Shown here: positions 1 to 38,811 of the stretch, piece by piece
How the letters are laid out: each line of letters starts with the position of its first letter
Numbering within the stretch: the first letter of the stretch is position 1
NCBI GenBank assembly: GCA_903858915.1
Contig: CAIOKL010000278.1
Span: 1-38,811 of the forward strand
DNA from: an uncultured Alphaproteobacteria bacterium
GTDB lineage: Bacteria > Pseudomonadota > Alphaproteobacteria > Rickettsiales > UBA1997
Direction of reading: 5' to 3'
DNA: 38,811 bases
Notes under the pieces: generated by a model
What the model was told of the DNA's origin: nothing
The model's database searches: none
The model's input: only the letters and a program-made list of their open reading frames with translations
Position numbers and translations under genes: made by a program

Positions 1-45
1 AGGATTGTAAGTTGCAAATTATTGTCAAAAGTAAAATAAAAAATT

Positions 46-1209
46 TCATAATTTTAAAATCTCATTAACCGCTAAACTCATTGGATTTTTGATGTTATTT
101 AAGCCAAGAATTTCGAGCGAATTATTAGCATCGATTATTTGTTTTTGCGCGCAATCTTTATTTTCGATAAGTTCAAAAATTTTTTCGGAAATTAATTTTC
201 CATTGCAATTATCTTGAAGAAGTTCGGGAATAATTTCTTTTTTGGCAATCAAATTTAAAAGATTAGCAAATTTTATTTTAACCATTCTTTTTACGATGAA
301 ATGAGTTATAAAATTTATTTTATAAGCGATGATTAAAGGAATTCTATGTAAAGATATTTCAATGGCGTTGGTGCCTGATTTTGCAAGCGCAAAGTCACAT
401 GAATAAAAAGCTTTTTTCTTGTAATCTTGTTGTTCAATTAAGAAATATTCAACGGCAATTTTTTTAGACAATTCTTCGACAATATTTTTAGTTTTTTTGA
501 CGATTGGAATAACGATTTTTATATTAGGAATTTTGTTTTTTAAAATATTTATAGCGTCGATAAATTCTGGAAATATTCGCTTAACTTCGCCATTTCGACT
601 TCCGGGAGTTAGTAAAATTAATTTAGAATCGTGAGGAATTTTATAAAATTCACGAAACTCAGAATTGATTTCATCTTTTTTAGAAAAATCTGGGGCGTCA
701 TCAATTAAAGGATGTCCAATAAAAACACTTTTTAAGCCATATTTTTCAAAATATGGAGGCTCAAAAGGAAGAATTGTTAGAAGCAAATCGTAAAGTTGCG
801 CAATTTTTTTGGCGCGCCCCTCGCGATAAGCCCAGACTGATGGCGCGATTAAGTGAACTTTTTTAATTTTTGAAAAATCGGAAGTTTTTTTCAATTTTTT
901 TAAAACTCTAAAACAAAAATCCGGTGAATCGATGGTGATTAAAATATCCGGTTGAAAATCATGAATTTTCTCAACAACTTGATTAATTCTTTTTAATAAT
1001 TTGGGAATGTGCGGAACCACTTCTAAGAAGCCCATAACCGCTAAATCTTCAAGAGAAAAAATTGATTTAAATCCACAATTTTCCATTTGTTGACCGCCAA
1101 CTCCGCAAAATTCAATTTGTGGATTTGATATTTTTAATTCGCGCACTAACTTAGAGCCAAGAAGGTCTCCCGATGCTTCACCCGCCACAATAAAAATTTT
1201 TTTAATCAT
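46..1209 (-). CDS. lpxB: Lipid-A-disaccharide synthase
   Basis: About 390 aa. N-terminal IFIVAGEASGD motif and overall LpxB-like layout. The ORF-track start at 1221 is TTG; I prefer the ATG at 1207-1209 (MIKKIFIVAGE...). Confidence 0.9.
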   Translation of the reverse strand: MIKKIFIVAGEASGDLLGSKLVRELKISNPQIEFCGVGGQQMENCGFKSIFSLEDLAVMGFLEVVPHIPKLLKRINQVVEKIHDFQPDILITIDSPDFCFRVLKKLKKTSDFSKIKKVHLIAPSVWAYREGRAKKIAQLYDLLLTILPFEPPYFEKYGLKSVFIGHPLIDDAPDFSKKDEINSEFREFYKIPHDSKLILLTPGSRNGEVKRIFPEFIDAINILKNKIPNIKIVIPIVKKTKNIVEELSKKIAVEYFLIEQQDYKKKAFYSCDFALAKSGTNAIEISLHRIPLIIAYKINFITHFIVKRMVKIKFANLLNLIAKKEIIPELLQDNCNGKLISEKIFELIENKDCAQKQIIDANNSLEILGLNNIKNPMSLAVNEILKL

Positions 1210-1371
1210 AAACTTTGCCAAATTATTTTTTTAAATTTATTATGAATAAACTATTAGTTTTTTCAAAACTTTTTTCGTAATAATTAAAATTAAAATTCAA
1301 TTTAAGAAATTAATTTTGTAAATCAAAATTAAAATTAAAAACAATTTAAAACCTCAATATTTTTAAAATTT

Positions 1372-2385
1372 ATGACTAGAAAAATTGCAGTTGTGGGCGC
1401 CACGGGAAATGTTGGACGCGAAATTCTAAATCTTCTTCATGAAAGAAAATTTCCCGCTGATGAAATCGTTGCTTTGGCTTCGCAAAATTCCGTCGGTAGA
1501 AAAGTTTCTTACGGCAATAAAACTTTAATCGTGCAAGCGCTTGATACTTATGATTTTAAAGGCACTTCGATTGCGCTTTTTTCTCCGGGTGGAAAAGTGT
1601 CGGCGATTCATGCGCCAAGAGCTGGCAAGGCTGGTTGCGTTGTCATCGACAATACTTCGCATTTTCGTATGGACGAAGATGTGCCGTTGATTGTTCCGGA
1701 GGTCAATCCTGAAGCGATTGCGGGCTATAAAAAAAGTAATATTATTGCCAACCCAAATTGCTCAACGATTCAAATGGTTGTTGCGCTAAAACCTCTTCAC
1801 GACATTGCAAAAATTAAAAGAATTGTTGTGGCAACTTATCAAGCGGTTTCGGGCGCGGGTAAGGAAGCGATGGACGAACTTTATAATTCGACAAAAAAAG
1901 TTTACGAAAACCAAAATGTCGAGCCTTCTAAATTCAGTCGCCGTATCGCTTTTAATGTGATTCCGCAAATCGATGTTTTTATGGAAGATGGCGTTTCAAA
2001 AGAAGAGTGGAAAATGAAAGTCGAAACTAAAAAAATTCTTGATCCAAATATTGAAGTTGAGGCGACTTGCGTTCGCGTGCCAGTGTTTAATGCGCATTCC
2101 GAGGCTGTTAATGTCGAGTTTGAAAGCGAAATTACTCCCGAACAAGCTCGTGAAGCCCTTGAAGAAACTGACGGCGTTATCGTAATTGATAATCCTCAAG
2201 AAATGAAATTTGTAACTCCGATTGAAGCTTCCGCAAAAGATCCAGTTTTTGTATCGAGAATTCGTAAAGATTCTTCGGTTAAACACGGTCTTTCTTTGTG
2301 GGTTGTGGCGGATAATTTGAAAAAAGGTGCGGCGCTTAATGCAGTGCAAATTGCTGAAATTTTAGTTGAGAAATACGGGTTGTAA
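1372..2385 (+). CDS. asd: Aspartate-semialdehyde dehydrogenase (short type)
   Basis: N-terminal VVGATGNVGRE Rossmann motif, active-site NPNCSTI, 337 aa, ATG start. Confidence 0.95.
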   Translation: MTRKIAVVGATGNVGREILNLLHERKFPADEIVALASQNSVGRKVSYGNKTLIVQALDTYDFKGTSIALFSPGGKVSAIHAPRAGKAGCVVIDNTSHFRMDEDVPLIVPEVNPEAIAGYKKSNIIANPNCSTIQMVVALKPLHDIAKIKRIVVATYQAVSGAGKEAMDELYNSTKKVYENQNVEPSKFSRRIAFNVIPQIDVFMEDGVSKEEWKMKVETKKILDPNIEVEATCVRVPVFNAHSEAVNVEFESEITPEQAREALEETDGVIVIDNPQEMKFVTPIEASAKDPVFVSRIRKDSSVKHGLSLWVVADNLKKGAALNAVQIAEILVEKYGL

Positions 2386-2535
2386 ATAACTGGTTTCTAA
2401 TTTTAAAATTCATTGTTGGCGAGGTTATTTACTCGCAATTGCGGGGAGTTTGTCAAAATAAAATCAATCGCTAATGGACGAAATTATTTCGCCCGAAGCA
2501 ATTGTTGGTTTTATCAAAATTTGCGTAGAGATTAT

Positions 2536-3501
2536 TTATATAATCATCGTTCCCGCGCCACTTTCAGTGAAGATTTCCATTAATAAAATATTGTCAACAC
2601 CGCCATTGAGAATATGCGCATGCCCTACTCCGGCTTCAATAGCACTGATACAAGTTTCAATTTTTGGAATCATTCCGCCAGTTATAACGCCGTCAGCAAT
2701 CATTTGTTTGGCGGTGGCAACATTCAAATGACTTACTAATTCGCCATTCGGAAGCATTACGCCGTCAATATCGGAAAGAATAATTAATTTTGAGGCATTA
2801 ATTGCCGATGCGATTGCTCCGGCAACGGTATCAGCGTTGATGTTATAAGTTTCGCCATTATCGCCAATTCCGATTGGGGCGATGACGGGAATTATATCGG
2901 AATCTTCGAAAATACTTAAGAAATCTGGATCGACTTGATAAGGCTCGCCAACGAAACCGAGATTAAGAATTTTTTCAATATTTGAGTTTGGATCTTTTTT
3001 AACTTTGGTGGCTTTTTTAGCGCGAATTAAATTGCCGTCTTTGCCACAAATTCCGATGGCTTTACCTGAGGCCAAATTAATTTCTTTCACAATCATTTTG
3101 TTAATTGAGCCAGCTAAAACCATTTCAACGATATCAACGGTTTCAGCATCTGTAACCCTTAATCCGTCAATAAAAGTTGATTTTATGTTGAGTTTTTCGA
3201 GCATTTTGCCGATTTGCGGACCACCGCCATGAACAACGATTGGATTGATTCCAACTTGTTTAAGTAAAACTATATTTTTCGCAAAATTTTTTAAATTATT
3301 TTCGCCACCCATTACCGCTCCGCCAAACTTAATAACAAAAGTTTCGCCAGAAAATTTGCGCATGTAAGGCAAGGCTTCGCAAAGAACCTCGGCTTTTTTG
3401 ATCCATTCTTGTTGACTACTTTCTTTTTGCAAACTTATTTTTTCAATAGGTGTTATTTCGCAAGATTTATTTTTATCATTAATATTTATAATGTTTGTCA
3501 T
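2536..3501 (-). CDS. argB: Acetylglutamate kinase
   Basis: FVIKFGGAVM and VVHGGGPQIG amino-acid-kinase motifs. 321 aa with a short N-terminal extension. Confidence 0.93.
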   Translation of the reverse strand: MTNIININDKNKSCEITPIEKISLQKESSQQEWIKKAEVLCEALPYMRKFSGETFVIKFGGAVMGGENNLKNFAKNIVLLKQVGINPIVVHGGGPQIGKMLEKLNIKSTFIDGLRVTDAETVDIVEMVLAGSINKMIVKEINLASGKAIGICGKDGNLIRAKKATKVKKDPNSNIEKILNLGFVGEPYQVDPDFLSIFEDSDIIPVIAPIGIGDNGETYNINADTVAGAIASAINASKLIILSDIDGVMLPNGELVSHLNVATAKQMIADGVITGGMIPKIETCISAIEAGVGHAHILNGGVDNILLMEIFTESGAGTMII

Positions 3502-3554
3502 TTTTTAAATAATTCAATTAATTTTTACTAAGTAAAAAACATTTAATTGTTCAA

Positions 3555-4175
3555 TCAAGAATTTTTTATAAAATCTTTCATGGGAACAATTTCATAATCG
3601 CAAAAATTATTTAAACAATCAATAAATTTTAAAGTTTTTATTGGCATTAATTGATGCTCATTAACGATTATTTTAGAAATTTTTAGATTTTTATTTTTTA
3701 TAGCTTCCAAACAACAAAGAGTGTGACTTATTGAACCTAAGTAATTTGAGGTAACTAATAAAATTGGTAATTTTAATTCTTTAGCCAAATCTAAAAAAGT
3801 AAAATGATTATTAATCGGCGTCATTACTCCGCCAGCGCCTTCTATCAATAATGTTTGTTGATTTTTTTGAGAATTTTTAATATTTTTTACGCAAAAATCT
3901 ATAATTTCTTTTTTGGAAATATTGCTTACAAAATTTGGGGAAAGAGCTTTTTTAAAACGCCAAGGAGAAATTTTATCAAGATTTATGTTATTTATTTTGA
4001 TATTTTGCGCCATTAAAATTTTAGCGCTATCAGAATTATTATCATTGGTAAAGCCTGTTATTATTGGCTTAATGGCATTATATTTGGAATTTTTTTTGCA
4101 TAAATTTTCGACAAGAAAAGTTTTACCGATATCGGTCCCGACCGCTAAAACTATATAAGATTTTTCGTTGAGCAT
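3555..4175 (-). CDS. bioD: Dethiobiotin synthetase-like ATPase
   Basis: P-loop-like VGTDIGKT and LLIEGAGGVMTPI motifs typical of BioD, 206 aa. No other bio genes in the window. Confidence 0.8.
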   Translation of the reverse strand: MLNEKSYIVLAVGTDIGKTFLVENLCKKNSKYNAIKPIITGFTNDNNSDSAKILMAQNIKINNINLDKISPWRFKKALSPNFVSNISKKEIIDFCVKNIKNSQKNQQTLLIEGAGGVMTPINNHFTFLDLAKELKLPILLVTSNYLGSISHTLCCLEAIKNKNLKISKIIVNEHQLMPIKTLKFIDCLNNFCDYEIVPMKDFIKNS

Positions 4176-5371
4176 TATTGTAAATTAGAGAATGTGCTAT
4201 AAATCGGACCGAACACCGCCACCGCAATCCACGCGATCATTCCACCCATGATGATTGTGATTGTAGGTTGAATTAAGGATACAATCCTTTCGATTGAGTC
4301 ATTGATTTCTTTGTCATAGAAATATTTGATATTTCTTAAAGAGCCTTCCATGTTACCACTTTCCTCACCGACTTTAAACATTCTAACTACGAGGTTGGGG
4401 AAGAATTTGGTGGCGGAGATTGATCCTGAAAGAGATTGGCCGTCGGAAACTTGTTGGCGTACAAATGAGAGGGCGCCTTTGATGGCTTTATTTTTTAAAG
4501 TAACGCTTGAAGAATCAAGGCATTCAAGCACTCCCAGACCACTTTTGAAAGTCATCGAGAAAAATTGGCAAAATTTTGCGGATTCAATTTTAGTAATAAT
4601 CGGTCCAAAAACTGGAATTTTAAGTTTAATGTAATCGATTTTTACGCTAAGTTTTGGAAATCTTCCAAGAATTTTCATTACGGCCCAAATCGATGGCGGA
4701 GTTGAGACTATGAGGAACCAATAGGTTTGAACGAAATTCGAAAAAGCGATTAATGCAACGGTAAGAAATGGTAAACCAATACTTTGCGCCGCCAAGAATC
4801 CGGTAACTTTTGGAACTACCACCGCGGTCATGATTCCAAGCACTGTAAACATCAAAATTATACCGAATAAAGGACCCATTATGGCCTTACGAGTTTTTCG
4901 ACGAATTTCAATATTCCATTTAATATCTTCAATAATATTTAAAAAAGAATTTGATAAATTACCAGTTTTTTCACCCATTGAAATCAAGCCAATGTAGGTC
5001 GCTTTGAATATTTCGGGGCGCTTTGCAAGACTTTCAGAAAATAAATTGCCATTTTTAATTGATTCGTAAAGCTCTTGCATCAAGTTTTTAATTTTTGATG
5101 AATCCGCCGTTTCTTTTAAATCTTGTATGGAGTCAATGATTGATACGCCTGCTCTATCCAGCTGTTCAAGGTGAATAAAAATTGTAACTAATTCTGAGCT
5201 TTTTAATCCTCCAAAAAATGCAGAGGCGCGCTTTTTATCTTCGCGATAAGAGACTAATTCCATTTCGCTCGATTTCAATAAGGACATCAACTCAGATGGG
5301 TTATCGGCGGCAATTTTGCCACTAACATATTTTCCATCTTGATTGATTGCTTTATATTTAAAATTAGCCAT
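4175..5371 (-). CDS. pilC: Type IV pilus / type II secretion platform protein (PilC/GspF family)
   Basis: 398 aa. N-terminal YKAINQDGKxVSGKI, three hydrophobic TM segments, and two GspF-type repeats ending in GEESGNMEGSL...IQPTITIIMGG. Its stop overlaps the bioD start by 1 nt (TAATG). Confidence 0.85.
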   Translation of the reverse strand: MANFKYKAINQDGKYVSGKIAADNPSELMSLLKSSEMELVSYREDKKRASAFFGGLKSSELVTIFIHLEQLDRAGVSIIDSIQDLKETADSSKIKNLMQELYESIKNGNLFSESLAKRPEIFKATYIGLISMGEKTGNLSNSFLNIIEDIKWNIEIRRKTRKAIMGPLFGIILMFTVLGIMTAVVVPKVTGFLAAQSIGLPFLTVALIAFSNFVQTYWFLIVSTPPSIWAVMKILGRFPKLSVKIDYIKLKIPVFGPIITKIESAKFCQFFSMTFKSGLGVLECLDSSSVTLKNKAIKGALSFVRQQVSDGQSLSGSISATKFFPNLVVRMFKVGEESGNMEGSLRNIKYFYDKEINDSIERIVSLIQPTITIIMGGMIAWIAVAVFGPIYSTFSNLQ

Positions 5372-5374
5372 TTT

Positions 5375-5926
5375 TTATTTTATTTTTTTCATTCTTTTTA
5401 AAATCATCTCGCGTTTTAAAGGAGAGATTTTATCAACAAAAGTAATGCCGTTTAGGTGATCGATTTCATGTTGAATACAAGTCGCAGAAATCCCATCAAA
5501 GTTTTTTACTTGCTTTTCGCCATTGAAGTCAAGATATTTTAATTTAATCGATTCAGGACGAGTCACTTCGGCTCGCGCACCTGGAAATGACAGGCAACCC
5601 TCGTTAAAAACCGAGCCTTTGCTAGAAAATTCAATAATTTCAGGATTAACAAAATATTGCGGATTGGCATTTTTAATGTGAATTCCCGAGCAATCGCCAT
5701 GATGGTGATGATGATCGTTATCGTCCGATTCATAATCGATATACATCACTAAAACTCTTTTTAAAACCCCCACTTGAACACTCGCCAAGCCAATCCCATT
5801 CTCGCTATACATGGTATTTAACATGGCTTTCATAAATTCGCGTAATTCATCATCAACCGCCAAAACTGGTTTAGAAATTTTTTTAAGAAGCGGGTCTGGC
5901 GCGAGAATTAGGGGTAATATTTTCAT
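5375..5926 (-). CDS. def: Peptide deformylase
   Basis: GIGLASVQVG, EGCLSFPG and QHEIDHLNG metal-binding motifs. I prefer the ATG at 5924-5926 (MKILPLILAPDP), two nt from the purN stop, over the ORF-track start at 5953, which would overlap purN. Confidence 0.93.
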   Translation of the reverse strand: MKILPLILAPDPLLKKISKPVLAVDDELREFMKAMLNTMYSENGIGLASVQVGVLKRVLVMYIDYESDDNDHHHHHGDCSGIHIKNANPQYFVNPEIIEFSSKGSVFNEGCLSFPGARAEVTRPESIKLKYLDFNGEKQVKNFDGISATCIQHEIDHLNGITFVDKISPLKREMILKRMKKIK

Positions 5927-5928
5927 AA

Positions 5929-6528
5929 TTAATTTTCTAAAATTTTTGTACAAACTTTTTTTAAAGTTAGTGGATAAATTTCATGCTCTTTAGCTAAAAT
6001 TTTTTGAGATAAAATATCTTTGTTGTCATCTTTATCGATATCGACTTGAGACTGCATAATTATTGGTCCCGCATCCATTTCATGAGAAACAAAATGCGTG
6101 GTACAACCAGAAATTTTAGCGCCAGCTTTTAAGGCATCTTCCACAGCGTTGGCACCTTTGAAATCGGGAAGTAATGATGGATGAATATTAATAATTTTAT
6201 TATGCCATTTATCTACGAACCACTCAGAGAGAAGGCGCATGAAGCCCGCCAAGCAAATTATTTCAACATTATATTTAATAATTTCTTGATGCAGAGCTTT
6301 GTCAAATTCTTCGCGAGAATTTGGATAATTACTAAAATTTTTATGATCTAAAATGAAAGTTTTAATTGATTTTGATTTGGCGTATTCTAACCCTAAAGCG
6401 TTGTGGTTGTTTGAACCGACTATTACAATTTCAGCTGGAAAATCTGAATTTTCGCAAGCGTCAATTAATTTTTGCATATTCGATCCGCGTCCCGAAATTA
6501 AAATGGCGACCTTTACTTTGTTTTGCAT
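5929..6528 (-). CDS. purN: Phosphoribosylglycinamide formyltransferase
   Basis: VAILISGRGSN and NIHPSLLP motifs, 199 aa. Confidence 0.93.
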   Translation of the reverse strand: MQNKVKVAILISGRGSNMQKLIDACENSDFPAEIVIVGSNNHNALGLEYAKSKSIKTFILDHKNFSNYPNSREEFDKALHQEIIKYNVEIICLAGFMRLLSEWFVDKWHNKIINIHPSLLPDFKGANAVEDALKAGAKISGCTTHFVSHEMDAGPIIMQSQVDIDKDDNKDILSQKILAKEHEIYPLTLKKVCTKILEN

Positions 6529-6530
6529 AA

Positions 6531-7217
6531 TTAAAACAAACTTTTCAATGATTCAAACATTAAATTGCCATCATTTGAACCAGTATTTTTGTCAACGGCC
6601 CGTTCAGGGTGAGGCATCATGCCCAAAATATTTCTCGATTCATTAAAGACGCCGGCGATATTGAAAATTGAGCCATTCGGGTTTGAATCGTCGGAAACAT
6701 TACCATTTTCATCGACATAACGAAAAGCCACCAAGCCTTTATCTTCAATGTTTTTAATGGTATTTGGCTCGGCGAAATAATTGCCGTCCATATGCGCGAT
6801 AGGAATTTTAATTATTTGACGATTTTTATATTTTTTAGTGAAATCCGAATCATTATTTTCAACCCGCAAATTGACTTCGCGACAAATAAATTTCATTTTT
6901 TTGTTTCGCATCAAAACTCCCGGCAATAAATTGCTTTCGGTTAAGATTTGAAAACCGTTACAAATGCCCAAAACTCTAACGCCTTTTTGCGATAATCTTC
7001 TGACTTCTTGCATTATCGGAGAAATGCTTGCCATGGCGCCACTGCGAAGGTAATCGCCAAAAGAAAATCCTCCAGGAACGACGATTAAATCTAGGTCATT
7101 GTCGAGAGAAGTTTCGGTGTGCCAAAGGCGCTGAACTTTGCTACTTAATTTTTGTAAAGCGATGACGGCGTCGCGATCGCAATTCGAACCGGGAAAAGTT
7201 ATAACGGCAGATTTCAT
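6531..7217 (-). CDS. purQ: FGAM synthase, glutaminase subunit
   Basis: ITFPGSNCDRD, catalytic GICNGFQIL and MMPHPER motifs, 228 aa. Confidence 0.94.
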   Translation of the reverse strand: MKSAVITFPGSNCDRDAVIALQKLSSKVQRLWHTETSLDNDLDLIVVPGGFSFGDYLRSGAMASISPIMQEVRRLSQKGVRVLGICNGFQILTESNLLPGVLMRNKKMKFICREVNLRVENNDSDFTKKYKNRQIIKIPIAHMDGNYFAEPNTIKNIEDKGLVAFRYVDENGNVSDDSNPNGSIFNIAGVFNESRNILGMMPHPERAVDKNTGSNDGNLMFESLKSLF

Positions 7218-7233
7218 TATTTAAAAATTTAAA

Positions 7234-7482
7234 TTAATTTTTTAAGATTTGATATGAATAATCTTCGATAATTTTATTAACCAATAATTTATCGCAAATA
7301 TCATCAACGATAATTTTAATTTTTTCTTGATCAGTCTCGTTGATTTCAATATCGACAAACTTTCCTTGACGAACATTGGAAATTTGGGAGTAACCAAGAT
7401 TTTTATTCAAAGAGGCTTCAATGGCTTTTCCTTGAGTGTCTAAAACGGCTTTTTTGAGCGCAATATTAATTCTGATTTGCAT
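7234..7482 (-). CDS. purS: FGAM synthase, PurS subunit
   Basis: 82 aa. LKKAVLDTQG...VRQGKFVDIEI pattern typical of PurS, located between purC and purQ. Confidence 0.9.
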   Translation of the reverse strand: MQIRINIALKKAVLDTQGKAIEASLNKNLGYSQISNVRQGKFVDIEINETDQEKIKIIVDDICDKLLVNKIIEDYSYQILKN

Positions 7483-7485
7483 AAT

Positions 7486-8208
7486 TTAAAAATTAATTTT
7501 TAATCGATTAGCAACCTCTTGATAGGCTTCAACTAGACCGCCTAAATCACGACGAAAACGGTCTTTGTCAAGTTTTTCAGAGGTATTTTCGTCCCATAAT
7601 CTACAACTATCGGGACTAATTTCGTCTGCCAATAAAATTTGATTTTTATTGTTCACATCAAAACCAAATTCAATTTTAAAATCAACTAATTTAATTTGAA
7701 TATCTTTAAATATTTTTTGGAGAATATTGTTGATTTTTAAAGAGTAATCCTTGATTTCTTGAAGTTGATTTTTGTTGATAATTTTTAAAACATTGATGGC
7801 ATGATCATCGTTGATTAAAGGGTCGCCGAGGGCGTCATCTTTGTAGCAAATTTCAAAAATTGGCGCTAATAATTCGCGACCTTCTTCGATGCCAAGTCTT
7901 TTAGCCATTGAGCCGGCGGAGATGTTGCGAATTATAACTTCGAGCGGAATAATTTTGACTTTTTTAATCAATTGCTCTCTTTTATCGAGCCTTTTAACGA
8001 AATGCGTTGGAATGTTTTCTTCGGCGAGTTTCAACATTATGAATTCGGAAATAACATTATTTAAAACGCCCTTCCCTTCAATCACGGCCTTTTTTTGAGC
8101 GTTAAAAGCGGTGGCGTCATCTTTAAAATATTGTACTAAAAAATTTGTATCTTCAGTTGAATAAAGAATCTTGGCCTTGCCTTCGTATATTTTATCAATT
8201 TTTTGCAT
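7486..8208 (-). CDS. purC: SAICAR synthetase
   Basis: YEGKAKILY N-terminus and LADEISPDSCRLWD motif. The ORF-track start at 8283 overlaps hemF by 50 nt; the ATG at 8206-8208 (MQKIDKIYEGKAK) gives a typical 240-aa PurC. Confidence 0.92.
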   Translation of the reverse strand: MQKIDKIYEGKAKILYSTEDTNFLVQYFKDDATAFNAQKKAVIEGKGVLNNVISEFIMLKLAEENIPTHFVKRLDKREQLIKKVKIIPLEVIIRNISAGSMAKRLGIEEGRELLAPIFEICYKDDALGDPLINDDHAINVLKIINKNQLQEIKDYSLKINNILQKIFKDIQIKLVDFKIEFGFDVNNKNQILLADEISPDSCRLWDENTSEKLDKDRFRRDLGGLVEAYQEVANRLKINF

Positions 8209-8233
8209 TTTATTTATAAAAAAATTTTTAAAT

Positions 8234-9088
8234 TTATTCCCATTTTGCGATTGGCGGTAAAGACATAAGAATTGCTTCAACATTGCCTCCCGTCATAAGT
8301 CCAAAGCGGGTTCCGCGATCATAAATTAAATTAAATTCTGCATAAAGTCCGCGTTTTTGGAGCTGAATTTCTTTTTGTTGTTCGGTAAATTTTTTGGACA
8401 TTTGGCGACGCACAATTTTTGGATAAATATCTAAAAAAGCCAAGCCAACATTTTTAGTAAATTCAAAATCATTGTCAAAATTTTCGGTGTTTAAATAATC
8501 ATAAAAAATTCCGCCAACACCGCGCGCAACATTGCGATGCTTGATGAAAAAATATTCGTCACACCATTTTTTTTGCTTTTCGTAATAAGTTGGATCGGCA
8601 GAATCGCAAGCTTTTTTTAAAGAAGCGTGAAAATCAATGGTGTCTTGAGGGTTTTCAACGGCGGGGTTGAGGTCAGTTCCGCCACCAAACCAAGTTTTTT
8701 GAGTGCAAATAAATCGCGTGTTAAGATGAACGGCGGGAACGAGTGGCGACTTCATGTGCGCCACTAAAGAAATTCCGCTCGCCCAAAATCTTGGATCTTC
8801 TTTGGCGCCGGGAATTTCGTTGCGAAATTCGGGGCTAAATTCGCCATAAACTTCCGAAAAATTTACACCAACTTTTTCAAATACATTGCCTTTCATTACA
8901 GACATTTCGCCGTGTCCGCCATCATTGTCGGGACGCGATTTTTCTTGTCGATCCCAATTTTTTCTTGAAAATTTTCCAGGGTATTTTTTATCGAATTCGG
9001 CTTCAATTTTTTCGAATTCAAAACAGATTCCATCGCGTAAAAAACGAAACCAATTTGAGCATTTTTGTTGCTTTTCTTCAAGATTCAT
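8234..9088 (-). CDS. hemF: Oxygen-dependent coproporphyrinogen III oxidase
   Basis: GGGTDLNP and RGLYAEFNLIYDRGTRFGL motifs, 284 aa. Confidence 0.92.
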   Translation of the reverse strand: MNLEEKQQKCSNWFRFLRDGICFEFEKIEAEFDKKYPGKFSRKNWDRQEKSRPDNDGGHGEMSVMKGNVFEKVGVNFSEVYGEFSPEFRNEIPGAKEDPRFWASGISLVAHMKSPLVPAVHLNTRFICTQKTWFGGGTDLNPAVENPQDTIDFHASLKKACDSADPTYYEKQKKWCDEYFFIKHRNVARGVGGIFYDYLNTENFDNDFEFTKNVGLAFLDIYPKIVRRQMSKKFTEQQKEIQLQKRGLYAEFNLIYDRGTRFGLMTGGNVEAILMSLPPIAKWE

Positions 9089-9188
9089 AATTTAAATAAA
9101 TTTAGGTTTACTGAATAAAAAATTTATTTTAAAATAACTTTTTTTAAATAAAATCAATTTATTACTATATTTAATTTTTTTTTCAAAA

Positions 9189-10436
9189 ATGAATTTGAAA
9201 TCAAGTTTTTTACATGAATTTTTTGAACGCGGATATTTAGCTCAATGCACTGATATATCAAAGCTTGACGAGGTTTTTTCGCAACAAAAAATTACCGCTT
9301 ATATCGGCTTTGATTGCACTGCAAAATCTTTGCATGTTGGCAGTTTGATTCAAATAATGATTTTAAGATTGCTTCAAAAGCACGGTCATAAAGCTTTAAT
9401 TTTGCTTGGCGGAGGAACGACAAAAATCGGCGACCCTTCTGGCAAGGATGACGCGAGGCAAATATTAAATTCTAGTAAAATTAATGAAAATTTAGTTGGA
9501 ATTCGCAACACTCTTCAAAAATTTATAAATTTTCAAGAAAATAAAGCGGTTTTAATAAATAATGATGATTGGTTGAAAAATCTCAATTATGTTGATTTTC
9601 TGCGTGAAATCGGCAAGCATTTTTCAATTAATCGCATGCTAACTTTTGATTCAGTTAAATCTAGACTTGAGCGCGAGCAACCCCTTTCTTTTCTCGAATT
9701 TAATTATATGATTTTGCAGGCATTTGATTTTTACGAGCTTCACAAAAATCATGATTGCATTTTACAAATTGGCGGTTCCGATCAATGGGGAAATATCGTT
9801 AATGGCGTTGAATTAATCAGAAAATTGGGATTCGAAAATGGCTTGTCTTCCAAAAAATCCGAAGCTTTTGGTTTGACTTCGCCACTTCTAACGACTTTTG
9901 ATGGTAAAAAAATGGGAAAAACCGCCGACGGTGCGGTTTGGCTTGATGAAACAATGCTTTCACCCTTCGATTATTTTCAATATTTTCGCAATACTCACGA
10001 TGGCGATGTAATAAAATTCTTAAAATTATTCACCGATTTATCGCTCGAAGAAATTAAAAAACATGAAGATTTTCAAGGTCAAGAAATCAACAAAGTCAAA
10101 GAAATTTTAGCTTTCGAGACTACAAAAATATGTCATGGTGAAGAAATTGCCAATCAAGTTTTAAATAAAGCTCGGGCAATTTTTTTACAAAAAAATGTTG
10201 AAGCTTTTGAAGAAAAAATCATTGCTTTTGAAGAAAATAATCAAAAAAAATTAGTTGATATAATTTTCGAGATAAAAGCTACGGAATCAAAGGCTGACGC
10301 CAAAAGATTAATTGAAGGAAAAGCCGTTAAAATCAATAATGAAATTATTGCCGACATAAATCACATTATTAGCAATAAAAACGCTTTTGAATTATCGATT
10401 GGTAAGAAAAAATTTTTTAAAATTATTATAAAATAA
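9189..10436 (+). CDS. tyrS: Tyrosine--tRNA ligase
   Basis: HIGH-type SLHVGSL and KMSKS-type KMGKT motifs, C-terminal S4-like domain, 415 aa. Confidence 0.94.
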   Translation: MNLKSSFLHEFFERGYLAQCTDISKLDEVFSQQKITAYIGFDCTAKSLHVGSLIQIMILRLLQKHGHKALILLGGGTTKIGDPSGKDDARQILNSSKINENLVGIRNTLQKFINFQENKAVLINNDDWLKNLNYVDFLREIGKHFSINRMLTFDSVKSRLEREQPLSFLEFNYMILQAFDFYELHKNHDCILQIGGSDQWGNIVNGVELIRKLGFENGLSSKKSEAFGLTSPLLTTFDGKKMGKTADGAVWLDETMLSPFDYFQYFRNTHDGDVIKFLKLFTDLSLEEIKKHEDFQGQEINKVKEILAFETTKICHGEEIANQVLNKARAIFLQKNVEAFEEKIIAFEENNQKKLVDIIFEIKATESKADAKRLIEGKAVKINNEIIADINHIISNKNAFELSIGKKKFFKIIIK

Positions 10437-10437
10437 A

Positions 10438-11415
10438 ATGACAAACAAAATAATTGGCATCGGCAACGCAATCGTTGATTTTCTAGCTAAATCTGAAGAT
10501 AATTTTCTCAAAAAACTCGAAGTTGAAAAAGGCTCGATGCTTTTAATCGATGAAAAATTTGTAGAAAGTTTAAGTGATTTATCGATTGAAAAATTTAGTT
10601 CGGGTGGATCGGTTGGCAACACAATTGCAACTTTGGCGCAACTCGATAATGCCGTTGATTTTATTGGTGTCGTCGGCGATGATGCCACGGGAAAAAAATT
10701 TATTGACGACATTCAAAAAAGTGGCGCAATTTTTAAGGGAAAAATTTTACCAAATCAAAAAACCGCCTCTTCATTTATTTTGGTAACCCCAGACGCTCAA
10801 CGCACCATGCTTACTTATCTTGGATGCGCTTCAAAAATTGATGAAGTGCATTTTGATGAAAATGATTTCAAAAATGCTAAAATTTTATATATTGAAGGAT
10901 ATTTGTGGGATTCTCCGCAAACTATTTCGGCTTTAAAAAAATCAATTTATTTGGCGAAGAAAAATAATGTAAAAATTGCTTTTTCTCTCTCCGATTCTTT
11001 TTGCGTCGAGCGCCACCATCAAGACTTTATAAATCTAATAAAAAATGAAGTCGATATATTGTTTTCGAATGAGGCTGAGGCTTTAAAGCTTGCGCAATTA
11101 ACTCATTTTGATCAGCAAAAAATTCACGATTTTTTTATTAATATTAATCCAAACATTGTCTTGGCTTTGACTAGGAGTGAAAGGGGTTGTATAATTATAA
11201 AACAAAATAAAATTTTAGAAATTTCTACAAAAAAAATTGAAAAAATTGTTGACACCACAGGAGCGGGAGATAGTTTTGCTAGCGGTTTCTTATATTATTT
11301 TGTTCGTGGATTTGATTTAGAAAAATGTGGCGAATATGGCAATTTTTTAGCCGGTAAAATAATTCAAAAATTCGGCGCAAGATTCGATTCTAGCGAAATA
11401 AAAATATTAAAATAA
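10438..11415 (+). CDS. pfkB-family carbohydrate/nucleoside kinase (possibly adenosine kinase)
   Basis: N-terminal GIGNAIVDFLA and the pfkB signature DTTGAGDSFASGF, 325 aa. Substrate cannot be assigned from sequence alone. Confidence 0.85.
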   Translation: MTNKIIGIGNAIVDFLAKSEDNFLKKLEVEKGSMLLIDEKFVESLSDLSIEKFSSGGSVGNTIATLAQLDNAVDFIGVVGDDATGKKFIDDIQKSGAIFKGKILPNQKTASSFILVTPDAQRTMLTYLGCASKIDEVHFDENDFKNAKILYIEGYLWDSPQTISALKKSIYLAKKNNVKIAFSLSDSFCVERHHQDFINLIKNEVDILFSNEAEALKLAQLTHFDQQKIHDFFININPNIVLALTRSERGCIIIKQNKILEISTKKIEKIVDTTGAGDSFASGFLYYFVRGFDLEKCGEYGNFLAGKIIQKFGARFDSSEIKILK

Positions 11416-11427
11416 TTTTTTGTAAAA

Positions 11428-12864
11428 ATGACGCTCTGGACTACAAAAGAAATAACGGAAGCACTTGCGGATGAATTAAATAATTCAATAAATAATTCAG
11501 AAAATTTATTGATAGAAAATGTTTTTATCGATAGTCGTAAAAAAATTTATGCGGGTCTTTTTGTGGCTCTTAAGGGTGAAAATACCGACGGTCACAAATT
11601 TCTTATGCAAGCCTTCGAAAATGGCGCTAATTTTGCGCTTGTTGAGCAAATTCCTGATGAAATAAAAAATTCCAATTTTATTTCCCGATTAATTTTAGTT
11701 AAAAATACTTATAAAGCACTCGAAAAACTTGCTGAATTTTCGCGTCAAAGAACCAAGGCAAAAATCATTGCGCTTACCGGAAGCGTTGGCAAAACTGGCA
11801 CCAAAGAAATGTTGAAATTAGCTTTCTCAACTCAAGGAAAAACCTTTGCTAATTCTGGAAATTTAAATAATCACATTGGCTTACCGCTTTCGCTATCAAA
11901 CCTTGAAGCTGATTGCGAATATGCTATTTTTGAAATGGGCATGAATCATTTAAATGAAATAATTCACCTTTCCAAAATTGCGCGTCCGCATGTTGCGATT
12001 ATTACCAATGTTGGCTCCGTTCATATCGAATTTTTTAAAAATGAACAAGAAATTGCTTTGGCAAAATCTGAAATTTTTGCAGGTTTAGAAGAAAATGGCG
12101 TTGCGATTATTAACGCCGATAATATTCATTTTGAATTTTTGAAACAACAAGCTCAATCCTACAAAATCCTTGATTCGAACCTAGTTTCTTTTGGCAATAA
12201 AAATCAAGCCGATTACCAAATTAACGACATTTCGATAGTCGAATCTTCTCTTTCAAAAATTGAAGCAAAAACTAAAAATTCTCAAAAAATTTCTTATTTA
12301 ACGGGATGTTCGAATCAAGCCGTCAATTTCAATTCAATAATCGTGGTTGCTTGTCTTGATTTAATCGGCAAAGATTTAAATTCCGGATTAGCTGTTTTAA
12401 AAAATTTTTCTAGCTCTGATGGGCGTGGCAAAGTTAGTGATATTATTGTTAATGGCAAAAAAATTACGATAATTGATGACACCTACAACGCCAGCATTTT
12501 ATCAATGAAAGCCGGATTACAAAATTGTGAAAAATTAAAAAATATTTTAAATAAAAAAAGAATGATTTGCGCTCTTGGAGACATGCTCGAGCTTGGCGAA
12601 AAATCTTTAGAAATTCATGGCGAAGTTTTAAATTTTGTCAAAGAAAAAAATTTTGATCAAATCATTTTAGTTGGCAAAAAAATGGATGAAGTTAATCAAA
12701 ATATTAAATTAAAAAATTCTAAAAATTATCCTGATTCAATTTCTGCAAGTCTTGATTTTGAAGGCATTTTAAATGATGGCGACATCGTTTATTTAAAAGG
12801 ATCTCGTGGAATGAAAATGGAAAAAATCATTGAAAAATTAACCTTAAAAACCAGTGTTCACTAG
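11428..12864 (+). CDS. murF: UDP-N-acetylmuramoyl-tripeptide--D-alanyl-D-alanine ligase
   Basis: Mur ligase P-loop LTGSVGKTGTKEM and DDTYNAS motif, 478 aa, directly upstream of mraY. Confidence 0.93.
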   Translation: MTLWTTKEITEALADELNNSINNSENLLIENVFIDSRKKIYAGLFVALKGENTDGHKFLMQAFENGANFALVEQIPDEIKNSNFISRLILVKNTYKALEKLAEFSRQRTKAKIIALTGSVGKTGTKEMLKLAFSTQGKTFANSGNLNNHIGLPLSLSNLEADCEYAIFEMGMNHLNEIIHLSKIARPHVAIITNVGSVHIEFFKNEQEIALAKSEIFAGLEENGVAIINADNIHFEFLKQQAQSYKILDSNLVSFGNKNQADYQINDISIVESSLSKIEAKTKNSQKISYLTGCSNQAVNFNSIIVVACLDLIGKDLNSGLAVLKNFSSSDGRGKVSDIIVNGKKITIIDDTYNASILSMKAGLQNCEKLKNILNKKRMICALGDMLELGEKSLEIHGEVLNFVKEKNFDQIILVGKKMDEVNQNIKLKNSKNYPDSISASLDFEGILNDGDIVYLKGSRGMKMEKIIEKLTLKTSVH

Positions 12865-13906
12865 TCTTGTAATTTTTAAAAGCCTATGGCTTAAAGCCTT
12901 TGTTTGCTTGGCTTCATCTTATTTAATCGCATTTTTTTCAATTCGCAAATATATTGCGATAATGAATAAGAAAAATTTATTTCAGCCGATTCGTTCCGAC
13001 GGCCCCGAATCGCATTTAAAAAATAAAAAACGCACCCCGACCATGGGTGGAATTTTTATAATTTTGGCAACTTTGCTAACTACTTTTTTCTTCATCGATA
13101 TTTATAATCGTTATATTTTAGTTATCTGCTCAATCATGATTTGCTTTGCCTCGATTGGCTTGATTGATGATTTAATGAAAGTTGTTTTTAAAAATACCAA
13201 AGGTTTTCGTGGCAGTTATCGTATCGTTATTCAATTTGGAATTATCGGTTTGGCCTTTCTGTGGCTTAATGTGATTGACCCAATTCATGCGACCGGCGAA
13301 ATATTTTTCCCGCTCGGCGCGCATCATTATTTAGCTCTAAATTTATCGCTTTACATAATTTTTGTAACAATAGTTATCGTCGGATCGTCAAACGCCGTCA
13401 ACTTAACGGATGGCTTAGACGGCTTGGTTTCCGTGCCGGCAATAATAAATTTAATTTGTTTAATATTGTTAATTCACGCTTCGTCAACTCGCGAATTGGC
13501 TACTAAATTCAATGTTCCGCATGTTTTATTTTCGGGAGAAATTATATTTTTTTGTATAGCTTTGATCGGCTCAATTTTAGCTTTTTTAACCTTTAATTTT
13601 AAACCTGCTAAAATTTTTATGGGCGATGTTGGAAGTCTGGGAATTGGCTCTGTTCTTGGTTTGATTGCCATAATTGTTAAACAAGAATTTGTATTTTTCT
13701 TAATTTCAATTTTATTTGTCGCCGAAGCGCTTTCGGTGATTCTTCAAGTTGGTTCTTATAAATTACGCAAAAAAAGAATTTTTTTAATGGCGCCATTACA
13801 TCATCATTTTGAAAAATTAGGATGGAGCGAGCAACGGGTTGTATTCAGCTTCTGGACGGCTTCTTTCTTTTTTGCAATTATTGGAACCTTGGTTTTTTTA
13901 TATTAA
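12854..13906 (+). CDS. mraY: Phospho-N-acetylmuramoyl-pentapeptide transferase
   Basis: RTPTMGG, NAVNLTDGLDGL and PLHHHFE motifs, multi-TM. The GTG start at 12854 overlaps murF by 11 nt. The next in-frame ATG would delete TM1. Confidence 0.92.
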   Translation: MFTSLVIFKSLWLKAFVCLASSYLIAFFSIRKYIAIMNKKNLFQPIRSDGPESHLKNKKRTPTMGGIFIILATLLTTFFFIDIYNRYILVICSIMICFASIGLIDDLMKVVFKNTKGFRGSYRIVIQFGIIGLAFLWLNVIDPIHATGEIFFPLGAHHYLALNLSLYIIFVTIVIVGSSNAVNLTDGLDGLVSVPAIINLICLILLIHASSTRELATKFNVPHVLFSGEIIFFCIALIGSILAFLTFNFKPAKIFMGDVGSLGIGSVLGLIAIIVKQEFVFFLISILFVAEALSVILQVGSYKLRKKRIFLMAPLHHHFEKLGWSEQRVVFSFWTASFFFAIIGTLVFLY

Positions 13907-13975
13907 TTTTTTAGTTAAAAAACAAAATTCAAATCCGTAAATTATCAAATAAATTTATTCAAATAAACTAACTTT

Positions 13976-15565
13976 ATGAACAAAAAATCAAGAGTTTATC
14001 TTTATGATTCTACCCTACGAGACGGCGCACAGACTAGCACCGTCAATTTTTCTGTTCAAAATAAAATTGATATCGCCAAAATGCTCGATAAAATCGGCAT
14101 TGATTTTATCGAAGGCGGTTGGCCGGGAGCAAATCCGATTGATGACGAATTTTTTTTAAAGCTTCCAAAGCTTGAAAAATCACAATTCGTGGCTTTTGGC
14201 ATGACGCGACGCGTTAATAGTTCGGCGGGCAATGACAACGCGCTCAACGCTTTAATCAACTCACCGGCCCAATCGATTTGTATAGTTGGCAAGAGTTGGG
14301 ATTTTCATTTAACGCACGCTTTACATATTTCTGAACAAGAAAATTTGGCAATGATTTCTGAATCGATTCAATATATCGTTAAAAGAAAAAAAGTGGCGAT
14401 GTTTGACGCCGAACACTTCTTCGATGGTTATAAAGCCAATCCAAAATTTGCCTTAAATGTTGTTAAAACCGCTTTTGAAGCGGGTGCGCGCTGGGTTATT
14501 TTATGCGATACAAACGGCGGAACCCTGCCCTCGGAAATAAAATCAATAATTAATGAAGTCGTAAAAATTATTCCCGGAGAAAATCTTGGAATTCATTGTC
14601 ATAACGACACCGGCAATGCTGTTGCTAATTCGATTTGCGCTGTTGAGGCTGGAGTGCGTCAAGTGCAAGGCACTATCAACGGTCTTGGCGAAAGATGTGG
14701 CAATGCTAATTTGACTTCAATCATTCCAACTTTGGCTTTGAAAATGGGCTATGATATTGGAATTGAAGAATCTCATCTTAAAAATTTATTAAAAGTTTCG
14801 CGATTTCTTGATGAAATTTTGAACAAAGAAAGTGATAAATTTGCACCTTATGTTGGTAAATATGCTTTTGCGCATAAAGGCGGATTGCATGTGTCGGCAG
14901 TAGCGAAAAACGCGAGTTCTTACGAGCATATTGAGCCTGAAAAAGTTGGCAATCATCGTCAAATTATGGTTTCAAATCAAGCGGGTCGTTCCAACATTAT
15001 AAGTCGTTTGAAAGAAATTGGTTTAATTAAAAATGAAGAAAATTTGGGCGATAAAATTAGCGATTTAGTCAACATCGTTAAGGATTTAGAAACGCAAGGT
15101 TATGCGTATGATTCGGCGGATGCGAGTTTTGAAATTTTGGCTAAAAAATCATTATCGATTGTTCCGAATTTCTTCGAATTAATTAGTTTTAGCGTTGTTG
15201 ACGAAAGAAGTCACGATGAAAATGGCGAAATTATCACGATGGCGGAAGCGACAATAAAAATTAAAATCGATGATAAAATCTCAATGGCAATTTCCAAGGG
15301 TAATGGACCGGTGAACGCTTTAGATAAAGCTCTTCGTAAGGCTTTATCAGAGAAATATCCAGTTTTAGAAAATATTAAATTGAGCGATTATAAAGTAAGA
15401 ATTTTAACTCCTTCCGACGGAACGCAGGCAATCACGCGCGTGCAAATCGAATCTTGCGACGAAAAAGGTGAAGTTTGGACAACAATCGGCGTTTCCAAAA
15501 ACATTATTGACGCCTCTTTCCGCGCGCTTCACGACAGCATGACTTATTGCTTAATTCGACAATAA
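13976..15565 (+). CDS. cimA: Citramalate synthase / 2-isopropylmalate synthase family protein
   Basis: LYDSTLRDGAQ and HCHNDTGNAVANS HMGL-like motifs plus a C-terminal LeuA-dimer-like regulatory region. The 529-aa length fits the CimA-type subfamily. The subfamily call is an inference. Confidence 0.8.
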   Translation: MNKKSRVYLYDSTLRDGAQTSTVNFSVQNKIDIAKMLDKIGIDFIEGGWPGANPIDDEFFLKLPKLEKSQFVAFGMTRRVNSSAGNDNALNALINSPAQSICIVGKSWDFHLTHALHISEQENLAMISESIQYIVKRKKVAMFDAEHFFDGYKANPKFALNVVKTAFEAGARWVILCDTNGGTLPSEIKSIINEVVKIIPGENLGIHCHNDTGNAVANSICAVEAGVRQVQGTINGLGERCGNANLTSIIPTLALKMGYDIGIEESHLKNLLKVSRFLDEILNKESDKFAPYVGKYAFAHKGGLHVSAVAKNASSYEHIEPEKVGNHRQIMVSNQAGRSNIISRLKEIGLIKNEENLGDKISDLVNIVKDLETQGYAYDSADASFEILAKKSLSIVPNFFELISFSVVDERSHDENGEIITMAEATIKIKIDDKISMAISKGNGPVNALDKALRKALSEKYPVLENIKLSDYKVRILTPSDGTQAITRVQIESCDEKGEVWTTIGVSKNIIDASFRALHDSMTYCLIRQ

Positions 15566-15566
15566 T

Positions 15567-16286
15567 TTAAAATTTTTTCAAAATATCGATTAATTGTTGA
15601 TGGTCAAAGTAAACCGCAACCGCGCCTTTGTTATCAAAGCCATTTTCTAAAATTTTTTGGTCAATTGTTTTGGAAATTTTATTATCCGAATGTCCATAAA
15701 TTATTGGAACGGCGCCTGAATTATGGGCGCATTCGACATCGGCAATGGTGTCGCCAACAAACCAAATATAATGTTTTTTGGTATCAATTTCCGAGCCGTT
15801 TAAAGCAAAATCAACCGGCTCGCGACTCGGTTTGTCGGAGTTGGCGTCTTGCGCGCCGACCAATGAAAAAAATAAATTTTCGAGTTGTAATTTTTTAACT
15901 TCTTTGCGTAAAGTAATGCCAATTTTATTGCTTACTAAAAATTGTGGAATGTTTAAAGTTTTTACAAAATTTAATAATTCAAAAGAATTTTTTAACAAAG
16001 AAATTTGCGCGATATTAATGTCGTGATAGGCTTTTTTGTAGATCTCGCCTGCCCTTTCCCAATCATTGCCAAAAATTTCTGGAAATGATTCGCGCATCGA
16101 TTTATGAACCGAATCGCGAACTTTTTCAACGCTCCATTCTTCGCGATTGGTGGCGCGCATCGTTGAATTTATGGCGCTTTGAATGAGTGGCCAAGTATCG
16201 ACTAAAGTGTTATCCCAATCGTAAATAATGGCGTCAGGTTTTTTTAAATTTTCAAAAGCTTGGAAATTTTTTTCGAGATTTAGCAT
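15567..16286 (-). CDS. HAD-superfamily phosphatase (phosphoglycolate-phosphatase-like)
   Basis: Motif I IIYDWDNTLVDT (DxDxT) and motif IV VGDTIADVECA, 239 aa. Confidence 0.85.
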   Translation of the reverse strand: MLNLEKNFQAFENLKKPDAIIYDWDNTLVDTWPLIQSAINSTMRATNREEWSVEKVRDSVHKSMRESFPEIFGNDWERAGEIYKKAYHDINIAQISLLKNSFELLNFVKTLNIPQFLVSNKIGITLRKEVKKLQLENLFFSLVGAQDANSDKPSREPVDFALNGSEIDTKKHYIWFVGDTIADVECAHNSGAVPIIYGHSDNKISKTIDQKILENGFDNKGAVAVYFDHQQLIDILKKF

Positions 16287-16288
16287 TT

Positions 16289-16636
16289 TTATAAAGTTTC
16301 TTTGGTTGATTTAGGCGGACGCGGATCGAAAAATTTTTCAAATTTATTTTTCATGCCGTCCATTTCTTTTGCCTCGGGTAAGGCATCTTTTTTCTTGGTA
16401 ATATTTGGCCATTTTTTGGTATATTCGCGATTAATTTCAACCCATCGCAATAAATCTGGAGATTCGGGAGAAATCGCTTCGGCTGGGCATTCAGGGACGC
16501 AAACACCGCAATCGATGCATGCTTCGGGGTCGATAACTAGCATATTTTCGCCTTCGTAAAAGCAATCGACGGGACACACCGAAACGCAATCGGTATATTT
16601 GCATCGAACACAATTGTCGGTAACAACATAAGTCAT
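16289..16636 (-). CDS. fdxA: 7Fe ferredoxin (3Fe-4S/4Fe-4S, Azotobacter FdI type)
   Basis: [28 protein letters not shown]...[12 protein letters not shown] cysteine pattern, 115 aa. The start overlaps the ccmC stop (ATGA). Confidence 0.94.
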
Positions 16637-17352
16637 AAATTGTTATTTTTTAATGTTAATGATTGAATTTTGCGCTTCATGATTTCATTTTTAACTGCAA
16701 TCAAAGAAACGAAAATAAAAGTGCAAAAATATGCCCCGAACATCAATAATAAAGGCTCTAAAAATGACGGATGAATTGCCGTTCCGCCCGAGCGAATAAT
16801 GCTCGCTTTTTGGTGAAGAGAATTCCAATATTCAACCGAAAATTTGATGATTGGAATATTTACGAAGCCAACAATCGAAATGATCGCCGAGATTTTTTCA
16901 GCCTTGATTTTATCTTCAATATTGTCGAATAAAAGCAAATATCCCAAATATAAAAAGAATAAAATTAACATTGAAGTGAGGCGCGCGTCCCAGACCCACC
17001 AAGCGCCCCAAATGGGTTTACCCCAAATCGCTCCCGTAACTAATGTTATGAATGTAAATACGCACCCGATTTCGGCGACGGCGCGAGCGATTACATAAAA
17101 AAAGCGATTTTTCCAAACGAATCCGGCAATATTAAAACTTGCCATTAAACAATAAATTAATAATGACATCCATGCCGACGGAACATGAATATACATGATT
17201 TTAACAGCGTTGCCTTGTTGATAATCGTCGGGCGAAGAAGAGATTGCTAAGAGTGCAAAAAATAAAAATACTTTTGCCAAAATTATAAAAATTGGCGTAA
17301 AAATACGAAAATTTTTGTCAAAATTTTTTAATTGTAAAAAATAATTTATCAT
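16633..17352 (-). CDS. ccmC: Heme exporter protein C (cytochrome c maturation)
   Basis: Trp-rich heme-handling motif [18 protein letters not shown], multi-TM. The ORF-track start at 17421 is TTG; I prefer the ATG at 17350-17352 (MINYFLQL...), which gives 239 aa. No other ccm genes are adjacent. Confidence 0.88.
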
Positions 17353-17424
17353 TTTAAAAGTTAAGAAAATGAAGGCTTTGTAACGCAATCGATAATTTAC
17401 AAAAAATAAAATTTTATGCAAATA

Positions 17425-18759
17425 TTATTTTCCAGATATTTCTTTTATTTCAAATTCTCTATCGATTTTTATATCGGCTCCCTTGCCTTTAAATTGCAAA
17501 AGAAGTTCTTCTTTGCGATTGTCTTTGATGTAAATATGCGAAGAGGAAACCATGCCCGAACTTAGATTCCAAGTTGGGTCTACGAAAATCCATTTATTAT
17601 CAACGAAAATCATGTTCCACGCGTGGCTATCAAATTTATCATATTCGCCAAAAGCATAGCCATGAACGATTGAGGACGGAATTTTGGCAACTCGCGCCAA
17701 CGCGTTAAACAAAGTTGCGAACTCGCTACAAACTCCCGATTTGGTTTGTAAAATTTGTTCGACGGTTAATAATTTTCCAAAATAATTTAAATCATATTTT
17801 AAAGTTTTATTAACATAATTTACGATTTTAGCGTGGAAAGGAATTGAGTCATATTGCGGATCGGCATGAATTTCTTGAAGAATTGGTTTTAAAAGCATTT
17901 CTTCACTTGGAGTGGTTTCGAGATATTTTTCAATTAAGCGATTATTTTCAATCGAATATTTTTTGCCCGTGGTAATTAGCGCTTTATTTTGAATAATTAT
18001 TTCTTTGTCTTCGGGCTTTACATCGAAAGTTAGGACATCATTGTCGCGATTAGTAATATGTTTTTTGGGATTTTTATTCGCCCCAATCGTTTGATTTTGA
18101 ACCTCTTGCGCCCCTCCTCTAAATAAATAAGGAGCAGTAATTTGTACTTCACCTTCGGAGCCGTTGAAAAGAACTTTACTTTTTATCGATACTAACCAAG
18201 TTTTAAAAGAATTAGTTATTTTTAGTGCCTCTTGAAGACCAACACTAGGAACAATACCATTGAATAAAACTTTTTTATTTTCAACAATAATATTTTTATG
18301 CGAAGAAATTAATTCGTAATTTTCACCGAAATCTAGCGAAATATTAGCCTTCGCGCCACCAGCAAATTGAGGGATGTAGAACGATTCTTGGCGAATATAT
18401 TTGTTGATTTTTTCATAAGTATCTTTGGCCTCATATTCAATATAAGCGGTTTGATTATTTAACAAAGGTTTGTTGAAAAAAACTTCAAAAGAATTTGGAA
18501 TAGATAAGGATTTTGCGCTGAGCGCGTTAACCCTAACATTGGAAATTATTAATCTGTGATTTGATGAGCTGGTAATTGAAAAAGAATTTATGCCAACATT
18601 TTGCGGTAAGCCTACAGCCTGAATCTGTATAAAGAATTTTGAAACGCGACCAAAATCGGTTAATTTTGCTTCTTCATTCCACTCAACAACTTTAATTCCT
18701 GCGAATGATTGTGAAATTAAAAAGAAAAAGATTAAAAAAGTTAATTTTAGTTGATTCAT
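17425..18759 (-). CDS. Secreted transglutaminase-like (papain-fold) domain protein
   Basis: N-terminal signal-peptide-like MNQLKLTFLIFFFLISQSFA. C-terminal core has the Cys-His-Asp pattern SGVCSEFATLF...DSHAWNMIF...FVDPTW (catalytic Cys codon at 17728-17730). The N-terminal ~330 aa are unrecognised. Confidence 0.8.
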   Translation of the reverse strand: MNQLKLTFLIFFFLISQSFAGIKVVEWNEEAKLTDFGRVSKFFIQIQAVGLPQNVGINSFSITSSSNHRLIISNVRVNALSAKSLSIPNSFEVFFNKPLLNNQTAYIEYEAKDTYEKINKYIRQESFYIPQFAGGAKANISLDFGENYELISSHKNIIVENKKVLFNGIVPSVGLQEALKITNSFKTWLVSIKSKVLFNGSEGEVQITAPYLFRGGAQEVQNQTIGANKNPKKHITNRDNDVLTFDVKPEDKEIIIQNKALITTGKKYSIENNRLIEKYLETTPSEEMLLKPILQEIHADPQYDSIPFHAKIVNYVNKTLKYDLNYFGKLLTVEQILQTKSGVCSEFATLFNALARVAKIPSSIVHGYAFGEYDKFDSHAWNMIFVDNKWIFVDPTWNLSSGMVSSSHIYIKDNRKEELLLQFKGKGADIKIDREFEIKEISGK

Positions 18760-18948
18760 AAAATTTTAAAGAAAAATAAAAAAAATTCTTGGTAAATAAA
18801 AATTATTTAAAAATAATATGAAATCACTTATTTTAGTATGAAATCGTTTTAAATTAACAATTTTTCAAAAGATTTACGAATAAAAAATAATTCTCAACAA
18901 AATTATCATTTTAATCTTTTTTTGAGATAAAGTTAGCTTTAAAAATTG

Positions 18949-20088
18949 TTAAATCCAAGGTCTATCATATTCCGGCGCGCTTTCAGAGAGAGGCGAAGAC
19001 GGAATATCCGCATAAATTTCGCCATTCATTTTAATAACGACTCGACCGGTATCGGTGACTATGCCAATTACCGCAAAATCCAAGCCCCATTTATCAAAAA
19101 TTTTCTTAGCAAAATCTTCTCTTTCGGGTTTAACAATCATTAACATTCTTTCTTGGCTTTCGGAAAGCATAATTTCGTAAGGAGTCATATTTTTTTCGCG
19201 TTGCGGAACTTTTTCGAGTTCAAGTTCGATGCCGGTTCCGCCCTTCCCCGACATTTCGAAAGAAGATGAGGTCAAGCCCGCGGCGCCCATATCTTGAATT
19301 GACAAAATGCAATCACTTTGCATTAATTCGAGACAAGCTTCGAGAAGTAATTTTTCTGCGAAAGGGTCGCCAACTTGAACCGTCGGGCGCTTATCTTCGT
19401 CGCCTTCTTTGAATTCATCGGAAGCCATGACCGCGCCATTGATGCCGTCGCGACCAGTTTTTGAACCAACATAAACAACGCTGGCTCCAACTTCGGACGC
19501 CGCGGAATAGAAAATTTTATTTTGATCCGCCAAGCCGACCGTCATTGCGTTGACAATGATATTGCCATTATAACTTTTGTGGAAAGTGACTTCGCCACCA
19601 ACGGTTGGAACGCCTACGCAATTGCCATATCCGCCGATTCCCGAAACTACTCCATTAACGAGTTGTTTGGTTTTTGGGTGAGAAATTTCGCCAAATCTTA
19701 ACGCGTTTAAATTAGCAATCGGACGCGCGCCCATTGTAAAGACATCGCGCAAAATTCCGCCAACTCCAGTTGCCGCGCCTTGATAAGGCTCGATGAAAGA
19801 CGGATGATTGTGACTTTCCATTTTAAAAATAACCGCTTGACCGTCACCGATATCGATGACTCCGGCGTTTTCACCCGGACCGCAAATTACCCACGGAGCT
19901 GTGGTGTGCATGGTTTTTAGCCATTTTTTGGTTGATTTGTAAGAGCAATGTTCGCTCCACATTGCCGAAAAAATTCCAAGTTCGGTAATTGTGGGTGTGC
20001 GACCTAGAATTTCAAGGACTTTGGAATATTCTTCTTGAGTTAAATTGTGATCTTTGATTAATTTTTCAGTGATTTCAATGTTTTTCAT
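18949..20088 (-). CDS. purL: FGAM synthase II (PurL), N-terminal half only (truncated or split)
   Basis: [16 protein letters not shown] and [25 protein letters not shown] motifs identify PurL. The ORF stops after 379 aa (...APEYDRPWI), while three-subunit-type PurL is normally about twice that length. Downstream is a 189-nt AT-rich non-coding spacer. Confidence 0.8.
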
Positions 20089-20285
20089 TTTGATAAAAAT
20101 TCTTTGATATAAAGATAAAAATTTGCCGACAAATCTACTTTAAAAAAATCCAAATAACAAGAAAAAATTTATTAAAAAAATCTTACAAAAAAAATGCTAA
20201 AATAAAATCAAAAACTTACTTGTCTTATAGAAAAAAAAGGTTAAAATTTAATAGTTATTTTTAATTTCATAAATTGCATTTTTTC

Positions 20286-21665
20286 ATGAATAAATTTATC
20301 GTTTACGGCCTAGGAATTTCAGGGATTTCGACCGCTAAAGCACTTGCCCAAAAAAACTTTGAAGTTACTGCAACCGATGATAATCAAAGGCTAATAGAAG
20401 ATGATGCTCAAAAATACCCAGAAATAAATTTCAAAAACTGTTCTGAAATTTCTTTCGATAAAGACACCAAAATTTCATTTGCTCCCGGAATCCCTCTGCA
20501 CTTCCCAAGGCCACATAAAATTCTCGAAATTTGTCAGAAAACTCAAGCGCAATTATCGTGTGATATTGAAATTTTTTACGAATTAAATCACTTAAATAAT
20601 AATTTTATTGGCATCACGGGAACTAACGGCAAATCAACGACTACAGCCTTAACTGGCTTCATTTTTGAGAACCTAAAAGTGCCATCAAAAATTGGCGGAA
20701 ATATTGGTATTGCTTGCTTCGACTTGCCACAAAATCAAAATAATTTTAACTACATTTTAGAAGTTTCTTCATATCAACTTGATTTGATGAAAAATGTGCG
20801 TTTTAACATCGCATGTCTTTTGAATATTACGCCCGATCACATTGATCGCCACGGCTCTTTTGAAGAATATATTCACTCCAAAAAAAGAATTTTTTTGAAT
20901 CAAAATGCGCAAGATTTTGCCGTAATCGACATTGATAATCCGAACTCCGCAAAAGTTTTTGCAGAATTAAAAAATAATCAAAATTTTCAAGCAAATTTAG
21001 TTGAAATTTCTACCGCAAAAATTCCGCAAAATGGCGTTGCGGTTATTGAAAATAAAGTTTTGGTAAATTTACAAAATCAAAAATTTGAATTTGAAATTAA
21101 TCCAATTTTAAAGGGTAAACATAATCACCAAAATATCGCTTGCGCTATTGCAATTACTTGTTGCTATCTCATTAAAAATGCGCAATTTAATCAACAAAAA
21201 ATTCAACAAATTATTAAAATTATTGAAGAATTTAAAGGCTTAAAACACCGTATGCAATTGGTGGGAGCGGTTGATGGAATTAGCTTTGTCAACGATAGCA
21301 AAGCTACCAATGCCGAATCAACCGAAAACGCATTAAAATCTTATGATAATATTTTTTGGATTTTGGGCGGTAAAGCCAAAGAAGGCGGAATTGAAAGCCT
21401 CAAGCCCTATTTTTCAAAAATTCAAAAAGCTTATTTAATCGGTGAAGCTTCCGATGAATTTGCTAAATTTCTTGCGCAAAATTTCGTAAATTATGAAAAA
21501 TGCCAAACACTTAAAAACGCTTTCGATAAAGCTTTGATCGATGCAAAATCATCAAATTTAATTGAAAAAAACATTATTCTCTCACCCGCATGCGCTTCAT
21601 TTGATCAATGGAAAAATTTTGAAGAGCGCGGTGATTTTTTTTGTAAATTAGTAAATGATATTTAA
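20286..21665 (+). CDS. murD: UDP-N-acetylmuramoylalanine--D-glutamate ligase
   Basis: N-terminal VYGLGISGIS and Mur ligase P-loop GITGTNGKSTT. The ORF-track start at 20274 is TTG; I prefer the ATG at 20286 (MNKFIVYGLG). Confidence 0.92.
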   Translation: MNKFIVYGLGISGISTAKALAQKNFEVTATDDNQRLIEDDAQKYPEINFKNCSEISFDKDTKISFAPGIPLHFPRPHKILEICQKTQAQLSCDIEIFYELNHLNNNFIGITGTNGKSTTTALTGFIFENLKVPSKIGGNIGIACFDLPQNQNNFNYILEVSSYQLDLMKNVRFNIACLLNITPDHIDRHGSFEEYIHSKKRIFLNQNAQDFAVIDIDNPNSAKVFAELKNNQNFQANLVEISTAKIPQNGVAVIENKVLVNLQNQKFEFEINPILKGKHNHQNIACAIAITCCYLIKNAQFNQQKIQQIIKIIEEFKGLKHRMQLVGAVDGISFVNDSKATNAESTENALKSYDNIFWILGGKAKEGGIESLKPYFSKIQKAYLIGEASDEFAKFLAQNFVNYEKCQTLKNAFDKALIDAKSSNLIEKNIILSPACASFDQWKNFEERGDFFCKLVNDI

Positions 21666-24600
21666 AAAAATTTATACATTTTTAAACAGTTACTTCAATG
21701 GAAATAAGCTTTCCAAAGCCCTTTGGACGCTTATTTTTATTTTTACCCTCGCCTTTTCGGGCGTTTTATTTTTTACAGTTAAATCTATTGCGCGAACTGC
21801 AGCTCAACAAGAAGCTATAGCAGAACTTGCTAGTCAGGGGATTATTTACGGCGAAACTGAATGGGAAGCAGAGGAGAGGGAGAGGTTAGCGGCTGAAAAT
21901 GCGAGAATAGCTCAAGCTGCTTCATCTCTAACTTTAACAAATATGAACACCGCGCCAACTGTTAGTTATGTTTCAAGTGGGTTTTCGGTCGATAAAGTAA
22001 ACGAGTTTCATATTTTATATCAAAAACAAGGTCTTCTAGATAATAAAATTTATACTTCATATTTACCTCCCAAAGATACTTTTAACAAAGACACAGGGAC
22101 TGAACACACTCTTGATCCTTGTCTTTATTTGGGTCAGAGTGGACTTAAAATGATCGGAAGAGATTGTATGATCAAAATTCCATTTGACTGCGGAAGCCCT
22201 CCAAATCAAATAACGGCAAAACCGGGCGAAAATTGCCTTTCATATTCGGCCGTATTTAACACCATTTCTGGTGGCAAAAAACTTGATCCAAAAAATTGTT
22301 CCGGTGTTGGCGCTGTAGATAAAACCAATTGCTTATCAACGCAAAGACCTTATTGCCACCTTACTCAAAACCCAATACTTGGAATTAATTGTAGACTTGC
22401 GCCGTGTAATTTAATTCCAAATCATCAATATCGAAGACCCGGAGTTAATTGTTTGGCGGATTGTAATGATATTTCGGGAATCCATATTTCCGAAGCACAA
22501 TTTTTTATGGAAGGTTTTAATTGCTTATCTTCTTGCCGAACTTCTACGCCAAAATCAATTGGGGCAAATTGCGTTTTAGAGTTCAATGATTATGTAATGC
22601 CATTATGTACTGTCATCGATGCAAACACAAAACATTTTAACCTAACCACCGATCAAACTAGAAGAGAGGGATGTTTAGATGTTATCGATTTGCCTCTCTG
22701 CGTAGGTGGTGGCGATCAAGAACTTCAAAATTGTGTTAAAGAATGCAATGCCGTAACTTCTGGTAGTCACAATAAAAATTGTGTTAATTTTGATCAACTA
22801 TCGAGCGCTAAATATAATGGATATGTAAATAAAAAATGCCATAGTTATTTTGACATAACCAGTTTGGGCGCGAATCCAAATTGCACTAAAATCGAATGTG
22901 ATAAACTATCAATTACAGAATTAGCCAGATCTCTTAATATATTTGATGTTACGGAGAATCGAAAATATTGTACTCTTGCAAAATATACAAACTTTAGTAT
23001 CGCTCAATTTTATGCAATAAATTCTATAGAACCTTCTAAAGCCTATCTCAGAGAATATGCTTTGGCGGATAAGCCTTGCTATTCTAGAGGAGATACCGAA
23101 GAAATTGAAACAATTCTCAGTAGCGCTTTTTTTGGTAGCTTCGGTAATACCAAAATTGCATATTTAAAAGCTCACGCCAAGAGTAAATATAGCATTGAAA
23201 ACATTACAGTTTCAGATGAACAAGTTACCAAGGGGCATGCAGATTTTGTTTCAGATTACATTTATGCACCCGAAAGCATGTGCCATGTAGACAACGCCTC
23301 TCAAATGATCTCGTGCGAAAATTATAAAAGAAGCGAAATCCCCACAGCTCCTTACGATTGCAATGCTAAATCTTTTTGTGCGAATTGTCCGCAGACAATA
23401 ACTGGTATTTGCTCTCAAGAATCAGATCAATATTGCTATAAAAATGGCATAAATTGTAATAGTTCAATTAATCAAATTTATCCGGTATGTTCAAGAACTC
23501 TTGTGGCGGAATCTAGACCTACTTCTGACGAATATGTTTCTTGGTTCTTCAGGCCAAATGTTCCGGGGGATGCCATAAAAACTAATAATACTAATACAAC
23601 GACTTCTTTAGCTGCTATGAGTGGTTATCCAACCGAAAGCGTTACTACTAACAATCCTAATGAAACTATCTACATGAATATAGATAATATGAAAGCAAAT
23701 GGATACGGAGCAGACTTCTTAGGATTCGGAGTTAGTCGACGAATAACTCCTCCATCTCAAGGTATGGATATGGGAATTCCCGGTGTTGGAGCTGGATATA
23801 TTTGCGGAATGGGAGGAAATTATCGCGGAGTTCCAAATAATGATTCCGCTTATTTTAGAGGTGAAGTTCAAACCAATTATGAAATGGACGGAAAAGTTTC
23901 GCATGCTGTAGATGTTTGTATTAGATATGCAAGTGGATCCAATGCATTACAAAGTTGTGGATATAGAGACTGTCATAGTTCTTGTGCCTTCGGAATTTGT
24001 ACAAAAATATGTGGAATCGATGTTTGTAGAACTCTAAAAATAGTAGAAGGTCCAAATGTGCCGATTCAAAATTGTGGTTCTAATGATTATAACTTTAGAA
24101 ACGGCAATGGTGCCGAATGTGTTAAAACATACCAAACAAGTCTTGATGCCGTTAGTGAAAATACAAGAGTTAGAATTTATAAACCAGATGCTAGTAATTA
24201 TATATGCGCCGTTCTTGAATTTCATGGTATTACAACGGATCTTCAAACAAACCCATTTTTTAATGGAACGGAATATTTTTCGGTACCAGATCAAAATAAT
24301 AAAGGTGAAGCTAGAAAAATTTGCGTTAGCGGAACTTATGTAAAAAGTTCTGATTCTTGCGTTAATGGTATCGACTCAAATGGTGACAAAGCTAATTCAA
24401 ATACTTGGAGAACTTCCAAAATAATTAAATATATCATGGAGCCGTCGGTCGATAACTATATTGATCAATATGGCATCGGTCCAGTTGATTTAAGTTCAAA
24501 ACATACCGATCCAGAAACCAAAAAAGAAGTTAATCAAACTATTGGTAGAGTTAATTTTAATGTTAAAAGATACTTTGAAACTTCGGATTGTATTAAACAT

Positions 24601-27600
24601 AAACAAAGAATTGGTGCGCCAGTTTACCATTCTGTAGCTACAATTATAAATTCAGAAAGGCTTTTTTTGCCATCTATTATTATTGAAAAAAAATGTAAAA
24701 TTGCATCATTGGGAACTGAGTGTGAAAATGTTGATGAAACTGATTTTTTTAAACCGGCTATTTTAATTTTGTATGGTGGAAAAGATGTTTCTAGCTCAAT
24801 ACTCTCTGATGATCCAAGCACTCTAAACACCAACTACAAAATTCTTAAAATTGATGCTACAGAAAATGTAAGCGCTGATTATATCATAAAAGCTGCTAAT
24901 TTTGGAATTTCGGGAATAGATGTTTCTCAAAGAGTTTTTATTAAAAAAGAATTTTCTGCCTCTCAACCTAAATTATGTTTGTATAAAAAGACTCCTATGG
25001 GAACTAATCCCGAAACATACAAAGAAGACATTATACAATGCGTAAATAGAAAAAGAGCGACTAGAGGTTTGATTCAACCCGCCGTAGTCGTACCAGCTCA
25101 TACCAATCTTTCATTTCAAACGGGCTTTTTAAAAAACGAAGGAGCTTCACATAATTCAATTATTGGAGAATTGCCAAAGCAAGAATTCCAATTTATCAAC
25201 ATGACAACAAATATAAGAAATAAAGAGGATTTAAAAAAATGTATTGATATTACTAGTCAGGGCTTCCCAATTTGCATTCAAAGAGAAGAATGCTCTCTTC
25301 TTAACAATGAATGTGTTGAAAATGAAAAAGCTTTAATTATCGAAAAAAATAGTGCCAATCCACAAATTGGAATTATTCAACAAAAAGAACTTACTAGCAA
25401 TTATTGCAAAAAAGAACTGCTTGCAAAATGTAATTCGAAAAAAGGTTATGCACTTACCGCTTCCAATCAAACTTTAAACACTTCAACAACTCAGGGCGTA
25501 GGTTTTAACGCAGAAAACAATCCCGCATATCACGGTTGGTTTAATGAATTTTGCATTGTAAGTGGCATAGAAAAACTCGATGACCCAGCTTCAAAAGTAT
25601 ATGTACTAACTCAGATTAATACCGATGGGCAATTAGGGTCTTGTATTAAAGATAATAATTGTGCAACTTGTAACGATCTTCGTTGTTTGAAAGCTAGCTG
25701 TTGTGCGATATTAGACGCTACTTTATTAAGCTCTGCGTCAGCTCGATTAGCAACTTCGCACGAACTTGGTTTATGTTATAATCTAGACAGTTATTTAAGA
25801 ACTTGTTCCGCAATTTCATATGGAAAAAATAGCGATATAAGTGATCCATTTTTTATCGGAGAAAGTTATTTAACTAATCCCCATCAATCGCATATAGACA
25901 GATTCAATTCATCGCCTTATCGCAGTTTCAATGCGGAATATGAAGTAGCTTATGCCGGCACCAGTTCTGTAAAAGGAAAATGCGTTGGTTTTTATAAAAA
26001 TGCAATTTCAGATACCGATCCAACGGCGAATTGTAATGCGAATGGAGAATGGGAAGGCTTTACCGAATCCTCATGCACAATGTATACTTGTCCGACTAAA
26101 AAACTGCCATTAGGCAATGGTGGCGCCGATTTAAATGGCGCATATCCTTCAGATTATGATGCGAGTGGAGTGCAACTATCTTCAAAAAGAGGCGTTATTG
26201 ACGGATATGCAAATTGGGAGTCGTTGAAAAAAACCACTATTCAAAAACAACAAGCGACGGCGACTTCATGTATTGTTGGATTTGCCAAAAAAAATGCCTC
26301 ATTTAATTCTAGCCAAATAAGCTTGGCCGAAGTTTCTCCAAGTGTATTACTCTCCTCATTTAATAACTATAAAGCAACTTTAAATCCTGAAGATCAGAAA
26401 GCGATTTTGTCGTTATTTAGCAAAATTAATGGCTATTCGGGCGGAAGCTCTCCAACTAGAAATTGTAATCAGCTTGGTTCTTGGGAATCGGTAACGGATT
26501 CTTGCGAAAGAATAACCTGCCCTCCCATTAAATTTACTGAGTCAGCTGATGCGGGCGCATTTAATTTGAATGATTATGATTTGACAGTAGCTGATTCTTC
26601 AGGTCAAAAAATTATTTATAGTATAAATTCTCCATACGGATCTTCAAGTGGCGACTTACCAACAAAAGCCAAATTTTTAACAAGCGTCGCTATAAATGCT
26701 CCGGCTTATTTATCGGTTACAAACAGCATGGATGCTTATAAATTTTTGATTAAAGATTCGGATGGTGTAAACAATGCCAGCATAGATAGAAATAAAGTTT
26801 ATGTAGTTGAGATTTCTGCGGGTAGTTGGAAAATAATTCCAAACCAAAATGATGATGTTTTAAAAATTTTGTGGCAAAAATCCGGCGGTGCTTCTTTTGA
26901 TAAAGGTTACGCTTTGCGAAGTAATCTATTTGATTACGAACCGACCGATGATCCCAATGATAAACACAGAGTCATTGGAACATGTAATGAAAAAATGGGA
27001 TTTAAATCTTTATCGCAAGAATCTAGACCTCAACTTACATGCGACTCAAGCGGTAATTGGGTAAATCTTTCAAATCCTTGCGTTACTGATTGCGGAGCGA
27101 TTTCCGATCCTGTGGCTAGAAACGCTATTCACGGATTTTCACGGTGGTTAAAATCAACTGCCGTAGTTGGTCAATCGAAAATTGAAACATCTAGTGGTTG
27201 TTCTGCAGGTGGTTATCAGCCATATCCATATACGCCATTATTTGACGAAGAAGGAACAAAAAAAGATTTTGGAATTGGTGCGAACGATAGAGAATTTATT
27301 ACATCCGATAACTTCGATGCTATAACCGTTTCAAATGACGGAGCCAATTTTATTGCGCAAGCTGGAACTGGAGAAAACTTAACTCCGTCGGTGAATAATA
27401 TTGATGGAATTTATTACAATCTTAAAATACAAACCTCGGTTTCCGATGTTCAAACATCCGCTTTCAGCTCAACTCAAGCTGGCGTTCAAACTGTATTTTA
27501 TTTATTTGACAGCGCGCAAAGACTCAGTATGTCTCCTCCTTCTAATGCGGTTTGGTCAAAAATTAATTTCTCAAGTTTCGGCACTCCCGACTATTCCATA

Positions 27601-30600
27601 AAAGGCAATGTTGTTGAAAACGCATCTTGCCGTTCGCCTTATTCTAAATTAATTTTCGCTAATAAATGTATTGGAAAAACTAATTGCTCCGTGGGTTTGT
27701 CTGATTTTACAAATTACGATAGTACCAACACTTGCAACCAAACAAATCCTGGCAATGGAGTAAATGGTGAACAAAATGACACGGTTATTAGCTATGGTTC
27801 GGGCGGTGGCGGTGGCGGTGGCAATAATGCGGGAGCTGGAGGCGCTCCAACGAGTTCAATAAATATAAACGGCATTTCGGGAAGTTCATATTACGATAAA
27901 GCATTTCATGTAACTCCGCCAATTCTATCAAATGCGTTAAATAATGGTGTCAAAGTTGATTTAAAAGTGGCTGATACCGGTCAATTCATCGGCAAAAATG
28001 GTTCGGTTAAAATTATCGAATCAACAACTTCTAGTTTCTCAGCCCCGAGAGAATCTAATTACACTTCACCAGGAGAGAATACTCACACCGTTACAGCGGG
28101 TAGTTCTGGACAAAATATTTATATCAAATATGAAATGAGTGGCGCGGGTGGCGGTGGTGGCGGACCAGGTTTGAATCAAGGAACTGACGGCGCCAGCGGA
28201 ACAAAAATGACCAATGGAGTTTTTGTGGTTAAAAATGGCACTATTTTAAAAATTTATGTCGGCGGTGGCGGTGGCGCTGGTAAAACTAAGTGCATTACTC
28301 CGTCAGGGGGTGGAGCGTTTTTAGATCCTAAACTATTTCAACCAAATAACAATATTTTTGCTTACAAAAAACCCGAAAGCAATTTCCTAGTTAAGGCATT
28401 AAGAGGAATCGGATCGATGTTTATTTCTGAAGGTTGGGCGGCGGCTCAACTAAGTTGTTATTTTTATAATAATGTCTGGTCAGATGGATATAGTCCGATT
28501 CTTGTTAATCAACTCGTTAATACTGGCTCATACTCGGCATTAAAATTAAAATGTTATGGATCTTTATCATTTTGTATATGTAGCACCTTTACATGTTTAA
28601 ATAATATAGAAAATACAACAACTTATAATACACAAATAGATCCAAGCGATACACCAATATCGTTGAGATGCAAAGATGGTTATAGAAATAATGGAGAAGG
28701 ACCAAAACTTACTTGCAAAAGAAATTTAACCAATCCTTCGATAAAAGATGAAATCCCAACTGGGAGTTGCATCGCAAATGAATGTTATCTTGATTCATGG
28801 ACGGGATTTAGCCATGGAACTAATATCGTTGAAGGAGCTGGTGCTCTCAATTGTAGTCCCGGCTATACCGCTAGTACTTCACCGGCACCTGGTTATTATT
28901 GCGGAGCTGATGGTTTGAATCAAGGGATCCGTGCGACACAGGTAGGATCTTGCACTCTAAATTCTTGTACGCTTAGCGGAAGTGCATATTCTAATGCAGG
29001 AAGTGTTTCTGGATCTGGTGCAATTAATTGTAATTCTGGTTATACTGCTAGCACCTCTCCAGCGCCAACTTATGTTTGTAATACAAATAGTGGTCCCGCA
29101 ACAGTTAGTGGATCTTGCACTCCAAATTCTTGTACGCTTAGCGGAAGTGCATATTCTAATGCAGGAAGTGTTTCTGGATCTGGCGCAATTAGTTGTAATT
29201 CTGGCTATACTGCTAGCACCTCTCCATCGCCAACTTATGTTTGTAATACAAATAGTGGTCCCGCAACAGTTAGTGGATCTTGCACTCCAAATTCTTGTAC
29301 GCTTAGCGGAAATGCATTTTCTAATGCAGGAAGTGTTTCTGGATCTGGCGCAATTAGTTGTAATTCTGGCTATACTGCTAGCACCTCTCCATCGCCAAGT
29401 TACTATTGCGCAACAAATAACTCTGCCTCAGATGCTACAATTTTAGGATCTTGCACTCTAATCACTTGTTCTTCTAATGCAATTACTGGATTTTCTAGCA
29501 AAACTATAAATTACACAACAGCAGTTACCTCTGATGTTGCTTGTGATTCCGGTTATTCGGGAACGGTATCTTACGGTCCTTGCACTACTCAAGACGCATC
29601 ATTAACTGTTAATGGAACTTGCACCGCAAACCAACCATGCTCAATTCCTGCTGGAAATGGACATGGAGCGCTTGAGATTGCTCCAACTGGAAGTAGAAGT
29701 GGAAGCATTACTTGCAATGCCGGTTCTGGTTACACTGGTTTGGGCGATTTAGCTTATTCTTGCGGTTCGAGTGCTACACCAAAATATACGGGAAATTGCA
29801 ATTGCGCCGCTGGATATTCTAGAGAAGAAACAAATATAGCAAATAGCGCTTGCAATCCAATTTTTTGCATTGCGGCCATTCCACCGGGCGTGACTCAAAC
29901 AGCAGATACAATAAAAATATCAAAATTTGCAAGTTTTACTACAAATAATGTAAATTTCAATGTTATTTATTTGGATATAAGGCAATTTAATACTGAAAAT
30001 TTTAATAATGCAAATAAAATAACAAAAATTATATTAAACAATTATTTATTAAATGTTACTTTTAGAGCTTCGGATAGGTATAATGTTATGTACAATGTTT
30101 CTAATAATGCAATAGTGGATTTAATAAATTTGAGTGCTATAAAACTTAGTACTATAGATAGTGGTTATTATTATTATAATCTTTCAACGAATGATTCCAC
30201 AGCTTTTATTTTTGGTAAAAGTTTAAATTCTGGTGACACTTCTTTAAGTTGTGATAAAACTGGTTATTTAGGAAGCGTCAATTACAATTGTACAACTAGT
30301 GGATTTTTATTTGCCCTTGGAGCTGCAACGAATGCAACTGATAAGAATTCTTGCCCTTGCGATACCGCTGCTAATAATTATACTAAATTATCAGATGGGA
30401 CTTGCGCTAAAATCGAATGCACCATTAATAGTGGTACTGCGGGATTTGTAAGTGGTACTAAAATTCCTTATAACACCTCAACTTCAACAAAAAATTGCAA
30501 CGATCCGCTTTACAATAATTCTCTGACAGCAGATTTCCCAGCTTGTACTAGCATAGCAAATGTCACTCCCATTGCAAATGGAAATGGATGTCAAAAAATT

Positions 30601-33600
30601 TCTTGCTCAACCACAGGAAAAAATGTAAATGTAACGGATAATACAATATATAGAAAAATTAACTCCGCGGGAGTTGATGAGGAGCAAACTTTAACTTGCG
30701 ACACTGGTTATTCAAATGGAGCATCCACGACAATAAGCGCTAAATGTTTAGCAAATATGGTTAATGGCGTTCCTACTACAGGTGCTTTAAGCAATATTGT
30801 TGGAACTTGCTCCGCAATTACTTGCACTGCGCCTCTGGCGAATGGTTATTCAGCTAAAACTGGCTTACCTTATACCGCCTTAATTGGAGCTGGGACAATA
30901 TCATGCGATACAGCCGGTTATAGCGGAAATGCCAATTACACTTGTCAAACTAAAGATGCCGATGTAACCATTACCAAAACTTGCGATTGCGCCACGGGTT
31001 ATGCTAAAAATGGAAGCGGAGTTTGCGTTAAACCATGTACAATTTCTGATGGAAATGGTTATTTAGGAAAAACAATTAATGCTACAGATTCTAGAACAGG
31101 AACTATTACTTGTGGTGGCACTGGTTATTTTACCACTTCGTTTGTCAACTATTCTTGTGATGATGCCGGAACGCCTACAATAGGTGGAAGTTGCACTTGT
31201 GCTTCTGGCTACGCTAATACCTCCTCTGATAGTGCTTGTAAGGCAATTAAATGTCAAACTAGTGCAACCGGATTTAAGGCGAACACCGAAATTTCTTATA
31301 GTACTTCGGTGGCAAATTACTTTTGTAATGATCCGCTGTATAATAATACCGTAACCACAGCTTTCCCAGCTTGCACTGTTCAAGGAAATTTCCTTTCAGC
31401 AATAGCAACAGATAATTATTGCCTTGCAAATAAAATTTCTTGTTCAACCGCAGGAAAAAATGTAAATGTAGCGGATGATAAAATATATAGAATAATTGAC
31501 GCCACGGGAGTTGATCAAGCGCAATCTTTACTTTGCGCTACGGGTTATTCGAATTCGGGAAGTGCAAATATATCAGCTACATGTATTCCGGAAATGTTTG
31601 ATAGAGGTGGAGTATTAGTTCCGAAAACAGGATCTTTAGCTGTTACTGGCACTTGTAATCTAATTACTTGTTCTGCGCCTCCAATCACAACAGGAATCTC
31701 AAAAAACAAAGGTTACAATCCGCTTAGTTACACGGCGTTACCATATTCAGCGGGAGAAAATAATTCAACAATTGCTTGTTCGGGACCAAATTATAAAGGA
31801 TATGCCGGCTATACTTGTACGGCCTACAATTCATTTGCAACGATTACCTCAAAATGTGCTTGTGGTGATGGTTATTCTGAAAATTCTTACGGAGATTGCG
31901 TTGCAATTGTTTGTTATGCTGATGCTGCCAAAGGATATTTAGCAAAAACCGGCTTAAATTATTCTACAGGATCTGGAACAATTGCTTGTGATCAGACTGG
32001 TTATGGTGGAACTGTTAATTATACTTGTACAGCTAATGGTAAAGTTGGTAGCGTTGAAGTTTGCGGTTGTGCCACTGGTTATGCTAAAGATGCAAACAAA
32101 GATTGCGTTAGAATTACTTGTGATATTCCTGCCGGCAATGGATTTAATGCCGGCAAAATTGAATATACAACAACTCAGTTAAATTATTCTTGTAACGCGA
32201 CAGGTTATCGAACCGATACAACCGCTCTTTTTTCTTGTTCAGATAATGGTGTTAGTACAACGGGGAAACTTGGGACAGGACTTAATTCTTGTCTAAGATT
32301 AACTTGCGATATAGATCGGGGCAATGGGTATTCGGCAAAAAGTGGTTTGTATTATTCTACAACAACTAATGGTTATATAGCATCAAATGGCATATATTCT
32401 TCTACAGGAACTGGAACGATCGCTTGCGATCAAACTGGTTATAGCACTGGAACGATTAGATATATTTGTGAAACTCATGGTCATAAGGCAACTATAGTTA
32501 GTGGTGATTCTTGTGCTTGCGCTCCAAATTATTATAAAGATACATATGGCGCTTGCGTTCCGATGACTTGTACTTCAGACACTGATCCGGTGGTGATAGA
32601 AAAAACAGGAGCGATAGAAACAAAAGATTTGCCAATAACAACAAATGGAACGATAGCTTGCGAAACGACTGCTCACACAGGAACCGCAACTTATACTTGT
32701 TCAGAAGATACAACGCGAACACCTCGTGTTGCGAAAGGAATTTTTACAATTGTCACTCCTTGCGCTTGCAAAACTGGTTATGAAGAGAAAGAGGCTGTTT
32801 GTACGAAAATAAATTGCGGAATATTGGCTTCCACCAGTCCAGGATTTGTAGATACGACAGCTCCTTATAGCGCCATCAAAGTAAATTATTTCTGTAACAA
32901 TCCATTGTATGATAACACTGTTTCTGTTGAATTTCCAGCTTGCACAACTTCTGCAGGAATTAATTATACGCCGAATACTGCAACTTCGCCAGCGACTAAT
33001 GTTTGTAAAAAAATTAGTTGTACAATTCCCGCAGATTATCATGTAACACAAACTTCAATATTCGCTAGCGCTTCTAGTGAAAATTTAATATGCGCTACAG
33101 GTTATTCAAATGGATCATCCACAACAATAAGCGTTAACTGCTCGACGGTAAACGCTCAAAGAACTAATTATGATTTAACAATAAGTAGTGTTCCGAAATC
33201 GGGATCTTTAAATAATAAAAATGGGAGTTGCGCTCGATTAGCTTGCACTGTTCCAGCTGGTTCAAATACAACAAAAGACGGAACCTTGGTAGATTTTACG
33301 GGAGATACCACAACCTCTTTAAATTGCATTACTGGCTATGCCGGATCCCCAACTTATACTTGCAAAGGAACTACTACTGCAGTTTATGCGTCCTCCGGAA
33401 CTCCTTGCGCAAAAATTACTTGCACCGTTCCAACTGGAATTACTGGATTTGATTCTGGTACAACTGGTATAGAATTCGGAACTTTTGATTATTATTGCAA
33501 TACCGAAGGTTTTCAAACTTCCACCAAAGCAAATTTTTCTTGCACTGCTAATTCCACTAATCCAACAACAAGCACTGTAGGTACATTTTCTCAAATCTCC

Positions 33601-36600
33601 AACAGTTGCGCAAGAATTACTTGTTCAGCTGATGCTAACAAAGGTTATTCAGCTAAAACTAACTTACCTTATGCCAAAGATGTACTCGGAACAATTGCTT
33701 GCGCAACGCCTAATTATCAAGGAAATGCAAATTATACCTGCACAACTCATGGCGTAACTGCAACAATCACCTCGGCTTGTCAATGTGGAACGGGCTATGA
33801 AAGAAACGCCTACAATTATTGCGTTCCAATTACTTGTAACATTCCAGCTGGAACGGGTTATACAGCTCACTATAGTTTGGATTATACCGGAGCGGGCGTT
33901 TCACGGGATTTTGATTGTGATACCGAAGGTTATTACGGAAAAGTTTCTTATATATGTCCGGGCGGTGGCGTGCGGGCTACTTATACCGATACTTGCACAA
34001 GAGTAAAATGTAATTTACCGCTTAGCGCCAATTCAAACATCGTACCTACAATGGTAAGTGGAAGTGAATATAGAGAAGTTGATTATTCCGCGACTCCTAG
34101 AGAATACACTTGCGGAAGTGGTTTTAGAAAAACACTTGATCTTAATTATGCACAATTAAATCCTACTTACACATGCGTTAAAAATACTAATCTGGCGCAA
34201 CAAAGTAATCCTTCGACGGTTGCTGTTCAAAATGCTTGCGTTGAAATTACTTGTACCGATCCATACACCAATATTACTTATTCATTTAATGGCGGGCAAC
34301 CTCAAATATTTCCTTGCGATACTTCGCGAGGTCTTTGGGGTGAGTCGGAATTAAACTGTAACGAAGCCGGAATTGTTACTAAGACTAAATCCTGTTATAC
34401 GGTGAAATGTTTAATTCCAGCCGATAAAAACACTTCCAGAGACGGAGCTCTTGTTGATTTTTCGGTTGATTTTTTTGGGCTAGATTGCAAACAAGGTTTT
34501 TATTATGAAAACGCAACTAGACCTAAATATAAATGCATTTACACAGCTAATGAAGCCGTTGTAAATCGTGGAGCGTTGACTTTCGAGGGAACTTGTCAAA
34601 GAATTACTTGTACAATACCGACGGAAGGAATTAACTCATTAAATTCAGTTCTCGATAGCACCAGCGTTAATTGGAATGGCGCTGATTACATTACTACAAG
34701 CTGTAGAGAAGGATTCTATCAATCGAATCTAGCGTTACCTCCTAAATATTCATGTTCGGGAGCTAATCCAATTGGCGAATTGAGAGTCATGAATCCTTGC
34801 GCGCCAGTAACTTGTGATCTTCCTGAGCGCTTTGGAATGTTAGCAAAAACTAATTTAGAATATGGTCAAGGAAAGACTACTAGCTGTAACAAATCAGGGT
34901 ATTTTGGAACCGTTACATATAATTGCGTCACCCCAATTACTTTAGGAAAAGGAGTGACATCGGTGGCCTCCTCAACTTGCGTAGAAGCGTCTTGTGTCGC
35001 AAGTGGAAATGTCGTTGCCACATTTAACACCTTCGTAAGTTCTGGATCAGGTGGAGCGGGTGGAATTGGTGGAAAAATTAGCGACCCAATTGCATTTTTA
35101 AGAGGTGGAAATGGTGGAAATTCAACAACTTCGCGCACCTCTGGTTCGGGCGGTGGCGGTGGTTCAGCTTCAATGATTTCGATCGAAAATAGAATTATCG
35201 CTATAGCTGGCGGTGGCGGTGGCGGAGCTGGTGGCGGTGGAGTTGAAAATGCTACAAACGCTTTAACGAAAATTAGTAATACCGAAGATTTAAATGTCAG
35301 ATTAATTGCCAATGTTTTTGGACCTTATTTTATTGGCGAGATGCAATATTCTCCAATCAACATTACGCCTCAAAAAACTACCGGAATTTTATATAATCAA
35401 GCCTCATATCCAGATCCTTTTTCATTAACAATTCCAGGCGGAACCTTCATTAATGATATTTTCTTTGCTTCATACGGAAGTCCAACAATAGATTTTACAG
35501 CTCCCGAATCTTTGATTTTGAAATATGGAACTTGTAATGATTCAAGTTCGTTAACGCAATCAATCAATCAATGTAGCGGTAAATCATCCTGCATAATCAA
35601 TACTAATTCATTTTCTAGATGCCAATCTGAAGCTTCTAAAAAATTTGGTTTAGTTGCATCTTATTATTATCAAGAGCCAACTCTTCAAGTGATAAACTCA
35701 GCGGGACTTCCTGCTTATAGTTTAAAAGAACGCTACAATAATCAAACTATTCCAGCAACTAATATGAGCAATGGTCAAGTTTATACTTTCTTATTAAACA
35801 AAGAAGATAATATTTGGTTCAAATATCCTTATTTAGCCGATGAATATTTAATCTCAGAAGCTGTTTCTGGTAACAAAATTAAAATTAAATTTCATAGAAC
35901 AAACACCACCTTTTCTCCAAGATTAAAAATTAACGGAATATCTTCTACAATTTCAAAACTAGATGAATCGGGACAGCCTATTTCTCTAAGCGTTGGTTAT
36001 ATTAATCCTACTAAAATTTATATTTTAACTAAATATTCAGATAGGTGGATAATAAGAGAATATATCTCTCAAGAAGTTGCTGGAGCATTGCCGAGTGGAG
36101 AGCGGGTTCCTCCTAGTAGAAGCTGTATGACAAACAAAATCTCTTCGACCGGGGCTGTTAATGTAATGTGGAGTTTACCAAATTCTTCTTGTATAAACAG
36201 ATGTCCAGGATATAACATGAGGGATAACATTGGTGATGATAGAATTGGGGTTGGAGCAACAAAGCATTCAACTTCAGCGGGTGAAGGTATAGTTTATTGG
36301 AGTGATACATTGCCAAACAATTGGAGTTATAAGAAATTTAAATCGAATGTATCCAGTTCTGACGCTAACGGTAGGAAGGTTTTTCAAGAAACTGAAGATA
36401 CTCTTACTCCTTTGAATTTCAGGGAAAATCGTTCGGGACCATATTTTGCATTAGCTAGATTCTGTAATGGAGATGGGTCTTGGAATGCGCCAATTCCACT
36501 TTGTGTTTACAATAATGCAAATTCTACTAATTCTGCCATTACTCCCGTATTGAATGGAACCTCTTATATTTCGGGAGAAAGTCAATCATATCTAAAAGTT

Positions 36601-37647
36601 AATACTGGAGAAGAAGCTATTTCGCAGTGTTTAAGTGGATTTGACAAACAAACGACCGATAGTTATTTAACTGATGGCTCTTCTACATATGAACCGCCTA
36701 AATATAAATGTTTGATGAATAGCAATAATGTGGATCAAACATATTTTGCAGAAGTGAGCGACTCATCAAGAAGGGCATGTGTTAAATATTGCGCCGTTAA
36801 TGATATTGCAGGATCATCTGTTTCTACTGAGAGTAAGAGAGGTATTAAAGTTAGAGCTGGTGGAACAATAGAATTAGAATGCGCTGCAGATTACCTTCCT
36901 CCCATATTGGCAGATGGGACTAGGTCAAATTTAAAGCCATATGCGACTTGCATTAGCGATTATACTGGAACTGTTCTTTGGGCAACGAGTAGTTCTGAAA
37001 CCACAATTGAAAATAAGTGTACATTTGCCAGATCTTGTTATGAATCGAGTTTAACTAAAGATGTTGGTTCTTATACGCGCCAAGCAACTTGGGTAGCAAC
37101 TTGTTGGAAAAGTTCTGCTGACTATTCTGATAAAAGCAACTATTATGATTATAAACAATTCCAGATTGATAATAAAAGTTCACCTTGTCCCGATTCAACA
37201 TATAATTATAAATCTCATGAGCATTATAATGATGAAAATAAGAGTGACTGGTTCCCAGCTAAAAAATTTATTGAATCAAAACATCGATCGGGTTTTGGTA
37301 GTGGTCTAACCCATCCTTTTGTCACCACCGACAGCCAGCATAAAAAATATGGAAAATGTGGATATTGCAAATATGGGGTTGGTTTGTCTTGGTTAGCGGG
37401 TAATGCTCAATGGAATTATGTAAGAAGGTATTTGCAATCATACTCATGTTATGATGGTGCTTGGAGTTTTAATTGGAACAATGTTGATACATCAGAGCGA
37501 AATGCTTGCGATGGCGACAATTGGGATCATCGTGGTTTTTTTGGAGAGAATGGAGAAAATCATCCATCTGAATCGTATCTTGGTGAATGCAAAGGGGACA
37601 GTCAAACTGATACTTTTAATAATTTTAATAACCTTCAAGATTATTAG
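21655..37647 (+). CDS. Giant (5330 aa) membrane-anchored Cys-rich repeat protein with Sushi/CCP-like, EGF-like, SUEL-lectin-like and polyglycine domains; putative surface adhesin or lectin
   Basis: Single uninterrupted frame of 15,993 nt. ATG at 21655 overlaps the murD stop by 11 nt. One N-terminal hydrophobic helix. Periodic cysteine spacing is maintained through the repeat array, which argues for real coding under selection. All other-frame ORFs inside are short shadows. Confidence 0.9.
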   Translation: MIFKKIYTFLNSYFNGNKLSKALWTLIFIFTLAFSGVLFFTVKSIARTAAQQEAIAELASQGIIYGETEWEAEERERLAAENARIAQAASSLTLTNMNTAPTVSYVSSGFSVDKVNEFHILYQKQGLLDNKIYTSYLPPKDTFNKDTGTEHTLDPCLYLGQSGLKMIGRDCMIKIPFDCGSPPNQITAKPGENCLSYSAVFNTISGGKKLDPKNCSGVGAVDKTNCLSTQRPYCHLTQNPILGINCRLAPCNLIPNHQYRRPGVNCLADCNDISGIHISEAQFFMEGFNCLSSCRTSTPKSIGANCVLEFNDYVMPLCTVIDANTKHFNLTTDQTRREGCLDVIDLPLCVGGGDQELQNCVKECNAVTSGSHNKNCVNFDQLSSAKYNGYVNKKCHSYFDITSLGANPNCTKIECDKLSITELARSLNIFDVTENRKYCTLAKYTNFSIAQFYAINSIEPSKAYLREYALADKPCYSRGDTEEIETILSSAFFGSFGNTKIAYLKAHAKSKYSIENITVSDEQVTKGHADFVSDYIYAPESMCHVDNASQMISCENYKRSEIPTAPYDCNAKSFCANCPQTITGICSQESDQYCYKNGINCNSSINQIYPVCSRTLVAESRPTSDEYVSWFFRPNVPGDAIKTNNTNTTTSLAAMSGYPTESVTTNNPNETIYMNIDNMKANGYGADFLGFGVSRRITPPSQGMDMGIPGVGAGYICGMGGNYRGVPNNDSAYFRGEVQTNYEMDGKVSHAVDVCIRYASGSNALQSCGYRDCHSSCAFGICTKICGIDVCRTLKIVEGPNVPIQNCGSNDYNFRNGNGAECVKTYQTSLDAVSENTRVRIYKPDASNYICAVLEFHGITTDLQTNPFFNGTEYFSVPDQNNKGEARKICVSGTYVKSSDSCVNGIDSNGDKANSNTWRTSKIIKYIMEPSVDNYIDQYGIGPVDLSSKHTDPETKKEVNQTIGRVNFNVKRYFETSDCIKHKQRIGAPVYHSVATIINSERLFLPSIIIEKKCKIASLGTECENVDETDFFKPAILILYGGKDVSSSILSDDPSTLNTNYKILKIDATENVSADYIIKAANFGISGIDVSQRVFIKKEFSASQPKLCLYKKTPMGTNPETYKEDIIQCVNRKRATRGLIQPAVVVPAHTNLSFQTGFLKNEGASHNSIIGELPKQEFQFINMTTNIRNKEDLKKCIDITSQGFPICIQREECSLLNNECVENEKALIIEKNSANPQIGIIQQKELTSNYCKKELLAKCNSKKGYALTASNQTLNTSTTQGVGFNAENNPAYHGWFNEFCIVSGIEKLDDPASKVYVLTQINTDGQLGSCIKDNNCATCNDLRCLKASCCAILDATLLSSASARLATSHELGLCYNLDSYLRTCSAISYGKNSDISDPFFIGESYLTNPHQSHIDRFNSSPYRSFNAEYEVAYAGTSSVKGKCVGFYKNAISDTDPTANCNANGEWEGFTESSCTMYTCPTKKLPLGNGGADLNGAYPSDYDASGVQLSSKRGVIDGYANWESLKKTTIQKQQATATSCIVGFAKKNASFNSSQISLAEVSPSVLLSSFNNYKATLNPEDQKAILSLFSKINGYSGGSSPTRNCNQLGSWESVTDSCERITCPPIKFTESADAGAFNLNDYDLTVADSSGQKIIYSINSPYGSSSGDLPTKAKFLTSVAINAPAYLSVTNSMDAYKFLIKDSDGVNNASIDRNKVYVVEISAGSWKIIPNQNDDVLKILWQKSGGASFDKGYALRSNLFDYEPTDDPNDKHRVIGTCNEKMGFKSLSQESRPQLTCDSSGNWVNLSNPCVTDCGAISDPVARNAIHGFSRWLKSTAVVGQSKIETSSGCSAGGYQPYPYTPLFDEEGTKKDFGIGANDREFITSDNFDAITVSNDGANFIAQAGTGENLTPSVNNIDGIYYNLKIQTSVSDVQTSAFSSTQAGVQTVFYLFDSAQRLSMSPPSNAVWSKINFSSFGTPDYSIKGNVVENASCRSPYSKLIFANKCIGKTNCSVGLSDFTNYDSTNTCNQTNPGNGVNGEQNDTVISYGSGGGGGGGNNAGAGGAPTSSININGISGSSYYDKAFHVTPPILSNALNNGVKVDLKVADTGQFIGKNGSVKIIESTTSSFSAPRESNYTSPGENTHTVTAGSSGQNIYIKYEMSGAGGGGGGPGLNQGTDGASGTKMTNGVFVVKNGTILKIYVGGGGGAGKTKCITPSGGGAFLDPKLFQPNNNIFAYKKPESNFLVKALRGIGSMFISEGWAAAQLSCYFYNNVWSDGYSPILVNQLVNTGSYSALKLKCYGSLSFCICSTFTCLNNIENTTTYNTQIDPSDTPISLRCKDGYRNNGEGPKLTCKRNLTNPSIKDEIPTGSCIANECYLDSWTGFSHGTNIVEGAGALNCSPGYTASTSPAPGYYCGADGLNQGIRATQVGSCTLNSCTLSGSAYSNAGSVSGSGAINCNSGYTASTSPAPTYVCNTNSGPATVSGSCTPNSCTLSGSAYSNAGSVSGSGAISCNSGYTASTSPSPTYVCNTNSGPATVSGSCTPNSCTLSGNAFSNAGSVSGSGAISCNSGYTASTSPSPSYYCATNNSASDATILGSCTLITCSSNAITGFSSKTINYTTAVTSDVACDSGYSGTVSYGPCTTQDASLTVNGTCTANQPCSIPAGNGHGALEIAPTGSRSGSITCNAGSGYTGLGDLAYSCGSSATPKYTGNCNCAAGYSREETNIANSACNPIFCIAAIPPGVTQTADTIKISKFASFTTNNVNFNVIYLDIRQFNTENFNNANKITKIILNNYLLNVTFRASDRYNVMYNVSNNAIVDLINLSAIKLSTIDSGYYYYNLSTNDSTAFIFGKSLNSGDTSLSCDKTGYLGSVNYNCTTSGFLFALGAATNATDKNSCPCDTAANNYTKLSDGTCAKIECTINSGTAGFVSGTKIPYNTSTSTKNCNDPLYNNSLTADFPACTSIANVTPIANGNGCQKISCSTTGKNVNVTDNTIYRKINSAGVDEEQTLTCDTGYSNGASTTISAKCLANMVNGVPTTGALSNIVGTCSAITCTAPLANGYSAKTGLPYTALIGAGTISCDTAGYSGNANYTCQTKDADVTITKTCDCATGYAKNGSGVCVKPCTISDGNGYLGKTINATDSRTGTITCGGTGYFTTSFVNYSCDDAGTPTIGGSCTCASGYANTSSDSACKAIKCQTSATGFKANTEISYSTSVANYFCNDPLYNNTVTTAFPACTVQGNFLSAIATDNYCLANKISCSTAGKNVNVADDKIYRIIDATGVDQAQSLLCATGYSNSGSANISATCIPEMFDRGGVLVPKTGSLAVTGTCNLITCSAPPITTGISKNKGYNPLSYTALPYSAGENNSTIACSGPNYKGYAGYTCTAYNSFATITSKCACGDGYSENSYGDCVAIVCYADAAKGYLAKTGLNYSTGSGTIACDQTGYGGTVNYTCTANGKVGSVEVCGCATGYAKDANKDCVRITCDIPAGNGFNAGKIEYTTTQLNYSCNATGYRTDTTALFSCSDNGVSTTGKLGTGLNSCLRLTCDIDRGNGYSAKSGLYYSTTTNGYIASNGIYSSTGTGTIACDQTGYSTGTIRYICETHGHKATIVSGDSCACAPNYYKDTYGACVPMTCTSDTDPVVIEKTGAIETKDLPITTNGTIACETTAHTGTATYTCSEDTTRTPRVAKGIFTIVTPCACKTGYEEKEAVCTKINCGILASTSPGFVDTTAPYSAIKVNYFCNNPLYDNTVSVEFPACTTSAGINYTPNTATSPATNVCKKISCTIPADYHVTQTSIFASASSENLICATGYSNGSSTTISVNCSTVNAQRTNYDLTISSVPKSGSLNNKNGSCARLACTVPAGSNTTKDGTLVDFTGDTTTSLNCITGYAGSPTYTCKGTTTAVYASSGTPCAKITCTVPTGITGFDSGTTGIEFGTFDYYCNTEGFQTSTKANFSCTANSTNPTTSTVGTFSQISNSCARITCSADANKGYSAKTNLPYAKDVLGTIACATPNYQGNANYTCTTHGVTATITSACQCGTGYERNAYNYCVPITCNIPAGTGYTAHYSLDYTGAGVSRDFDCDTEGYYGKVSYICPGGGVRATYTDTCTRVKCNLPLSANSNIVPTMVSGSEYREVDYSATPREYTCGSGFRKTLDLNYAQLNPTYTCVKNTNLAQQSNPSTVAVQNACVEITCTDPYTNITYSFNGGQPQIFPCDTSRGLWGESELNCNEAGIVTKTKSCYTVKCLIPADKNTSRDGALVDFSVDFFGLDCKQGFYYENATRPKYKCIYTANEAVVNRGALTFEGTCQRITCTIPTEGINSLNSVLDSTSVNWNGADYITTSCREGFYQSNLALPPKYSCSGANPIGELRVMNPCAPVTCDLPERFGMLAKTNLEYGQGKTTSCNKSGYFGTVTYNCVTPITLGKGVTSVASSTCVEASCVASGNVVATFNTFVSSGSGGAGGIGGKISDPIAFLRGGNGGNSTTSRTSGSGGGGGSASMISIENRIIAIAGGGGGGAGGGGVENATNALTKISNTEDLNVRLIANVFGPYFIGEMQYSPINITPQKTTGILYNQASYPDPFSLTIPGGTFINDIFFASYGSPTIDFTAPESLILKYGTCNDSSSLTQSINQCSGKSSCIINTNSFSRCQSEASKKFGLVASYYYQEPTLQVINSAGLPAYSLKERYNNQTIPATNMSNGQVYTFLLNKEDNIWFKYPYLADEYLISEAVSGNKIKIKFHRTNTTFSPRLKINGISSTISKLDESGQPISLSVGYINPTKIYILTKYSDRWIIREYISQEVAGALPSGERVPPSRSCMTNKISSTGAVNVMWSLPNSSCINRCPGYNMRDNIGDDRIGVGATKHSTSAGEGIVYWSDTLPNNWSYKKFKSNVSSSDANGRKVFQETEDTLTPLNFRENRSGPYFALARFCNGDGSWNAPIPLCVYNNANSTNSAITPVLNGTSYISGESQSYLKVNTGEEAISQCLSGFDKQTTDSYLTDGSSTYEPPKYKCLMNSNNVDQTYFAEVSDSSRRACVKYCAVNDIAGSSVSTESKRGIKVRAGGTIELECAADYLPPILADGTRSNLKPYATCISDYTGTVLWATSSSETTIENKCTFARSCYESSLTKDVGSYTRQATWVATCWKSSADYSDKSNYYDYKQFQIDNKSSPCPDSTYNYKSHEHYNDENKSDWFPAKKFIESKHRSGFGSGLTHPFVTTDSQHKKYGKCGYCKYGVGLSWLAGNAQWNYVRRYLQSYSCYDGAWSFNWNNVDTSERNACDGDNWDHRGFFGENGENHPSESYLGECKGDSQTDTFNNFNNLQDY
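21718..21780 (+). other. N-terminal transmembrane helix / signal anchor of the giant protein
   Basis: Residues ~22-42 (ALWTLIFIFTLAFSGVLFFTV) preceded by basic residues (KK, K18, K21). No obvious AxA cleavage site follows immediately. Confidence 0.7.
27553..27735 (+). other. SUEL-type (rhamnose/galactose-binding) lectin-like domain 1
   Basis: WSKINFSSFGTPDY...CRSPYSKLIFANKCIGKTNCSVGLSDFTNYDSTNTC matches the I-x-F-A/S-S-F/Y-G-x-P ... C-x-G-K-x-x-C-x-V ... F...C pattern of Gal_Lectin/SUEL domains. Confidence 0.6.
27796..28320 (+). other. Polyglycine (ALK/LTK-type glycine-rich) domain 1
   Basis: GSGGGGGGGNNAGAGGAP ... YTSPGENTHTVTAGSSGQNIYIKYEMSGAGGGGGGPG..GTDGASG...NGTILKIYVGGGGGAGKT. Beta-strand / Gly-run alternation as in bacterial and phage glycine-rich-domain proteins. 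Encoded partly by (GGCGGT)n hexanucleotide runs. Confidence 0.55.
28945..29439 (+). repeat. Three near-identical in-frame 165-nt (55-aa) tandem repeats
   Basis: The GGATCTTGCACTC... unit restarts at 28945, 29110 and 29275 (exact 165-nt period) with only a handful of substitutions. Encodes GSCTxNSCTLSGSAYSNAGSVSGSGAI(N/S)CNSGYTASTSP(A/S)PTYVCNTNSGPATVS. Confidence 0.95.
30418..32121 (+). repeat. Higher-order (four-module) repeat, two full units of about 834 and 870 nt
   Basis: Unit starts at KIEC (30418) and AIKC (31252). Collinear landmarks are YxCNDPLYNN..FPACT, KISCSTxGKNVNVxDxxIYRxI..GVDxxQxLxCxTGYSN, then two Sushi-like+EGF-like pairs. The best DNA stretch is roughly 85-90% identical by eye. 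Confidence 0.8.
32814..33246 (+). repeat. Partial third copy (first two modules) of the higher-order repeat
   Basis: KINC...YFCNNPLYDNTVSVEFPACT...KKISCTIP...LICATGYSNGSSTTISVNC repeats the first two module types of the 30418/31252 units. Confidence 0.7.
34996..35250 (+). other. Polyglycine (glycine-rich) domain 2
   Basis: FVSSGSGGAGGIGGK...RGGNGGNS...SGSGGGGGSASMISIENRIIAIAGGGGGGAGGGG. Same strand / Gly-run alternation as domain 1. Confidence 0.55.
35437..35670 (+). other. SUEL-type lectin-like domain 2
   Basis: GGTFINDIFFASYGSPTIDF...KYGTCNDSSSLTQSINQCSGKSSCIINTNSFSRCQSEASKKFGLVASYYY closely follows the FASFG-x-P...G-x-C...C-x-G-K-x-S-C-x-(V/I)...F...C...K-x-L-x-V pattern of SUEL domains, for example at the C-terminus of plant beta-galactosidases. 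Confidence 0.65.
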
Positions 37648-37692
37648 CTAACCTTTATTTTTAAAAAATTAAATCAAAAAAAACAAAAACTT

Positions 37693-38175
37693 ATGAAAAA
37701 AATTGCGATAATAATGGGGAGTCAATCCGATTACGAAACCATGAAAAAATGTGAAGAAATTTTACAAGAATTTGCGGTTGAATTTGAAACCAAAATTGTA
37801 TCGGCACATCGCACGCCAAAGCGCCTTTACGAATTTTGTGAAAATGTTAAAAAAGACGGAATTAAATTGATTATCGCTGGAGCCGGAGGAGCGGCACACT
37901 TGCCGGGAATGGTGGCGTCGATGACCGAAATTCCAGTTCTCGGAGTGCCAATTAAAAGCAAATCTCTCGATGGTCTTGATTCTCTTTTGTCGATTGCGCA
38001 AATGCCGGCGGGCATTCCCGTTGCAACTTTGGCGATTGGCGAAGCTGGTGCTAAAAATTCGGCACTTTTAGCGATTGCAATTTTGGCAATGAATGACGAA
38101 AAGCTTGCAAAAAAACTTGTAGAATTTCGTAAAAAACAAACCGAAGCAGTTTCTTTGAGTCCTCAAAAAAGTTAA
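37693..38175 (+). CDS. purE: N5-carboxyaminoimidazole ribonucleotide mutase
   Basis: [15 protein letters not shown] and [13 protein letters not shown] motifs, 160 aa. No purK is adjacent. Confidence 0.94.
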
Positions 38176-38238
38176 AAAAAATATCCCGAATATAAGAAAA
38201 ACTTTTTTAAAAAAGTTTAACTTATTTTTCTTAAAAAA

Positions 38239-38427
38239 ATGTTTACAATTTCGTCGCTAAAAAGCTTCATCGCGGGCTTTGTTTCAGTATCAACTCTTAC
38301 TTTTGTTAAGTTGAGAAAACACTCCTTCACAGAGGCAAAAATTGCACTTGAAAAAGATTTCATGACAATTACTCGCGACAAAAATCAAGCCAACTATAAA
38401 TTAAAAACAAAATATGAACGAACATAA
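38239..38427 (+). CDS. Hypothetical small protein (62 aa)
   Basis: ORF only. Hydrophobic N-terminus (SLKSFIAGFVSVSTLTFV). Overlaps the next ORF by 14 nt. No recognisable motif. Confidence 0.35.
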   Translation: MFTISSLKSFIAGFVSVSTLTFVKLRKHSFTEAKIALEKDFMTITRDKNQANYKLKTKYERT

Positions 38428-38785
38428 AAATAATCGTGATCACTTCGATTCTAGAAGTGAATTACCAATCGAGCGCAACGCTTTAATCGACCTCACAAAA
38501 AAAGAGCAAGATCATCGTCACAAACTTCAAGATAACCAACAAAAAGCCAATAATAGCTCATATTTTTTTGGTATGATTTTTGGTACAATTTATAATCTTG
38601 GTTTGCTTTACTTAATTTACGATCTTATCAATCAAGGCTACCGCGGATTGGCTCTAAAGCTTTTTATTATTAATGCTTTTTTAATTTTATCTTGCTTCGG
38701 ACTTCTAACTTTTAGTCGTAAACTTTCATTTAAAAAACCATTTAATAAAAATTACGACAATCATCGTCGAAATTTCAAAAAATAG
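38414..38785 (+). CDS. DUF2335-like small membrane protein
   Basis: 123 aa. Polar N-terminal region with KKEQDHRHKLQ (resembles the E-x-x-HRH motif I associate with DUF2335), followed by two hydrophobic helices (YFFGMIFGTIYNLGLLYLIY, LKLFIINAFLILSCFGLLTF). Confidence 0.55.
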   Translation: MNEHKNNRDHFDSRSELPIERNALIDLTKKEQDHRHKLQDNQQKANNSSYFFGMIFGTIYNLGLLYLIYDLINQGYRGLALKLFIINAFLILSCFGLLTFSRKLSFKKPFNKNYDNHRRNFKK

Positions 38786-38811
38786 TCGCAACATTTTTGC
38801 TTTTAAATGAT

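Follow-up and report, generated by a model that had tools for sequence, protein, structure and literature searches.

A giant cysteine-rich protein with a CCP-like module array and paired SUEL-lectin-like domains at a conserved locus in host-associated Rickettsiales

Main

Giant adhesins of Gram-negative bacteria, among them the RTX proteins MpIBP and LapA, FhaB and the inverse autotransporters intimin and invasin, share a layout of anchor, extender and ligand-binding tip in which conserved ends, with lectin-type domains near them, are held apart by an extender of repeats that vary in number. In epibiotic freshwater Rickettsiales, the attachment factors proposed so far are FhaB-type exoproteins and type IV pili (PMC9352585, PMC10847448), the FhaB-type adhesins having been put forward for the related Deianiraea and Gamibacteraceae (PMC9352585). 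CARD-FISH images of the UBA1997 lineage show small, rod-shaped cells that sit on cryptophyte algae, to which they are attached (preprint 10.1101/2023.01.31.526412).

Here we analyse a 38,811-nt stretch of DNA from an uncultured UBA1997 bacterium (contig CAIOKL010000278.1; the window), about two-fifths of which is a single gene. Its product resembles the giant adhesins in size, in its conserved ends and variable-number extender, and in the lectin-type domains placed near the ends. Unlike theirs, its extender is predicted to be built of disulfide-bonded CCP modules and not of Ig-like or beta-helix repeats, and it is without the RTX repeats, T1SS-type C-terminus, TPS domain, beta-barrel or ESPR of RTX and T5SS adhesins. 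Literature searches for the giant protein, PF21722 and sushi adhesins of bacteria yielded no description. An earlier note, made from the DNA letters alone, had recognised no described family here, and that judgement stands: the family has not been described before, and we class it with the giant adhesins as a variant form.

Results

One intact giant gene in a conserved setting

The giant ORF (positions 21655 to 37647, plus strand) begins with ATG, is intact and encodes 5,330 amino acids (568.5 kDa), of which 252 (4.7%) are cysteine; serine, threonine, glycine and asparagine are abundant. As the earlier note had it, this one ORF makes up 41% of the window (15,993 of 38,811 nt), and the runner-up reaches only 529 amino acids. 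Homologs bear out the start codon, as the N-terminus MIFKKIYTFLN recurs almost unchanged in 15 of the 17 that were aligned. Upstream lies a gene for a MurD-like Mur ligase (20274 to 21665, plus strand), whose stop overlaps the giant-gene start by 11 nt and whose product matched no record in an exact look-up; downstream, 45 nt past the giant gene, comes purE (37693 to 38175, plus strand). Both neighbours are syntenic in all relatives. The earlier note put the spacers between genes of the window at 0-25 nt, which does not hold throughout: longer ones run, for example, from 18759 to 18949, from 20088 to 20274 and from 7217 to 7486. The window also contains a GspF/PilC gene.

GC content of the giant gene is 0.33-0.40, continuous with its flanks. 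It contains a single near-identical tandem repeat at the DNA level, a duplication of one CCP-like module at 28945 to 29402 (plus strand; 165 nt in 2.8 copies, 97% identity). This array is a recent expansion whose copy number could be mis-assembled. The remaining modules are 64-85% identical in DNA, so assembly collapse is a worry for the 28945 to 29402 array only. The protein is ~1,000 amino acids longer than most relatives, and sequence comparison indicates that a four-module (~837-nt) super-repeat explains the extra length.

The comparison with related genomes that the earlier note had proposed returned 18 full-length relatives, 31-58% identical, all annotated as hypothetical and all at the same murD-X-purE locus. 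Against the nearest of them, the N-terminal part is 58% and the C-terminal part 45% identical. The relatives are 3.7-4.9 kaa long and differ in the number of modules in the middle. Conserved N- and C-terminal parts, a middle of variable module number and one recent duplication (97%) together give an anchor-extender-tip pattern. This one locus retains an intact ORF of 11-16 kb in at least 18 MAGs with genomes of ~1.5 Mb. The order N-terminal core, SUEL-Gly, array, Gly-SUEL, tail recurs across 18 independent assemblies, among which the complete relative genome JGI Ga0620986_00043 has it on a 1.52-Mb contig. The family is strictly syntenic and, as far as sequence conservation tells, evidently under purifying selection. 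Recent horizontal acquisition of the giant gene was considered and is unsupported, the GC being native and the locus deeply syntenic.

All related loci are in freshwater Rickettsiales or alphaproteobacterial MAGs, one of which is named UBA1997, and genes near them include ankyrin-repeat proteins and VirB3. By similarity to these MAGs, the bacterium is assigned to a UBA1997-like lineage; it belongs to the host-associated Rickettsiales and is not a free-living streamliner. An outer membrane is indicated by lpxB in the window and LptD in the related locus L003.

An export signal and a core without a family match

Hydropathy analysis and homolog N-termini delimit an N-terminal export signal (aa 1-46; 21655 to 21792, plus strand). 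A conserved 21-aa extension, MIFKKIYTFLN.YFNGNK, precedes a hydrophobic core (aa 23-42) with possible cleavage after SIA. Earlier read as a transmembrane anchor, this is the one hydrophobic segment that hydropathy detects in the giant protein. In homologs it is short and followed by sites of the VSA, SNA or FA-Q type, as in cleavable signal peptides. These features favour a long cleavable Sec signal over a transmembrane anchor; alternatively, the segment could be an uncleaved signal anchor. The extension is not an ESPR, Pfam on the first 60 amino acids having given no ESPR match.

The Cys-rich core at the N-terminus (aa ~115-1940; 21997 to 27474, plus strand) is conserved, contains 80 cysteines and has no family match. 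Pfam on segments matched nothing in aa 100-1400, and a family profile of aa 1-2260 found nothing in the PDB besides the SUEL domain. Relatives of this ~1,900-aa region are confined to 79 representative clusters among 1.84 billion. In more distant MAGs the core is found alone, as proteins of ~2,000 aa without lectins and stalk, at the same murD-purE locus; since this short form is kept there, the ancestral function need not be lectin-mediated adhesion.

Towards its C-terminal end the core holds a sushi-like half-module (aa 1437-1474; 25963 to 26076, plus strand) that, with the segment aa 1400-1960 as query, matched Pfam Ephrin_CRD (PF25599) at 33.4 bits against a cut-off of 27. The likeness to the cysteine-rich domain of Eph receptors lies in a CxC..GY...C hairpin that comes after a sushi-like module, an arrangement that recalls a sushi-EGF pair, but the alignment covers a half-module of ~35 aa only, and the giant protein is without the ligand-binding or FN3 context. 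A profile of aa 1300-1945 gave weak PDB matches (E > 0.08), including a weak CD55 alignment.

Paired SUEL-lectin-like and glycine-rich domains

Two pairs of domains flank the central array in mirror order, SUEL-Gly before it and Gly-SUEL after it. SUEL/rhamnose-binding-lectin-like domain 1 (aa 1966-2030; 27550 to 27744, plus strand) was located by Pfam, PDB profile and Foldseek, and domain 2 (aa ~4594-4660; 35434 to 35634, plus strand) by sub-threshold Pfam matches and by hhalign to domain 1 (probability 96%, E 4e-9). Pfam SUEL_Lectin (PF02140) scored 25.7-25.8 bits for domain 1 and 18.7-19.5 for domain 2, both below the 31.4 cut-off. Among homologs, it matched domain 1 in 16 of 16 and domain 2 in 4 of 6. 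Against the PDB, the SUEL family profile aligned with 5iaz (1.7e-6), CSL3 (0.011) and the LAT-1 lectin domain (0.79). Foldseek related domain 1 to latrophilin Lec domains (probability 0.97-1.0, E 0.08-0.3, from a low-pLDDT region) and to viral SUEL proteins (probability 0.90-1.0, E 5.4e-3 and 1.6e-2). These sequence and model comparisons support two mutually homologous SUEL-lectin-like domains with putative sugar binding. They have the motif FxSFGTP...C...C.G...C in common with the C-terminal domain of a plant beta-galactosidase (5iaz, rice BGal1), their closest solved relative, which is not known to bind sugar. Animal rhamnose-binding lectins have eight cysteines, in place of which the SUEL-like domains here have four.

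Glycine-rich beta domain 1 (aa 2033-2215; 27751 to 28299, plus strand) has three poly-Gly runs and is probably of the Gly_rich_2 type: PF21722 matched 11 of 16 homolog segments (best 9.6e-7), although not the window's own copy, and two fragments (P0102 and P0103), the only hits of a word-indexed protein search with the SUEL and Gly segment, bear precomputed PF21722 annotations. Poly-Gly runs alternating with beta strands (GxGGGGGG ... G..L.I.VGGGG.AG) are what it shares with Gly_rich_2 and ALK/LTK domains. In an AF2 model of SUEL 1 with this domain, overall pLDDT was 57, with 38-74 in SUEL, 70-92 in the Gly-rich core and low confidence in the poly-Gly runs; Foldseek searches of the PDB and BFVD turned up no structural neighbour of the confident beta core. 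NCBIfam returned nothing for the SUEL and Gly-rich segment, and PHROGs gave weak tail-fibre or minor-tail matches for it in a few homologs. Glycine-rich segment 2 (aa ~4465-4530; 35047 to 35244, plus strand), recognised from its sequence, has no family match, neither to Gly_rich_2 nor to ALK/LTK. Two SUEL-lectin-like domains in mirror order with glycine-rich segments, as first described, are supported, but the ALK/LTK type then assigned to the first glycine-rich domain is not: PF21722 fits better, ALK_LTK_GRD (PF12810) matched one of 16 homologs (E 0.0044) and not the window copy, and no ALK/LTK structure was among the best 50 PDB Foldseek matches of the model.

A long array of CCP-like modules

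Between the two pairs runs an array of ~31 CCP/Sushi-like modules (aa 2314-4442; 28594 to 34980, plus strand), defined by cysteine pattern, profile and AF2 model. CCP modules have about 60 aa and four Cys at characteristic spacing, and linkers of 3-8 aa join them in tandem. The pattern C1-(21-40)-C2-(12-21)-C3-(12-30)-C4, followed by a 4-aa linker, fits 31 modules, each with exactly 4 or 6 cysteines, one of which carries a 128-aa Cys-free insert (aa 2738-2866). C-x4-C linkers number 28 in aa 2260-4450, as against 9.3 in shuffled sequences (maximum 19). All 29 PDB matches of the array profile with E <= 0.05, among the 30 matches listed, are CCP-module proteins; CD55 comes out best (3.8e-8, in register across three modules), followed by CR1, beta2-GPI, C1s, factor H and C4BP. 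An AF2 model of seven modules is all-beta with a pLDDT of 86.2. Its credible Foldseek matches were factor H (E 1.2e-3), Crry (probability 0.99), CD55 (0.98) and CD46 (0.77), with zero matches at E <= 1e-3 and low TM-scores for this elongated seven-module model. A word-indexed protein search with the array alignment returned nothing, family members included, which is probably an effect of filtering.

Pfam thresholds are not reached in the window's own copy. Sushi (PF00084) scored at best 19.2 bits, below the 20.7 gathering threshold; Pfam on ten segments gave no Sushi match above gathering score and nothing at all for aa 2740-4450. Among homologs, 3 of 14 segments matched Sushi (best E 9.2e-6). 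The Pfam check that the earlier note had suggested for the translation thus came out mixed, with Ephrin_CRD above its cut-off and Sushi and SUEL sub-threshold in the window but matched among the homologs. Cysteine spacing and profile matches nonetheless support modules of CCP type, and the ~30 Sushi-like modules of the earlier note hold up.

The array shares with factor H, CR1, CD55, CD46, Crry and beta2-glycoprotein I its four-Cys modules of ~50-75 aa and 4-aa linkers, and with metazoan and viral CCP arrays the 'C-x-x-P' start and the 'C-x2-G-[YF]...Y-x-C' core. It differs from metazoan and viral arrays in being bacterial, in lying between lectin/Gly-rich pairs and terminal regions of no known family, in lacking the hallmark C3-C4 Trp (three Trp only in the 2,129 aa of aa 2314-4442) and in bearing a C-x-C...C tail on about a third of its modules. 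Ten modules have this tail, with the motif C-x-C-x2-[GP]-[FYW]-x4-8-C, which we take to be the PROSITE EGF_1 signature, occurring 6 times in aa 2260-4450 against 0.03 in shuffled sequences. The EGF-like hairpins reported earlier are supported as signature tails. Whereas an EGF-like domain has six Cys within ~30-40 aa, they correspond to the C-terminal hairpin only, sharing C4 with the CCP-like module, and Pfam on halves and ten segments of the giant protein matched no EGF family.

The conserved C-terminal region (aa 4690-5330; 35722 to 37644, plus strand) belongs to no known family: a PDB profile search returned nothing for these ~640 aa, and Pfam nothing for aa 4800-5330. It combines beta-rich stretches and CCP-like motifs with a Trp/Tyr/Cys-rich tail. 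Aligned by hhalign with the CCP-array profile, the N-terminal core reached a probability of 0.1%, aa 1300-1945 15% and the C-terminal region 1%, so the Sushi-like modules that flank the SUEL pair are not statistically tied to the array. For those flanking modules, the original reading has support from motifs, the Ephrin_CRD match and weak profile hits only.

Cysteine content and export

With 252 cysteines, and exactly 4 or 6 per module, extracytoplasmic disulfides are expected. Type 1 and type 5 secretion cope poorly with chains that are folded and rich in disulfides. The cysteine content, as read from the translation, would argue for oxidative folding in the periplasm and is ill-suited to T1SS or T5SS export. 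The giant protein contains neither GGxGxD (RTX) nor LPxTG motifs, and Pfam on halves and ten segments found no autotransporter barrel or TPS domain.

Discussion

We infer that the giant protein is most likely a host-attachment adhesin or fibre of an epibiotic Rickettsiales, with a proximal core, a CCP stalk and lectin heads, and give this a probability of about one half. The long N-terminal signal would take the chain over the inner membrane through Sec, and the product would be a disulfide-bonded, beads-on-a-string fibre of the envelope or surface. Its ~1,900-aa Cys-rich core, presumably the ancestral part that stands alone in related lineages, would stay cell-proximal, while the ~31 CCP-like modules would build a semi-rigid stalk, with a length on the order of 100 nm as estimated from known CCP dimensions; module duplication would make stalk length differ between lineages. 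The two SUEL-like domains, the glycine-rich domains and the C-terminal tip may bind glycans or proteins on a eukaryotic partner, probably an alga. Glycan-directed adhesion to eukaryotic cells, a role the earlier note had floated and which we likewise infer, is strengthened by the host context.

A structural envelope protein would account for some of the same features. Instead of a host-specific adhesin, it would be a scaffold in the periplasm or on the outer surface, or a protective coat that resembles an S-layer or organises the glycocalyx. Its N-terminal core would have the essential envelope role, with the CCP/lectin extension as a decoration or thickening of the coat. The 11-nt overlap with the Mur ligase gene at a locus conserved over deep lineages, the lectin-less short form kept there, the possible signal anchor and the lack of an outer-membrane translocation module in Pfam segments and motif scan all suit such a role. 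Gene adjacency in reduced Rickettsiales genomes, however, is often frozen synteny and not shared function. Pfam on halves and ten segments detected neither peptidoglycan-binding nor S-layer domains, a periplasm would hardly accommodate a CCP rod of ~100 nm that bears lectin domains, and variable stalk length with recent module duplication is typical of outward-facing proteins; we regard the envelope role as doubtful. The protein might also serve without a specific eukaryotic host, as a shed or surface decoy or shield against phages or grazers, or as a glycan-binding agglutinin that captures particles or bacteria. Glycan or receptor binding is a generic property of lectin-type domains and of Gly-rich domains that resemble tail fibres, and the protein evolves fast and varies in length in its middle, yet both terminal regions show strong conservation across 31-58% identity, which argues against pure arms-race evolution, and the lineage is known on algal cells (10.1101/2023.01.31.526412). 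Such a role seems improbable.

Two further accounts carry very little weight. The significant PDB matches of the array, among those listed, are complement regulators, as would be expected if the array had come from a eukaryote or virus and interfered with a complement-like or self-recognition system. Those matches reflect the CCP fold and not orthology, however, with three Trp in 2,129 aa and scores below Pfam thresholds; the likely hosts are protists without complement, the GC is native and the locus is vertically inherited, all of which makes host-regulator mimicry highly improbable. Hardly more credible is an artefact, be it an assembly that is chimeric or collapsed, or a single ORF read from a decaying pseudogene. 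The 165-nt repeat (97%) could be miscounted in a short-read assembly and the protein exceeds most relatives by ~1,000 aa, but 15,993 nt run without a stop, 18 independent assemblies agree on domain order, the remaining repeats differ too much from one another for an assembly to collapse them and the extra length corresponds to the ~837-nt super-repeat.

The host-attachment reading can be carried further. In its boldest form, which we offer as a tentative possibility to be taken as a whole, the family would be the dedicated attachment organelle of the extracellular, epibiotic Rickettsiales lineages that neighbour the intracellular ones, and the first bacterial fibre with a CCP stalk and paired lectins, its core would provide a new export or anchoring route, and its elaboration would have been stepwise and pre-intracellular. 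If so, the history from core only, through core plus stalk-and-lectin extension, to module expansion would follow the build-up of attachment to eukaryotic cells in the time before intracellularity, and the core would be a previously unknown way to export or anchor a giant disulfide-bonded protein in a diderm.

Apart from this, the family defines a ~1,900-aa domain region without a known family match and offers a bacterial example, one of few, of a long array of CCP type. The passage of a 570-kDa protein with 252 cysteines out of a diderm cell, across the outer membrane too, is a puzzle of cell biology that the family also poses. For the question of how Rickettsiales first physically joined eukaryotic cells, UBA1997, Gamibacteraceae and Deianiraea-like epibiotic freshwater lineages are the best living models. 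To these lineages, the giant family, with a gene that takes up ~1% of a ~1.5-Mb genome, brings a concrete, testable candidate for an attachment device.

An intact giant gene in a housekeeping neighbourhood

The giant gene is a single ORF of 5,330 aa with an ATG start (21655..37647, plus strand) and no internal stop in its translation. As the earlier note had claimed, it is intact and outsizes everything around it: no other ORF of at least 100 aa in the six-frame list of the window exceeds 529 aa. The encoded protein (568.5 kDa, pI 5.9) contains 252 Cys (4.7%) and abundant Ser, Thr, Gly and Asn. GC content is continuous between the gene (0.33-0.40) and its flanks (0.31-0.375), and the start codon and the upstream Mur-ligase stop overlap by 11 nt; homologs validate this start, since their N-termini hardly deviate from MIFKKIYTFLN. 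The sole nearly identical DNA array in the gene is 165 nt x 2.8 copies (97%, 28945-29402). Because the other modules are 64-85% identical in DNA, with a ~837-nt (four-module) higher-order period, assembly collapse is a realistic concern just for module copy number at 28945-29402.

One set of neighbours comprises lpxB, asd (1372-2385, plus strand), argB (2536-3501, minus strand), a bioD-like gene, a T2SS-F/PilC-type gene, def, purN, purQ, purC and tyrS. Further genes upstream of the giant gene are murE-like, mraY, leuA (13976-15565, plus strand) and those for a HAD hydrolase, a cytochrome-c-assembly protein, a transglutaminase-like protein, PurM and a MurD-like ligase; purE lies downstream. Spacers are not uniformly 0-25 nt, as had been stated, several being 150-270 nt. 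The amino-acid biosynthesis genes leuA, argB and asd are unusual among classical Rickettsiales. The GspF/PilC-type platform protein (4175-5371, minus strand; Pfam T2SSF, two repeats), encoded amid housekeeping genes, implies that this reduced genome encodes a type II secretion system or a type IV pilus, a machine that could bear on export of a folded disulfide-rich protein or on attachment. Two genes upstream of the giant gene, a 444-aa transglutaminase-core protein (17425-18759, minus strand) keeps its position in relatives with the full-length (long-form) protein, at 49-89% identity; it could conceivably crosslink or proteolyse the giant protein. After purE, a 62-aa ORF (38239-38427, plus strand) overlaps a 123-aa ORF (38414-38785, plus strand) whose C-terminal half is hydrophobic; neither matched a Pfam family. 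The latter is kept after purE in all long-form loci reaching far enough past it (56-97% identity), and a 60-64-aa ORF was called just 5' of it in five fetched contigs.

A conserved locus in a host-associated lineage

When aa 1-5000 were run against 5.8 billion proteins in a word-indexed search, 18 relatives of 3.7-4.9 kaa with 31-58% identity came up, none of them named; cluster members are annotated 'hypothetical protein'. The order purM (minus strand), MurD-like, giant gene, purE, 62-aa ORF and ~123-aa ORF was the same in all five fetched contigs, one of which is 1.52 Mb, and near relatives' loci in these contigs also encode ankyrin-repeat proteins, VirB3 and LptD. Scanning one genome per GTDB species yielded 19 loci, all from lake or other aquatic MAGs titled Rickettsiales (one being Rickettsiales bacterium UBA1997), Alphaproteobacteria or obvious mislabels. 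The public MAGs L006, L015, L016, L018 and L021 are titled 'Rickettsia typhi', 'uncultured Rhizobium sp.' or 'Rhizobiaceae', evidently taxonomic mislabels given their gene content and lake origin. Between the window and the closest MAGs, the housekeeping neighbours share 84-97% identity.

Family UBA1997 is freshwater-restricted and enriched in amino-acid biosynthesis (10.1101/2023.01.31.526412), with which leuA, argB and asd fit. CARD-FISH shows its members as small rods that persistently associate with the surface of cryptophyte algae (10.1101/2023.01.31.526412). The bacterium thus belongs to a host-associated, reduced-genome Rickettsiales lineage; a free-living streamliner was rejected on the UBA1997-type MAG relatives and the cryptophyte association in that preprint. 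In two papers on the related Gamibacteraceae/Deianiraeaceae, the adhesion factors considered are FhaB/TPS exoproteins and type IV pili alone (PMC9352585, PMC10847448). The word 'giant' is absent from the text of all three papers, as are 'Sushi', 'cysteine' and 'adhesi' from that of 10.1101/2023.01.31.526412.

An ancestral core behind a probable signal peptide

Hydropathy gives one hydrophobic segment in the 5,330 aa (aa 23-42), in keeping with the proposed single TM anchor as to number; anchoring itself was not confirmed, as homologs show the layout of a cleavable Sec signal following a conserved 21-aa extension. In most of them the hydrophobic core spans just 13-17 residues and is followed by VSA, SNA, FA-Q or IA-Q, and the N-terminus is therefore read as a long signal peptide, with a signal anchor possible in the window's own sequence. 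The Pfam ESPR model did not match it. The extension itself (aa 1-21, 21655-21717, MIFKKIYTFLN.YFNGNK) is conserved above most of the protein, its first 11 residues being near-identical in 15 of 17 homologs, a pattern suggestive of some specific function in targeting or translation coupling.

The Cys-rich region of ~2000 aa described in the earlier note is the best conserved part (aa ~115-1940; 58% identity to the nearest relative, dozens of invariant Cys), and profile search found no PDB relatives for it. Ephrin_CRD was the only Pfam family above threshold there (33.4 bits, two short stretches, the best at aa 1437-1474); a CD55 half-module alignment was weak. Searched exhaustively with an HMM of aa 115-1040, 1.84 billion cluster representatives yielded only 79 proteins (76 at E <= 1e-10), in two length classes, long (3.6-4.3 kaa) and short (~1.8-2.5 kaa). 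Distant lake MAGs (L012-L023) carry a homolog of ~2000 aa consisting of the Cys-rich core only (for example, L014 9869-15889), with no poly-Gly run, lectin, Gly-rich or CCP parts. This short form is flanked by the same two genes, MurD-like and purE, or follows directly on purE, as in L020 and L024. Since distant MAGs carry the core alone at the same locus, it is ancestral, and everything beyond aa ~1940 is an extension specific to the long-form clade.

Lectin-like, glycine-rich and CCP-like segments

The predicted pairs of SUEL-lectin and polyglycine domains held up for the lectins and in part for the glycine-rich segments. SUEL1 (aa 1966-2030) scores 25.8 bits in Pfam, below the 31.4 cut-off, and the match recurs in 16 of 16 homologous segments (best 3.6e-7). 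Among PDB entries, its family profile picks out 5iaz, a lectin-like domain at the C-terminus of rice beta-galactosidase 1 (1.7e-6), and CSL3, a rhamnose-binding lectin of salmon (0.011). Although the AF2 model is of low quality in this domain (pLDDT 38-74), latrophilin Lec domains are its nearest matches in the PDB (probability 0.97-1.0, E 0.08-0.3), and on the viral side annotated SUEL-lectin proteins come closest. SUEL2 (aa ~4594-4660; 18.7-19.5 bits, 4 of 6 homologs matching) shows homology to SUEL1 by hhalign (probability 96%, E 4e-9), so that both domains look SUEL-like at profile level. Gly-rich 1 (aa 2033-2215) matched PF21722 Gly_rich_2 in 11 of 16 homologs (best 9.6e-7) and ALK_LTK_GRD in one of 16 (0.0044); the window copy matches neither family. 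No structural neighbour was found for its beta core (pLDDT 70-92), with no ALK/LTK entry among the best 50 matches, and a few homologs show weak phage tail-fibre or minor-tail PHROGs matches. Going by the profile matches of its homologs, the segment is probably Gly_rich_2-type, and not demonstrably of the ALK/LTK type that had been proposed. Gly-rich 2 (aa ~4465-4530) matched no family.

Between the two pairs, aa 2314-4442 form an array of ~31 modules of 48-84 aa, plus one with a 128-aa Cys-free insert, separated by four-residue linkers. Modules carry four Cys each, except for ten modules that carry six; many open with C-x-[IVL]-P and contain a mid-module C-x2-G-[YF]...Y-x-C. The six-Cys modules close with C-x-C-x2-G-Y-x4-8-C, which we take to be the EGF_1 signature (6 strict matches versus 0.03 in shuffles). 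A 14-sequence profile of aa 3986-4446 listed 30 PDB matches, and all 29 with E <= 0.05 are CCP-module proteins: CD55 (3.8e-8, in register across three modules), then CR1, beta2-glycoprotein I, C1s, factor H, C2, MASP and C4BP. The AF2 model of these seven modules is confident and all-beta (pLDDT 86.2), and the credible matches in Foldseek were factor H (1.2e-3), Crry (probability 0.99), CD55 (0.98) and CD46; no match was at E <= 1e-3, and TM-scores were low, which an elongated chain leads one to expect. Pfam Sushi matched 3 of 14 homolog segments (best 9.2e-6). The anticipated 30 or so Sushi-like modules with EGF-like hairpins are thus present in number and, on ten of them, with EGF_1-type tails, but they depart from the CCP family in a sub-threshold Pfam Sushi score in the window (19.2 versus 20.7 bits needed) and in the missing hallmark Trp (3 Trp in 2,129 aa). 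The array may work like CCP arrays, which it resembles by profile and, it appears, by predicted fold, and we regard the modules as divergent and CCP-like.

The insert (aa 2738-2866, 29866-30249), an Asn/Ile-rich stretch beginning FNVIYLDIRQFNTENFNN... within one CCP-like module, gave no family match; it may be a domain inserted there. Beyond SUEL2, the family conserves aa 4690-5330 (45% identical to the nearest relative). CCP-like endings (C..dG.W....P.C) are visible by eye here, where more Sushi-like modules had been expected, but no Pfam or PDB match was found and the profile link to the array is weak.

In all relatives, alignments run the full length of the N- and C-terminal thirds; the middle can be aligned as repeats only (22-31% identity). 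Protein-wide, C-x4-C linkers number 15-23 in relatives and 37 in the window protein, whose additional ~1000 aa are explained by repetition of a block of four modules and by the triple module with 97% identity. Conserved ends with a variable extender are, by analogy, the pattern of surface fibres.

A candidate host-attachment fibre

We favour a host-attachment fibre, at a probability of about 0.5 for the whole mechanism. The protein has what reads as one N-terminal export signal, its even, module-wise Cys content is typical of extracytoplasmic disulfide-bonded domains, and its Gly-rich type appears common to viral and phage receptor-binding proteins. Many small genomes retain the gene uninterrupted at a single locus, and bacteria of this lineage live attached to algae. 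Once exported through Sec and oxidatively folded, the protein would keep its ancestral core at the cell envelope, and the CCP array would form a stalk of roughly 100 nm, given the ~3.5-4 nm per CCP module of factor H; lectin/Gly-rich pairs at both stalk ends and the C-terminal tip would engage host-periplast glycans or proteins. The main gap in this fibre reading is outer-membrane export, an outer membrane being implied by lpxB and LptD. Pfam and motif searches found no RTX, TPS, autotransporter barrel, ESPR or LPXTG in the giant protein, a 252-Cys protein is ill-suited to T1SS or T5SS, and nothing ties the platform gene (4175-5371) to it.

An envelope scaffold or coat, for which the coupling to a Mur-ligase gene and the lectin-less short form speak, is a possible but doubtful alternative to a fibre that reaches the host. 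The lectin-like domains could instead serve a decoy or agglutinin, which we think unlikely, and the CCP likeness could reflect mimicry of complement regulators, which we find hardly credible. Equally improbable is an artefact, with an uninterrupted frame, continuous GC and a domain order shared by 18 assemblies.

In overall design the protein is like giant adhesins such as RTX adhesins, FhaB and intimin/invasin, but it has none of their secretion or repeat modules, and its N-terminal 1900 aa and C-terminal 640 aa are without known relatives. The searched literature contained no description of this family and its relatives are 'hypothetical', in line with the earlier note, which recognised this combination and order of domains in no described bacterial family. 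Function and localisation being entirely what we infer, the protein would be a modular giant of the cell surface or of adhesion, made up of modules very unusual in bacteria, and it is a concrete candidate for the attachment device of extracellular sister lineages of the intracellular Rickettsiales.

Follow-up and report, generated by a model that had tools for sequence, protein, structure and literature searches.

Positions 27553–28320 of the window, that is, of the whole stretch of 38,811 nucleotides analyzed here, encode a conserved two-part module in which a SUEL-lectin-like domain is followed by a glycine-rich segment that is probably an abridged, circularly permuted glycine-rich domain (Table 1). 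On sequence comparison the pairing of lectin and glycine segment is a real conserved unit: an exhaustive phmmer search of 1.84 billion (1.84e9) protein representatives recovered 13 relatives at E <= 1e-10, nine of which are giants of 3,387–4,284 aa matching the query over its full or nearly full length. Eight of these nine are orthologues collinear with the host gene (31–56% identity for P0003–P0007, P0009, and P0010), and P0013 carries four lectin-glycine modules in tandem. The peptides quoted in the original prediction (KINFSSFGTPDY at aa 1969, CIGKTNCSVGLSDF...TC, NIYIKYEMSGAGGGGGG, and TILKIYVGGGGGAG) were all located, and its coordinates, residue numbers, and spacing of ~20 residues agree with the translation, in which aa 2030 is the last residue of the lectin-like part, G7 starts at aa 2050, and the glycine segment spans 177 aa with runs of seven, six, and five glycines (G7, G6, G5). 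The original prediction did not recognize the pairing as a described unit; the pairing is conserved in relatives, and we found no paper on it.

Table 1. Features of the giant gene and its lectin-glycine module (window coordinates).
Feature	Positions	Strand	Residues	Remarks
Giant ORF	21655..37647	+		N-terminal hydrophobic anchor aa ~22-42; Cys 4.7%
SUEL-lectin-like domain 1	27547..27744	+	aa 1965-2030	PF02140 29.5 bits, E 1e-6
Gly segment, first half (C-seg)	27745..28026	+	aa 2031-2124	conserved in 15 sequences
G7 run	27802..27822	+	aa 2050-2056	GGC GGT GGC GGT GGC GGT GGC
Gly segment, second half (N-seg)	28027..28320	+	aa 2125-2222	PF21722/ALK-start homology
G6 run	28147..28164	+	aa 2165-2170	G positions invariant in A2
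G5 run	28261..28275	+	aa 2203-2207	
Conserved tail after the module	28321..28464	+		LDP..I.P......NF.VKAL.GIGS.FISEGWA, kept in most orthologues
Second Gly-rich segment (copy 2)	35017..35259	+	aa ~4455-4535	GGIGGK...FLRGGNGGNS...GSGGGGGSASMISIENRIIAIAGGGGGGAGGGG
SUEL-lectin-like domain 2	35434..35670	+	aa ~4594-4672	PF02140 22 bits, E 2e-4

The module, at aa 1967–2222, lies within a single ORF of 5,330 aa, and 27553–28320 is free of any other overlapping ORF of 100 aa or more. In the giant protein, conserved regions of ~2,270 aa at the N-terminus and ~1,400 aa at the C-terminus flank a variable block of Cys-rich, sushi-like repeats differing in copy number; the gene order murD/giant gene/purE is conserved, as checked in two orthologues (P0007 and P0009). 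Scans with NCBIfam and Pfam returned almost nothing, with RTX, Big, cadherin, and secretion-signal domains not being found. The multi-thousand-residue size, the variable number of internal repeats, and the sugar-binding-type modules placed within the chain are reminiscent of giant modular bacterial surface adhesins, whose ligand-binding modules lie between long arrays of repeats (e.g., SiiE and the RTX adhesins MpIBP and LapA); unlike these, the giant protein has none of the above domains detected and instead displays Cys-rich, sushi-like repeats and an N-terminal membrane anchor. In this uncultured freshwater bacterium we infer it to be an extracellular, cell-surface protein whose cysteines would form disulfides. 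The gene for LptD lies close by in orthologous loci, and the host bacterium has an outer membrane; together with the N-terminal anchor, this means that the giant protein might be periplasmic.

The first part of the module is SUEL-lectin-like, an identity that holds at the level of the family. As originally predicted, PF02140 is matched by 12 of the 14 homologous modules (one above the cut-off, at 34.5 bits), and the family profile finds solved SUEL domains (5iaz, E 3.8e-7; CSL3, E 1.9e-6); the window copy itself, at 29.5 bits, falls just below the Pfam cut-off of 31.4 and covers model positions 7–70 of 80. The family has in common with known SUEL lectins (PF02140; the plant beta-galactosidase C-terminal domain 5IAZ, chum salmon CSL3 2ZX0, latrophilin RBL) the motifs I-x-F-A-S-F/Y-G-T-P, C-H-S, and K-C-I-G-K-x-x-C-x-v-x-l-S-x-F, and comes closest to the 'FASFGTP' type of plant beta-galactosidase C-termini. 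The C-terminal strand of the model, FGDPC...KYL, is lost from the window lectin, with FTNYDSTNTC in its place, and is kept only in P0013d. Four cysteines are present in the window domain as against eight in a classical SUEL domain. The sugar contacts of CSL3 are contributed by the very motif region that the window lectin is without, so that sugar binding may be lost. AlphaFold models the lectin part with low confidence (pLDDT 37–74).

The relationship of the glycine segment to the glycine-rich domains of bacteria, phages, and ALK is partly supported by sequence comparison, its two halves behaving differently. The second half (N-seg: NYTSPGENTHTV ... IYIKYEMS-GAGGGGGG-PGLNQ-GTDGASG-TKMTNGVFVVKNGTILKIYV-GGGGGAG-KTKC) is homologous to Gly_rich_2 (PF21722) over the first ~75–88 positions of that domain, and also to the ALK glycine-rich domain at its start. 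Its hhalign matches have a probability of 95–97% and E 4e-10 to 9e-10 (96.5%, E 9e-10, to 13 canonical PF21722 domains, P0027 and P0054–P0065), mostly on non-glycine positions (Y.spG.yT.tVP...i.v.v, then V.pG..l.I.VG), and PF21722 is reached above its cut-off in P0001, P0002, P0007, P0008, and P0009, always by this half and at profile positions 1–88 of 226. Residues 2125–2210 align with the first ~75 positions, sharing Y/F-T-x-pG-x-y-T-w-x-VP as first strand, the stretch v-GaGGGGGG with a variable tip and a G-rich return behind it, and v-pG-l-I-VGaGG. The family profile also matches the ALK ectodomain (seven sequences, E ~5e-4), aligning IYIKYEMSGAGGGGGG...VFVVKNGTILKIYVGGGG with YSISGYGAAGGKGGKN...GIFNLEKDDMLYILVGQQG of ALK (ALK/LTK: PF12810; PDB 7LS0, 7LRZ, 7MZY, 7N00; E 5e-4). 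The first half (C-seg) contains, in order, a conserved GNGxNG motif, the loop SYG-SGGGGGGG-NN-AGAGGAP, G.SG.SYYD..FH..P, and the strand IGKNGSVKIIES; its versions in two relatives match PF12810 at positions 156–240 of 243 (E 0.02–0.15), and a PDB search with the C-seg profile by itself did not recover ALK. PF12810 never reached its cut-off (best 17.3 bits vs 24.5), and the window's own glycine segment has no Pfam match even at E <= 10. Of the segment for which an ALK/LTK-like polyglycine domain was originally proposed, the second half alone matches, covering the first third of the known domain. Roughly a third of Gly_rich_2 is matched, the Gly-rich middle with at least three further loops being missing; the terminal G-x-G-x-V-x-I-I strand is found again in the module, upstream of the first strand and preceded by an insert of ~50 residues (SYYD..FH..P...KVDL), and the lectin is fused at the new N-terminus. 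With only the first third matching and the last strand lying upstream, the domain would be abridged and probably permuted rather than a standard ALK/LTK-type one. The ALK/LTK ligand-binding TNF-like and glycine-rich region is extracellular, as the module would be. With 14 polyglycine-II helices (PMC12227593) and segments in collinear order, ALK differs from the module, which also lacks the kinase, MAM, and LDLa context and has no Foldseek match to ALK.

The designation 'copy 1' had implied a repeated module, and this does not hold: the region called copy 2 was rejected as a second copy, since the glycine parts are not homologous and the lectin alone is shared (24% identity, E 0.002). Its glycine segment, without a Pfam match, resembles another canonical region, namely the middle positions following those of the N-seg (hhalign probability 21–55%, E 1e-4 to 1e-3), and its lectin lies downstream of the glycine segment and is conserved in seven orthologues.

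As for segment order, IGKNGSVKIIES is weakly similar to the strand that closes canonical glycine-rich domains (E 0.2 alone) and lies ~10 residues before NYTSPGENTHTV, the equivalent of their first strand; the preferred reading is that a circular permutation would have moved the former ahead of the latter, with loss of the canonical middle. When the canonical profile is doubled, the best alignment crosses the C-to-N junction, raising the score from 68.1 to 74.0. The smallness of this gain (+5.9 score units), and the failure of in-silico re-permutation to improve the PF21722 score (unchanged at 18.0 in one case, 23.1 falling to 21.8 in the other), would also suit an origin without permutation, whereby a C-terminal remnant and a truncated N-terminal fragment are relics of a P0013-like tandem array; the register of that array (lectin-C-N-lectin-C-N...) is ambiguous, and its fourth N-seg runs directly into a canonical middle segment. 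We regard this as unlikely because the C-N order and short linker are kept in all 14 modules, eight single-module orthologues included, because strong conservation speaks against decay, and because AlphaFold packs strands of both halves into one sandwich. That model (aa 2024–2226, pTM 0.67) is a confident beta sandwich of eight strands drawn from both halves at pLDDT mostly 90–96 (C-seg strands >80; N-seg mostly 90–96, its strands flanking the G6 and G5 runs), so that the halves are predicted to form a single folded domain. The tail after the module is predicted to be partly helical (module residues 290–298 and 306–309, low pLDDT). Lectin and G7 are modelled with low confidence, and Foldseek searches of both models against PDB and BFVD gave no ALK, TNF, or fibre-tip match (best results E 0.05, 0.34, and 0.008, TM <0.25). 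This lack of a structural match, the pLDDT below 50 in the G7 loop, the missing Pfam match of the window's own sequence, and the heavy compositional bias flagged by HMMER in the ALK alignments past the first stretch could be accommodated by a flexible low-complexity linker with purely compositional similarity to glycine-rich domains. That is a decidedly improbable account: linkers would not keep invariant glycine positions and fixed lengths at 29–65% identity, the hhalign match rests largely on non-glycine positions, the strands beside G6 and G5 are predicted at pLDDT 90–96, and P0013 repeats the entire module four times.

The glycine runs of the abridged domain are not attributable to chance, given that ~0.03 runs of at least five glycines are expected in the whole protein (9% Gly), that all six runs of at least four fall in two clusters (aa 2050–2207 and 4499–4529), and that the three blocks always fall in the same columns when the 14 homologous modules are aligned. 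In A2, 18 of the 19 invariant columns are glycine and the loop tips are variable. The runs are indeed written as GGC/GGT hexanucleotide tracts, as the original prediction noted, Tandem Repeats Finder reporting (GGCGGT)3.5 at 27802–27822 and (GGCGGT)3.3 at 28261–28280. These tracts, the probable surface exposure of the protein, and the tolerance of the gene for in-frame indels elsewhere would be expected of a contingency locus in which slippage varies loop length and thereby surface properties. The least probable of the alternatives by our assessment, it is opposed by blocks of equal length, free of indels, in 14 modules at 29–65% identity to the window copy, where differences in run length come from glycine being replaced by A, S, N, or K, and by the 96.6%-identical strain L001, in which the C-terminal 3 kb of the gene has nine indel sites, all frame-keeping and all outside the glycine runs, and the copy-2 runs are identical; the predicted slippage is accordingly unsupported in both comparisons. 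Being no longer than 3.5 hexamer units, the tracts are short, and identical neighboring glycine codons are rare (2 of 27 vs 11.4 expected, P 8e-5) with GGG absent within the runs, which looks like avoidance of homopolymers and pure triplet repeats; orthologues use other synonymous codons at equal run lengths. We propose that the runs are load-bearing elements whose residue number would be set by packing, possibly as a polyglycine lattice, and that the hexamer periodicity would be a by-product of alternating synonymous codons with no role in slippage.

The glycine part might then be a miniature beta sandwich of the Gly_rich_2, phage tail-fibre tip, and ALK kind, with three inter-strand loops each made of two Gly-rich stretches and a short variable tip: SYG-SGGGGGGG / NN / AGAGGAP, GAGGGGGG / PGLNQ / GTDGASG, and GGGGGAG / KTKCITPS / GGGAF. 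Comparable pairs of Gly-rich motifs, whose stems are conserved and whose distal, receptor-binding tips vary, occur in cyanophage Pam3 gp24, which is similar to C. elegans ALK (PDB 7LIR; PMC9608196). The proposed architecture, strands extending into paired-motif loops, is like that of Pam3 gp24 and Salmonella phage S16 gp38 (PDB 6F45), although the module has three loops where Pam3 has six (12 motifs) and S16 has 10 motifs; unlike these fibre tips, the module is not a trimeric fibre with a chaperone and sits mid-chain in a 5,330-aa cellular protein. A tblastn search of 50,697 phage records gave no match, and BFVD no significant fold match. If phage fibre tips and ALK are a guide, a ligand-binding, adhesive head may be formed jointly by the variable loop tips and the adjoining lectin-like domain. 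The complete proposal, in which a lectin-like domain and an abridged, probably permuted glycine-rich domain with fixed runs constitute such a head, appears to us moderately probable; the module would thereby act as one conserved extracellular unit, its two parts joined without a spacer, in an N-terminally anchored, Cys-rich giant surface protein.

The interval at 27553-28320 lies within a single plus-strand ORF (21655-37647) coding for a giant protein of 5,330 aa, in which it corresponds to residues 1967-2222 (module 1), and every peptide quoted in the original prediction is present in this ORF. An overlapping gene in another frame or on the other strand was rejected as a candidate, there being none of at least 100 aa among the ORFs at this interval.

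Glycine runs and second lectin-like stretch of the giant protein (residue n corresponds to window nucleotide 21655 + 3(n-1))
Feature	Residues	Window position (nt)	Strand	Basis
G7	2050-2056	27802-27822	+	sequence
G6	2165-2170	28147-28164	+	sequence
G5	2203-2207	28261-28275	+	sequence
Copy-2 Gly runs G5, G6, G4	4499-4529	runs at 35149, 35209, 35230	+	sequence
Second lectin-like stretch	~4594-4672	after copy-2 Gly cluster	+	PF02140

Searching 1.84 billion representative proteins exhaustively with HMMER, with residues 1955-2282 as the query, recovered 22 matches at E ≤ 1e-3, 13 of them at E ≤ 1e-10. Nine matches are giant proteins of 3,387-4,284 aa that align over the full or nearly the full lectin + Gly query, and one protein, P0013 (3,387 aa; from a Lake Biwa MAG), carries four tandem modules (550-804, 820-1066, 1090-1323, and 1348-1582), its gene lying at 7559-17722 of locus L002 (Alphaproteobacteria bacterium LBMAG epi.bin2). 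The weaker matches (P0015-P0024) each contain several SUEL lectin domains and lack Gly runs. It was the exhaustive search that revealed the family, since word-indexed homolog searches were swamped by poly-Gly words and gave 2 and 3 matches; a scan of a genome collection with a poly-Gly pattern returned at least one locus, in the alphaproteobacterial Lake Biwa MAG that encodes P0013, and a tblastn search of phage records gave no match to the module. No published description of the lectin + Gly pairing was found in the literature. The original prediction had not recognized this pairing as a described unit; from its recurrence over the full or nearly the full query in nine giant relatives, with four tandem copies in P0013, we take it to be real, rare, and selected as a unit. 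Eight of the relatives are collinear orthologs of the window protein, with a conserved N-terminal region of ~2,270 aa ending in module 1, Cys-rich repeats of variable number in the middle, and a conserved C-terminal region of ~1,400 aa holding a second Gly/lectin pair. As a separate observation, the four lectin + Gly modules of P0013 are followed by four Gly units of another, middle type (GGGGGsa.i...iAIAGGGGGGGG), one of which bears a lectin domain, and the fourth module leads directly into a middle unit, as in the canonical domain order described below.

The first part of module 1 had been likened to the SUEL lectins, an identity that holds at the level of profiles and less so for the individual copies. 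Against SUEL_Lectin (PF02140; gathering cut-off 31.4 bits), copy 1 reaches 29.5 bits in isolation (E 1e-6) and 25-26 in context, and copy 2 scores 22, all below the cut-off; the profile matches 12 of the 14 homologous modules, among which the fourth tandem module of P0013 (P0013d) is the sole one above the cut-off (34.5 bits, against 19.5-29.7 for the others). A profile of the 14 modules nevertheless matches solved SUEL domains, namely the C-terminal domain of a beta-galactosidase (5iaz_A, E 3.8e-7) and chum salmon CSL3 (2zx0, E 1.9e-6), with weaker matches to a rhamnose-binding lectin (5h4s, E 0.015) and a latrophilin-like domain (8suf, E 0.078), and SUEL homology is therefore well supported. 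Every PF02140 alignment ends at model position 59-70 of 80, and the C-terminal strand (FGDPC...KYL) is absent from copy 1, where SDFTNYDSTNTC is followed directly by GNGxNG; FGDPC is kept in P0013d only. AlphaFold models the lectin part with low confidence (pLDDT 37-74) as one helix and two short strands. In CSL3, the motif region missing from copy 1 contributes the sugar contacts; we therefore call the first part of the module lectin-like, and given this loss its putative sugar binding is uncertain.

Domains built as a polyglycine-II lattice are rare, having been described at a few phage receptor-binding tips and in the ligand-binding region of ALK/LTK, and the Gly segment of module 1 had been proposed to be of this kind. 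Neither collagen-like repeats nor RTX nonapeptides account for it, as G-X-Y periodicity and the GGxGxD motif, respectively, are absent. By itself, the window's Gly segment has no Pfam match at E ≤ 10, whether in its native order or re-permuted with the second half (residues 2125-2222) placed before the first (2031-2124). Five relatives, in contrast to the window sequence, score above the gathering cut-off of Gly_rich_2 (PF21722; 24.3 bits): P0001 (26.8), P0002 (24.8), P0007 (27.6), P0008 (25.1), and P0009 (30.3), the match always falling in the second half of the Gly segment and on profile positions ~1-88 of 226. Comparison of our 17-sequence alignment of Gly segments with single canonical PF21722 proteins by hhalign gave a probability of 95-97% (E 4e-10 to 5e-8), and comparison with an alignment of 13 canonical domains gave 96.5% (E 8.9e-10), covering canonical positions 2-76 only; the aligned region is NYTSPGENTHTV...IYIKYEMSGAGGGGGG...VFVVKNGTILKIYVGGGGGAG. 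The family profile also matches the ALK ectodomains 7mzy, 7mzw, 7lrz, 7nwz, 7n00, 7nx3, and 7ls0 (E 5e-4 to 1e-3), the similarity being confined to one stretch of ~75 residues (YSISGYGAAGGKGGKN...MLYILVGQQG), while the single window sequence finds no ALK match among PDB sequences. Of the two Pfam profiles suggested for checking the original prediction, PF02140 thus matches the window below its cut-off and PF12810 (ALK_LTK_GRD; cut-off 24.5 bits) does not match it; no relative exceeds the PF12810 cut-off either, the best scores being 17.3 for P0007 (profile 13-64), 15.2 for the first half of the segment in P0005 (161-240), and 12.4 for P0001 (156-240). At the family level, these matches support a fusion of a SUEL-like lectin with an ALK/phage-type glycine-rich domain, through the homology of the second half to PF21722 and ALK, and not as a full-length domain.

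The order of its elements distinguishes this version from the canonical one. In the alignment, the canonical domain runs from a first strand through a GAGGGGGG loop and a VGAGG loop to a middle part (G(S)GGGGGsa-i......iAiAGGGGGG), further Gly loops, and a final strand (G.sG.V.Ii.y). Module 1 departs from this collinear arrangement: coverage of its native order never goes past the first 88 of the 226 profile positions, the middle part is absent, and a final-strand-like IGKNGSVKIIES precedes the first strand by ~10 residues. Upstream of IGKNGSVKIIES, a stretch (aromatic-G-SGGGGGGG-N...G.SG.SYYD..FH..P) is similar to the Gly loop that comes last in canonical and ALK domains. Taken alone, IGKNGSVKIIES aligns by hhalign to canonical positions 214-227 with E 0.2; when the canonical profile is doubled, the top alignment spans the C-to-N junction (positions 90-187 of the Gly-segment alignment against 214-299), which lifts the score from 68.1 to 74.0. 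Furthermore, the first halves from two relatives match the C-terminal part of PF12810 (positions 156-240 of 243, E 0.02-0.15). On the other side, re-permuting the sequence does not raise its Pfam scores, and a profile of the first half picks up nothing but engineered Gly-Ser linkers among PDB sequences, ALK being absent from its matches. Together, these comparisons make a permutation probable, and the Gly domain of copy 1 is a three-loop, probably permuted miniature and not a standard ALK/LTK-type domain.

For the entire module (328 aa, 14 sequences) the AlphaFold model has a mean pLDDT of 57 and is confident at residues 125-255 only; for the Gly segment alone (203 aa, 17 sequences) it is a confident beta sandwich (mean pLDDT 71.6, pTM 0.67), in which strands of both halves join in one eight-strand sandwich, mostly at pLDDT 90-96, with the G7 loop below 50. 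This packing of the two halves also speaks for the permuted order. Neither model had a significant Foldseek match in the PDB, nor did the better of the two in BFVD, and none of the results corresponded to ALK, TNF, or fiber tips. The models thus predict a conserved folded core and do not demonstrate an ALK-like fold. The loops do invite a comparison: in gp24 of phage Pam3, a protein similar to C. elegans ALK, beta strands extend into loops that are each built from a pair of Gly-rich motifs, conserved at the stem and variable at the tip that binds the receptor (PMC9608196). Module 1 displays a comparable pattern in GAGGGGGG / variable PGLNQ / GTDGASG between two strands, and in GGGGGAG / KTKCITPS / GGGAF after the next strand; as the Gly positions are invariant and the tips variable across the 14 modules, we infer that its loops may likewise combine a conserved stem with a variable tip.

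The second Gly-rich segment (residues ~4455-4535) had been taken for a second copy of the module, a reading that we abandon, as it shares nothing with the copy-1 Gly segment beyond composition. Instead, it matches the canonical middle part, albeit weakly (hhalign probability 21-55%), and the two "copies" therefore represent different parts of that domain, each adjoining a lectin-like domain, in opposite order. On a split-domain reading, module 1 would supply three Gly loops together with what corresponds to the last and first canonical strands, and the segment ~2,300 residues downstream would supply the middle part (GSGGGGGSASMISI..RIIAIAGGGGGG). The counts are in line with such a reading: the ratio of type-1 to middle-type elements is 1:1 for the window protein and for all collinear orthologs but P0008 (seven of eight), which is a fragment of 753 aa, and 4:4 in P0013, where the type-1 modules precede the middle-type units. 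A chimera with the copy-2 middle inserted scores 18.2 bits and covers positions 5-178 of 226, below the PF21722 cut-off. If the two were complementary fragments of one canonical glycine-rich domain that could dock onto each other, docking within one molecule would fold the chain back on itself, and docking between molecules would tie the giant proteins together as a lattice on the surface, each half having a lectin-like domain beside it; we regard such complementation as quite unlikely.

The hexanucleotide tracts encoding the runs are real, Tandem Repeats Finder having confirmed (GGCGGT)3.5 and (GGCGGT)3.3, and it had been suggested that slippage along them could vary the length of the Gly runs. 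The relatives lend this no support: the three Gly blocks are gap-free in the 14 modules, which are 29-65% identical to the window copy, and also among three close sequences, and differences in run length (e.g., G6 vs G8 in the second block) are substitutions within a block of constant length. A second strain from the same assembly (L001; ENA ERZ27280308 k141_543668), 96.6% identical over window positions 34702-38775, differs by indels at nine sites within the 3 kb that encode the C-terminal end of the giant protein, and all of them preserve the frame (3-nt indels or compensating pairs); none of the nine falls within the copy-2 Gly runs, which are identical to those of the window. The gene thus tolerates indels, and does not do so in its Gly runs. 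A simple-sequence contingency locus is accordingly not supported, tract length being unchanged among the relatives compared, the copy-2 runs of the second strain included. Codon usage offers another explanation for the periodicity: only two of 27 adjacent Gly codon pairs in the runs are identical, against 11.4 expected (P 8e-5), with the same near-absence in three orthologs; GGG is absent and no run has a G homopolymer of more than 2 nt; relative to the rest of the gene the runs use more GGC (45% vs 15%) and less GGA (9% vs 47%); and orthologs reach identical run lengths through other synonymous codons. We therefore interpret the hexamer periodicity as codon alternation under a fixed-length constraint. 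More generally, GGC/GGT periodicity alone does not identify a slippage-prone contingency tract, as codon alternation under a length constraint can also yield it.

The window is part of a bacterial chromosome with a GC content of about 35%, which encodes tyrS, a pfkB kinase, murF-type and murD-type ligases, mraY, leuA, a transglutaminase, a purL fragment, purE, and a PilC/T2SS-F protein; Rfam and tRNA scans of the window found no matches. The giant gene sits between a murD-like gene and purE. The lineage comes from freshwater metagenomes, and the same gene order (ccmC, transglutaminase, purL, murD / giant / purE, lptD, secD, yajC) recurs around two orthologs from lake metagenomes; this synteny marks the giant gene as a conserved component of the lineage's genome and not a mobile insert. 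LptD in the orthologous loci points to an outer membrane in the host lineage. The start of the giant ORF overlaps the end of the murD-like gene by 11 nt (window 21655-21665; 5821-5831 and 6001-6011 in the orthologous loci L005 and L006), an overlap kept in both loci despite 31-39% protein identity, suggesting that its expression is coupled to a cell-wall synthesis gene. Upstream, a PurL-type ORF (18949-20088, minus strand; 379 aa) has the FGAR-AT linker, AIRS, and AIRS_C only and is well below the usual length of a PurL subunit; this length is kept in a 234-member 90% cluster and in the orthologous loci, and may reflect a split or reduced purL arrangement in the lineage. The cluster-mate of a neighboring gene lies on a 1.52-Mb contig, and in a genome of that size the giant gene would make up roughly 1%.

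The giant protein has an N-terminal hydrophobic helix (residues ~22-42) and 4.7% Cys. Besides the lectin matches, its Pfam leads are sub-threshold, namely Ephrin_CRD (1437-1474) and Sushi (2335-2358); residues 2301-5330 have no Pfam match at E ≤ 1, and the entire protein has none in NCBIfam, and almost all of its 5,330 residues are orphan in these profile searches. Within the ORF, a 165-nt tandem repeat (28945-29402; 2.8 copies, 97% identity) encodes near-identical 55-aa Cys-rich units (C..NSCTLSG.AYSNAGSVSGSGAI.CNSGYTASTSP.P.Y.C), which looks like a recent duplication within a sushi-like repeat block whose unit number varies among orthologs.

Both domain families were already known; what is new is their fusion, the abridged and probably permuted form of the second, and a syntenic 16-kb orphan gene of a lake bacterium as host. 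For a gene on which Pfam and NCBIfam are almost blank, the module marks the probable ligand-binding head, in a position (murD / giant / purE) kept in a lineage seen in lake metagenomes. The three-loop, apparently permuted, lectin-fused version would offer a compact system for determining the minimal number of Gly helices in a stable lattice, and would show how the fold copes with a new connectivity.

What the first reader, a model, noticed from the sequence alone, without database searches (positions are those of the whole stretch)
28594..34995. About 30 tandem Sushi/CCP-like four-Cys modules interleaved with EGF-signature hairpins
Manual parsing gives consecutive 55-75-aa units. Examples are ITCTAPLANGYSAKTGLPYTALIGAGTISCDTAGYSGNANYTCQTKDADVTITKTC, ITCDIPAGNGFNAGKIEYTTTQLNYSCNATGYRTDTTALFSC...SC and ITCTVPTGITGFDSG...YYCNTEGFQTSTKANFSC...SC. 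Cys1 followed by x-x-P-x-G, Cys2-x-x-G-Y and Y/F-x-Cys3 match Sushi spacing. Between some units sit hairpins that, by my manual check, satisfy the PROSITE EGF_2 pattern as I recall it (C-x-C-x(2)-[GP]-[FYW]-x(4,8)-C). The six matches are CDCATGYAKNGSGVC, CTCASGYANTSSDSAC, CACGDGYSENSYGDC, CGCATGYAKDANKDC, CACKTGYEEKEAVC and CQCGTGYERNAYNYC. Three more (CNCAAGY..., CACAPNYY..., CPCDTAANNY...) are degenerate. The central modules lack the conserved Sushi Trp, so they may be a divergent or convergent fold.
Basis: partly seen in the sequence, partly recalled or inferred. Interest (0 to 1): 0.75.

Follow-up and report, generated by a model that had tools for sequence, protein, structure and literature searches.

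The report
Bacterial giant protein's Sushi-like stalk
The region encodes the middle of a 5,330-residue bacterial surface protein: a chain of 30 small disulfide-locked modules that are probably divergent, tryptophan-free relatives of the animal "Sushi" (complement-control) domain, from an unannotated bacterial module family that in related proteins sits behind pilus-subunit heads.

Summary
Nt 28594-34995 lies inside one 15,993-nt ORF (21655-37647, +, 5,330 aa). It encodes exactly 30 tandem four-Cys modules joined by 4-residue linkers. Nine modules carry an extra C-x-C...C hairpin, and six of those match the EGF_2 regex (0.02 expected by chance).

Pfam Sushi and EGF models essentially fail (1 of 29 modules, below threshold). 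In the other direction:
- A profile of the modules finds only CCP proteins at the top of the PDB.
- Every animal hit that was Pfam-scanned is a Sushi protein, and a Trp-free sponge Sushi protein matches in register from C1 to C4.
- hhalign against canonical Sushi gives 80% probability.
- A pLDDT-94 AlphaFold model of three modules has DAF, SPICE, CD46 and factor H as its top Foldseek hits, but weakly (best E=0.011).

The hairpins are three-Cys EGF/TIL-type end motifs, not EGF domains.

The module family is bacterial and has no Pfam or NCBIfam model. It has at least 171 clusters, many behind prepilin or VirB2 pilin N-termini. I read the array as a rigid extracellular stalk of an adhesin-like fibre. 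The host is an uncultured low-GC alphaproteobacterium with a genome of at least about 1.5 Mb.

This is a new variant of a known kind, of moderate interest.

The parts
21655..37647 (+). Giant ORF, 5,330 aa, that contains the finding. Its start overlaps the murD stop by 11 nt.
   Evidence: The identical protein P0163 is on record unnamed in NCBI/ENA on a 38,811-nt contig. Orthologues: P0016, P0062, P0063, P0079, P0010, P0014, P0115 and the L002 protein.
21655..21789 (+). N-terminal basic stretch plus about 21 hydrophobic residues (MIFKKIYTFLN...ALWTLIFIFTLAFSGVLFFTV). Read as a Sec signal peptide or signal anchor, not a prepilin GFxxxE motif.
   Evidence: Read from the translation. The N-terminus is conserved in P0016, P0063 and P0079. 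No predictor was run.
25963..26076 (+). Upstream flank: Trp-containing Sushi-like half-module (C..GFY...C..NGEW......C).
   Evidence: Pfam Ephrin_CRD 35.1 bits, cutoff 27. Motif scan.
26983..27081 (+). Upstream flank: second Trp-containing Sushi-like half-module (C...GF...C..SGNW......C).
   Evidence: Pfam Sushi E=0.017, sub-threshold. Motif scan.
27547..27744 (+). SUEL-type lectin-like segment upstream of the array (sub-threshold).
   Evidence: Pfam SUEL_Lectin 27.5 bits, cutoff 31.4, E=4.1e-6.
27877..28359 (+). Glycine-rich segment 1, with poly-Gly runs after beta-strand-like stretches (...ILKIYVGGGGGAG...).
   Evidence: Sequence and composition. No Pfam hit. Only motif-level resemblance to the Gly_rich_2 domain of relatives P0004 and P0051.
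28588..34995 (+). The array: 30 tandem four-Cys CCP(Sushi)-like modules (aa 2312-4447).
   Evidence: (self-profile i-Evalues 1e-6 to 4e-17).
28588..29625 (+). Modules 1-6, no hairpins. Modules 3-5 are a recent tandem triplication.
   Evidence: Module 1 is the only one hit by Pfam Sushi (19.4 bits).
28945..29439 (+). 165-nt (55-aa, one module) tandem repeat, about 3 copies at 97% and 84% identity to the reference copy.
29632..29853 (+). Module 7 plus a degenerate hairpin (CNCAAGYSREETNIANSAC).
29860..30405 (+). Module 8, with a nested insertion, plus a degenerate hairpin (CPCDTAANNYTKLSDGTC).
29869..30249 (+). 127-residue Cys-free, Asn-rich insertion nested between C1 and C2 of module 8.
   Evidence: No Pfam hit. 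Similar nested inserts appear in homologue P0001.
30412..30813 (+). Modules 9 (NDPLYNN type) and 10 (KISCST..GKNVNV type). They begin a super-repeat of about 837 nt.
   Evidence: families D4, D5, D7; spacing 828-837 nt.
30817..31026 (+). Module 11 plus hairpin CDCATGYAKNGSGVC (EGF_2 match). This unit was modelled.
   Evidence: AF2 pLDDT 90.9, five strands plus a hairpin.
31030..31239 (+). Module 12 plus hairpin CTCASGYANTSSDSAC (EGF_2 match).
31246..31659 (+). Modules 13-14, the second copy of the 9-10 pair.
31663..31899 (+). Module 15 plus hairpin CACGDGYSENSYGDC (EGF_2 match).
31906..32106 (+). Module 16 plus hairpin CGCATGYAKDANKDC (EGF_2 match).
32113..32295 (+). Module 17, no hairpin.
32299..32556 (+). 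Module 18 plus a degenerate hairpin (CACAPNYYKDTYGAC).
32563..32802 (+). Module 19 plus hairpin CACKTGYEEKEAVC (EGF_2 match).
32809..33612 (+). Modules 20-23, no hairpins. Modules 20-21 are the third copy of the 9-10 pair.
33616..33822 (+). Module 24 plus hairpin CQCGTGYERNAYNYC (EGF_2 match).
33829..34398 (+). Modules 25-27, no hairpins.
34402..34995 (+). Modules 28-30, no hairpins. These were modelled as a three-module rod.
   Evidence: AF2 pLDDT 93.8, pTM 0.75. Foldseek top hits DAF, SPICE, CD46, factor H. Orthologous segments are 36-62% identical.
35002..35259 (+). Glycine-rich segment 2 (...IIAIAGGGGGGAGGGG...).
   Evidence: No Pfam hit.
35434..35610 (+). SUEL-type lectin-like segment downstream of the array (sub-threshold).
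   Evidence: Pfam SUEL_Lectin 20.1 bits, cutoff 31.4.
36454..36504 (+). Downstream flank: Trp-containing Sushi-like C-terminal half-motif.
   Evidence: Pfam Sushi E=0.035 and Ephrin_CRD E=0.096, both weak.
20274..21665 (+). murD, immediately upstream and overlapping the giant ORF's start.
   Evidence: Pfam Mur ligase domains. The same murD-to-giant arrangement occurs in L002.

Best explanation
Nt 28594-34995 encodes the central stalk of one 5,330-residue exported protein. The host is an uncultured, low-GC alphaproteobacterium. Related contigs reach 1.52 Mb, and its more distant relatives are labelled Rickettsiales.

The stalk is 30 head-to-tail beta-modules of 51-80 residues (module 8 is longer because of a nested insertion). 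Each has four invariant cysteines, and modules are joined by 4-residue linkers. The modules are most likely a divergent, tryptophan-free bacterial branch of the Sushi/CCP fold. Nine of them are extended by a C-x-C...C beta-hairpin. This is the same short motif that ends EGF and TIL domains. It would add one more disulfide and lengthen or stiffen the junction to the next module.

The proposed mechanism is inferred:
1. The protein is exported by Sec through its N-terminal signal or anchor.
2. Its roughly 250 cysteines are oxidised outside the cytoplasm.
3. The array forms a protease-resistant, semi-rigid rod on the order of 100 nm. This takes about 3.5-4 nm per CCP module from general knowledge of CCP structures.
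4. The rod spaces and presents the non-repeat domains at its two ends (SUEL-lectin-like, glycine-rich, Trp-containing Sushi-like and Cys/Trp-rich terminal regions), acting as an adhesion or contact fibre.

The same module family in related bacteria sits behind type IV prepilin N-termini (often with a LamG domain) or behind VirB2/TrbC pilin N-termini. It is often capped by a glycine-rich domain. That fits a spacer role in filament-displayed adhesins.
For: SHOWN
- One intact ORF with 30 regular modules and 9 hairpins.
- A profile of the window's own modules against all PDB sequences has only CCP proteins as its best hits: factor H 3.1e-7, factor H 9.8e-4, DAF 0.006, then CR2 and C4BP.
- A profile of 53 modules against 1.84 billion proteins gives 171 hits. 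All 18 animal hits examined are Sushi proteins: 17 scored Pfam Sushi E 1e-27 to 1e-186, and the eighteenth, P0057, is named SVEP1 by its source. Examples: CR2-like 1.9e-20, SVEP1 1.9e-17.
- The sponge protein P0015 has no Trp but scores Pfam Sushi 3.6e-77. It is hit at 1.4e-43, with 16-23 bits per domain, from C1 through C3; two of its 11 domains align on to C4.
- hhalign of the window modules against 87 canonical Trp-containing Sushi domains gives 80% probability, P=1.3e-5, with C2, GY and C3 in register.
- The AF2 model of modules 28-30 has pLDDT 93.8. Its five best Foldseek PDB hits are DAF (E=0.011, prob 0.96), SPICE, CD46, factor H 19-20 and CD46 again. IL-15R-alpha and CD25 sushi domains appear further down.
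- The single module plus hairpin has pLDDT 90.9, is all-beta, and its best hit is DAF.
- The flanks of the same protein contain Trp-bearing Sushi-like motifs, one above the Pfam Ephrin_CRD cutoff.
- Family context. At least 60 of the 150 listed relatives match a prepilin-type N-terminal motif by regex. Scans confirmed the prepilin domain in P0013 (TIGR02532 above cutoff; Pfam N_methyl just below its cutoff). LamG was found in P0009 and P0013. TrbC/VirB2 was found in P0022, P0051 and P0067. Gly_rich_2 was found in P0004 and P0051.
- The homologue P0001 (3,575 aa, about 45 modules) has a prepilin-like N-terminus. Three paralogous prepilin genes follow it.
- The pilin-type relative P0013 comes from a genome of the same lineage.
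- A syntenic orthologue exists in a GTDB MAG.

INFERRED: export route, oxidation, rod length and adhesive function.
Against: - Pfam Sushi fails on 28 of 29 modules and on the family consensus. No EGF model hits.
- The Trp that defines the Sushi core is absent from all 30 modules.
- Foldseek never reaches E<=0.001. TM-scores are at most 0.39. The single-module model has no significant hit (E=1.1). The viral structure library returned no recognisable CCP protein.
- The very low E-values against animal proteins are inflated, because weak per-domain scores (5-14 bits) are summed over near-identical target repeats.
- hhalign covers only 33 columns.
- Disulfide connectivity is untested. All 444 full-length family modules keep all four Cys, so there is no natural knock-out to read.
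- No secretion system, outer-membrane anchor or ligand is identified for this protein.
- Its own N-terminus is not a prepilin.
- The lectin-like hits are below Pfam cutoffs.
Confidence: 0.65

Rival explanations
1. The modules are a convergent, independently evolved four-Cys beta-module. They share only the short C-x-x-G-Y...C motif and similar Cys spacing with Sushi. They are not homologous to it and do not adopt its fold.
For: - No conserved Trp in any module.
- Pfam Sushi fails.
- Foldseek is not significant: best E 0.011 and TM 0.27-0.39, and the single module scores E=1.1.
- BFVD returned no recognisable CCP protein.
- The profile and hhalign matches concentrate on about 30 residues around C2-C3.
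Against: - Among the many Cys-rich repeat families in the PDB and in the 1.84-billion library, the module core matched only Sushi proteins among the eukaryotic hits that were examined. P0108 matched through the hairpin columns only, and P0133, a Cys-rich protein with EGF-type Pfam hits, matched across module and hairpin columns.
- A Trp-free but Pfam-certified sponge Sushi protein matches from C1 through C3, and in two of its 11 domains on to C4, at 16-23 bits per domain.
- The top five Foldseek hits for the three-module model are all CCP proteins.
- The same protein carries canonical Trp-bearing Sushi-like motifs in its flanks.
Confidence: 0.2
2. The protein is a host mimic. On this reading the CCP modules were acquired from an animal or protist host and are used, like poxvirus VCP/SPICE, to bind complement or other host factors.
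For: - Structural neighbours include complement regulators and their viral mimic SPICE.
- More distant relatives of the organism are labelled Rickettsiales, an order rich in host-associated bacteria.
Against: - The modules are far from any animal Sushi domain. No Pfam hit, no Trp, and per-domain scores of 5-23 bits.
- The family is large and diversified within bacteria, with at least 135 of the 150 listed proteins, and is fused to bacterial pilin heads.
- The organism encodes leucine, arginine, purine and haem biosynthesis steps, which argues against an obligate intracellular life.
- No complement-binding residues can be inferred from the sequence.
Confidence: 0.05
3. The protein is an envelope or cell-wall-associated structural element, such as a periplasm-spanning or surface-layer scaffold. 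It would be linked to cell-wall synthesis rather than acting as an adhesin.
For: - The ORF start overlaps the murD stop, so it is probably co-transcribed. This arrangement is conserved in L002 despite only 36% identity of the giant protein.
- No outer-membrane anchor or dedicated secretion genes are adjacent.
Against: - Relatives place the same modules on pilin subunits of two different extracellular filaments, together with lectin-type domains.
- The giant protein evolves fast, at 36% identity against 64-91% for its neighbours. That is typical of exposed surface proteins.
- A rod of about 100 nm does not fit in a periplasm.
Confidence: 0.1

Closest known systems
Sushi / CCP / SCR domain (Pfam PF00084), as in factor H, DAF/CD55, CD46, CR2, and CSMD and SVEP1 proteins
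   Same: - Module length of about 60 residues, with four invariant Cys at comparable spacing.
- Pro shortly after C1, the C2-x-x-G-[YF] motif, and an aromatic residue two positions before C3.
- Short 4-residue linkers and long tandem arrays.
- All-beta prediction.
- Profile, profile-profile and Foldseek searches all point to CCP proteins first.
   Different: - No Trp between C3 and C4 in any of the 30 modules, and no Pro before C4.
- The C3-C4 segment is variable (12-30 residues) and Thr/Ser-rich.
- Below the Pfam threshold.
- Bacterial, with partners unknown for Sushi (pilin N-termini, Gly_rich_2).
- Structural similarity is weak by Foldseek (E at best 0.011).
- Disulfide pattern unverified.
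Trp-less Sushi repeats of sponge CSMD3-like protein XP_065193118.1 (Sycon ciliatum; P0015)
   Same: - The closest certified Sushi sequence found.
- No Trp, and the same C-T-[VI]-P start.
- The Y-x-C-[ND]-T-G-Y motif and 4-residue linkers between modules.
- Matches the module profile from C1 through C3, and in two domains on to C4.
   Different: - Animal protein, with Leu in the Trp position and Pro before C4.
- Regular 55-57-residue repeats without hairpins.
- Recognised by Pfam at about 23 bits per domain, whereas the bacterial modules are not.
   Same: - The hairpins reproduce C-x-C-x2-[GP]-[FYW]-x(4,8)-C in 6 of 9 cases, followed by [VI]-x-x-x-C.
- The hairpin columns of the profile pick up P0108, a protein with Teneurin-EGF and TIL Pfam hits, and IMPI/TIL chains at E about 0.3.
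   Different: - Only three cysteines, the first being the module's own C4.
- No N-terminal EGF half.
- No EGF or TIL Pfam hit in the window.
- It is an appended mini-hairpin, not a domain.
Eph-receptor cysteine-rich region (Pfam Ephrin_CRD, PF25599: Sushi-like plus EGF-like)
   Same: - It combines a Sushi-like unit with an EGF-like cysteine motif.
- The flank at aa 1437-1474 scores 35.1 bits, above its cutoff of 27.
   Different: The hit lies outside the finding's array, in a Trp-containing segment. The central modules give no Ephrin_CRD hit.
Large bacterial pilin-linked and repeat-stalk adhesins. Examples from general knowledge: type IV minor or tip pilins with large C-terminal domains, and giant Ig-like-repeat adhesins
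   Same: - A long array of small beta-modules acts as a stalk that presents terminal binding domains.
- Relatives carry genuine prepilin (TIGR02532) or VirB2/TrbC heads.
   Different: - The repeat unit is disulfide-rich and CCP-like rather than Ig-like or Ca-binding.
- The window protein itself has an ordinary signal or anchor rather than a pilin head.
- No T1SS or type V features were found.

Membership tests
Sushi/CCP (PF00084) | Module of about 60 residues with four invariant cysteines at C1-(~25-30)-C2-(~12-15)-C3-(~12-15)-C4 spacing | tested here: met
   30 of 30 modules. C1-C2 21-40 (one is 128), C2-C3 12-21, C3-C4 12-30. All 444 full-length family modules read CCCC.
Sushi/CCP (PF00084) | Near-invariant Trp between C3 and C4 packing the hydrophobic core | tested here: not met
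   0 of 30 modules have Trp between C3 and C4. Trp is 0.1% of the region. Trp-less but Pfam-certified Sushi domains do exist (P0015).
Sushi/CCP (PF00084) | Score at or above the curated Pfam gathering threshold (20.7 bits) | tested here: not met
   Whole region: no hit at E<=1. Per module: 1 of 29, at 19.4 bits. The family consensus gives no hit.
Sushi/CCP (PF00084) | Sequence-profile relationship to certified Sushi domains, in register | tested here: met
   - Top PDB-sequence hits are all CCP proteins; factor H 3.1e-7.
- Animal Sushi proteins at 1e-20 to 1e-5.
- P0015 at 1.4e-43, from C1 through C3 and in two domains to C4.
- hhalign 80% probability, P=1.3e-5, over 33 columns.

Caveat: the summed scores are inflated by repeats within the targets.
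Sushi/CCP (PF00084) | CCP beta-sandwich fold | tested here: inconclusive
   - AF2 models are confident (pLDDT 90.9 and 93.8) and all-beta.
- Foldseek PDB top hits are CCP proteins, but E is 0.011-1.3 and TM at most 0.39.
- The single module scores E=1.1.
- BFVD gave no recognisable CCP protein.
Sushi/CCP (PF00084) | Disulfides C1-C3 and C2-C4 | not testable with these tools
   No model coordinates were available, and no natural Cys-pair losses occur among 444 modules.
Sushi/CCP (PF00084) | Tandem arrays with short (3-8 residue) linkers | tested here: met
   27 C-x4-C junctions against 6.8 expected. The 30 modules are consecutive.
EGF-like domain | Six cysteines forming 1-3, 2-4 and 5-6 disulfides in about 35-40 residues | tested here: not met
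   Hairpins have three cysteines in 14-19 residues, the first being the module's C4.
EGF-like domain | EGF_2 signature C-x-C-x2-[GP]-[FYW]-x(4,8)-C (pattern from memory, not checked against PROSITE) | tested here: met
   6 matches, 0.02 expected, none outside the array. 3 further hairpins are degenerate.
EGF-like domain | Hit to any Pfam EGF-family model | tested here: not met
   None at E<=10 on modules with hairpins or on their consensus.
Type IV pilin-like proteins (TIGR02532 / PF07963) | N-terminal G/A-F-[ST]-L-x-E prepilin cleavage and methylation motif followed by a hydrophobic helix | tested here: not met
   The window protein starts MIFKKIYTFLN...KALWTLIFIF and has no Glu at +5. No NCBIfam or Pfam hit. 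The motif is met in relatives only: P0013 scores TIGR02532 21.5 bits, cutoff 16.3, and 60 of 150 match by regex.
Type V / T1SS giant adhesins | C-terminal beta-barrel, TPS domain, RTX or Ig-like repeats | tested here: not met
   No such Pfam or NCBIfam hits anywhere in the 5,330 aa.

The most novel reading that the evidence does not exclude
The window exposes an unannotated bacterial branch of the Sushi/CCP fold that has lost the core tryptophan. One environmental alphaproteobacterial lineage appears to use it as a universal disulfide-stapled stalk. The stalk is attached to type IV pilins, to VirB2-type T4SS pilins and to giant Sec-exported proteins, and it builds long contact fibres. If the pilin fusions are real and assembled, they would be very unusual pilus subunits. 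VirB2 pilins are normally about 7 kDa, and these carry extensions of 700-1,100 residues. It would also reopen the question of whether the Sushi fold is truly a eukaryotic invention or has a bacterial history.
Probability: 0.35. Interest if true: 0.75.

Novelty: new variant of a known kind. Interest (0 to 1): 0.55.

Why it matters
Sushi/CCP domains are treated as a hallmark of animal extracellular proteins such as complement regulators and adhesion and receptor proteins. Here a bacterial lineage carries many probable Sushi-like modules: about 600 were detected in roughly 135 bacterial protein clusters. Current domain libraries miss them, because the modules lack the signature tryptophan.

Recognising the family would have three practical effects:
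- It would allow annotation of many 'hypothetical' giant and pilin-like proteins in metagenomes.
- It would supply a natural test of how a CCP core can be built without Trp.
- It would point to a modular way of building long, oxidatively cross-linked surface fibres on two different pilus systems.

For the organism, an abundant uncultured alphaproteobacterium, the gene takes roughly 1% of a 1.5-Mb genome. That suggests cell-cell or cell-particle contact matters to how it lives.

Tried and rejected
- Pfam on the whole region at E<=1 gave nothing. Pfam on each module and on two family consensus sequences at E<=10 gave one sub-threshold Sushi hit and no EGF hit.
- NCBIfam gave nothing on any part of the protein.
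- The word-indexed homologue search with the 2,134-aa region returned one protein, P0001. It also missed the window's own database entry, P0163. Low-complexity words probably swamped the candidate list.
- The first two-module alignment for AlphaFold (A2) mis-paired C4 with C6 in hairpin-less rows, so I abandoned it. I used a single unit (A3) and an orthologue-based three-module alignment (A4) instead.
- Foldseek with the single module plus hairpin gave no significant hit. Foldseek against viral predicted structures gave nothing meaningful.
- I looked for natural cysteine-pair losses to infer disulfide connectivity. There are none in 444 full-length modules.
- Pairwise and phmmer comparison of the window's Gly-rich segments with the Gly_rich_2 domains of P0004 and P0051 was not significant. 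Only a motif-level resemblance remains.
- Exact look-ups of murD and leuA to name the source record found nothing on record. The purE look-up returned only a short ENA contig.
- Literature searches for bacterial, pilin or Rickettsiales Sushi domains found nothing relevant in the held library.
- ESPR/type V, RTX/T1SS and prepilin readings of the window protein's own N- and C-termini were considered and dropped, because no supporting hits or motifs were found.
- tRNA scan of the window: none.

Full report
**1. What is at the coordinates**

The window has 31 ORFs of at least 100 aa. One of them, 21655-37647 on the + strand, is 5,330 codons long. The finding (28594-34995) lies in frame inside it, at aa 2314-4447.

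Cysteine is 6.5% of this stretch against 3.5% in the rest of the protein. Trp is almost absent from it.

Listing every Cys-to-Cys interval shows a strictly periodic pattern:
- C1, then 21-40 residues, then C2.
- Then 12-21 residues to C3.
- Then 12-30 residues to C4.
- Then a 4-residue linker to the next C1.

The pattern repeats 30 times without interruption.

Nine modules add a hairpin after C4, of the form C4-x-C5-x(11-15)-C6, before the linker. Shuffling the region 5,000 times gives a mean of 0.02 matches and a maximum of 2. There are no matches elsewhere in the protein.

Other features of the array:
- Module 8 carries a 127-residue Cys-free insertion between C1 and C2.
- Modules 3-5 are a 165-nt tandem repeat at 97% identity.
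- Modules 9-10, 13-14 and 20-21 are copies spaced about 837 nt apart.

The array therefore grew by duplications both old and recent.

**2. Is it Sushi/CCP?**

- Pfam finds nothing in the 2,134-aa region at E<=1.
- Scanned one by one at E<=10, only module 1 touches Sushi, at 19.4 bits against a cutoff of 20.7.
- No EGF model hits, and two family consensus sequences hit nothing.
- NCBIfam has no model for the modules either.

*Searching in the opposite direction is more sensitive and gives a consistent answer.*

A profile of the window's 29 regular modules was run against all PDB chain sequences. The best hits were factor H (3.1e-7), factor H (9.8e-4) and DAF (0.006). CR2 and C4BP followed, and only then noise from antibodies.

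A 53-module profile (window plus homologue P0001) was run against 1.84 billion representative proteins and returned 171 proteins at E<=1e-3. Most are bacterial (section 3).

Eighteen animal proteins among these hits were examined. Seventeen scored Pfam Sushi at E 1e-27 to 1e-186. The eighteenth, P0057, was not scanned but is named SVEP1 by its source. Examples are a turtle CR2-like protein, Ciona SVEP1 and CSMD-like proteins.

These very low E-values need discounting. Each target domain contributes only 5-14 bits, and the targets are internally repetitive.

The most useful hit is P0015, a CSMD3-like protein of the sponge Sycon ciliatum.
- It has no tryptophan at all, yet scores Pfam Sushi 3.6e-77.
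- It matches the bacterial module profile at 1.4e-43.
- Each domain contributes 16-23 bits, aligned from C1 through C3.
- Two of its 11 domains align on to C4.

It bridges certified Sushi domains and the bacterial modules, and it shows that Sushi domains can do without the Trp.

I also ran hhalign of the window modules against 87 canonical, Trp-containing Sushi domains cut from the animal hits. It gives 80% probability and P=1.3e-5, with C2, G-Y and C3 in register, but over only 33 columns.

*Structure.*

The AlphaFold2 model of module 11 plus its hairpin (53-row alignment) has pLDDT 90.9. It shows five short strands plus a two-stranded hairpin. Its Foldseek search of the PDB has no significant hit. 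The best is DAF at E=1.1. IL-15R-alpha sushi, the CRF-R1 ectodomain and HormR domains also appear in the list.

A three-module model (modules 28-30, 24-row alignment including orthologues) has pLDDT 93.8 and pTM 0.75. Its five best PDB matches are all CCP proteins:

| Rank | Match | E-value |
|---|---|---|
| 1 | DAF (prob 0.96) | 0.011 |
| 2 | SPICE | 0.14 |
| 3 | CD46 SCR1-2 | 0.3 |
| 4 | Factor H 19-20 | 0.86 |
| 5 | CD46 | 1.3 |

IL-15R-alpha and CD25 sushi domains appear lower down.

TM-scores are low, at most 0.39. That is partly expected for multi-domain rods. The viral structure library returned no recognisable CCP protein.

The structural evidence is therefore specific in direction but weak in strength.

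*Other evidence.*

Disulfide connectivity could not be tested. Model coordinates are not exposed, and all 444 full-length modules of the family retain all four cysteines.

The flanks of the same protein contain Trp-bearing Sushi-type motifs (C..GF...C...G.W......C). One of them is above the Pfam Ephrin_CRD cutoff, at 35.1 bits against 27.

*Judgement.*

I put the probability at about 0.75 that the modules are a divergent, Trp-free branch of the Sushi/CCP fold. The main rival, at about 0.2, is convergence on a similar four-Cys motif.

The hairpins are not EGF domains. They have three cysteines, one borrowed from the module, and reproduce only the C-terminal C4-x-C5...C6 sub-motif shared by EGF and TIL domains. 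In agreement, the hairpin columns of the profile pick up P0108, which has Teneurin-EGF and TIL Pfam hits, and weakly pick up IMPI/TIL chains.

**3. Relatives and context**

*The host.* The window is a bacterial chromosome fragment with GC 31-40%. Genes identified by Pfam:
- Envelope and cell wall: lpxB, a Mur ligase, mraY, murD.
- Amino acid synthesis: argC, argB, leuA.
- Purine synthesis: purC, purQ, a purL/purM-type AIR-synthase-family gene, purE.
- Others: hemF, tyrS, a ccmC-like gene, a 7Fe-type ferredoxin, a transglutaminase-like gene and an isolated T2SS-F/PilC-type gene.

By eye from translations, there are also bioD-, def- and purN-like genes. This is a Gram-negative cell with biosynthetic capacity.

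The giant ORF's start overlaps the murD stop.

A GTDB representative MAG, titled 'uncultured Rickettsia sp.', has the same murD-to-giant arrangement. MurD is 64% identical and the purL-like protein 91%. The giant protein is only 36% identical over the part compared, but it has the same architecture, including modules and hairpins.

TyrRS relatives at 87-94% identity are numerous in metagenomes. One lies on a 1.52-Mb contig that is fully syntenic with the window. Relatives at about 71% are named Rickettsiales, Alphaproteobacteria or Proteobacteria MAGs.

The window's own protein is on record unnamed, on a 38,811-nt contig.

*Three architectures carry the module.*

1. Giant orthologues whose N-terminus begins MIFKKI (P0016, P0063 and P0079, plus 5'-truncated fragments).
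2. Proteins of 500-1,300 aa with a prepilin-type N-terminus.
   - 60 of the 150 listed match the motif by regex.
   - P0013 scores TIGR02532 above its cutoff.
   - Two of the four scanned also had a LamG domain, and one related protein ended in a Gly_rich_2 domain.
3. Proteins with a TrbC/VirB2 pilin N-terminus (Pfam E 1e-9 to 1e-12) followed by modules. One of the three scanned also ends in Gly_rich_2. JGI names one of them a VirB2 pilin.

*Links to the window's lineage.*
- P0001 is the only homologue found by the word-indexed search. It has 3,575 aa and about 45 modules. Its N-terminus and pilin-like head are prepilin-like, and three paralogous prepilin genes follow it, one ending in two modules.
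- P0013's contig shares the HAD-ferredoxin-ccmC microsynteny with the window. CcmC is 67% identical, so pilin-type and giant versions coexist in one lineage.

**4. How it most likely works**

*Shown.* The protein has one N-terminal hydrophobic segment. About 250 cysteines are arranged in regular modules. The module array is bracketed on both sides by glycine-rich segments, sub-threshold SUEL-lectin-like segments and Trp-bearing Sushi-like motifs.

*Inferred.*
- Sec export followed by oxidative folding outside the cytoplasm.
- An extended, protease-resistant rod. At about 3.5-4 nm per CCP module (general knowledge), 30 modules would span on the order of 100 nm.
- The high pTM of the three-module model fits defined junctions between modules.
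- The hairpins would add a third disulfide and extra length at nine junctions.

Relatives put the same modules between a filament-forming pilin head and a terminal domain. The most economical reading is therefore a spacer or stalk in adhesion or contact fibres. The flanking lectin-like and Gly-rich regions would be the candidate binding parts. The giant protein's fast divergence relative to its neighbours fits a surface-exposed molecule.

*Unknown.* How a 560-kDa oxidised protein crosses the outer membrane, and what it binds.

Rivals are given separately: convergent fold, host mimicry, and an envelope scaffold linked to murD.

**5. Comparison with known families, and novelty**

The module works like, and probably is, a Sushi/CCP module. 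It fails two membership criteria that were tested (the Trp and the Pfam threshold) and one that could not be tested (the disulfide map).

I therefore file it as a new variant of a known kind and not as a plain member. It is a bacterial, Trp-free, library-invisible CCP-like family with new partners: prepilin heads, VirB2 heads, Gly_rich_2 and appended EGF/TIL-type hairpins.

Nothing on bacterial or pilin-linked Sushi domains turned up in the held literature. The library is incomplete, so this is absence of evidence only.

**6. Verdict**

- Observation: confirmed.
- Interpretation: supported, with caveats.
- Interest: 0.55. The array itself is a repeat stalk of a giant surface protein, which is a familiar theme. 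The likely identity of the repeat, its invisibility to current domain models and its pilin-fused relatives would surprise a specialist, and they can be tested directly.

Noticed in passing
window 25963-28359 and 35002-36504: The domains flanking the array are in mirror order. Upstream: Trp-Sushi-like, SUEL-lectin-like, Gly-rich. Downstream: Gly-rich, SUEL-lectin-like, Trp-Sushi-like. The SUEL hits are below the Pfam cutoff, and the Gly-rich segments have no family hit.
   Followed up: partly
window 29869-30249: A 127-residue Cys-free, Asn-rich segment is nested inside module 8, between C1 and C2. It has no Pfam hit. Homologue P0001 has comparable nested inserts in some modules, so this may be a domain-in-domain insertion.
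   Followed up: partly
window 21655-21665 (also L002 9845-9858): The giant ORF's ATG lies 11 nt before the murD stop. The same overlap (14 nt) is conserved in the MAG orthologue, which suggests co-transcription or translational coupling with a cell-wall gene. In the window, leuA, a HAD hydrolase gene, a ferredoxin gene, a ccmC-like gene, a transglutaminase-like gene and a purL/purM-type gene lie between mraY and murD.
   Followed up: partly
window 4175-5371 (-): A T2SS-F/PilC-type platform gene sits alone among housekeeping genes (bioD-like, def, purN, purQ). No other pilus or T2SS genes are in the window. It may be relevant because the module family is pilin-linked in relatives.
   Followed up: partly
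relatives P0022, P0051, P0067 (not in the window): These proteins have a TrbC/VirB2 T4SS-pilin N-terminus followed by 700-1,100 residues of the same modules. P0051 also ends in a Gly_rich_2 domain, and P0067 has a laminin-EGF hit. That would be an extraordinarily large VirB2 pilin.
   Followed up: partly
L001 2023-16418: P0001 (3,575 aa, prepilin-like head plus about 45 modules) is followed by three paralogous prepilin-type genes sharing a '...KRLPCPA...' head domain. The middle one ends in two CCP-like modules.
   Followed up: partly
window 22000-23500 (aa ~130-620 of the giant protein): A separate N-terminal Cys-rich region has recurring '..G.NC....C' motifs and no Pfam or NCBIfam hit. It is conserved in the L002 orthologue.
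   Followed up: no
window 36742-37644 (aa 5029-5330): The C-terminal roughly 300 residues are rich in Trp, Tyr and Cys and have no family hit. There is no beta-barrel-like or RTX-like ending.
   Followed up: no
window 32488-37647 compared with P0002: A metagenomic fragment, P0002 (1,720 aa), is 91.6% identical to the C-terminal 1,719 residues. Some modules are 100% identical (28-30) and other stretches are 78-90%. This is a mosaic pattern of divergence between two close variants.
   Followed up: partly
L002 about 18000-18100 (aa 2744-2777 of its giant protein): The MAG orthologue has a run of masked or unknown bases (translated as X) inside its module array. The flanking repeats are near-identical, so this is probably an assembly problem in the repeat.
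   Followed up: no
window 28982-29446 (+), 31063-31383 (-), 32701-33051 (-), 34866-35312 (-): ORFs of 106-154 aa lie in other frames or on the other strand inside the giant gene. They are most likely spurious by-products of the repetitive, stop-poor sequence.
   Followed up: no

Follow-up and report, generated by a model that had tools for sequence, protein, structure and literature searches.

Layout of the giant protein

The window, the whole stretch of 38,811 nucleotides that was analyzed, carries a giant open reading frame (ORF) on the plus strand (21655..37647) that encodes a protein of 5,330 aa with a Cys content of 4.7%. A Kyte-Doolittle scan revealed one hydrophobic anchor near the N-terminus, spanning aa 22-40 (nt 21718-21774) and scoring 2.24 with the runner-up at 1.27, and no second membrane-spanning segment, including between the two Gly-rich segments described below. 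The product of the neighboring murD gene gave no match in an exact look-up, and its start codon was probably called differently. A literature search for descriptions of these giant proteins found none.

The elements of interest lie in the middle and distal parts of the ORF, all on the plus strand. A proximal SUEL-like lectin domain (27520..27744, aa 1956-2030) is followed by the first Gly-rich part (27787..28290, aa 2045-2212), a long array of Sushi-type modules (28291..34995, aa 2213-4447), the second Gly-rich part (34996..35406, aa 4448-4584) and a distal SUEL-like lectin domain (35419..35670, aa 4589-4672). The region 34996-35670, read in the same frame as the giant ORF, encodes aa 4448-4672, and its translation contains every string that the earlier note had quoted from it: GSGGAGGIGG, GGNGG, GSGGGGGSASMISIENRIIAIAGGGGGGAGGGG, FFASYGSPTIDF, CSGKSSCIINTNSF and KKFGLVASYYY. 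The order of elements is SUEL, Gly half 1, array, Gly half 2, SUEL. The existence of a long array between the two pairs was noted correctly, but its length was given as 2100 aa, and the Gly segments are in fact 2,235-2,237 aa apart.

A search with 5,000 aa of the giant protein as query returned 16 orthologs with 38-58% identity. All four elements, in the mirrored order, were present in 16/16, so that the mirrored arrangement is real and not accidental, as had been proposed. The two pairs were kept while the length of the array between them varied about four-fold (579 to 2,237 residues), from 579-1,196 aa in the orthologs (~580 aa in P0014 and P0016) to 2,235-2,237 in the giant protein.

The lectin-like domains

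An hhalign comparison showed the lectin-like domains to be homologs of each other (probability 97.6%, E 4e-12). Both fell below the gathering cutoff of the SUEL lectin family PF02140 (31.4 bits), with the proximal copy scoring 29.2 bits (E 1.2e-6) and the distal copy 22.4 bits (E 1.6e-4). The distal copy had been regarded as the better of the two, but it was the weaker by every score. The alignments covered profile positions 7-70 (proximal) and 4-59 (distal) of 80. The DPC and KYL motifs lie in the C-terminal part of SUEL family domains, and because the matches end at positions 70 and 59, this part is unmatched in both copies. The distal domain reads FSRC...KKFGLVASYYY and the proximal one DFTNYDSTNTC; a relative, P0029, has a canonical SUEL copy with FGDPC..KKLLVKY that scores 50.8 bits. 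Half of the orthologs (8/16) had a precomputed PF02140 match.

Profiles built from the orthologs pointed to the same family. The proximal lectin profile matched 5iaz at E 1.9e-7 and CSL3 at 2.9e-3, and the distal one matched 5h4s at E 3.3e-5 and 5iaz at 0.0099. In Foldseek comparisons with SUEL-type structures, the lectin-like segments reached probabilities of 0.99-1.0 and TMt values of 0.57-0.65 (latrophilin Lec domain, 5iaz), and the AF2 model of the distal domain matched the latrophilin Lec domain and 5iaz with a probability of 1.0. Both copies thus resemble the SUEL/rhamnose-binding lectins (PF02140; CSL3, SUL-I, latrophilin Lec and the C-terminal domain of plant beta-galactosidase) by profile and by fold, but differ from them in their sub-cutoff scores and partial profile coverage.

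The mirror order conserved in every ortholog and the homology of the lectins would agree with two independent lectin-plus-Gly caps at opposite ends of a stalk, each a binding head of its own, or together forming a bridge or cross-linker. The usually extended shape of CCP arrays would favor this arrangement as well. The earlier note had read the two caps as one two-domain unit that occurs twice with opposite polarity. The Gly segments, however, share no homology: hhalign gave a probability of 2% for a mere 21-column poly-G match, and BLASTP gave E 1.1. Pairwise and profile comparison thus supported homology for the lectins but not for the Gly segments, which were rejected as copies of each other and instead match complementary parts of one Gly_rich_2 domain.

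Two probable halves of one Gly_rich_2 domain

The first Gly part begins with a lineage-specific N-terminal portion that carries a G7 run (aa 2050-2056). The first half of Gly_rich_2 spans aa ~2137-2210, with Gly runs at aa 2165-2170 and 2203-2207, and terminates in KIYVGGGGGAGK. In the second Gly part, the opening ~15 residues still belong to the linker of the insert. The second half of Gly_rich_2 then extends from aa ~4463 to 4545 and carries GGAGGIGG, GGNGG, GSGGGGG and GGGGGGAGGGG, after which conserved β-strands reach aa 4584. The motif GSGGGGGSASMI..RIIAIAGGGGGG is invariant among the orthologs, as are nearly all glycines of the Gly runs.

The profile of Pfam family PF21722 (Gly_rich_2) has 226 positions and a gathering threshold of 24.3 bits. 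The proximal segments of the orthologs alone matched only positions 3-74 of it, at 18-24 bits (E <= 1 in 8/12). When proximal and distal segments of the orthologs were joined, one match over positions 3-149 was obtained, in which the distal segment supplied positions 75-149. The score rose from 20.4 to 30.3 bits in P0009, from 24.1 to 28.7 in P0012 and from 22.9 to 25.5 in P0014, and three of four joined cases lay at 25.5-30.3 bits. The giant protein's own Gly segments and joined halves had no match to PF21722 at E <= 10; the assignment to this family consequently rests on the orthologs and on natural relatives.

Such matches might come from composition, if two unrelated low-complexity poly-Gly stretches merely happened to complement each other. 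The distal half alone had no match in Pfam, and a word-indexed search with the joined halves was swamped by poly-G words (8,000 candidates), leaving even the orthologs unscored. Moreover, a reversed distal half still gained ~5 bits against PF21722, indicating that part of the gain from joining is due to the spacing of the Gly runs alone. The controls nonetheless dropped in score, to 15.8-18.2 bits with a shuffled distal half and to 16.5 bits with the reversed order. The non-Gly motifs SASMI..RIIAIAG, FL.GGNGG and KIYVGGGG.AGK are invariant in the orthologs and common to the natural contiguous domains. A natural-domain profile of 165 positions, for which just three natural domains without interruption and no chimeras were used, matched 17/17 giant proteins in two complementary pieces, each with an i-E value of 1e-7 to 1e-16. 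The proximal piece covered hmm positions ~15-76 and the distal piece ~72-146 in most of the proteins; in the 5,330-aa protein, the first Gly part covered positions 16-78 and the second 48-148. Matches that are position-specific and complementary in all 17 proteins make a composition artefact highly improbable. The same coverage of consecutive, non-overlapping parts of one domain profile speaks against two independent caps.

Natural proteins in which the two halves adjoin were found by an exhaustive phmmer search with the giant protein's joined halves against 1.84 billion protein representatives. P0029 (E 7.8e-12), P0032 (E 6.9e-5) and P0033 (E 1.7e-4) aligned across the junction as a single domain, with a loop of ~5-17 residues where the giant protein has 2,235 residues. 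P0032 also passed the PF21722 threshold, at 32.8 bits. The host sequence is therefore interrupted once, and both of its parts are colinear with uninterrupted homologs. The same loop was occupied in other ways elsewhere. P0031 bears a PA14-like insert of ~135 aa in it, and in the VirB6-like giant P0023, four copies of the first half precede four copies of the second (A^4B^4, a Russian-doll order).

P0029 could be taken as support for independent caps, as it has a distal-type half after a lectin with no visible partner. It is, however, a P0023-like protein truncated at the N-terminus, a type in which each second half has an upstream first half, and no complete protein with only one kind of half was found among the relatives examined. 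With the halves dissimilar to each other, complementary in the profile and adjoining in natural proteins, we regard two independent caps as quite improbable.

Predicted fold of the Gly-rich domain

AF2 modeling of the joined halves, an artificial fusion that forces the halves together, gave a pTM of 0.73. In each half, the core strands had a pLDDT of ~90; values were 82-98 in the first Gly part and only 50-77 in the loops of the distal half. The MAFFT alignment A5 had misplaced P0029 and P0033, which left the input alignment of the second AF2 run imperfect. The joined-halves model matched predicted phage Gly-rich and tail-fibre-like proteins with E values of 7e-9 to 2.5e-4. The Gly_rich_2 domain is probably built on packed strands of the polyglycine-II (PGII) type.

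A profile search of the PDB for a solved structure of the Gly-rich domain returned none, and no match to ALK; the PF21722 family likewise had no solved structure in this search, and the biology of bacterial Gly_rich_2 proteins was absent from the literature searched. The family is bacterial and phage-borne, often in tail-fibre or virion proteins, and its Gly runs and short β-strands succeed one another as they do in the giant protein. The giant proteins differ from it in three respects: 580-2,237 residues break up the domain past profile position ~75, an additional part at its N-terminal side contains another G7 run, and SUEL-like domains lie on both flanks.

The glycine-rich domain of ALK and LTK is among the few natural PGII bundle domains (PMC12227593). 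This domain (PF12810; PDB 7LS0, 7LRZ, 7NX1), which combines polyglycine-II helices with a TNF-like sandwich, likewise has long conserved Gly runs and β-strands, and ALK and LTK were the top-ranked solved folds for a model of the Gly part only. This is a resemblance and not membership: the Foldseek E values were 0.27-0.8, the probability was <=0.05 and the TM score ~0.1. The natural segments had no match to PF12810, and an artificial B+B construct alone reached 11.9 bits (E 0.22).

A comparable idea is found in phage S16, whose tail-fibre adhesin gp38 (PDB 6F45) is a PGII sandwich showing variable receptor-binding loops (PMC12227593). The likeness of the giant protein to gp38 is one of concept only, a rigid Gly-rich platform with variable loops, and no match between them was seen. 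In 2018, Dunne et al. are said to have described S16 gp38 as a Gly-rich platform with its variable binding parts in the inter-strand loops. Those loops are a few residues long, in contrast to the 31-module array in the giant protein.

The Sushi-type array

The insert consists of an orphan Cys2213, a conserved linker of ~50 aa with an amphipathic helix, ~31 modules of the Sushi/CCP type and an orphan Cys4447. The modules contain four or six Cys, are 50-80 aa long and are joined by C4-x4-C1 links, with a Cys spacing of C-(21-40)-C-(12-21)-C-(12-30)-C followed by the x4 linker. About nine of them have an extra CxC...C extension. The usual 4-residue linker separates Cys4447 from Cys4442, which is C4 of the last four-Cys module, and the Gly part begins at the residue after Cys4447.

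A profile of the modules matched solved CCPs at E 2.7e-7 (CR1), 6.8e-7 (DAF) and 1.3e-5 (factor H), with beta2-GPI also within the range of 2.7e-7 to 1e-3. The Pfam Sushi family PF00084 had no match over the array at E <= 0.1, and in the module alignment the four Cys alone were invariant, with no conserved Trp. The array shares four-Cys modules, short linkers and profile similarity with the CCP/Sushi arrays of complement receptor 1, factor H and DAF, but it is bacterial and nested inside another domain. An assembly artefact was rejected as the source of the long array, as the modules have diverged except for one tandem duplication of 165 nt (97% identity) at 28945-29402.

The equivalents of Cys2213 and Cys4447 were both present in 14/17 sequences and both absent in the other 3/17. 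The number of Cys in the insert was even in 14/17 sequences. The covariation of the orphan Cys probably reflects a single evolutionary event in one clade.

Proposed nested insertion of the array

We consider it likely that the Gly segments are two halves of one Gly_rich_2 domain, with the Sushi-type array nested in one of its loops in an A1-B-A2 topology. The mirror order in the sequence then follows from the nesting of the array inside the host domain. When the host domain folds, both ends of the array would meet, so that the array would form a closed loop or hairpin and not a free rod. One split host domain thus makes a single hub the likely geometry, with the two SUEL-like domains placed side by side on it and the array as a loop. 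The giant protein would be extracytoplasmic and tethered by its single N-terminal anchor. The variable loop, growing by duplication, would be the likely ligand- or host-facing part, and the hub with its two lectin-like domains might serve as a bivalent binding platform. A two-lectin and possibly bivalent head that may bind sugars is plausible; a bridging role along the length of the stalk is less plausible.

The topology is that of the A1-B-A2 insertions surveyed previously, in which a break in the sequence of the host presumably leaves its folding intact (PMC13114784). Typical nested inserts are compact, 50-200 aa long and smaller than the host, with termini ~10-15 Å apart, and nesting can run over several levels, with six in the RNA polymerase of cyanobacteria (PMC13114784). 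The insert of the giant protein, in contrast, has 2,235 aa, ~10x its host (~230-300 aa), and departs from the pattern of small inserts with close termini. Its modules are also rod-like, with their two ends facing away from each other, which would make it a poor insert by the usual rules.

This difficulty would be avoided if the split domain were completed in trans, half 1 of one molecule pairing with half 2 of another. The products would be antiparallel dimers, rebuilding a hub at both ends, or polymers arranged head to tail along the cell surface. Pairing between chains is supported by the same complementarity of the halves as the nested insertion, and it would save the picture of a hub at both ends. 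It would also spare the long rod-like array from folding back, which is at odds with the need for close termini (PMC13114784). Closure within one chain, however, fits with the inserts of ~580 aa in P0014 and P0016 and with the conserved pair of orphan Cys at the base of the insert, and nesting within one chain is the simpler reading of the A^4B^4 order in proteins like P0023. Besides, CCP arrays are flexible enough for fold-back, as in factor H. Completion in trans therefore appears unlikely, and the halves would be expected to pair within the chain, with the array nested between them.

A bolder idea is that the split Gly domain acts as a molecular clasp. The 31-module array would then be held as a closed ring or lasso with a contour of ~100 nm or more that might encircle or capture a host structure, or pairing of the halves across molecules would assemble antiparallel dimers or a surface lattice. 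We rate this as rather doubtful. If it were true, nesting in the same loop, as in P0023, would represent a general and unrecognised route by which giant Rickettsiales-like surface machines are built on poly-Gly hubs.

Implications

A simple rule, nested insertion, would account for the puzzling symmetry of the sequence. As a nested insertion, the giant protein would lie at the far extreme of what has been reported for domain insertions (PMC13114784). For the uncharacterised Gly_rich_2 family, which this analysis connects with SUEL-type lectins and with a secretion protein resembling VirB6, a role as an insertion-tolerant scaffold is possible, with one loop reused in P0031 and P0023. For the conserved giant protein of these uncultured, Rickettsiales-like intracellular bacteria, the predicted shape would no longer be a two-ended rod but a hub that bears a variable loop.

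Locus and general features of the giant protein

The window has a low G+C content (about 32-40%) and carries murF, mraY, citramalate synthase, ccmC, a truncated purL, murD and purE. The giant protein (5,330 aa) is encoded by a single ORF on the forward strand (21655-37647), whose start overlaps the end of murD (20274-21665) by 11 nt; the giant gene thus lies directly after a cell-wall synthesis gene. The order murD, giant gene, purE was retained in the ortholog locus of GCA_005787525.1, where ankyrin-repeat genes adjoin; L001, the locus of ortholog P0009, retains this order. The purL ORF (18949-20088, reverse strand) has only 379 aa and covers positions 1-363 of the 723 in the PurL model. The same short form is found in L001, so this truncation or split is a conserved one. 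The ORF next to the short purL is transglutaminase-like. One relative comes from a MAG that bears the label "uncultured Rickettsia sp.".

The giant protein contains 4.7% Cys, and S, T, G and N are abundant. In a hydrophobicity scan of the whole protein, aa 22-40 was the sole strongly hydrophobic stretch. Because of this single segment, we read the protein as N-terminally anchored or secreted, and extracytoplasmic. The Cys-rich N-terminal 1,950 aa include a Pfam match to Ephrin_CRD (PF25599) at 25963-26076 (aa 1437-1474), with a score of 27.8 bits, barely over the cutoff of 27; this is the only assignment within that region.

Conservation and homology of the two caps

The segment 34996-35670 (aa 4448-4672) opens one residue past Cys4447, which follows the fourth Cys of the last module (aa 4442) after the usual four-residue linker. 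All the strings quoted for it in the earlier note were present in its translation. The mirrored order was confirmed as well: in the upstream counterpart of this Gly-rich and SUEL-like pair, a SUEL-like domain (aa 1956-2030) precedes a Gly-rich segment (aa 2045-2212). Querying with 5,000 aa of the giant protein recovered 16 orthologs of 3,635-4,343 aa. Separate queries with the four elements located every one of them in all 16, with the order unchanged; the Gly runs, along with several non-Gly motifs, were invariant. The mirrored arrangement is therefore real and conserved, and both caps are kept while the number of intervening modules varies.

The note's interpretation, that the caps are the same two-domain unit in opposite polarity, was supported in part. 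The two SUEL-like domains are homologous by sequence comparison: the window copies aligned to each other (BLASTP E 7e-5), and their ortholog profiles did so with an hhalign probability of 97.6% (E 4e-12). Profile searches linked each to a solved SUEL-type domain (proximal, 5iaz, E 1.9e-7; distal, 5h4s, E 3.3e-5), and both predicted folds resembled the latrophilin Lec domain and 5iaz with a Foldseek probability of about 1.0. Both window copies missed the Pfam cutoff of 31.4 bits. The proximal copy scored 29.2 bits and the distal 22.4, so the proximal domain, and not the distal one as the earlier note proposed, is the better of the two. Neither copy matched the C-terminal portion of the SUEL profile, which makes sugar binding uncertain. 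The relative P0029, unlike both window copies, has the canonical FGDPC...KKLLVKY.

Mutual homology of the two Gly segments was rejected (BLASTP E 1.1; hhalign probability 2%, where the sole match was a 21-column poly-G stretch).

The Gly segments as probable halves of one Gly_rich_2 domain

The proximal segments of 8 of 12 orthologs matched Gly_rich_2 (PF21722), solely at profile positions 3-74 of 226, while the distal segments alone gave no PF21722 match. When, in orthologs, the end of the proximal segment was fused to the distal segment, a single stretch spanning positions 3-149 was matched and the scores rose, passing the threshold in 3 of 4 orthologs. For P0009, the joined halves scored 30.3 bits and the proximal half alone 20.4. 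The score was 18.2 and 15.8 bits with a shuffled distal half, 16.5 with the order swapped and 25.1 with a reversed distal half; the distal half alone, or placed after a shuffled proximal half, gave no match. These controls indicated that the gain is due in part, but not wholly, to the spacing of Gly runs.

An exhaustive phmmer search of 1.84 billion representative proteins with the window's joined halves returned 23 matches. Three natural proteins spanned the junction within one HMMER domain, namely P0029 (E 7.8e-12), P0032 (6.9e-5) and P0033 (1.7e-4), each with only a short loop at the place of the window's array. P0032 (238 aa) was over the PF21722 threshold at positions 15-199. A 165-position profile made solely from these three uninterrupted domains was then compared with the 17 natural giant proteins, a test free of chimeras. 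In all 17 it matched two complementary pieces: about positions 15-76 upstream of the array and, downstream of it, about 72-146 in most proteins.

An AF2 model of the window's SUEL-half 1 fused to half 2-SUEL, with an alignment of full-length orthologs, reached pLDDT 73.9 and pTM 0.63, and a Gly-only fusion 73.4 and 0.73. In the latter, pLDDT was about 90 or more for most of the first half and the MISIE and IIAIAG strands of the second, but fell below 50 near the first G7 run and at the junction. Against the PDB, ALK and LTK ranked first for this model, yet without significance (E 0.27-0.8, TM ~0.1); among predicted viral structures, the Gly-only model matched Gly-rich, tail-fibre-like phage proteins (E 7e-9 to 2.5e-4). 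A sequence search of solved structures with the Gly-rich domain gave no match. Since the models were built on an artificial fusion, we use them only as supporting evidence.

The inserted array

The insert begins with Cys2213, followed by a conserved linker of ~50 aa and a series of about 31 modules. The modules follow the pattern C-(21-40)-C-(12-21)-C-(12-30)-C, and four-residue linkers separate them. About nine modules carry an extra CxC...C tail. No Pfam Sushi match was obtained over the array. However, a 20-module profile matched the CCP structures of CR1 (2.7e-7), DAF (6.8e-7) and factor H (1.3e-5), so "Sushi-like", the label in the earlier note, is a fair description.

Ortholog inserts are 579-1,196 aa long with about 10-20 linkers, compared with 32 in the window. 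A 165-nt tandem repeat (28945-29439; 2.8 copies, 97% identity), whose unit is one module, and block repeats of about 830-837 nt, seen as 30495-30746 against 31323-31583, point to recent growth of the array through module duplication, which would explain a module number 2-3 times that of any ortholog.

One module holds a 182-aa Asn-rich, Cys-free segment (NVNFNVIYLDIRQFNTENFNN..., 29866-30405, aa 2738-2917) unlike the other modules. Just past the first Gly-rich half is a conserved amphipathic segment, NFLVKALRGIGSMFISEGWA (28381-28440, aa ~2243-2262). Judged by eye, P0001 carries two copies of this segment, the second of them followed by a beta/gamma-crystallin-like stretch.

Insertions at the same loop in relatives

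P0031 (504 aa) has a first half (PF21722 positions 6-86), an insert of ~135 residues and then a second half. Its insert (aa 81-218; weak PA14 match, E 0.009) occupies the same loop in which the window's giant protein carries its Sushi-type array. P0023 (3,387 aa, lipoprotein-like) has, at aa 600-2910, four first halves (A), the innermost contiguous with its second half (B), and then three further second halves, with SUEL-like domains interleaved. Repeated nesting would produce this order, A A A [AB] B B B. P0023 also carries a TrbL/VirB6 type IV secretion domain (aa 2701-2907, 52.6 bits) and appears to be a giant VirB6-like protein whose periplasmic or external part is arranged like a Russian doll. 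P0029 is N-terminally truncated and shares the P0023 tail, so the partner of its "lone" second half probably lies upstream of the fragment.

A probable nested insertion and its meaning

The best reading of the layout is a nested insertion, in which one Gly_rich_2 host domain would be flanked by two SUEL-like domains homologous to each other and would carry the Sushi-type array within a single loop. Nesting would then yield the mirror symmetry as a by-product. Folding of the host in a single chain would bring the two array ends together. A live alternative is that Gly_rich_2 closes in trans, through halves of different molecules. The orphan cysteines at the two ends of the insert, Cys2213 (28297-28299) and Cys4447 (34993-34995), occur together in 14 of 17 sequences and are both missing from the P0014-P0016 clade, and the insert has an even number of Cys in 14 of 17. 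A disulfide between them at the loop base is a possible candidate, though the evidence is weak because their joint presence or absence probably reflects one evolutionary event.

Few natural poly-Gly-II bundles are known: springtail ("snow flea") antifreeze proteins, Obg, acetophenone carboxylase, the phage S16 adhesin and ALK (PMC12227593). Domain insertions are common, with typical inserts of 50-200 aa that do not reach the size of their hosts and whose termini lie ~10-15 Å apart, and multi-level nesting is already known (PMC13114784). The giant protein has the topology of these cases but departs from their rules on size and geometry. Our literature search for a description of these giant proteins found no paper. 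The giant protein would belong to a known type, nested domain insertion, on an unusual scale, and any function is putative. If the nested host folds in one chain, the protein would be a hub that carries a pair of lectin-like domains as well as a long, variable loop.
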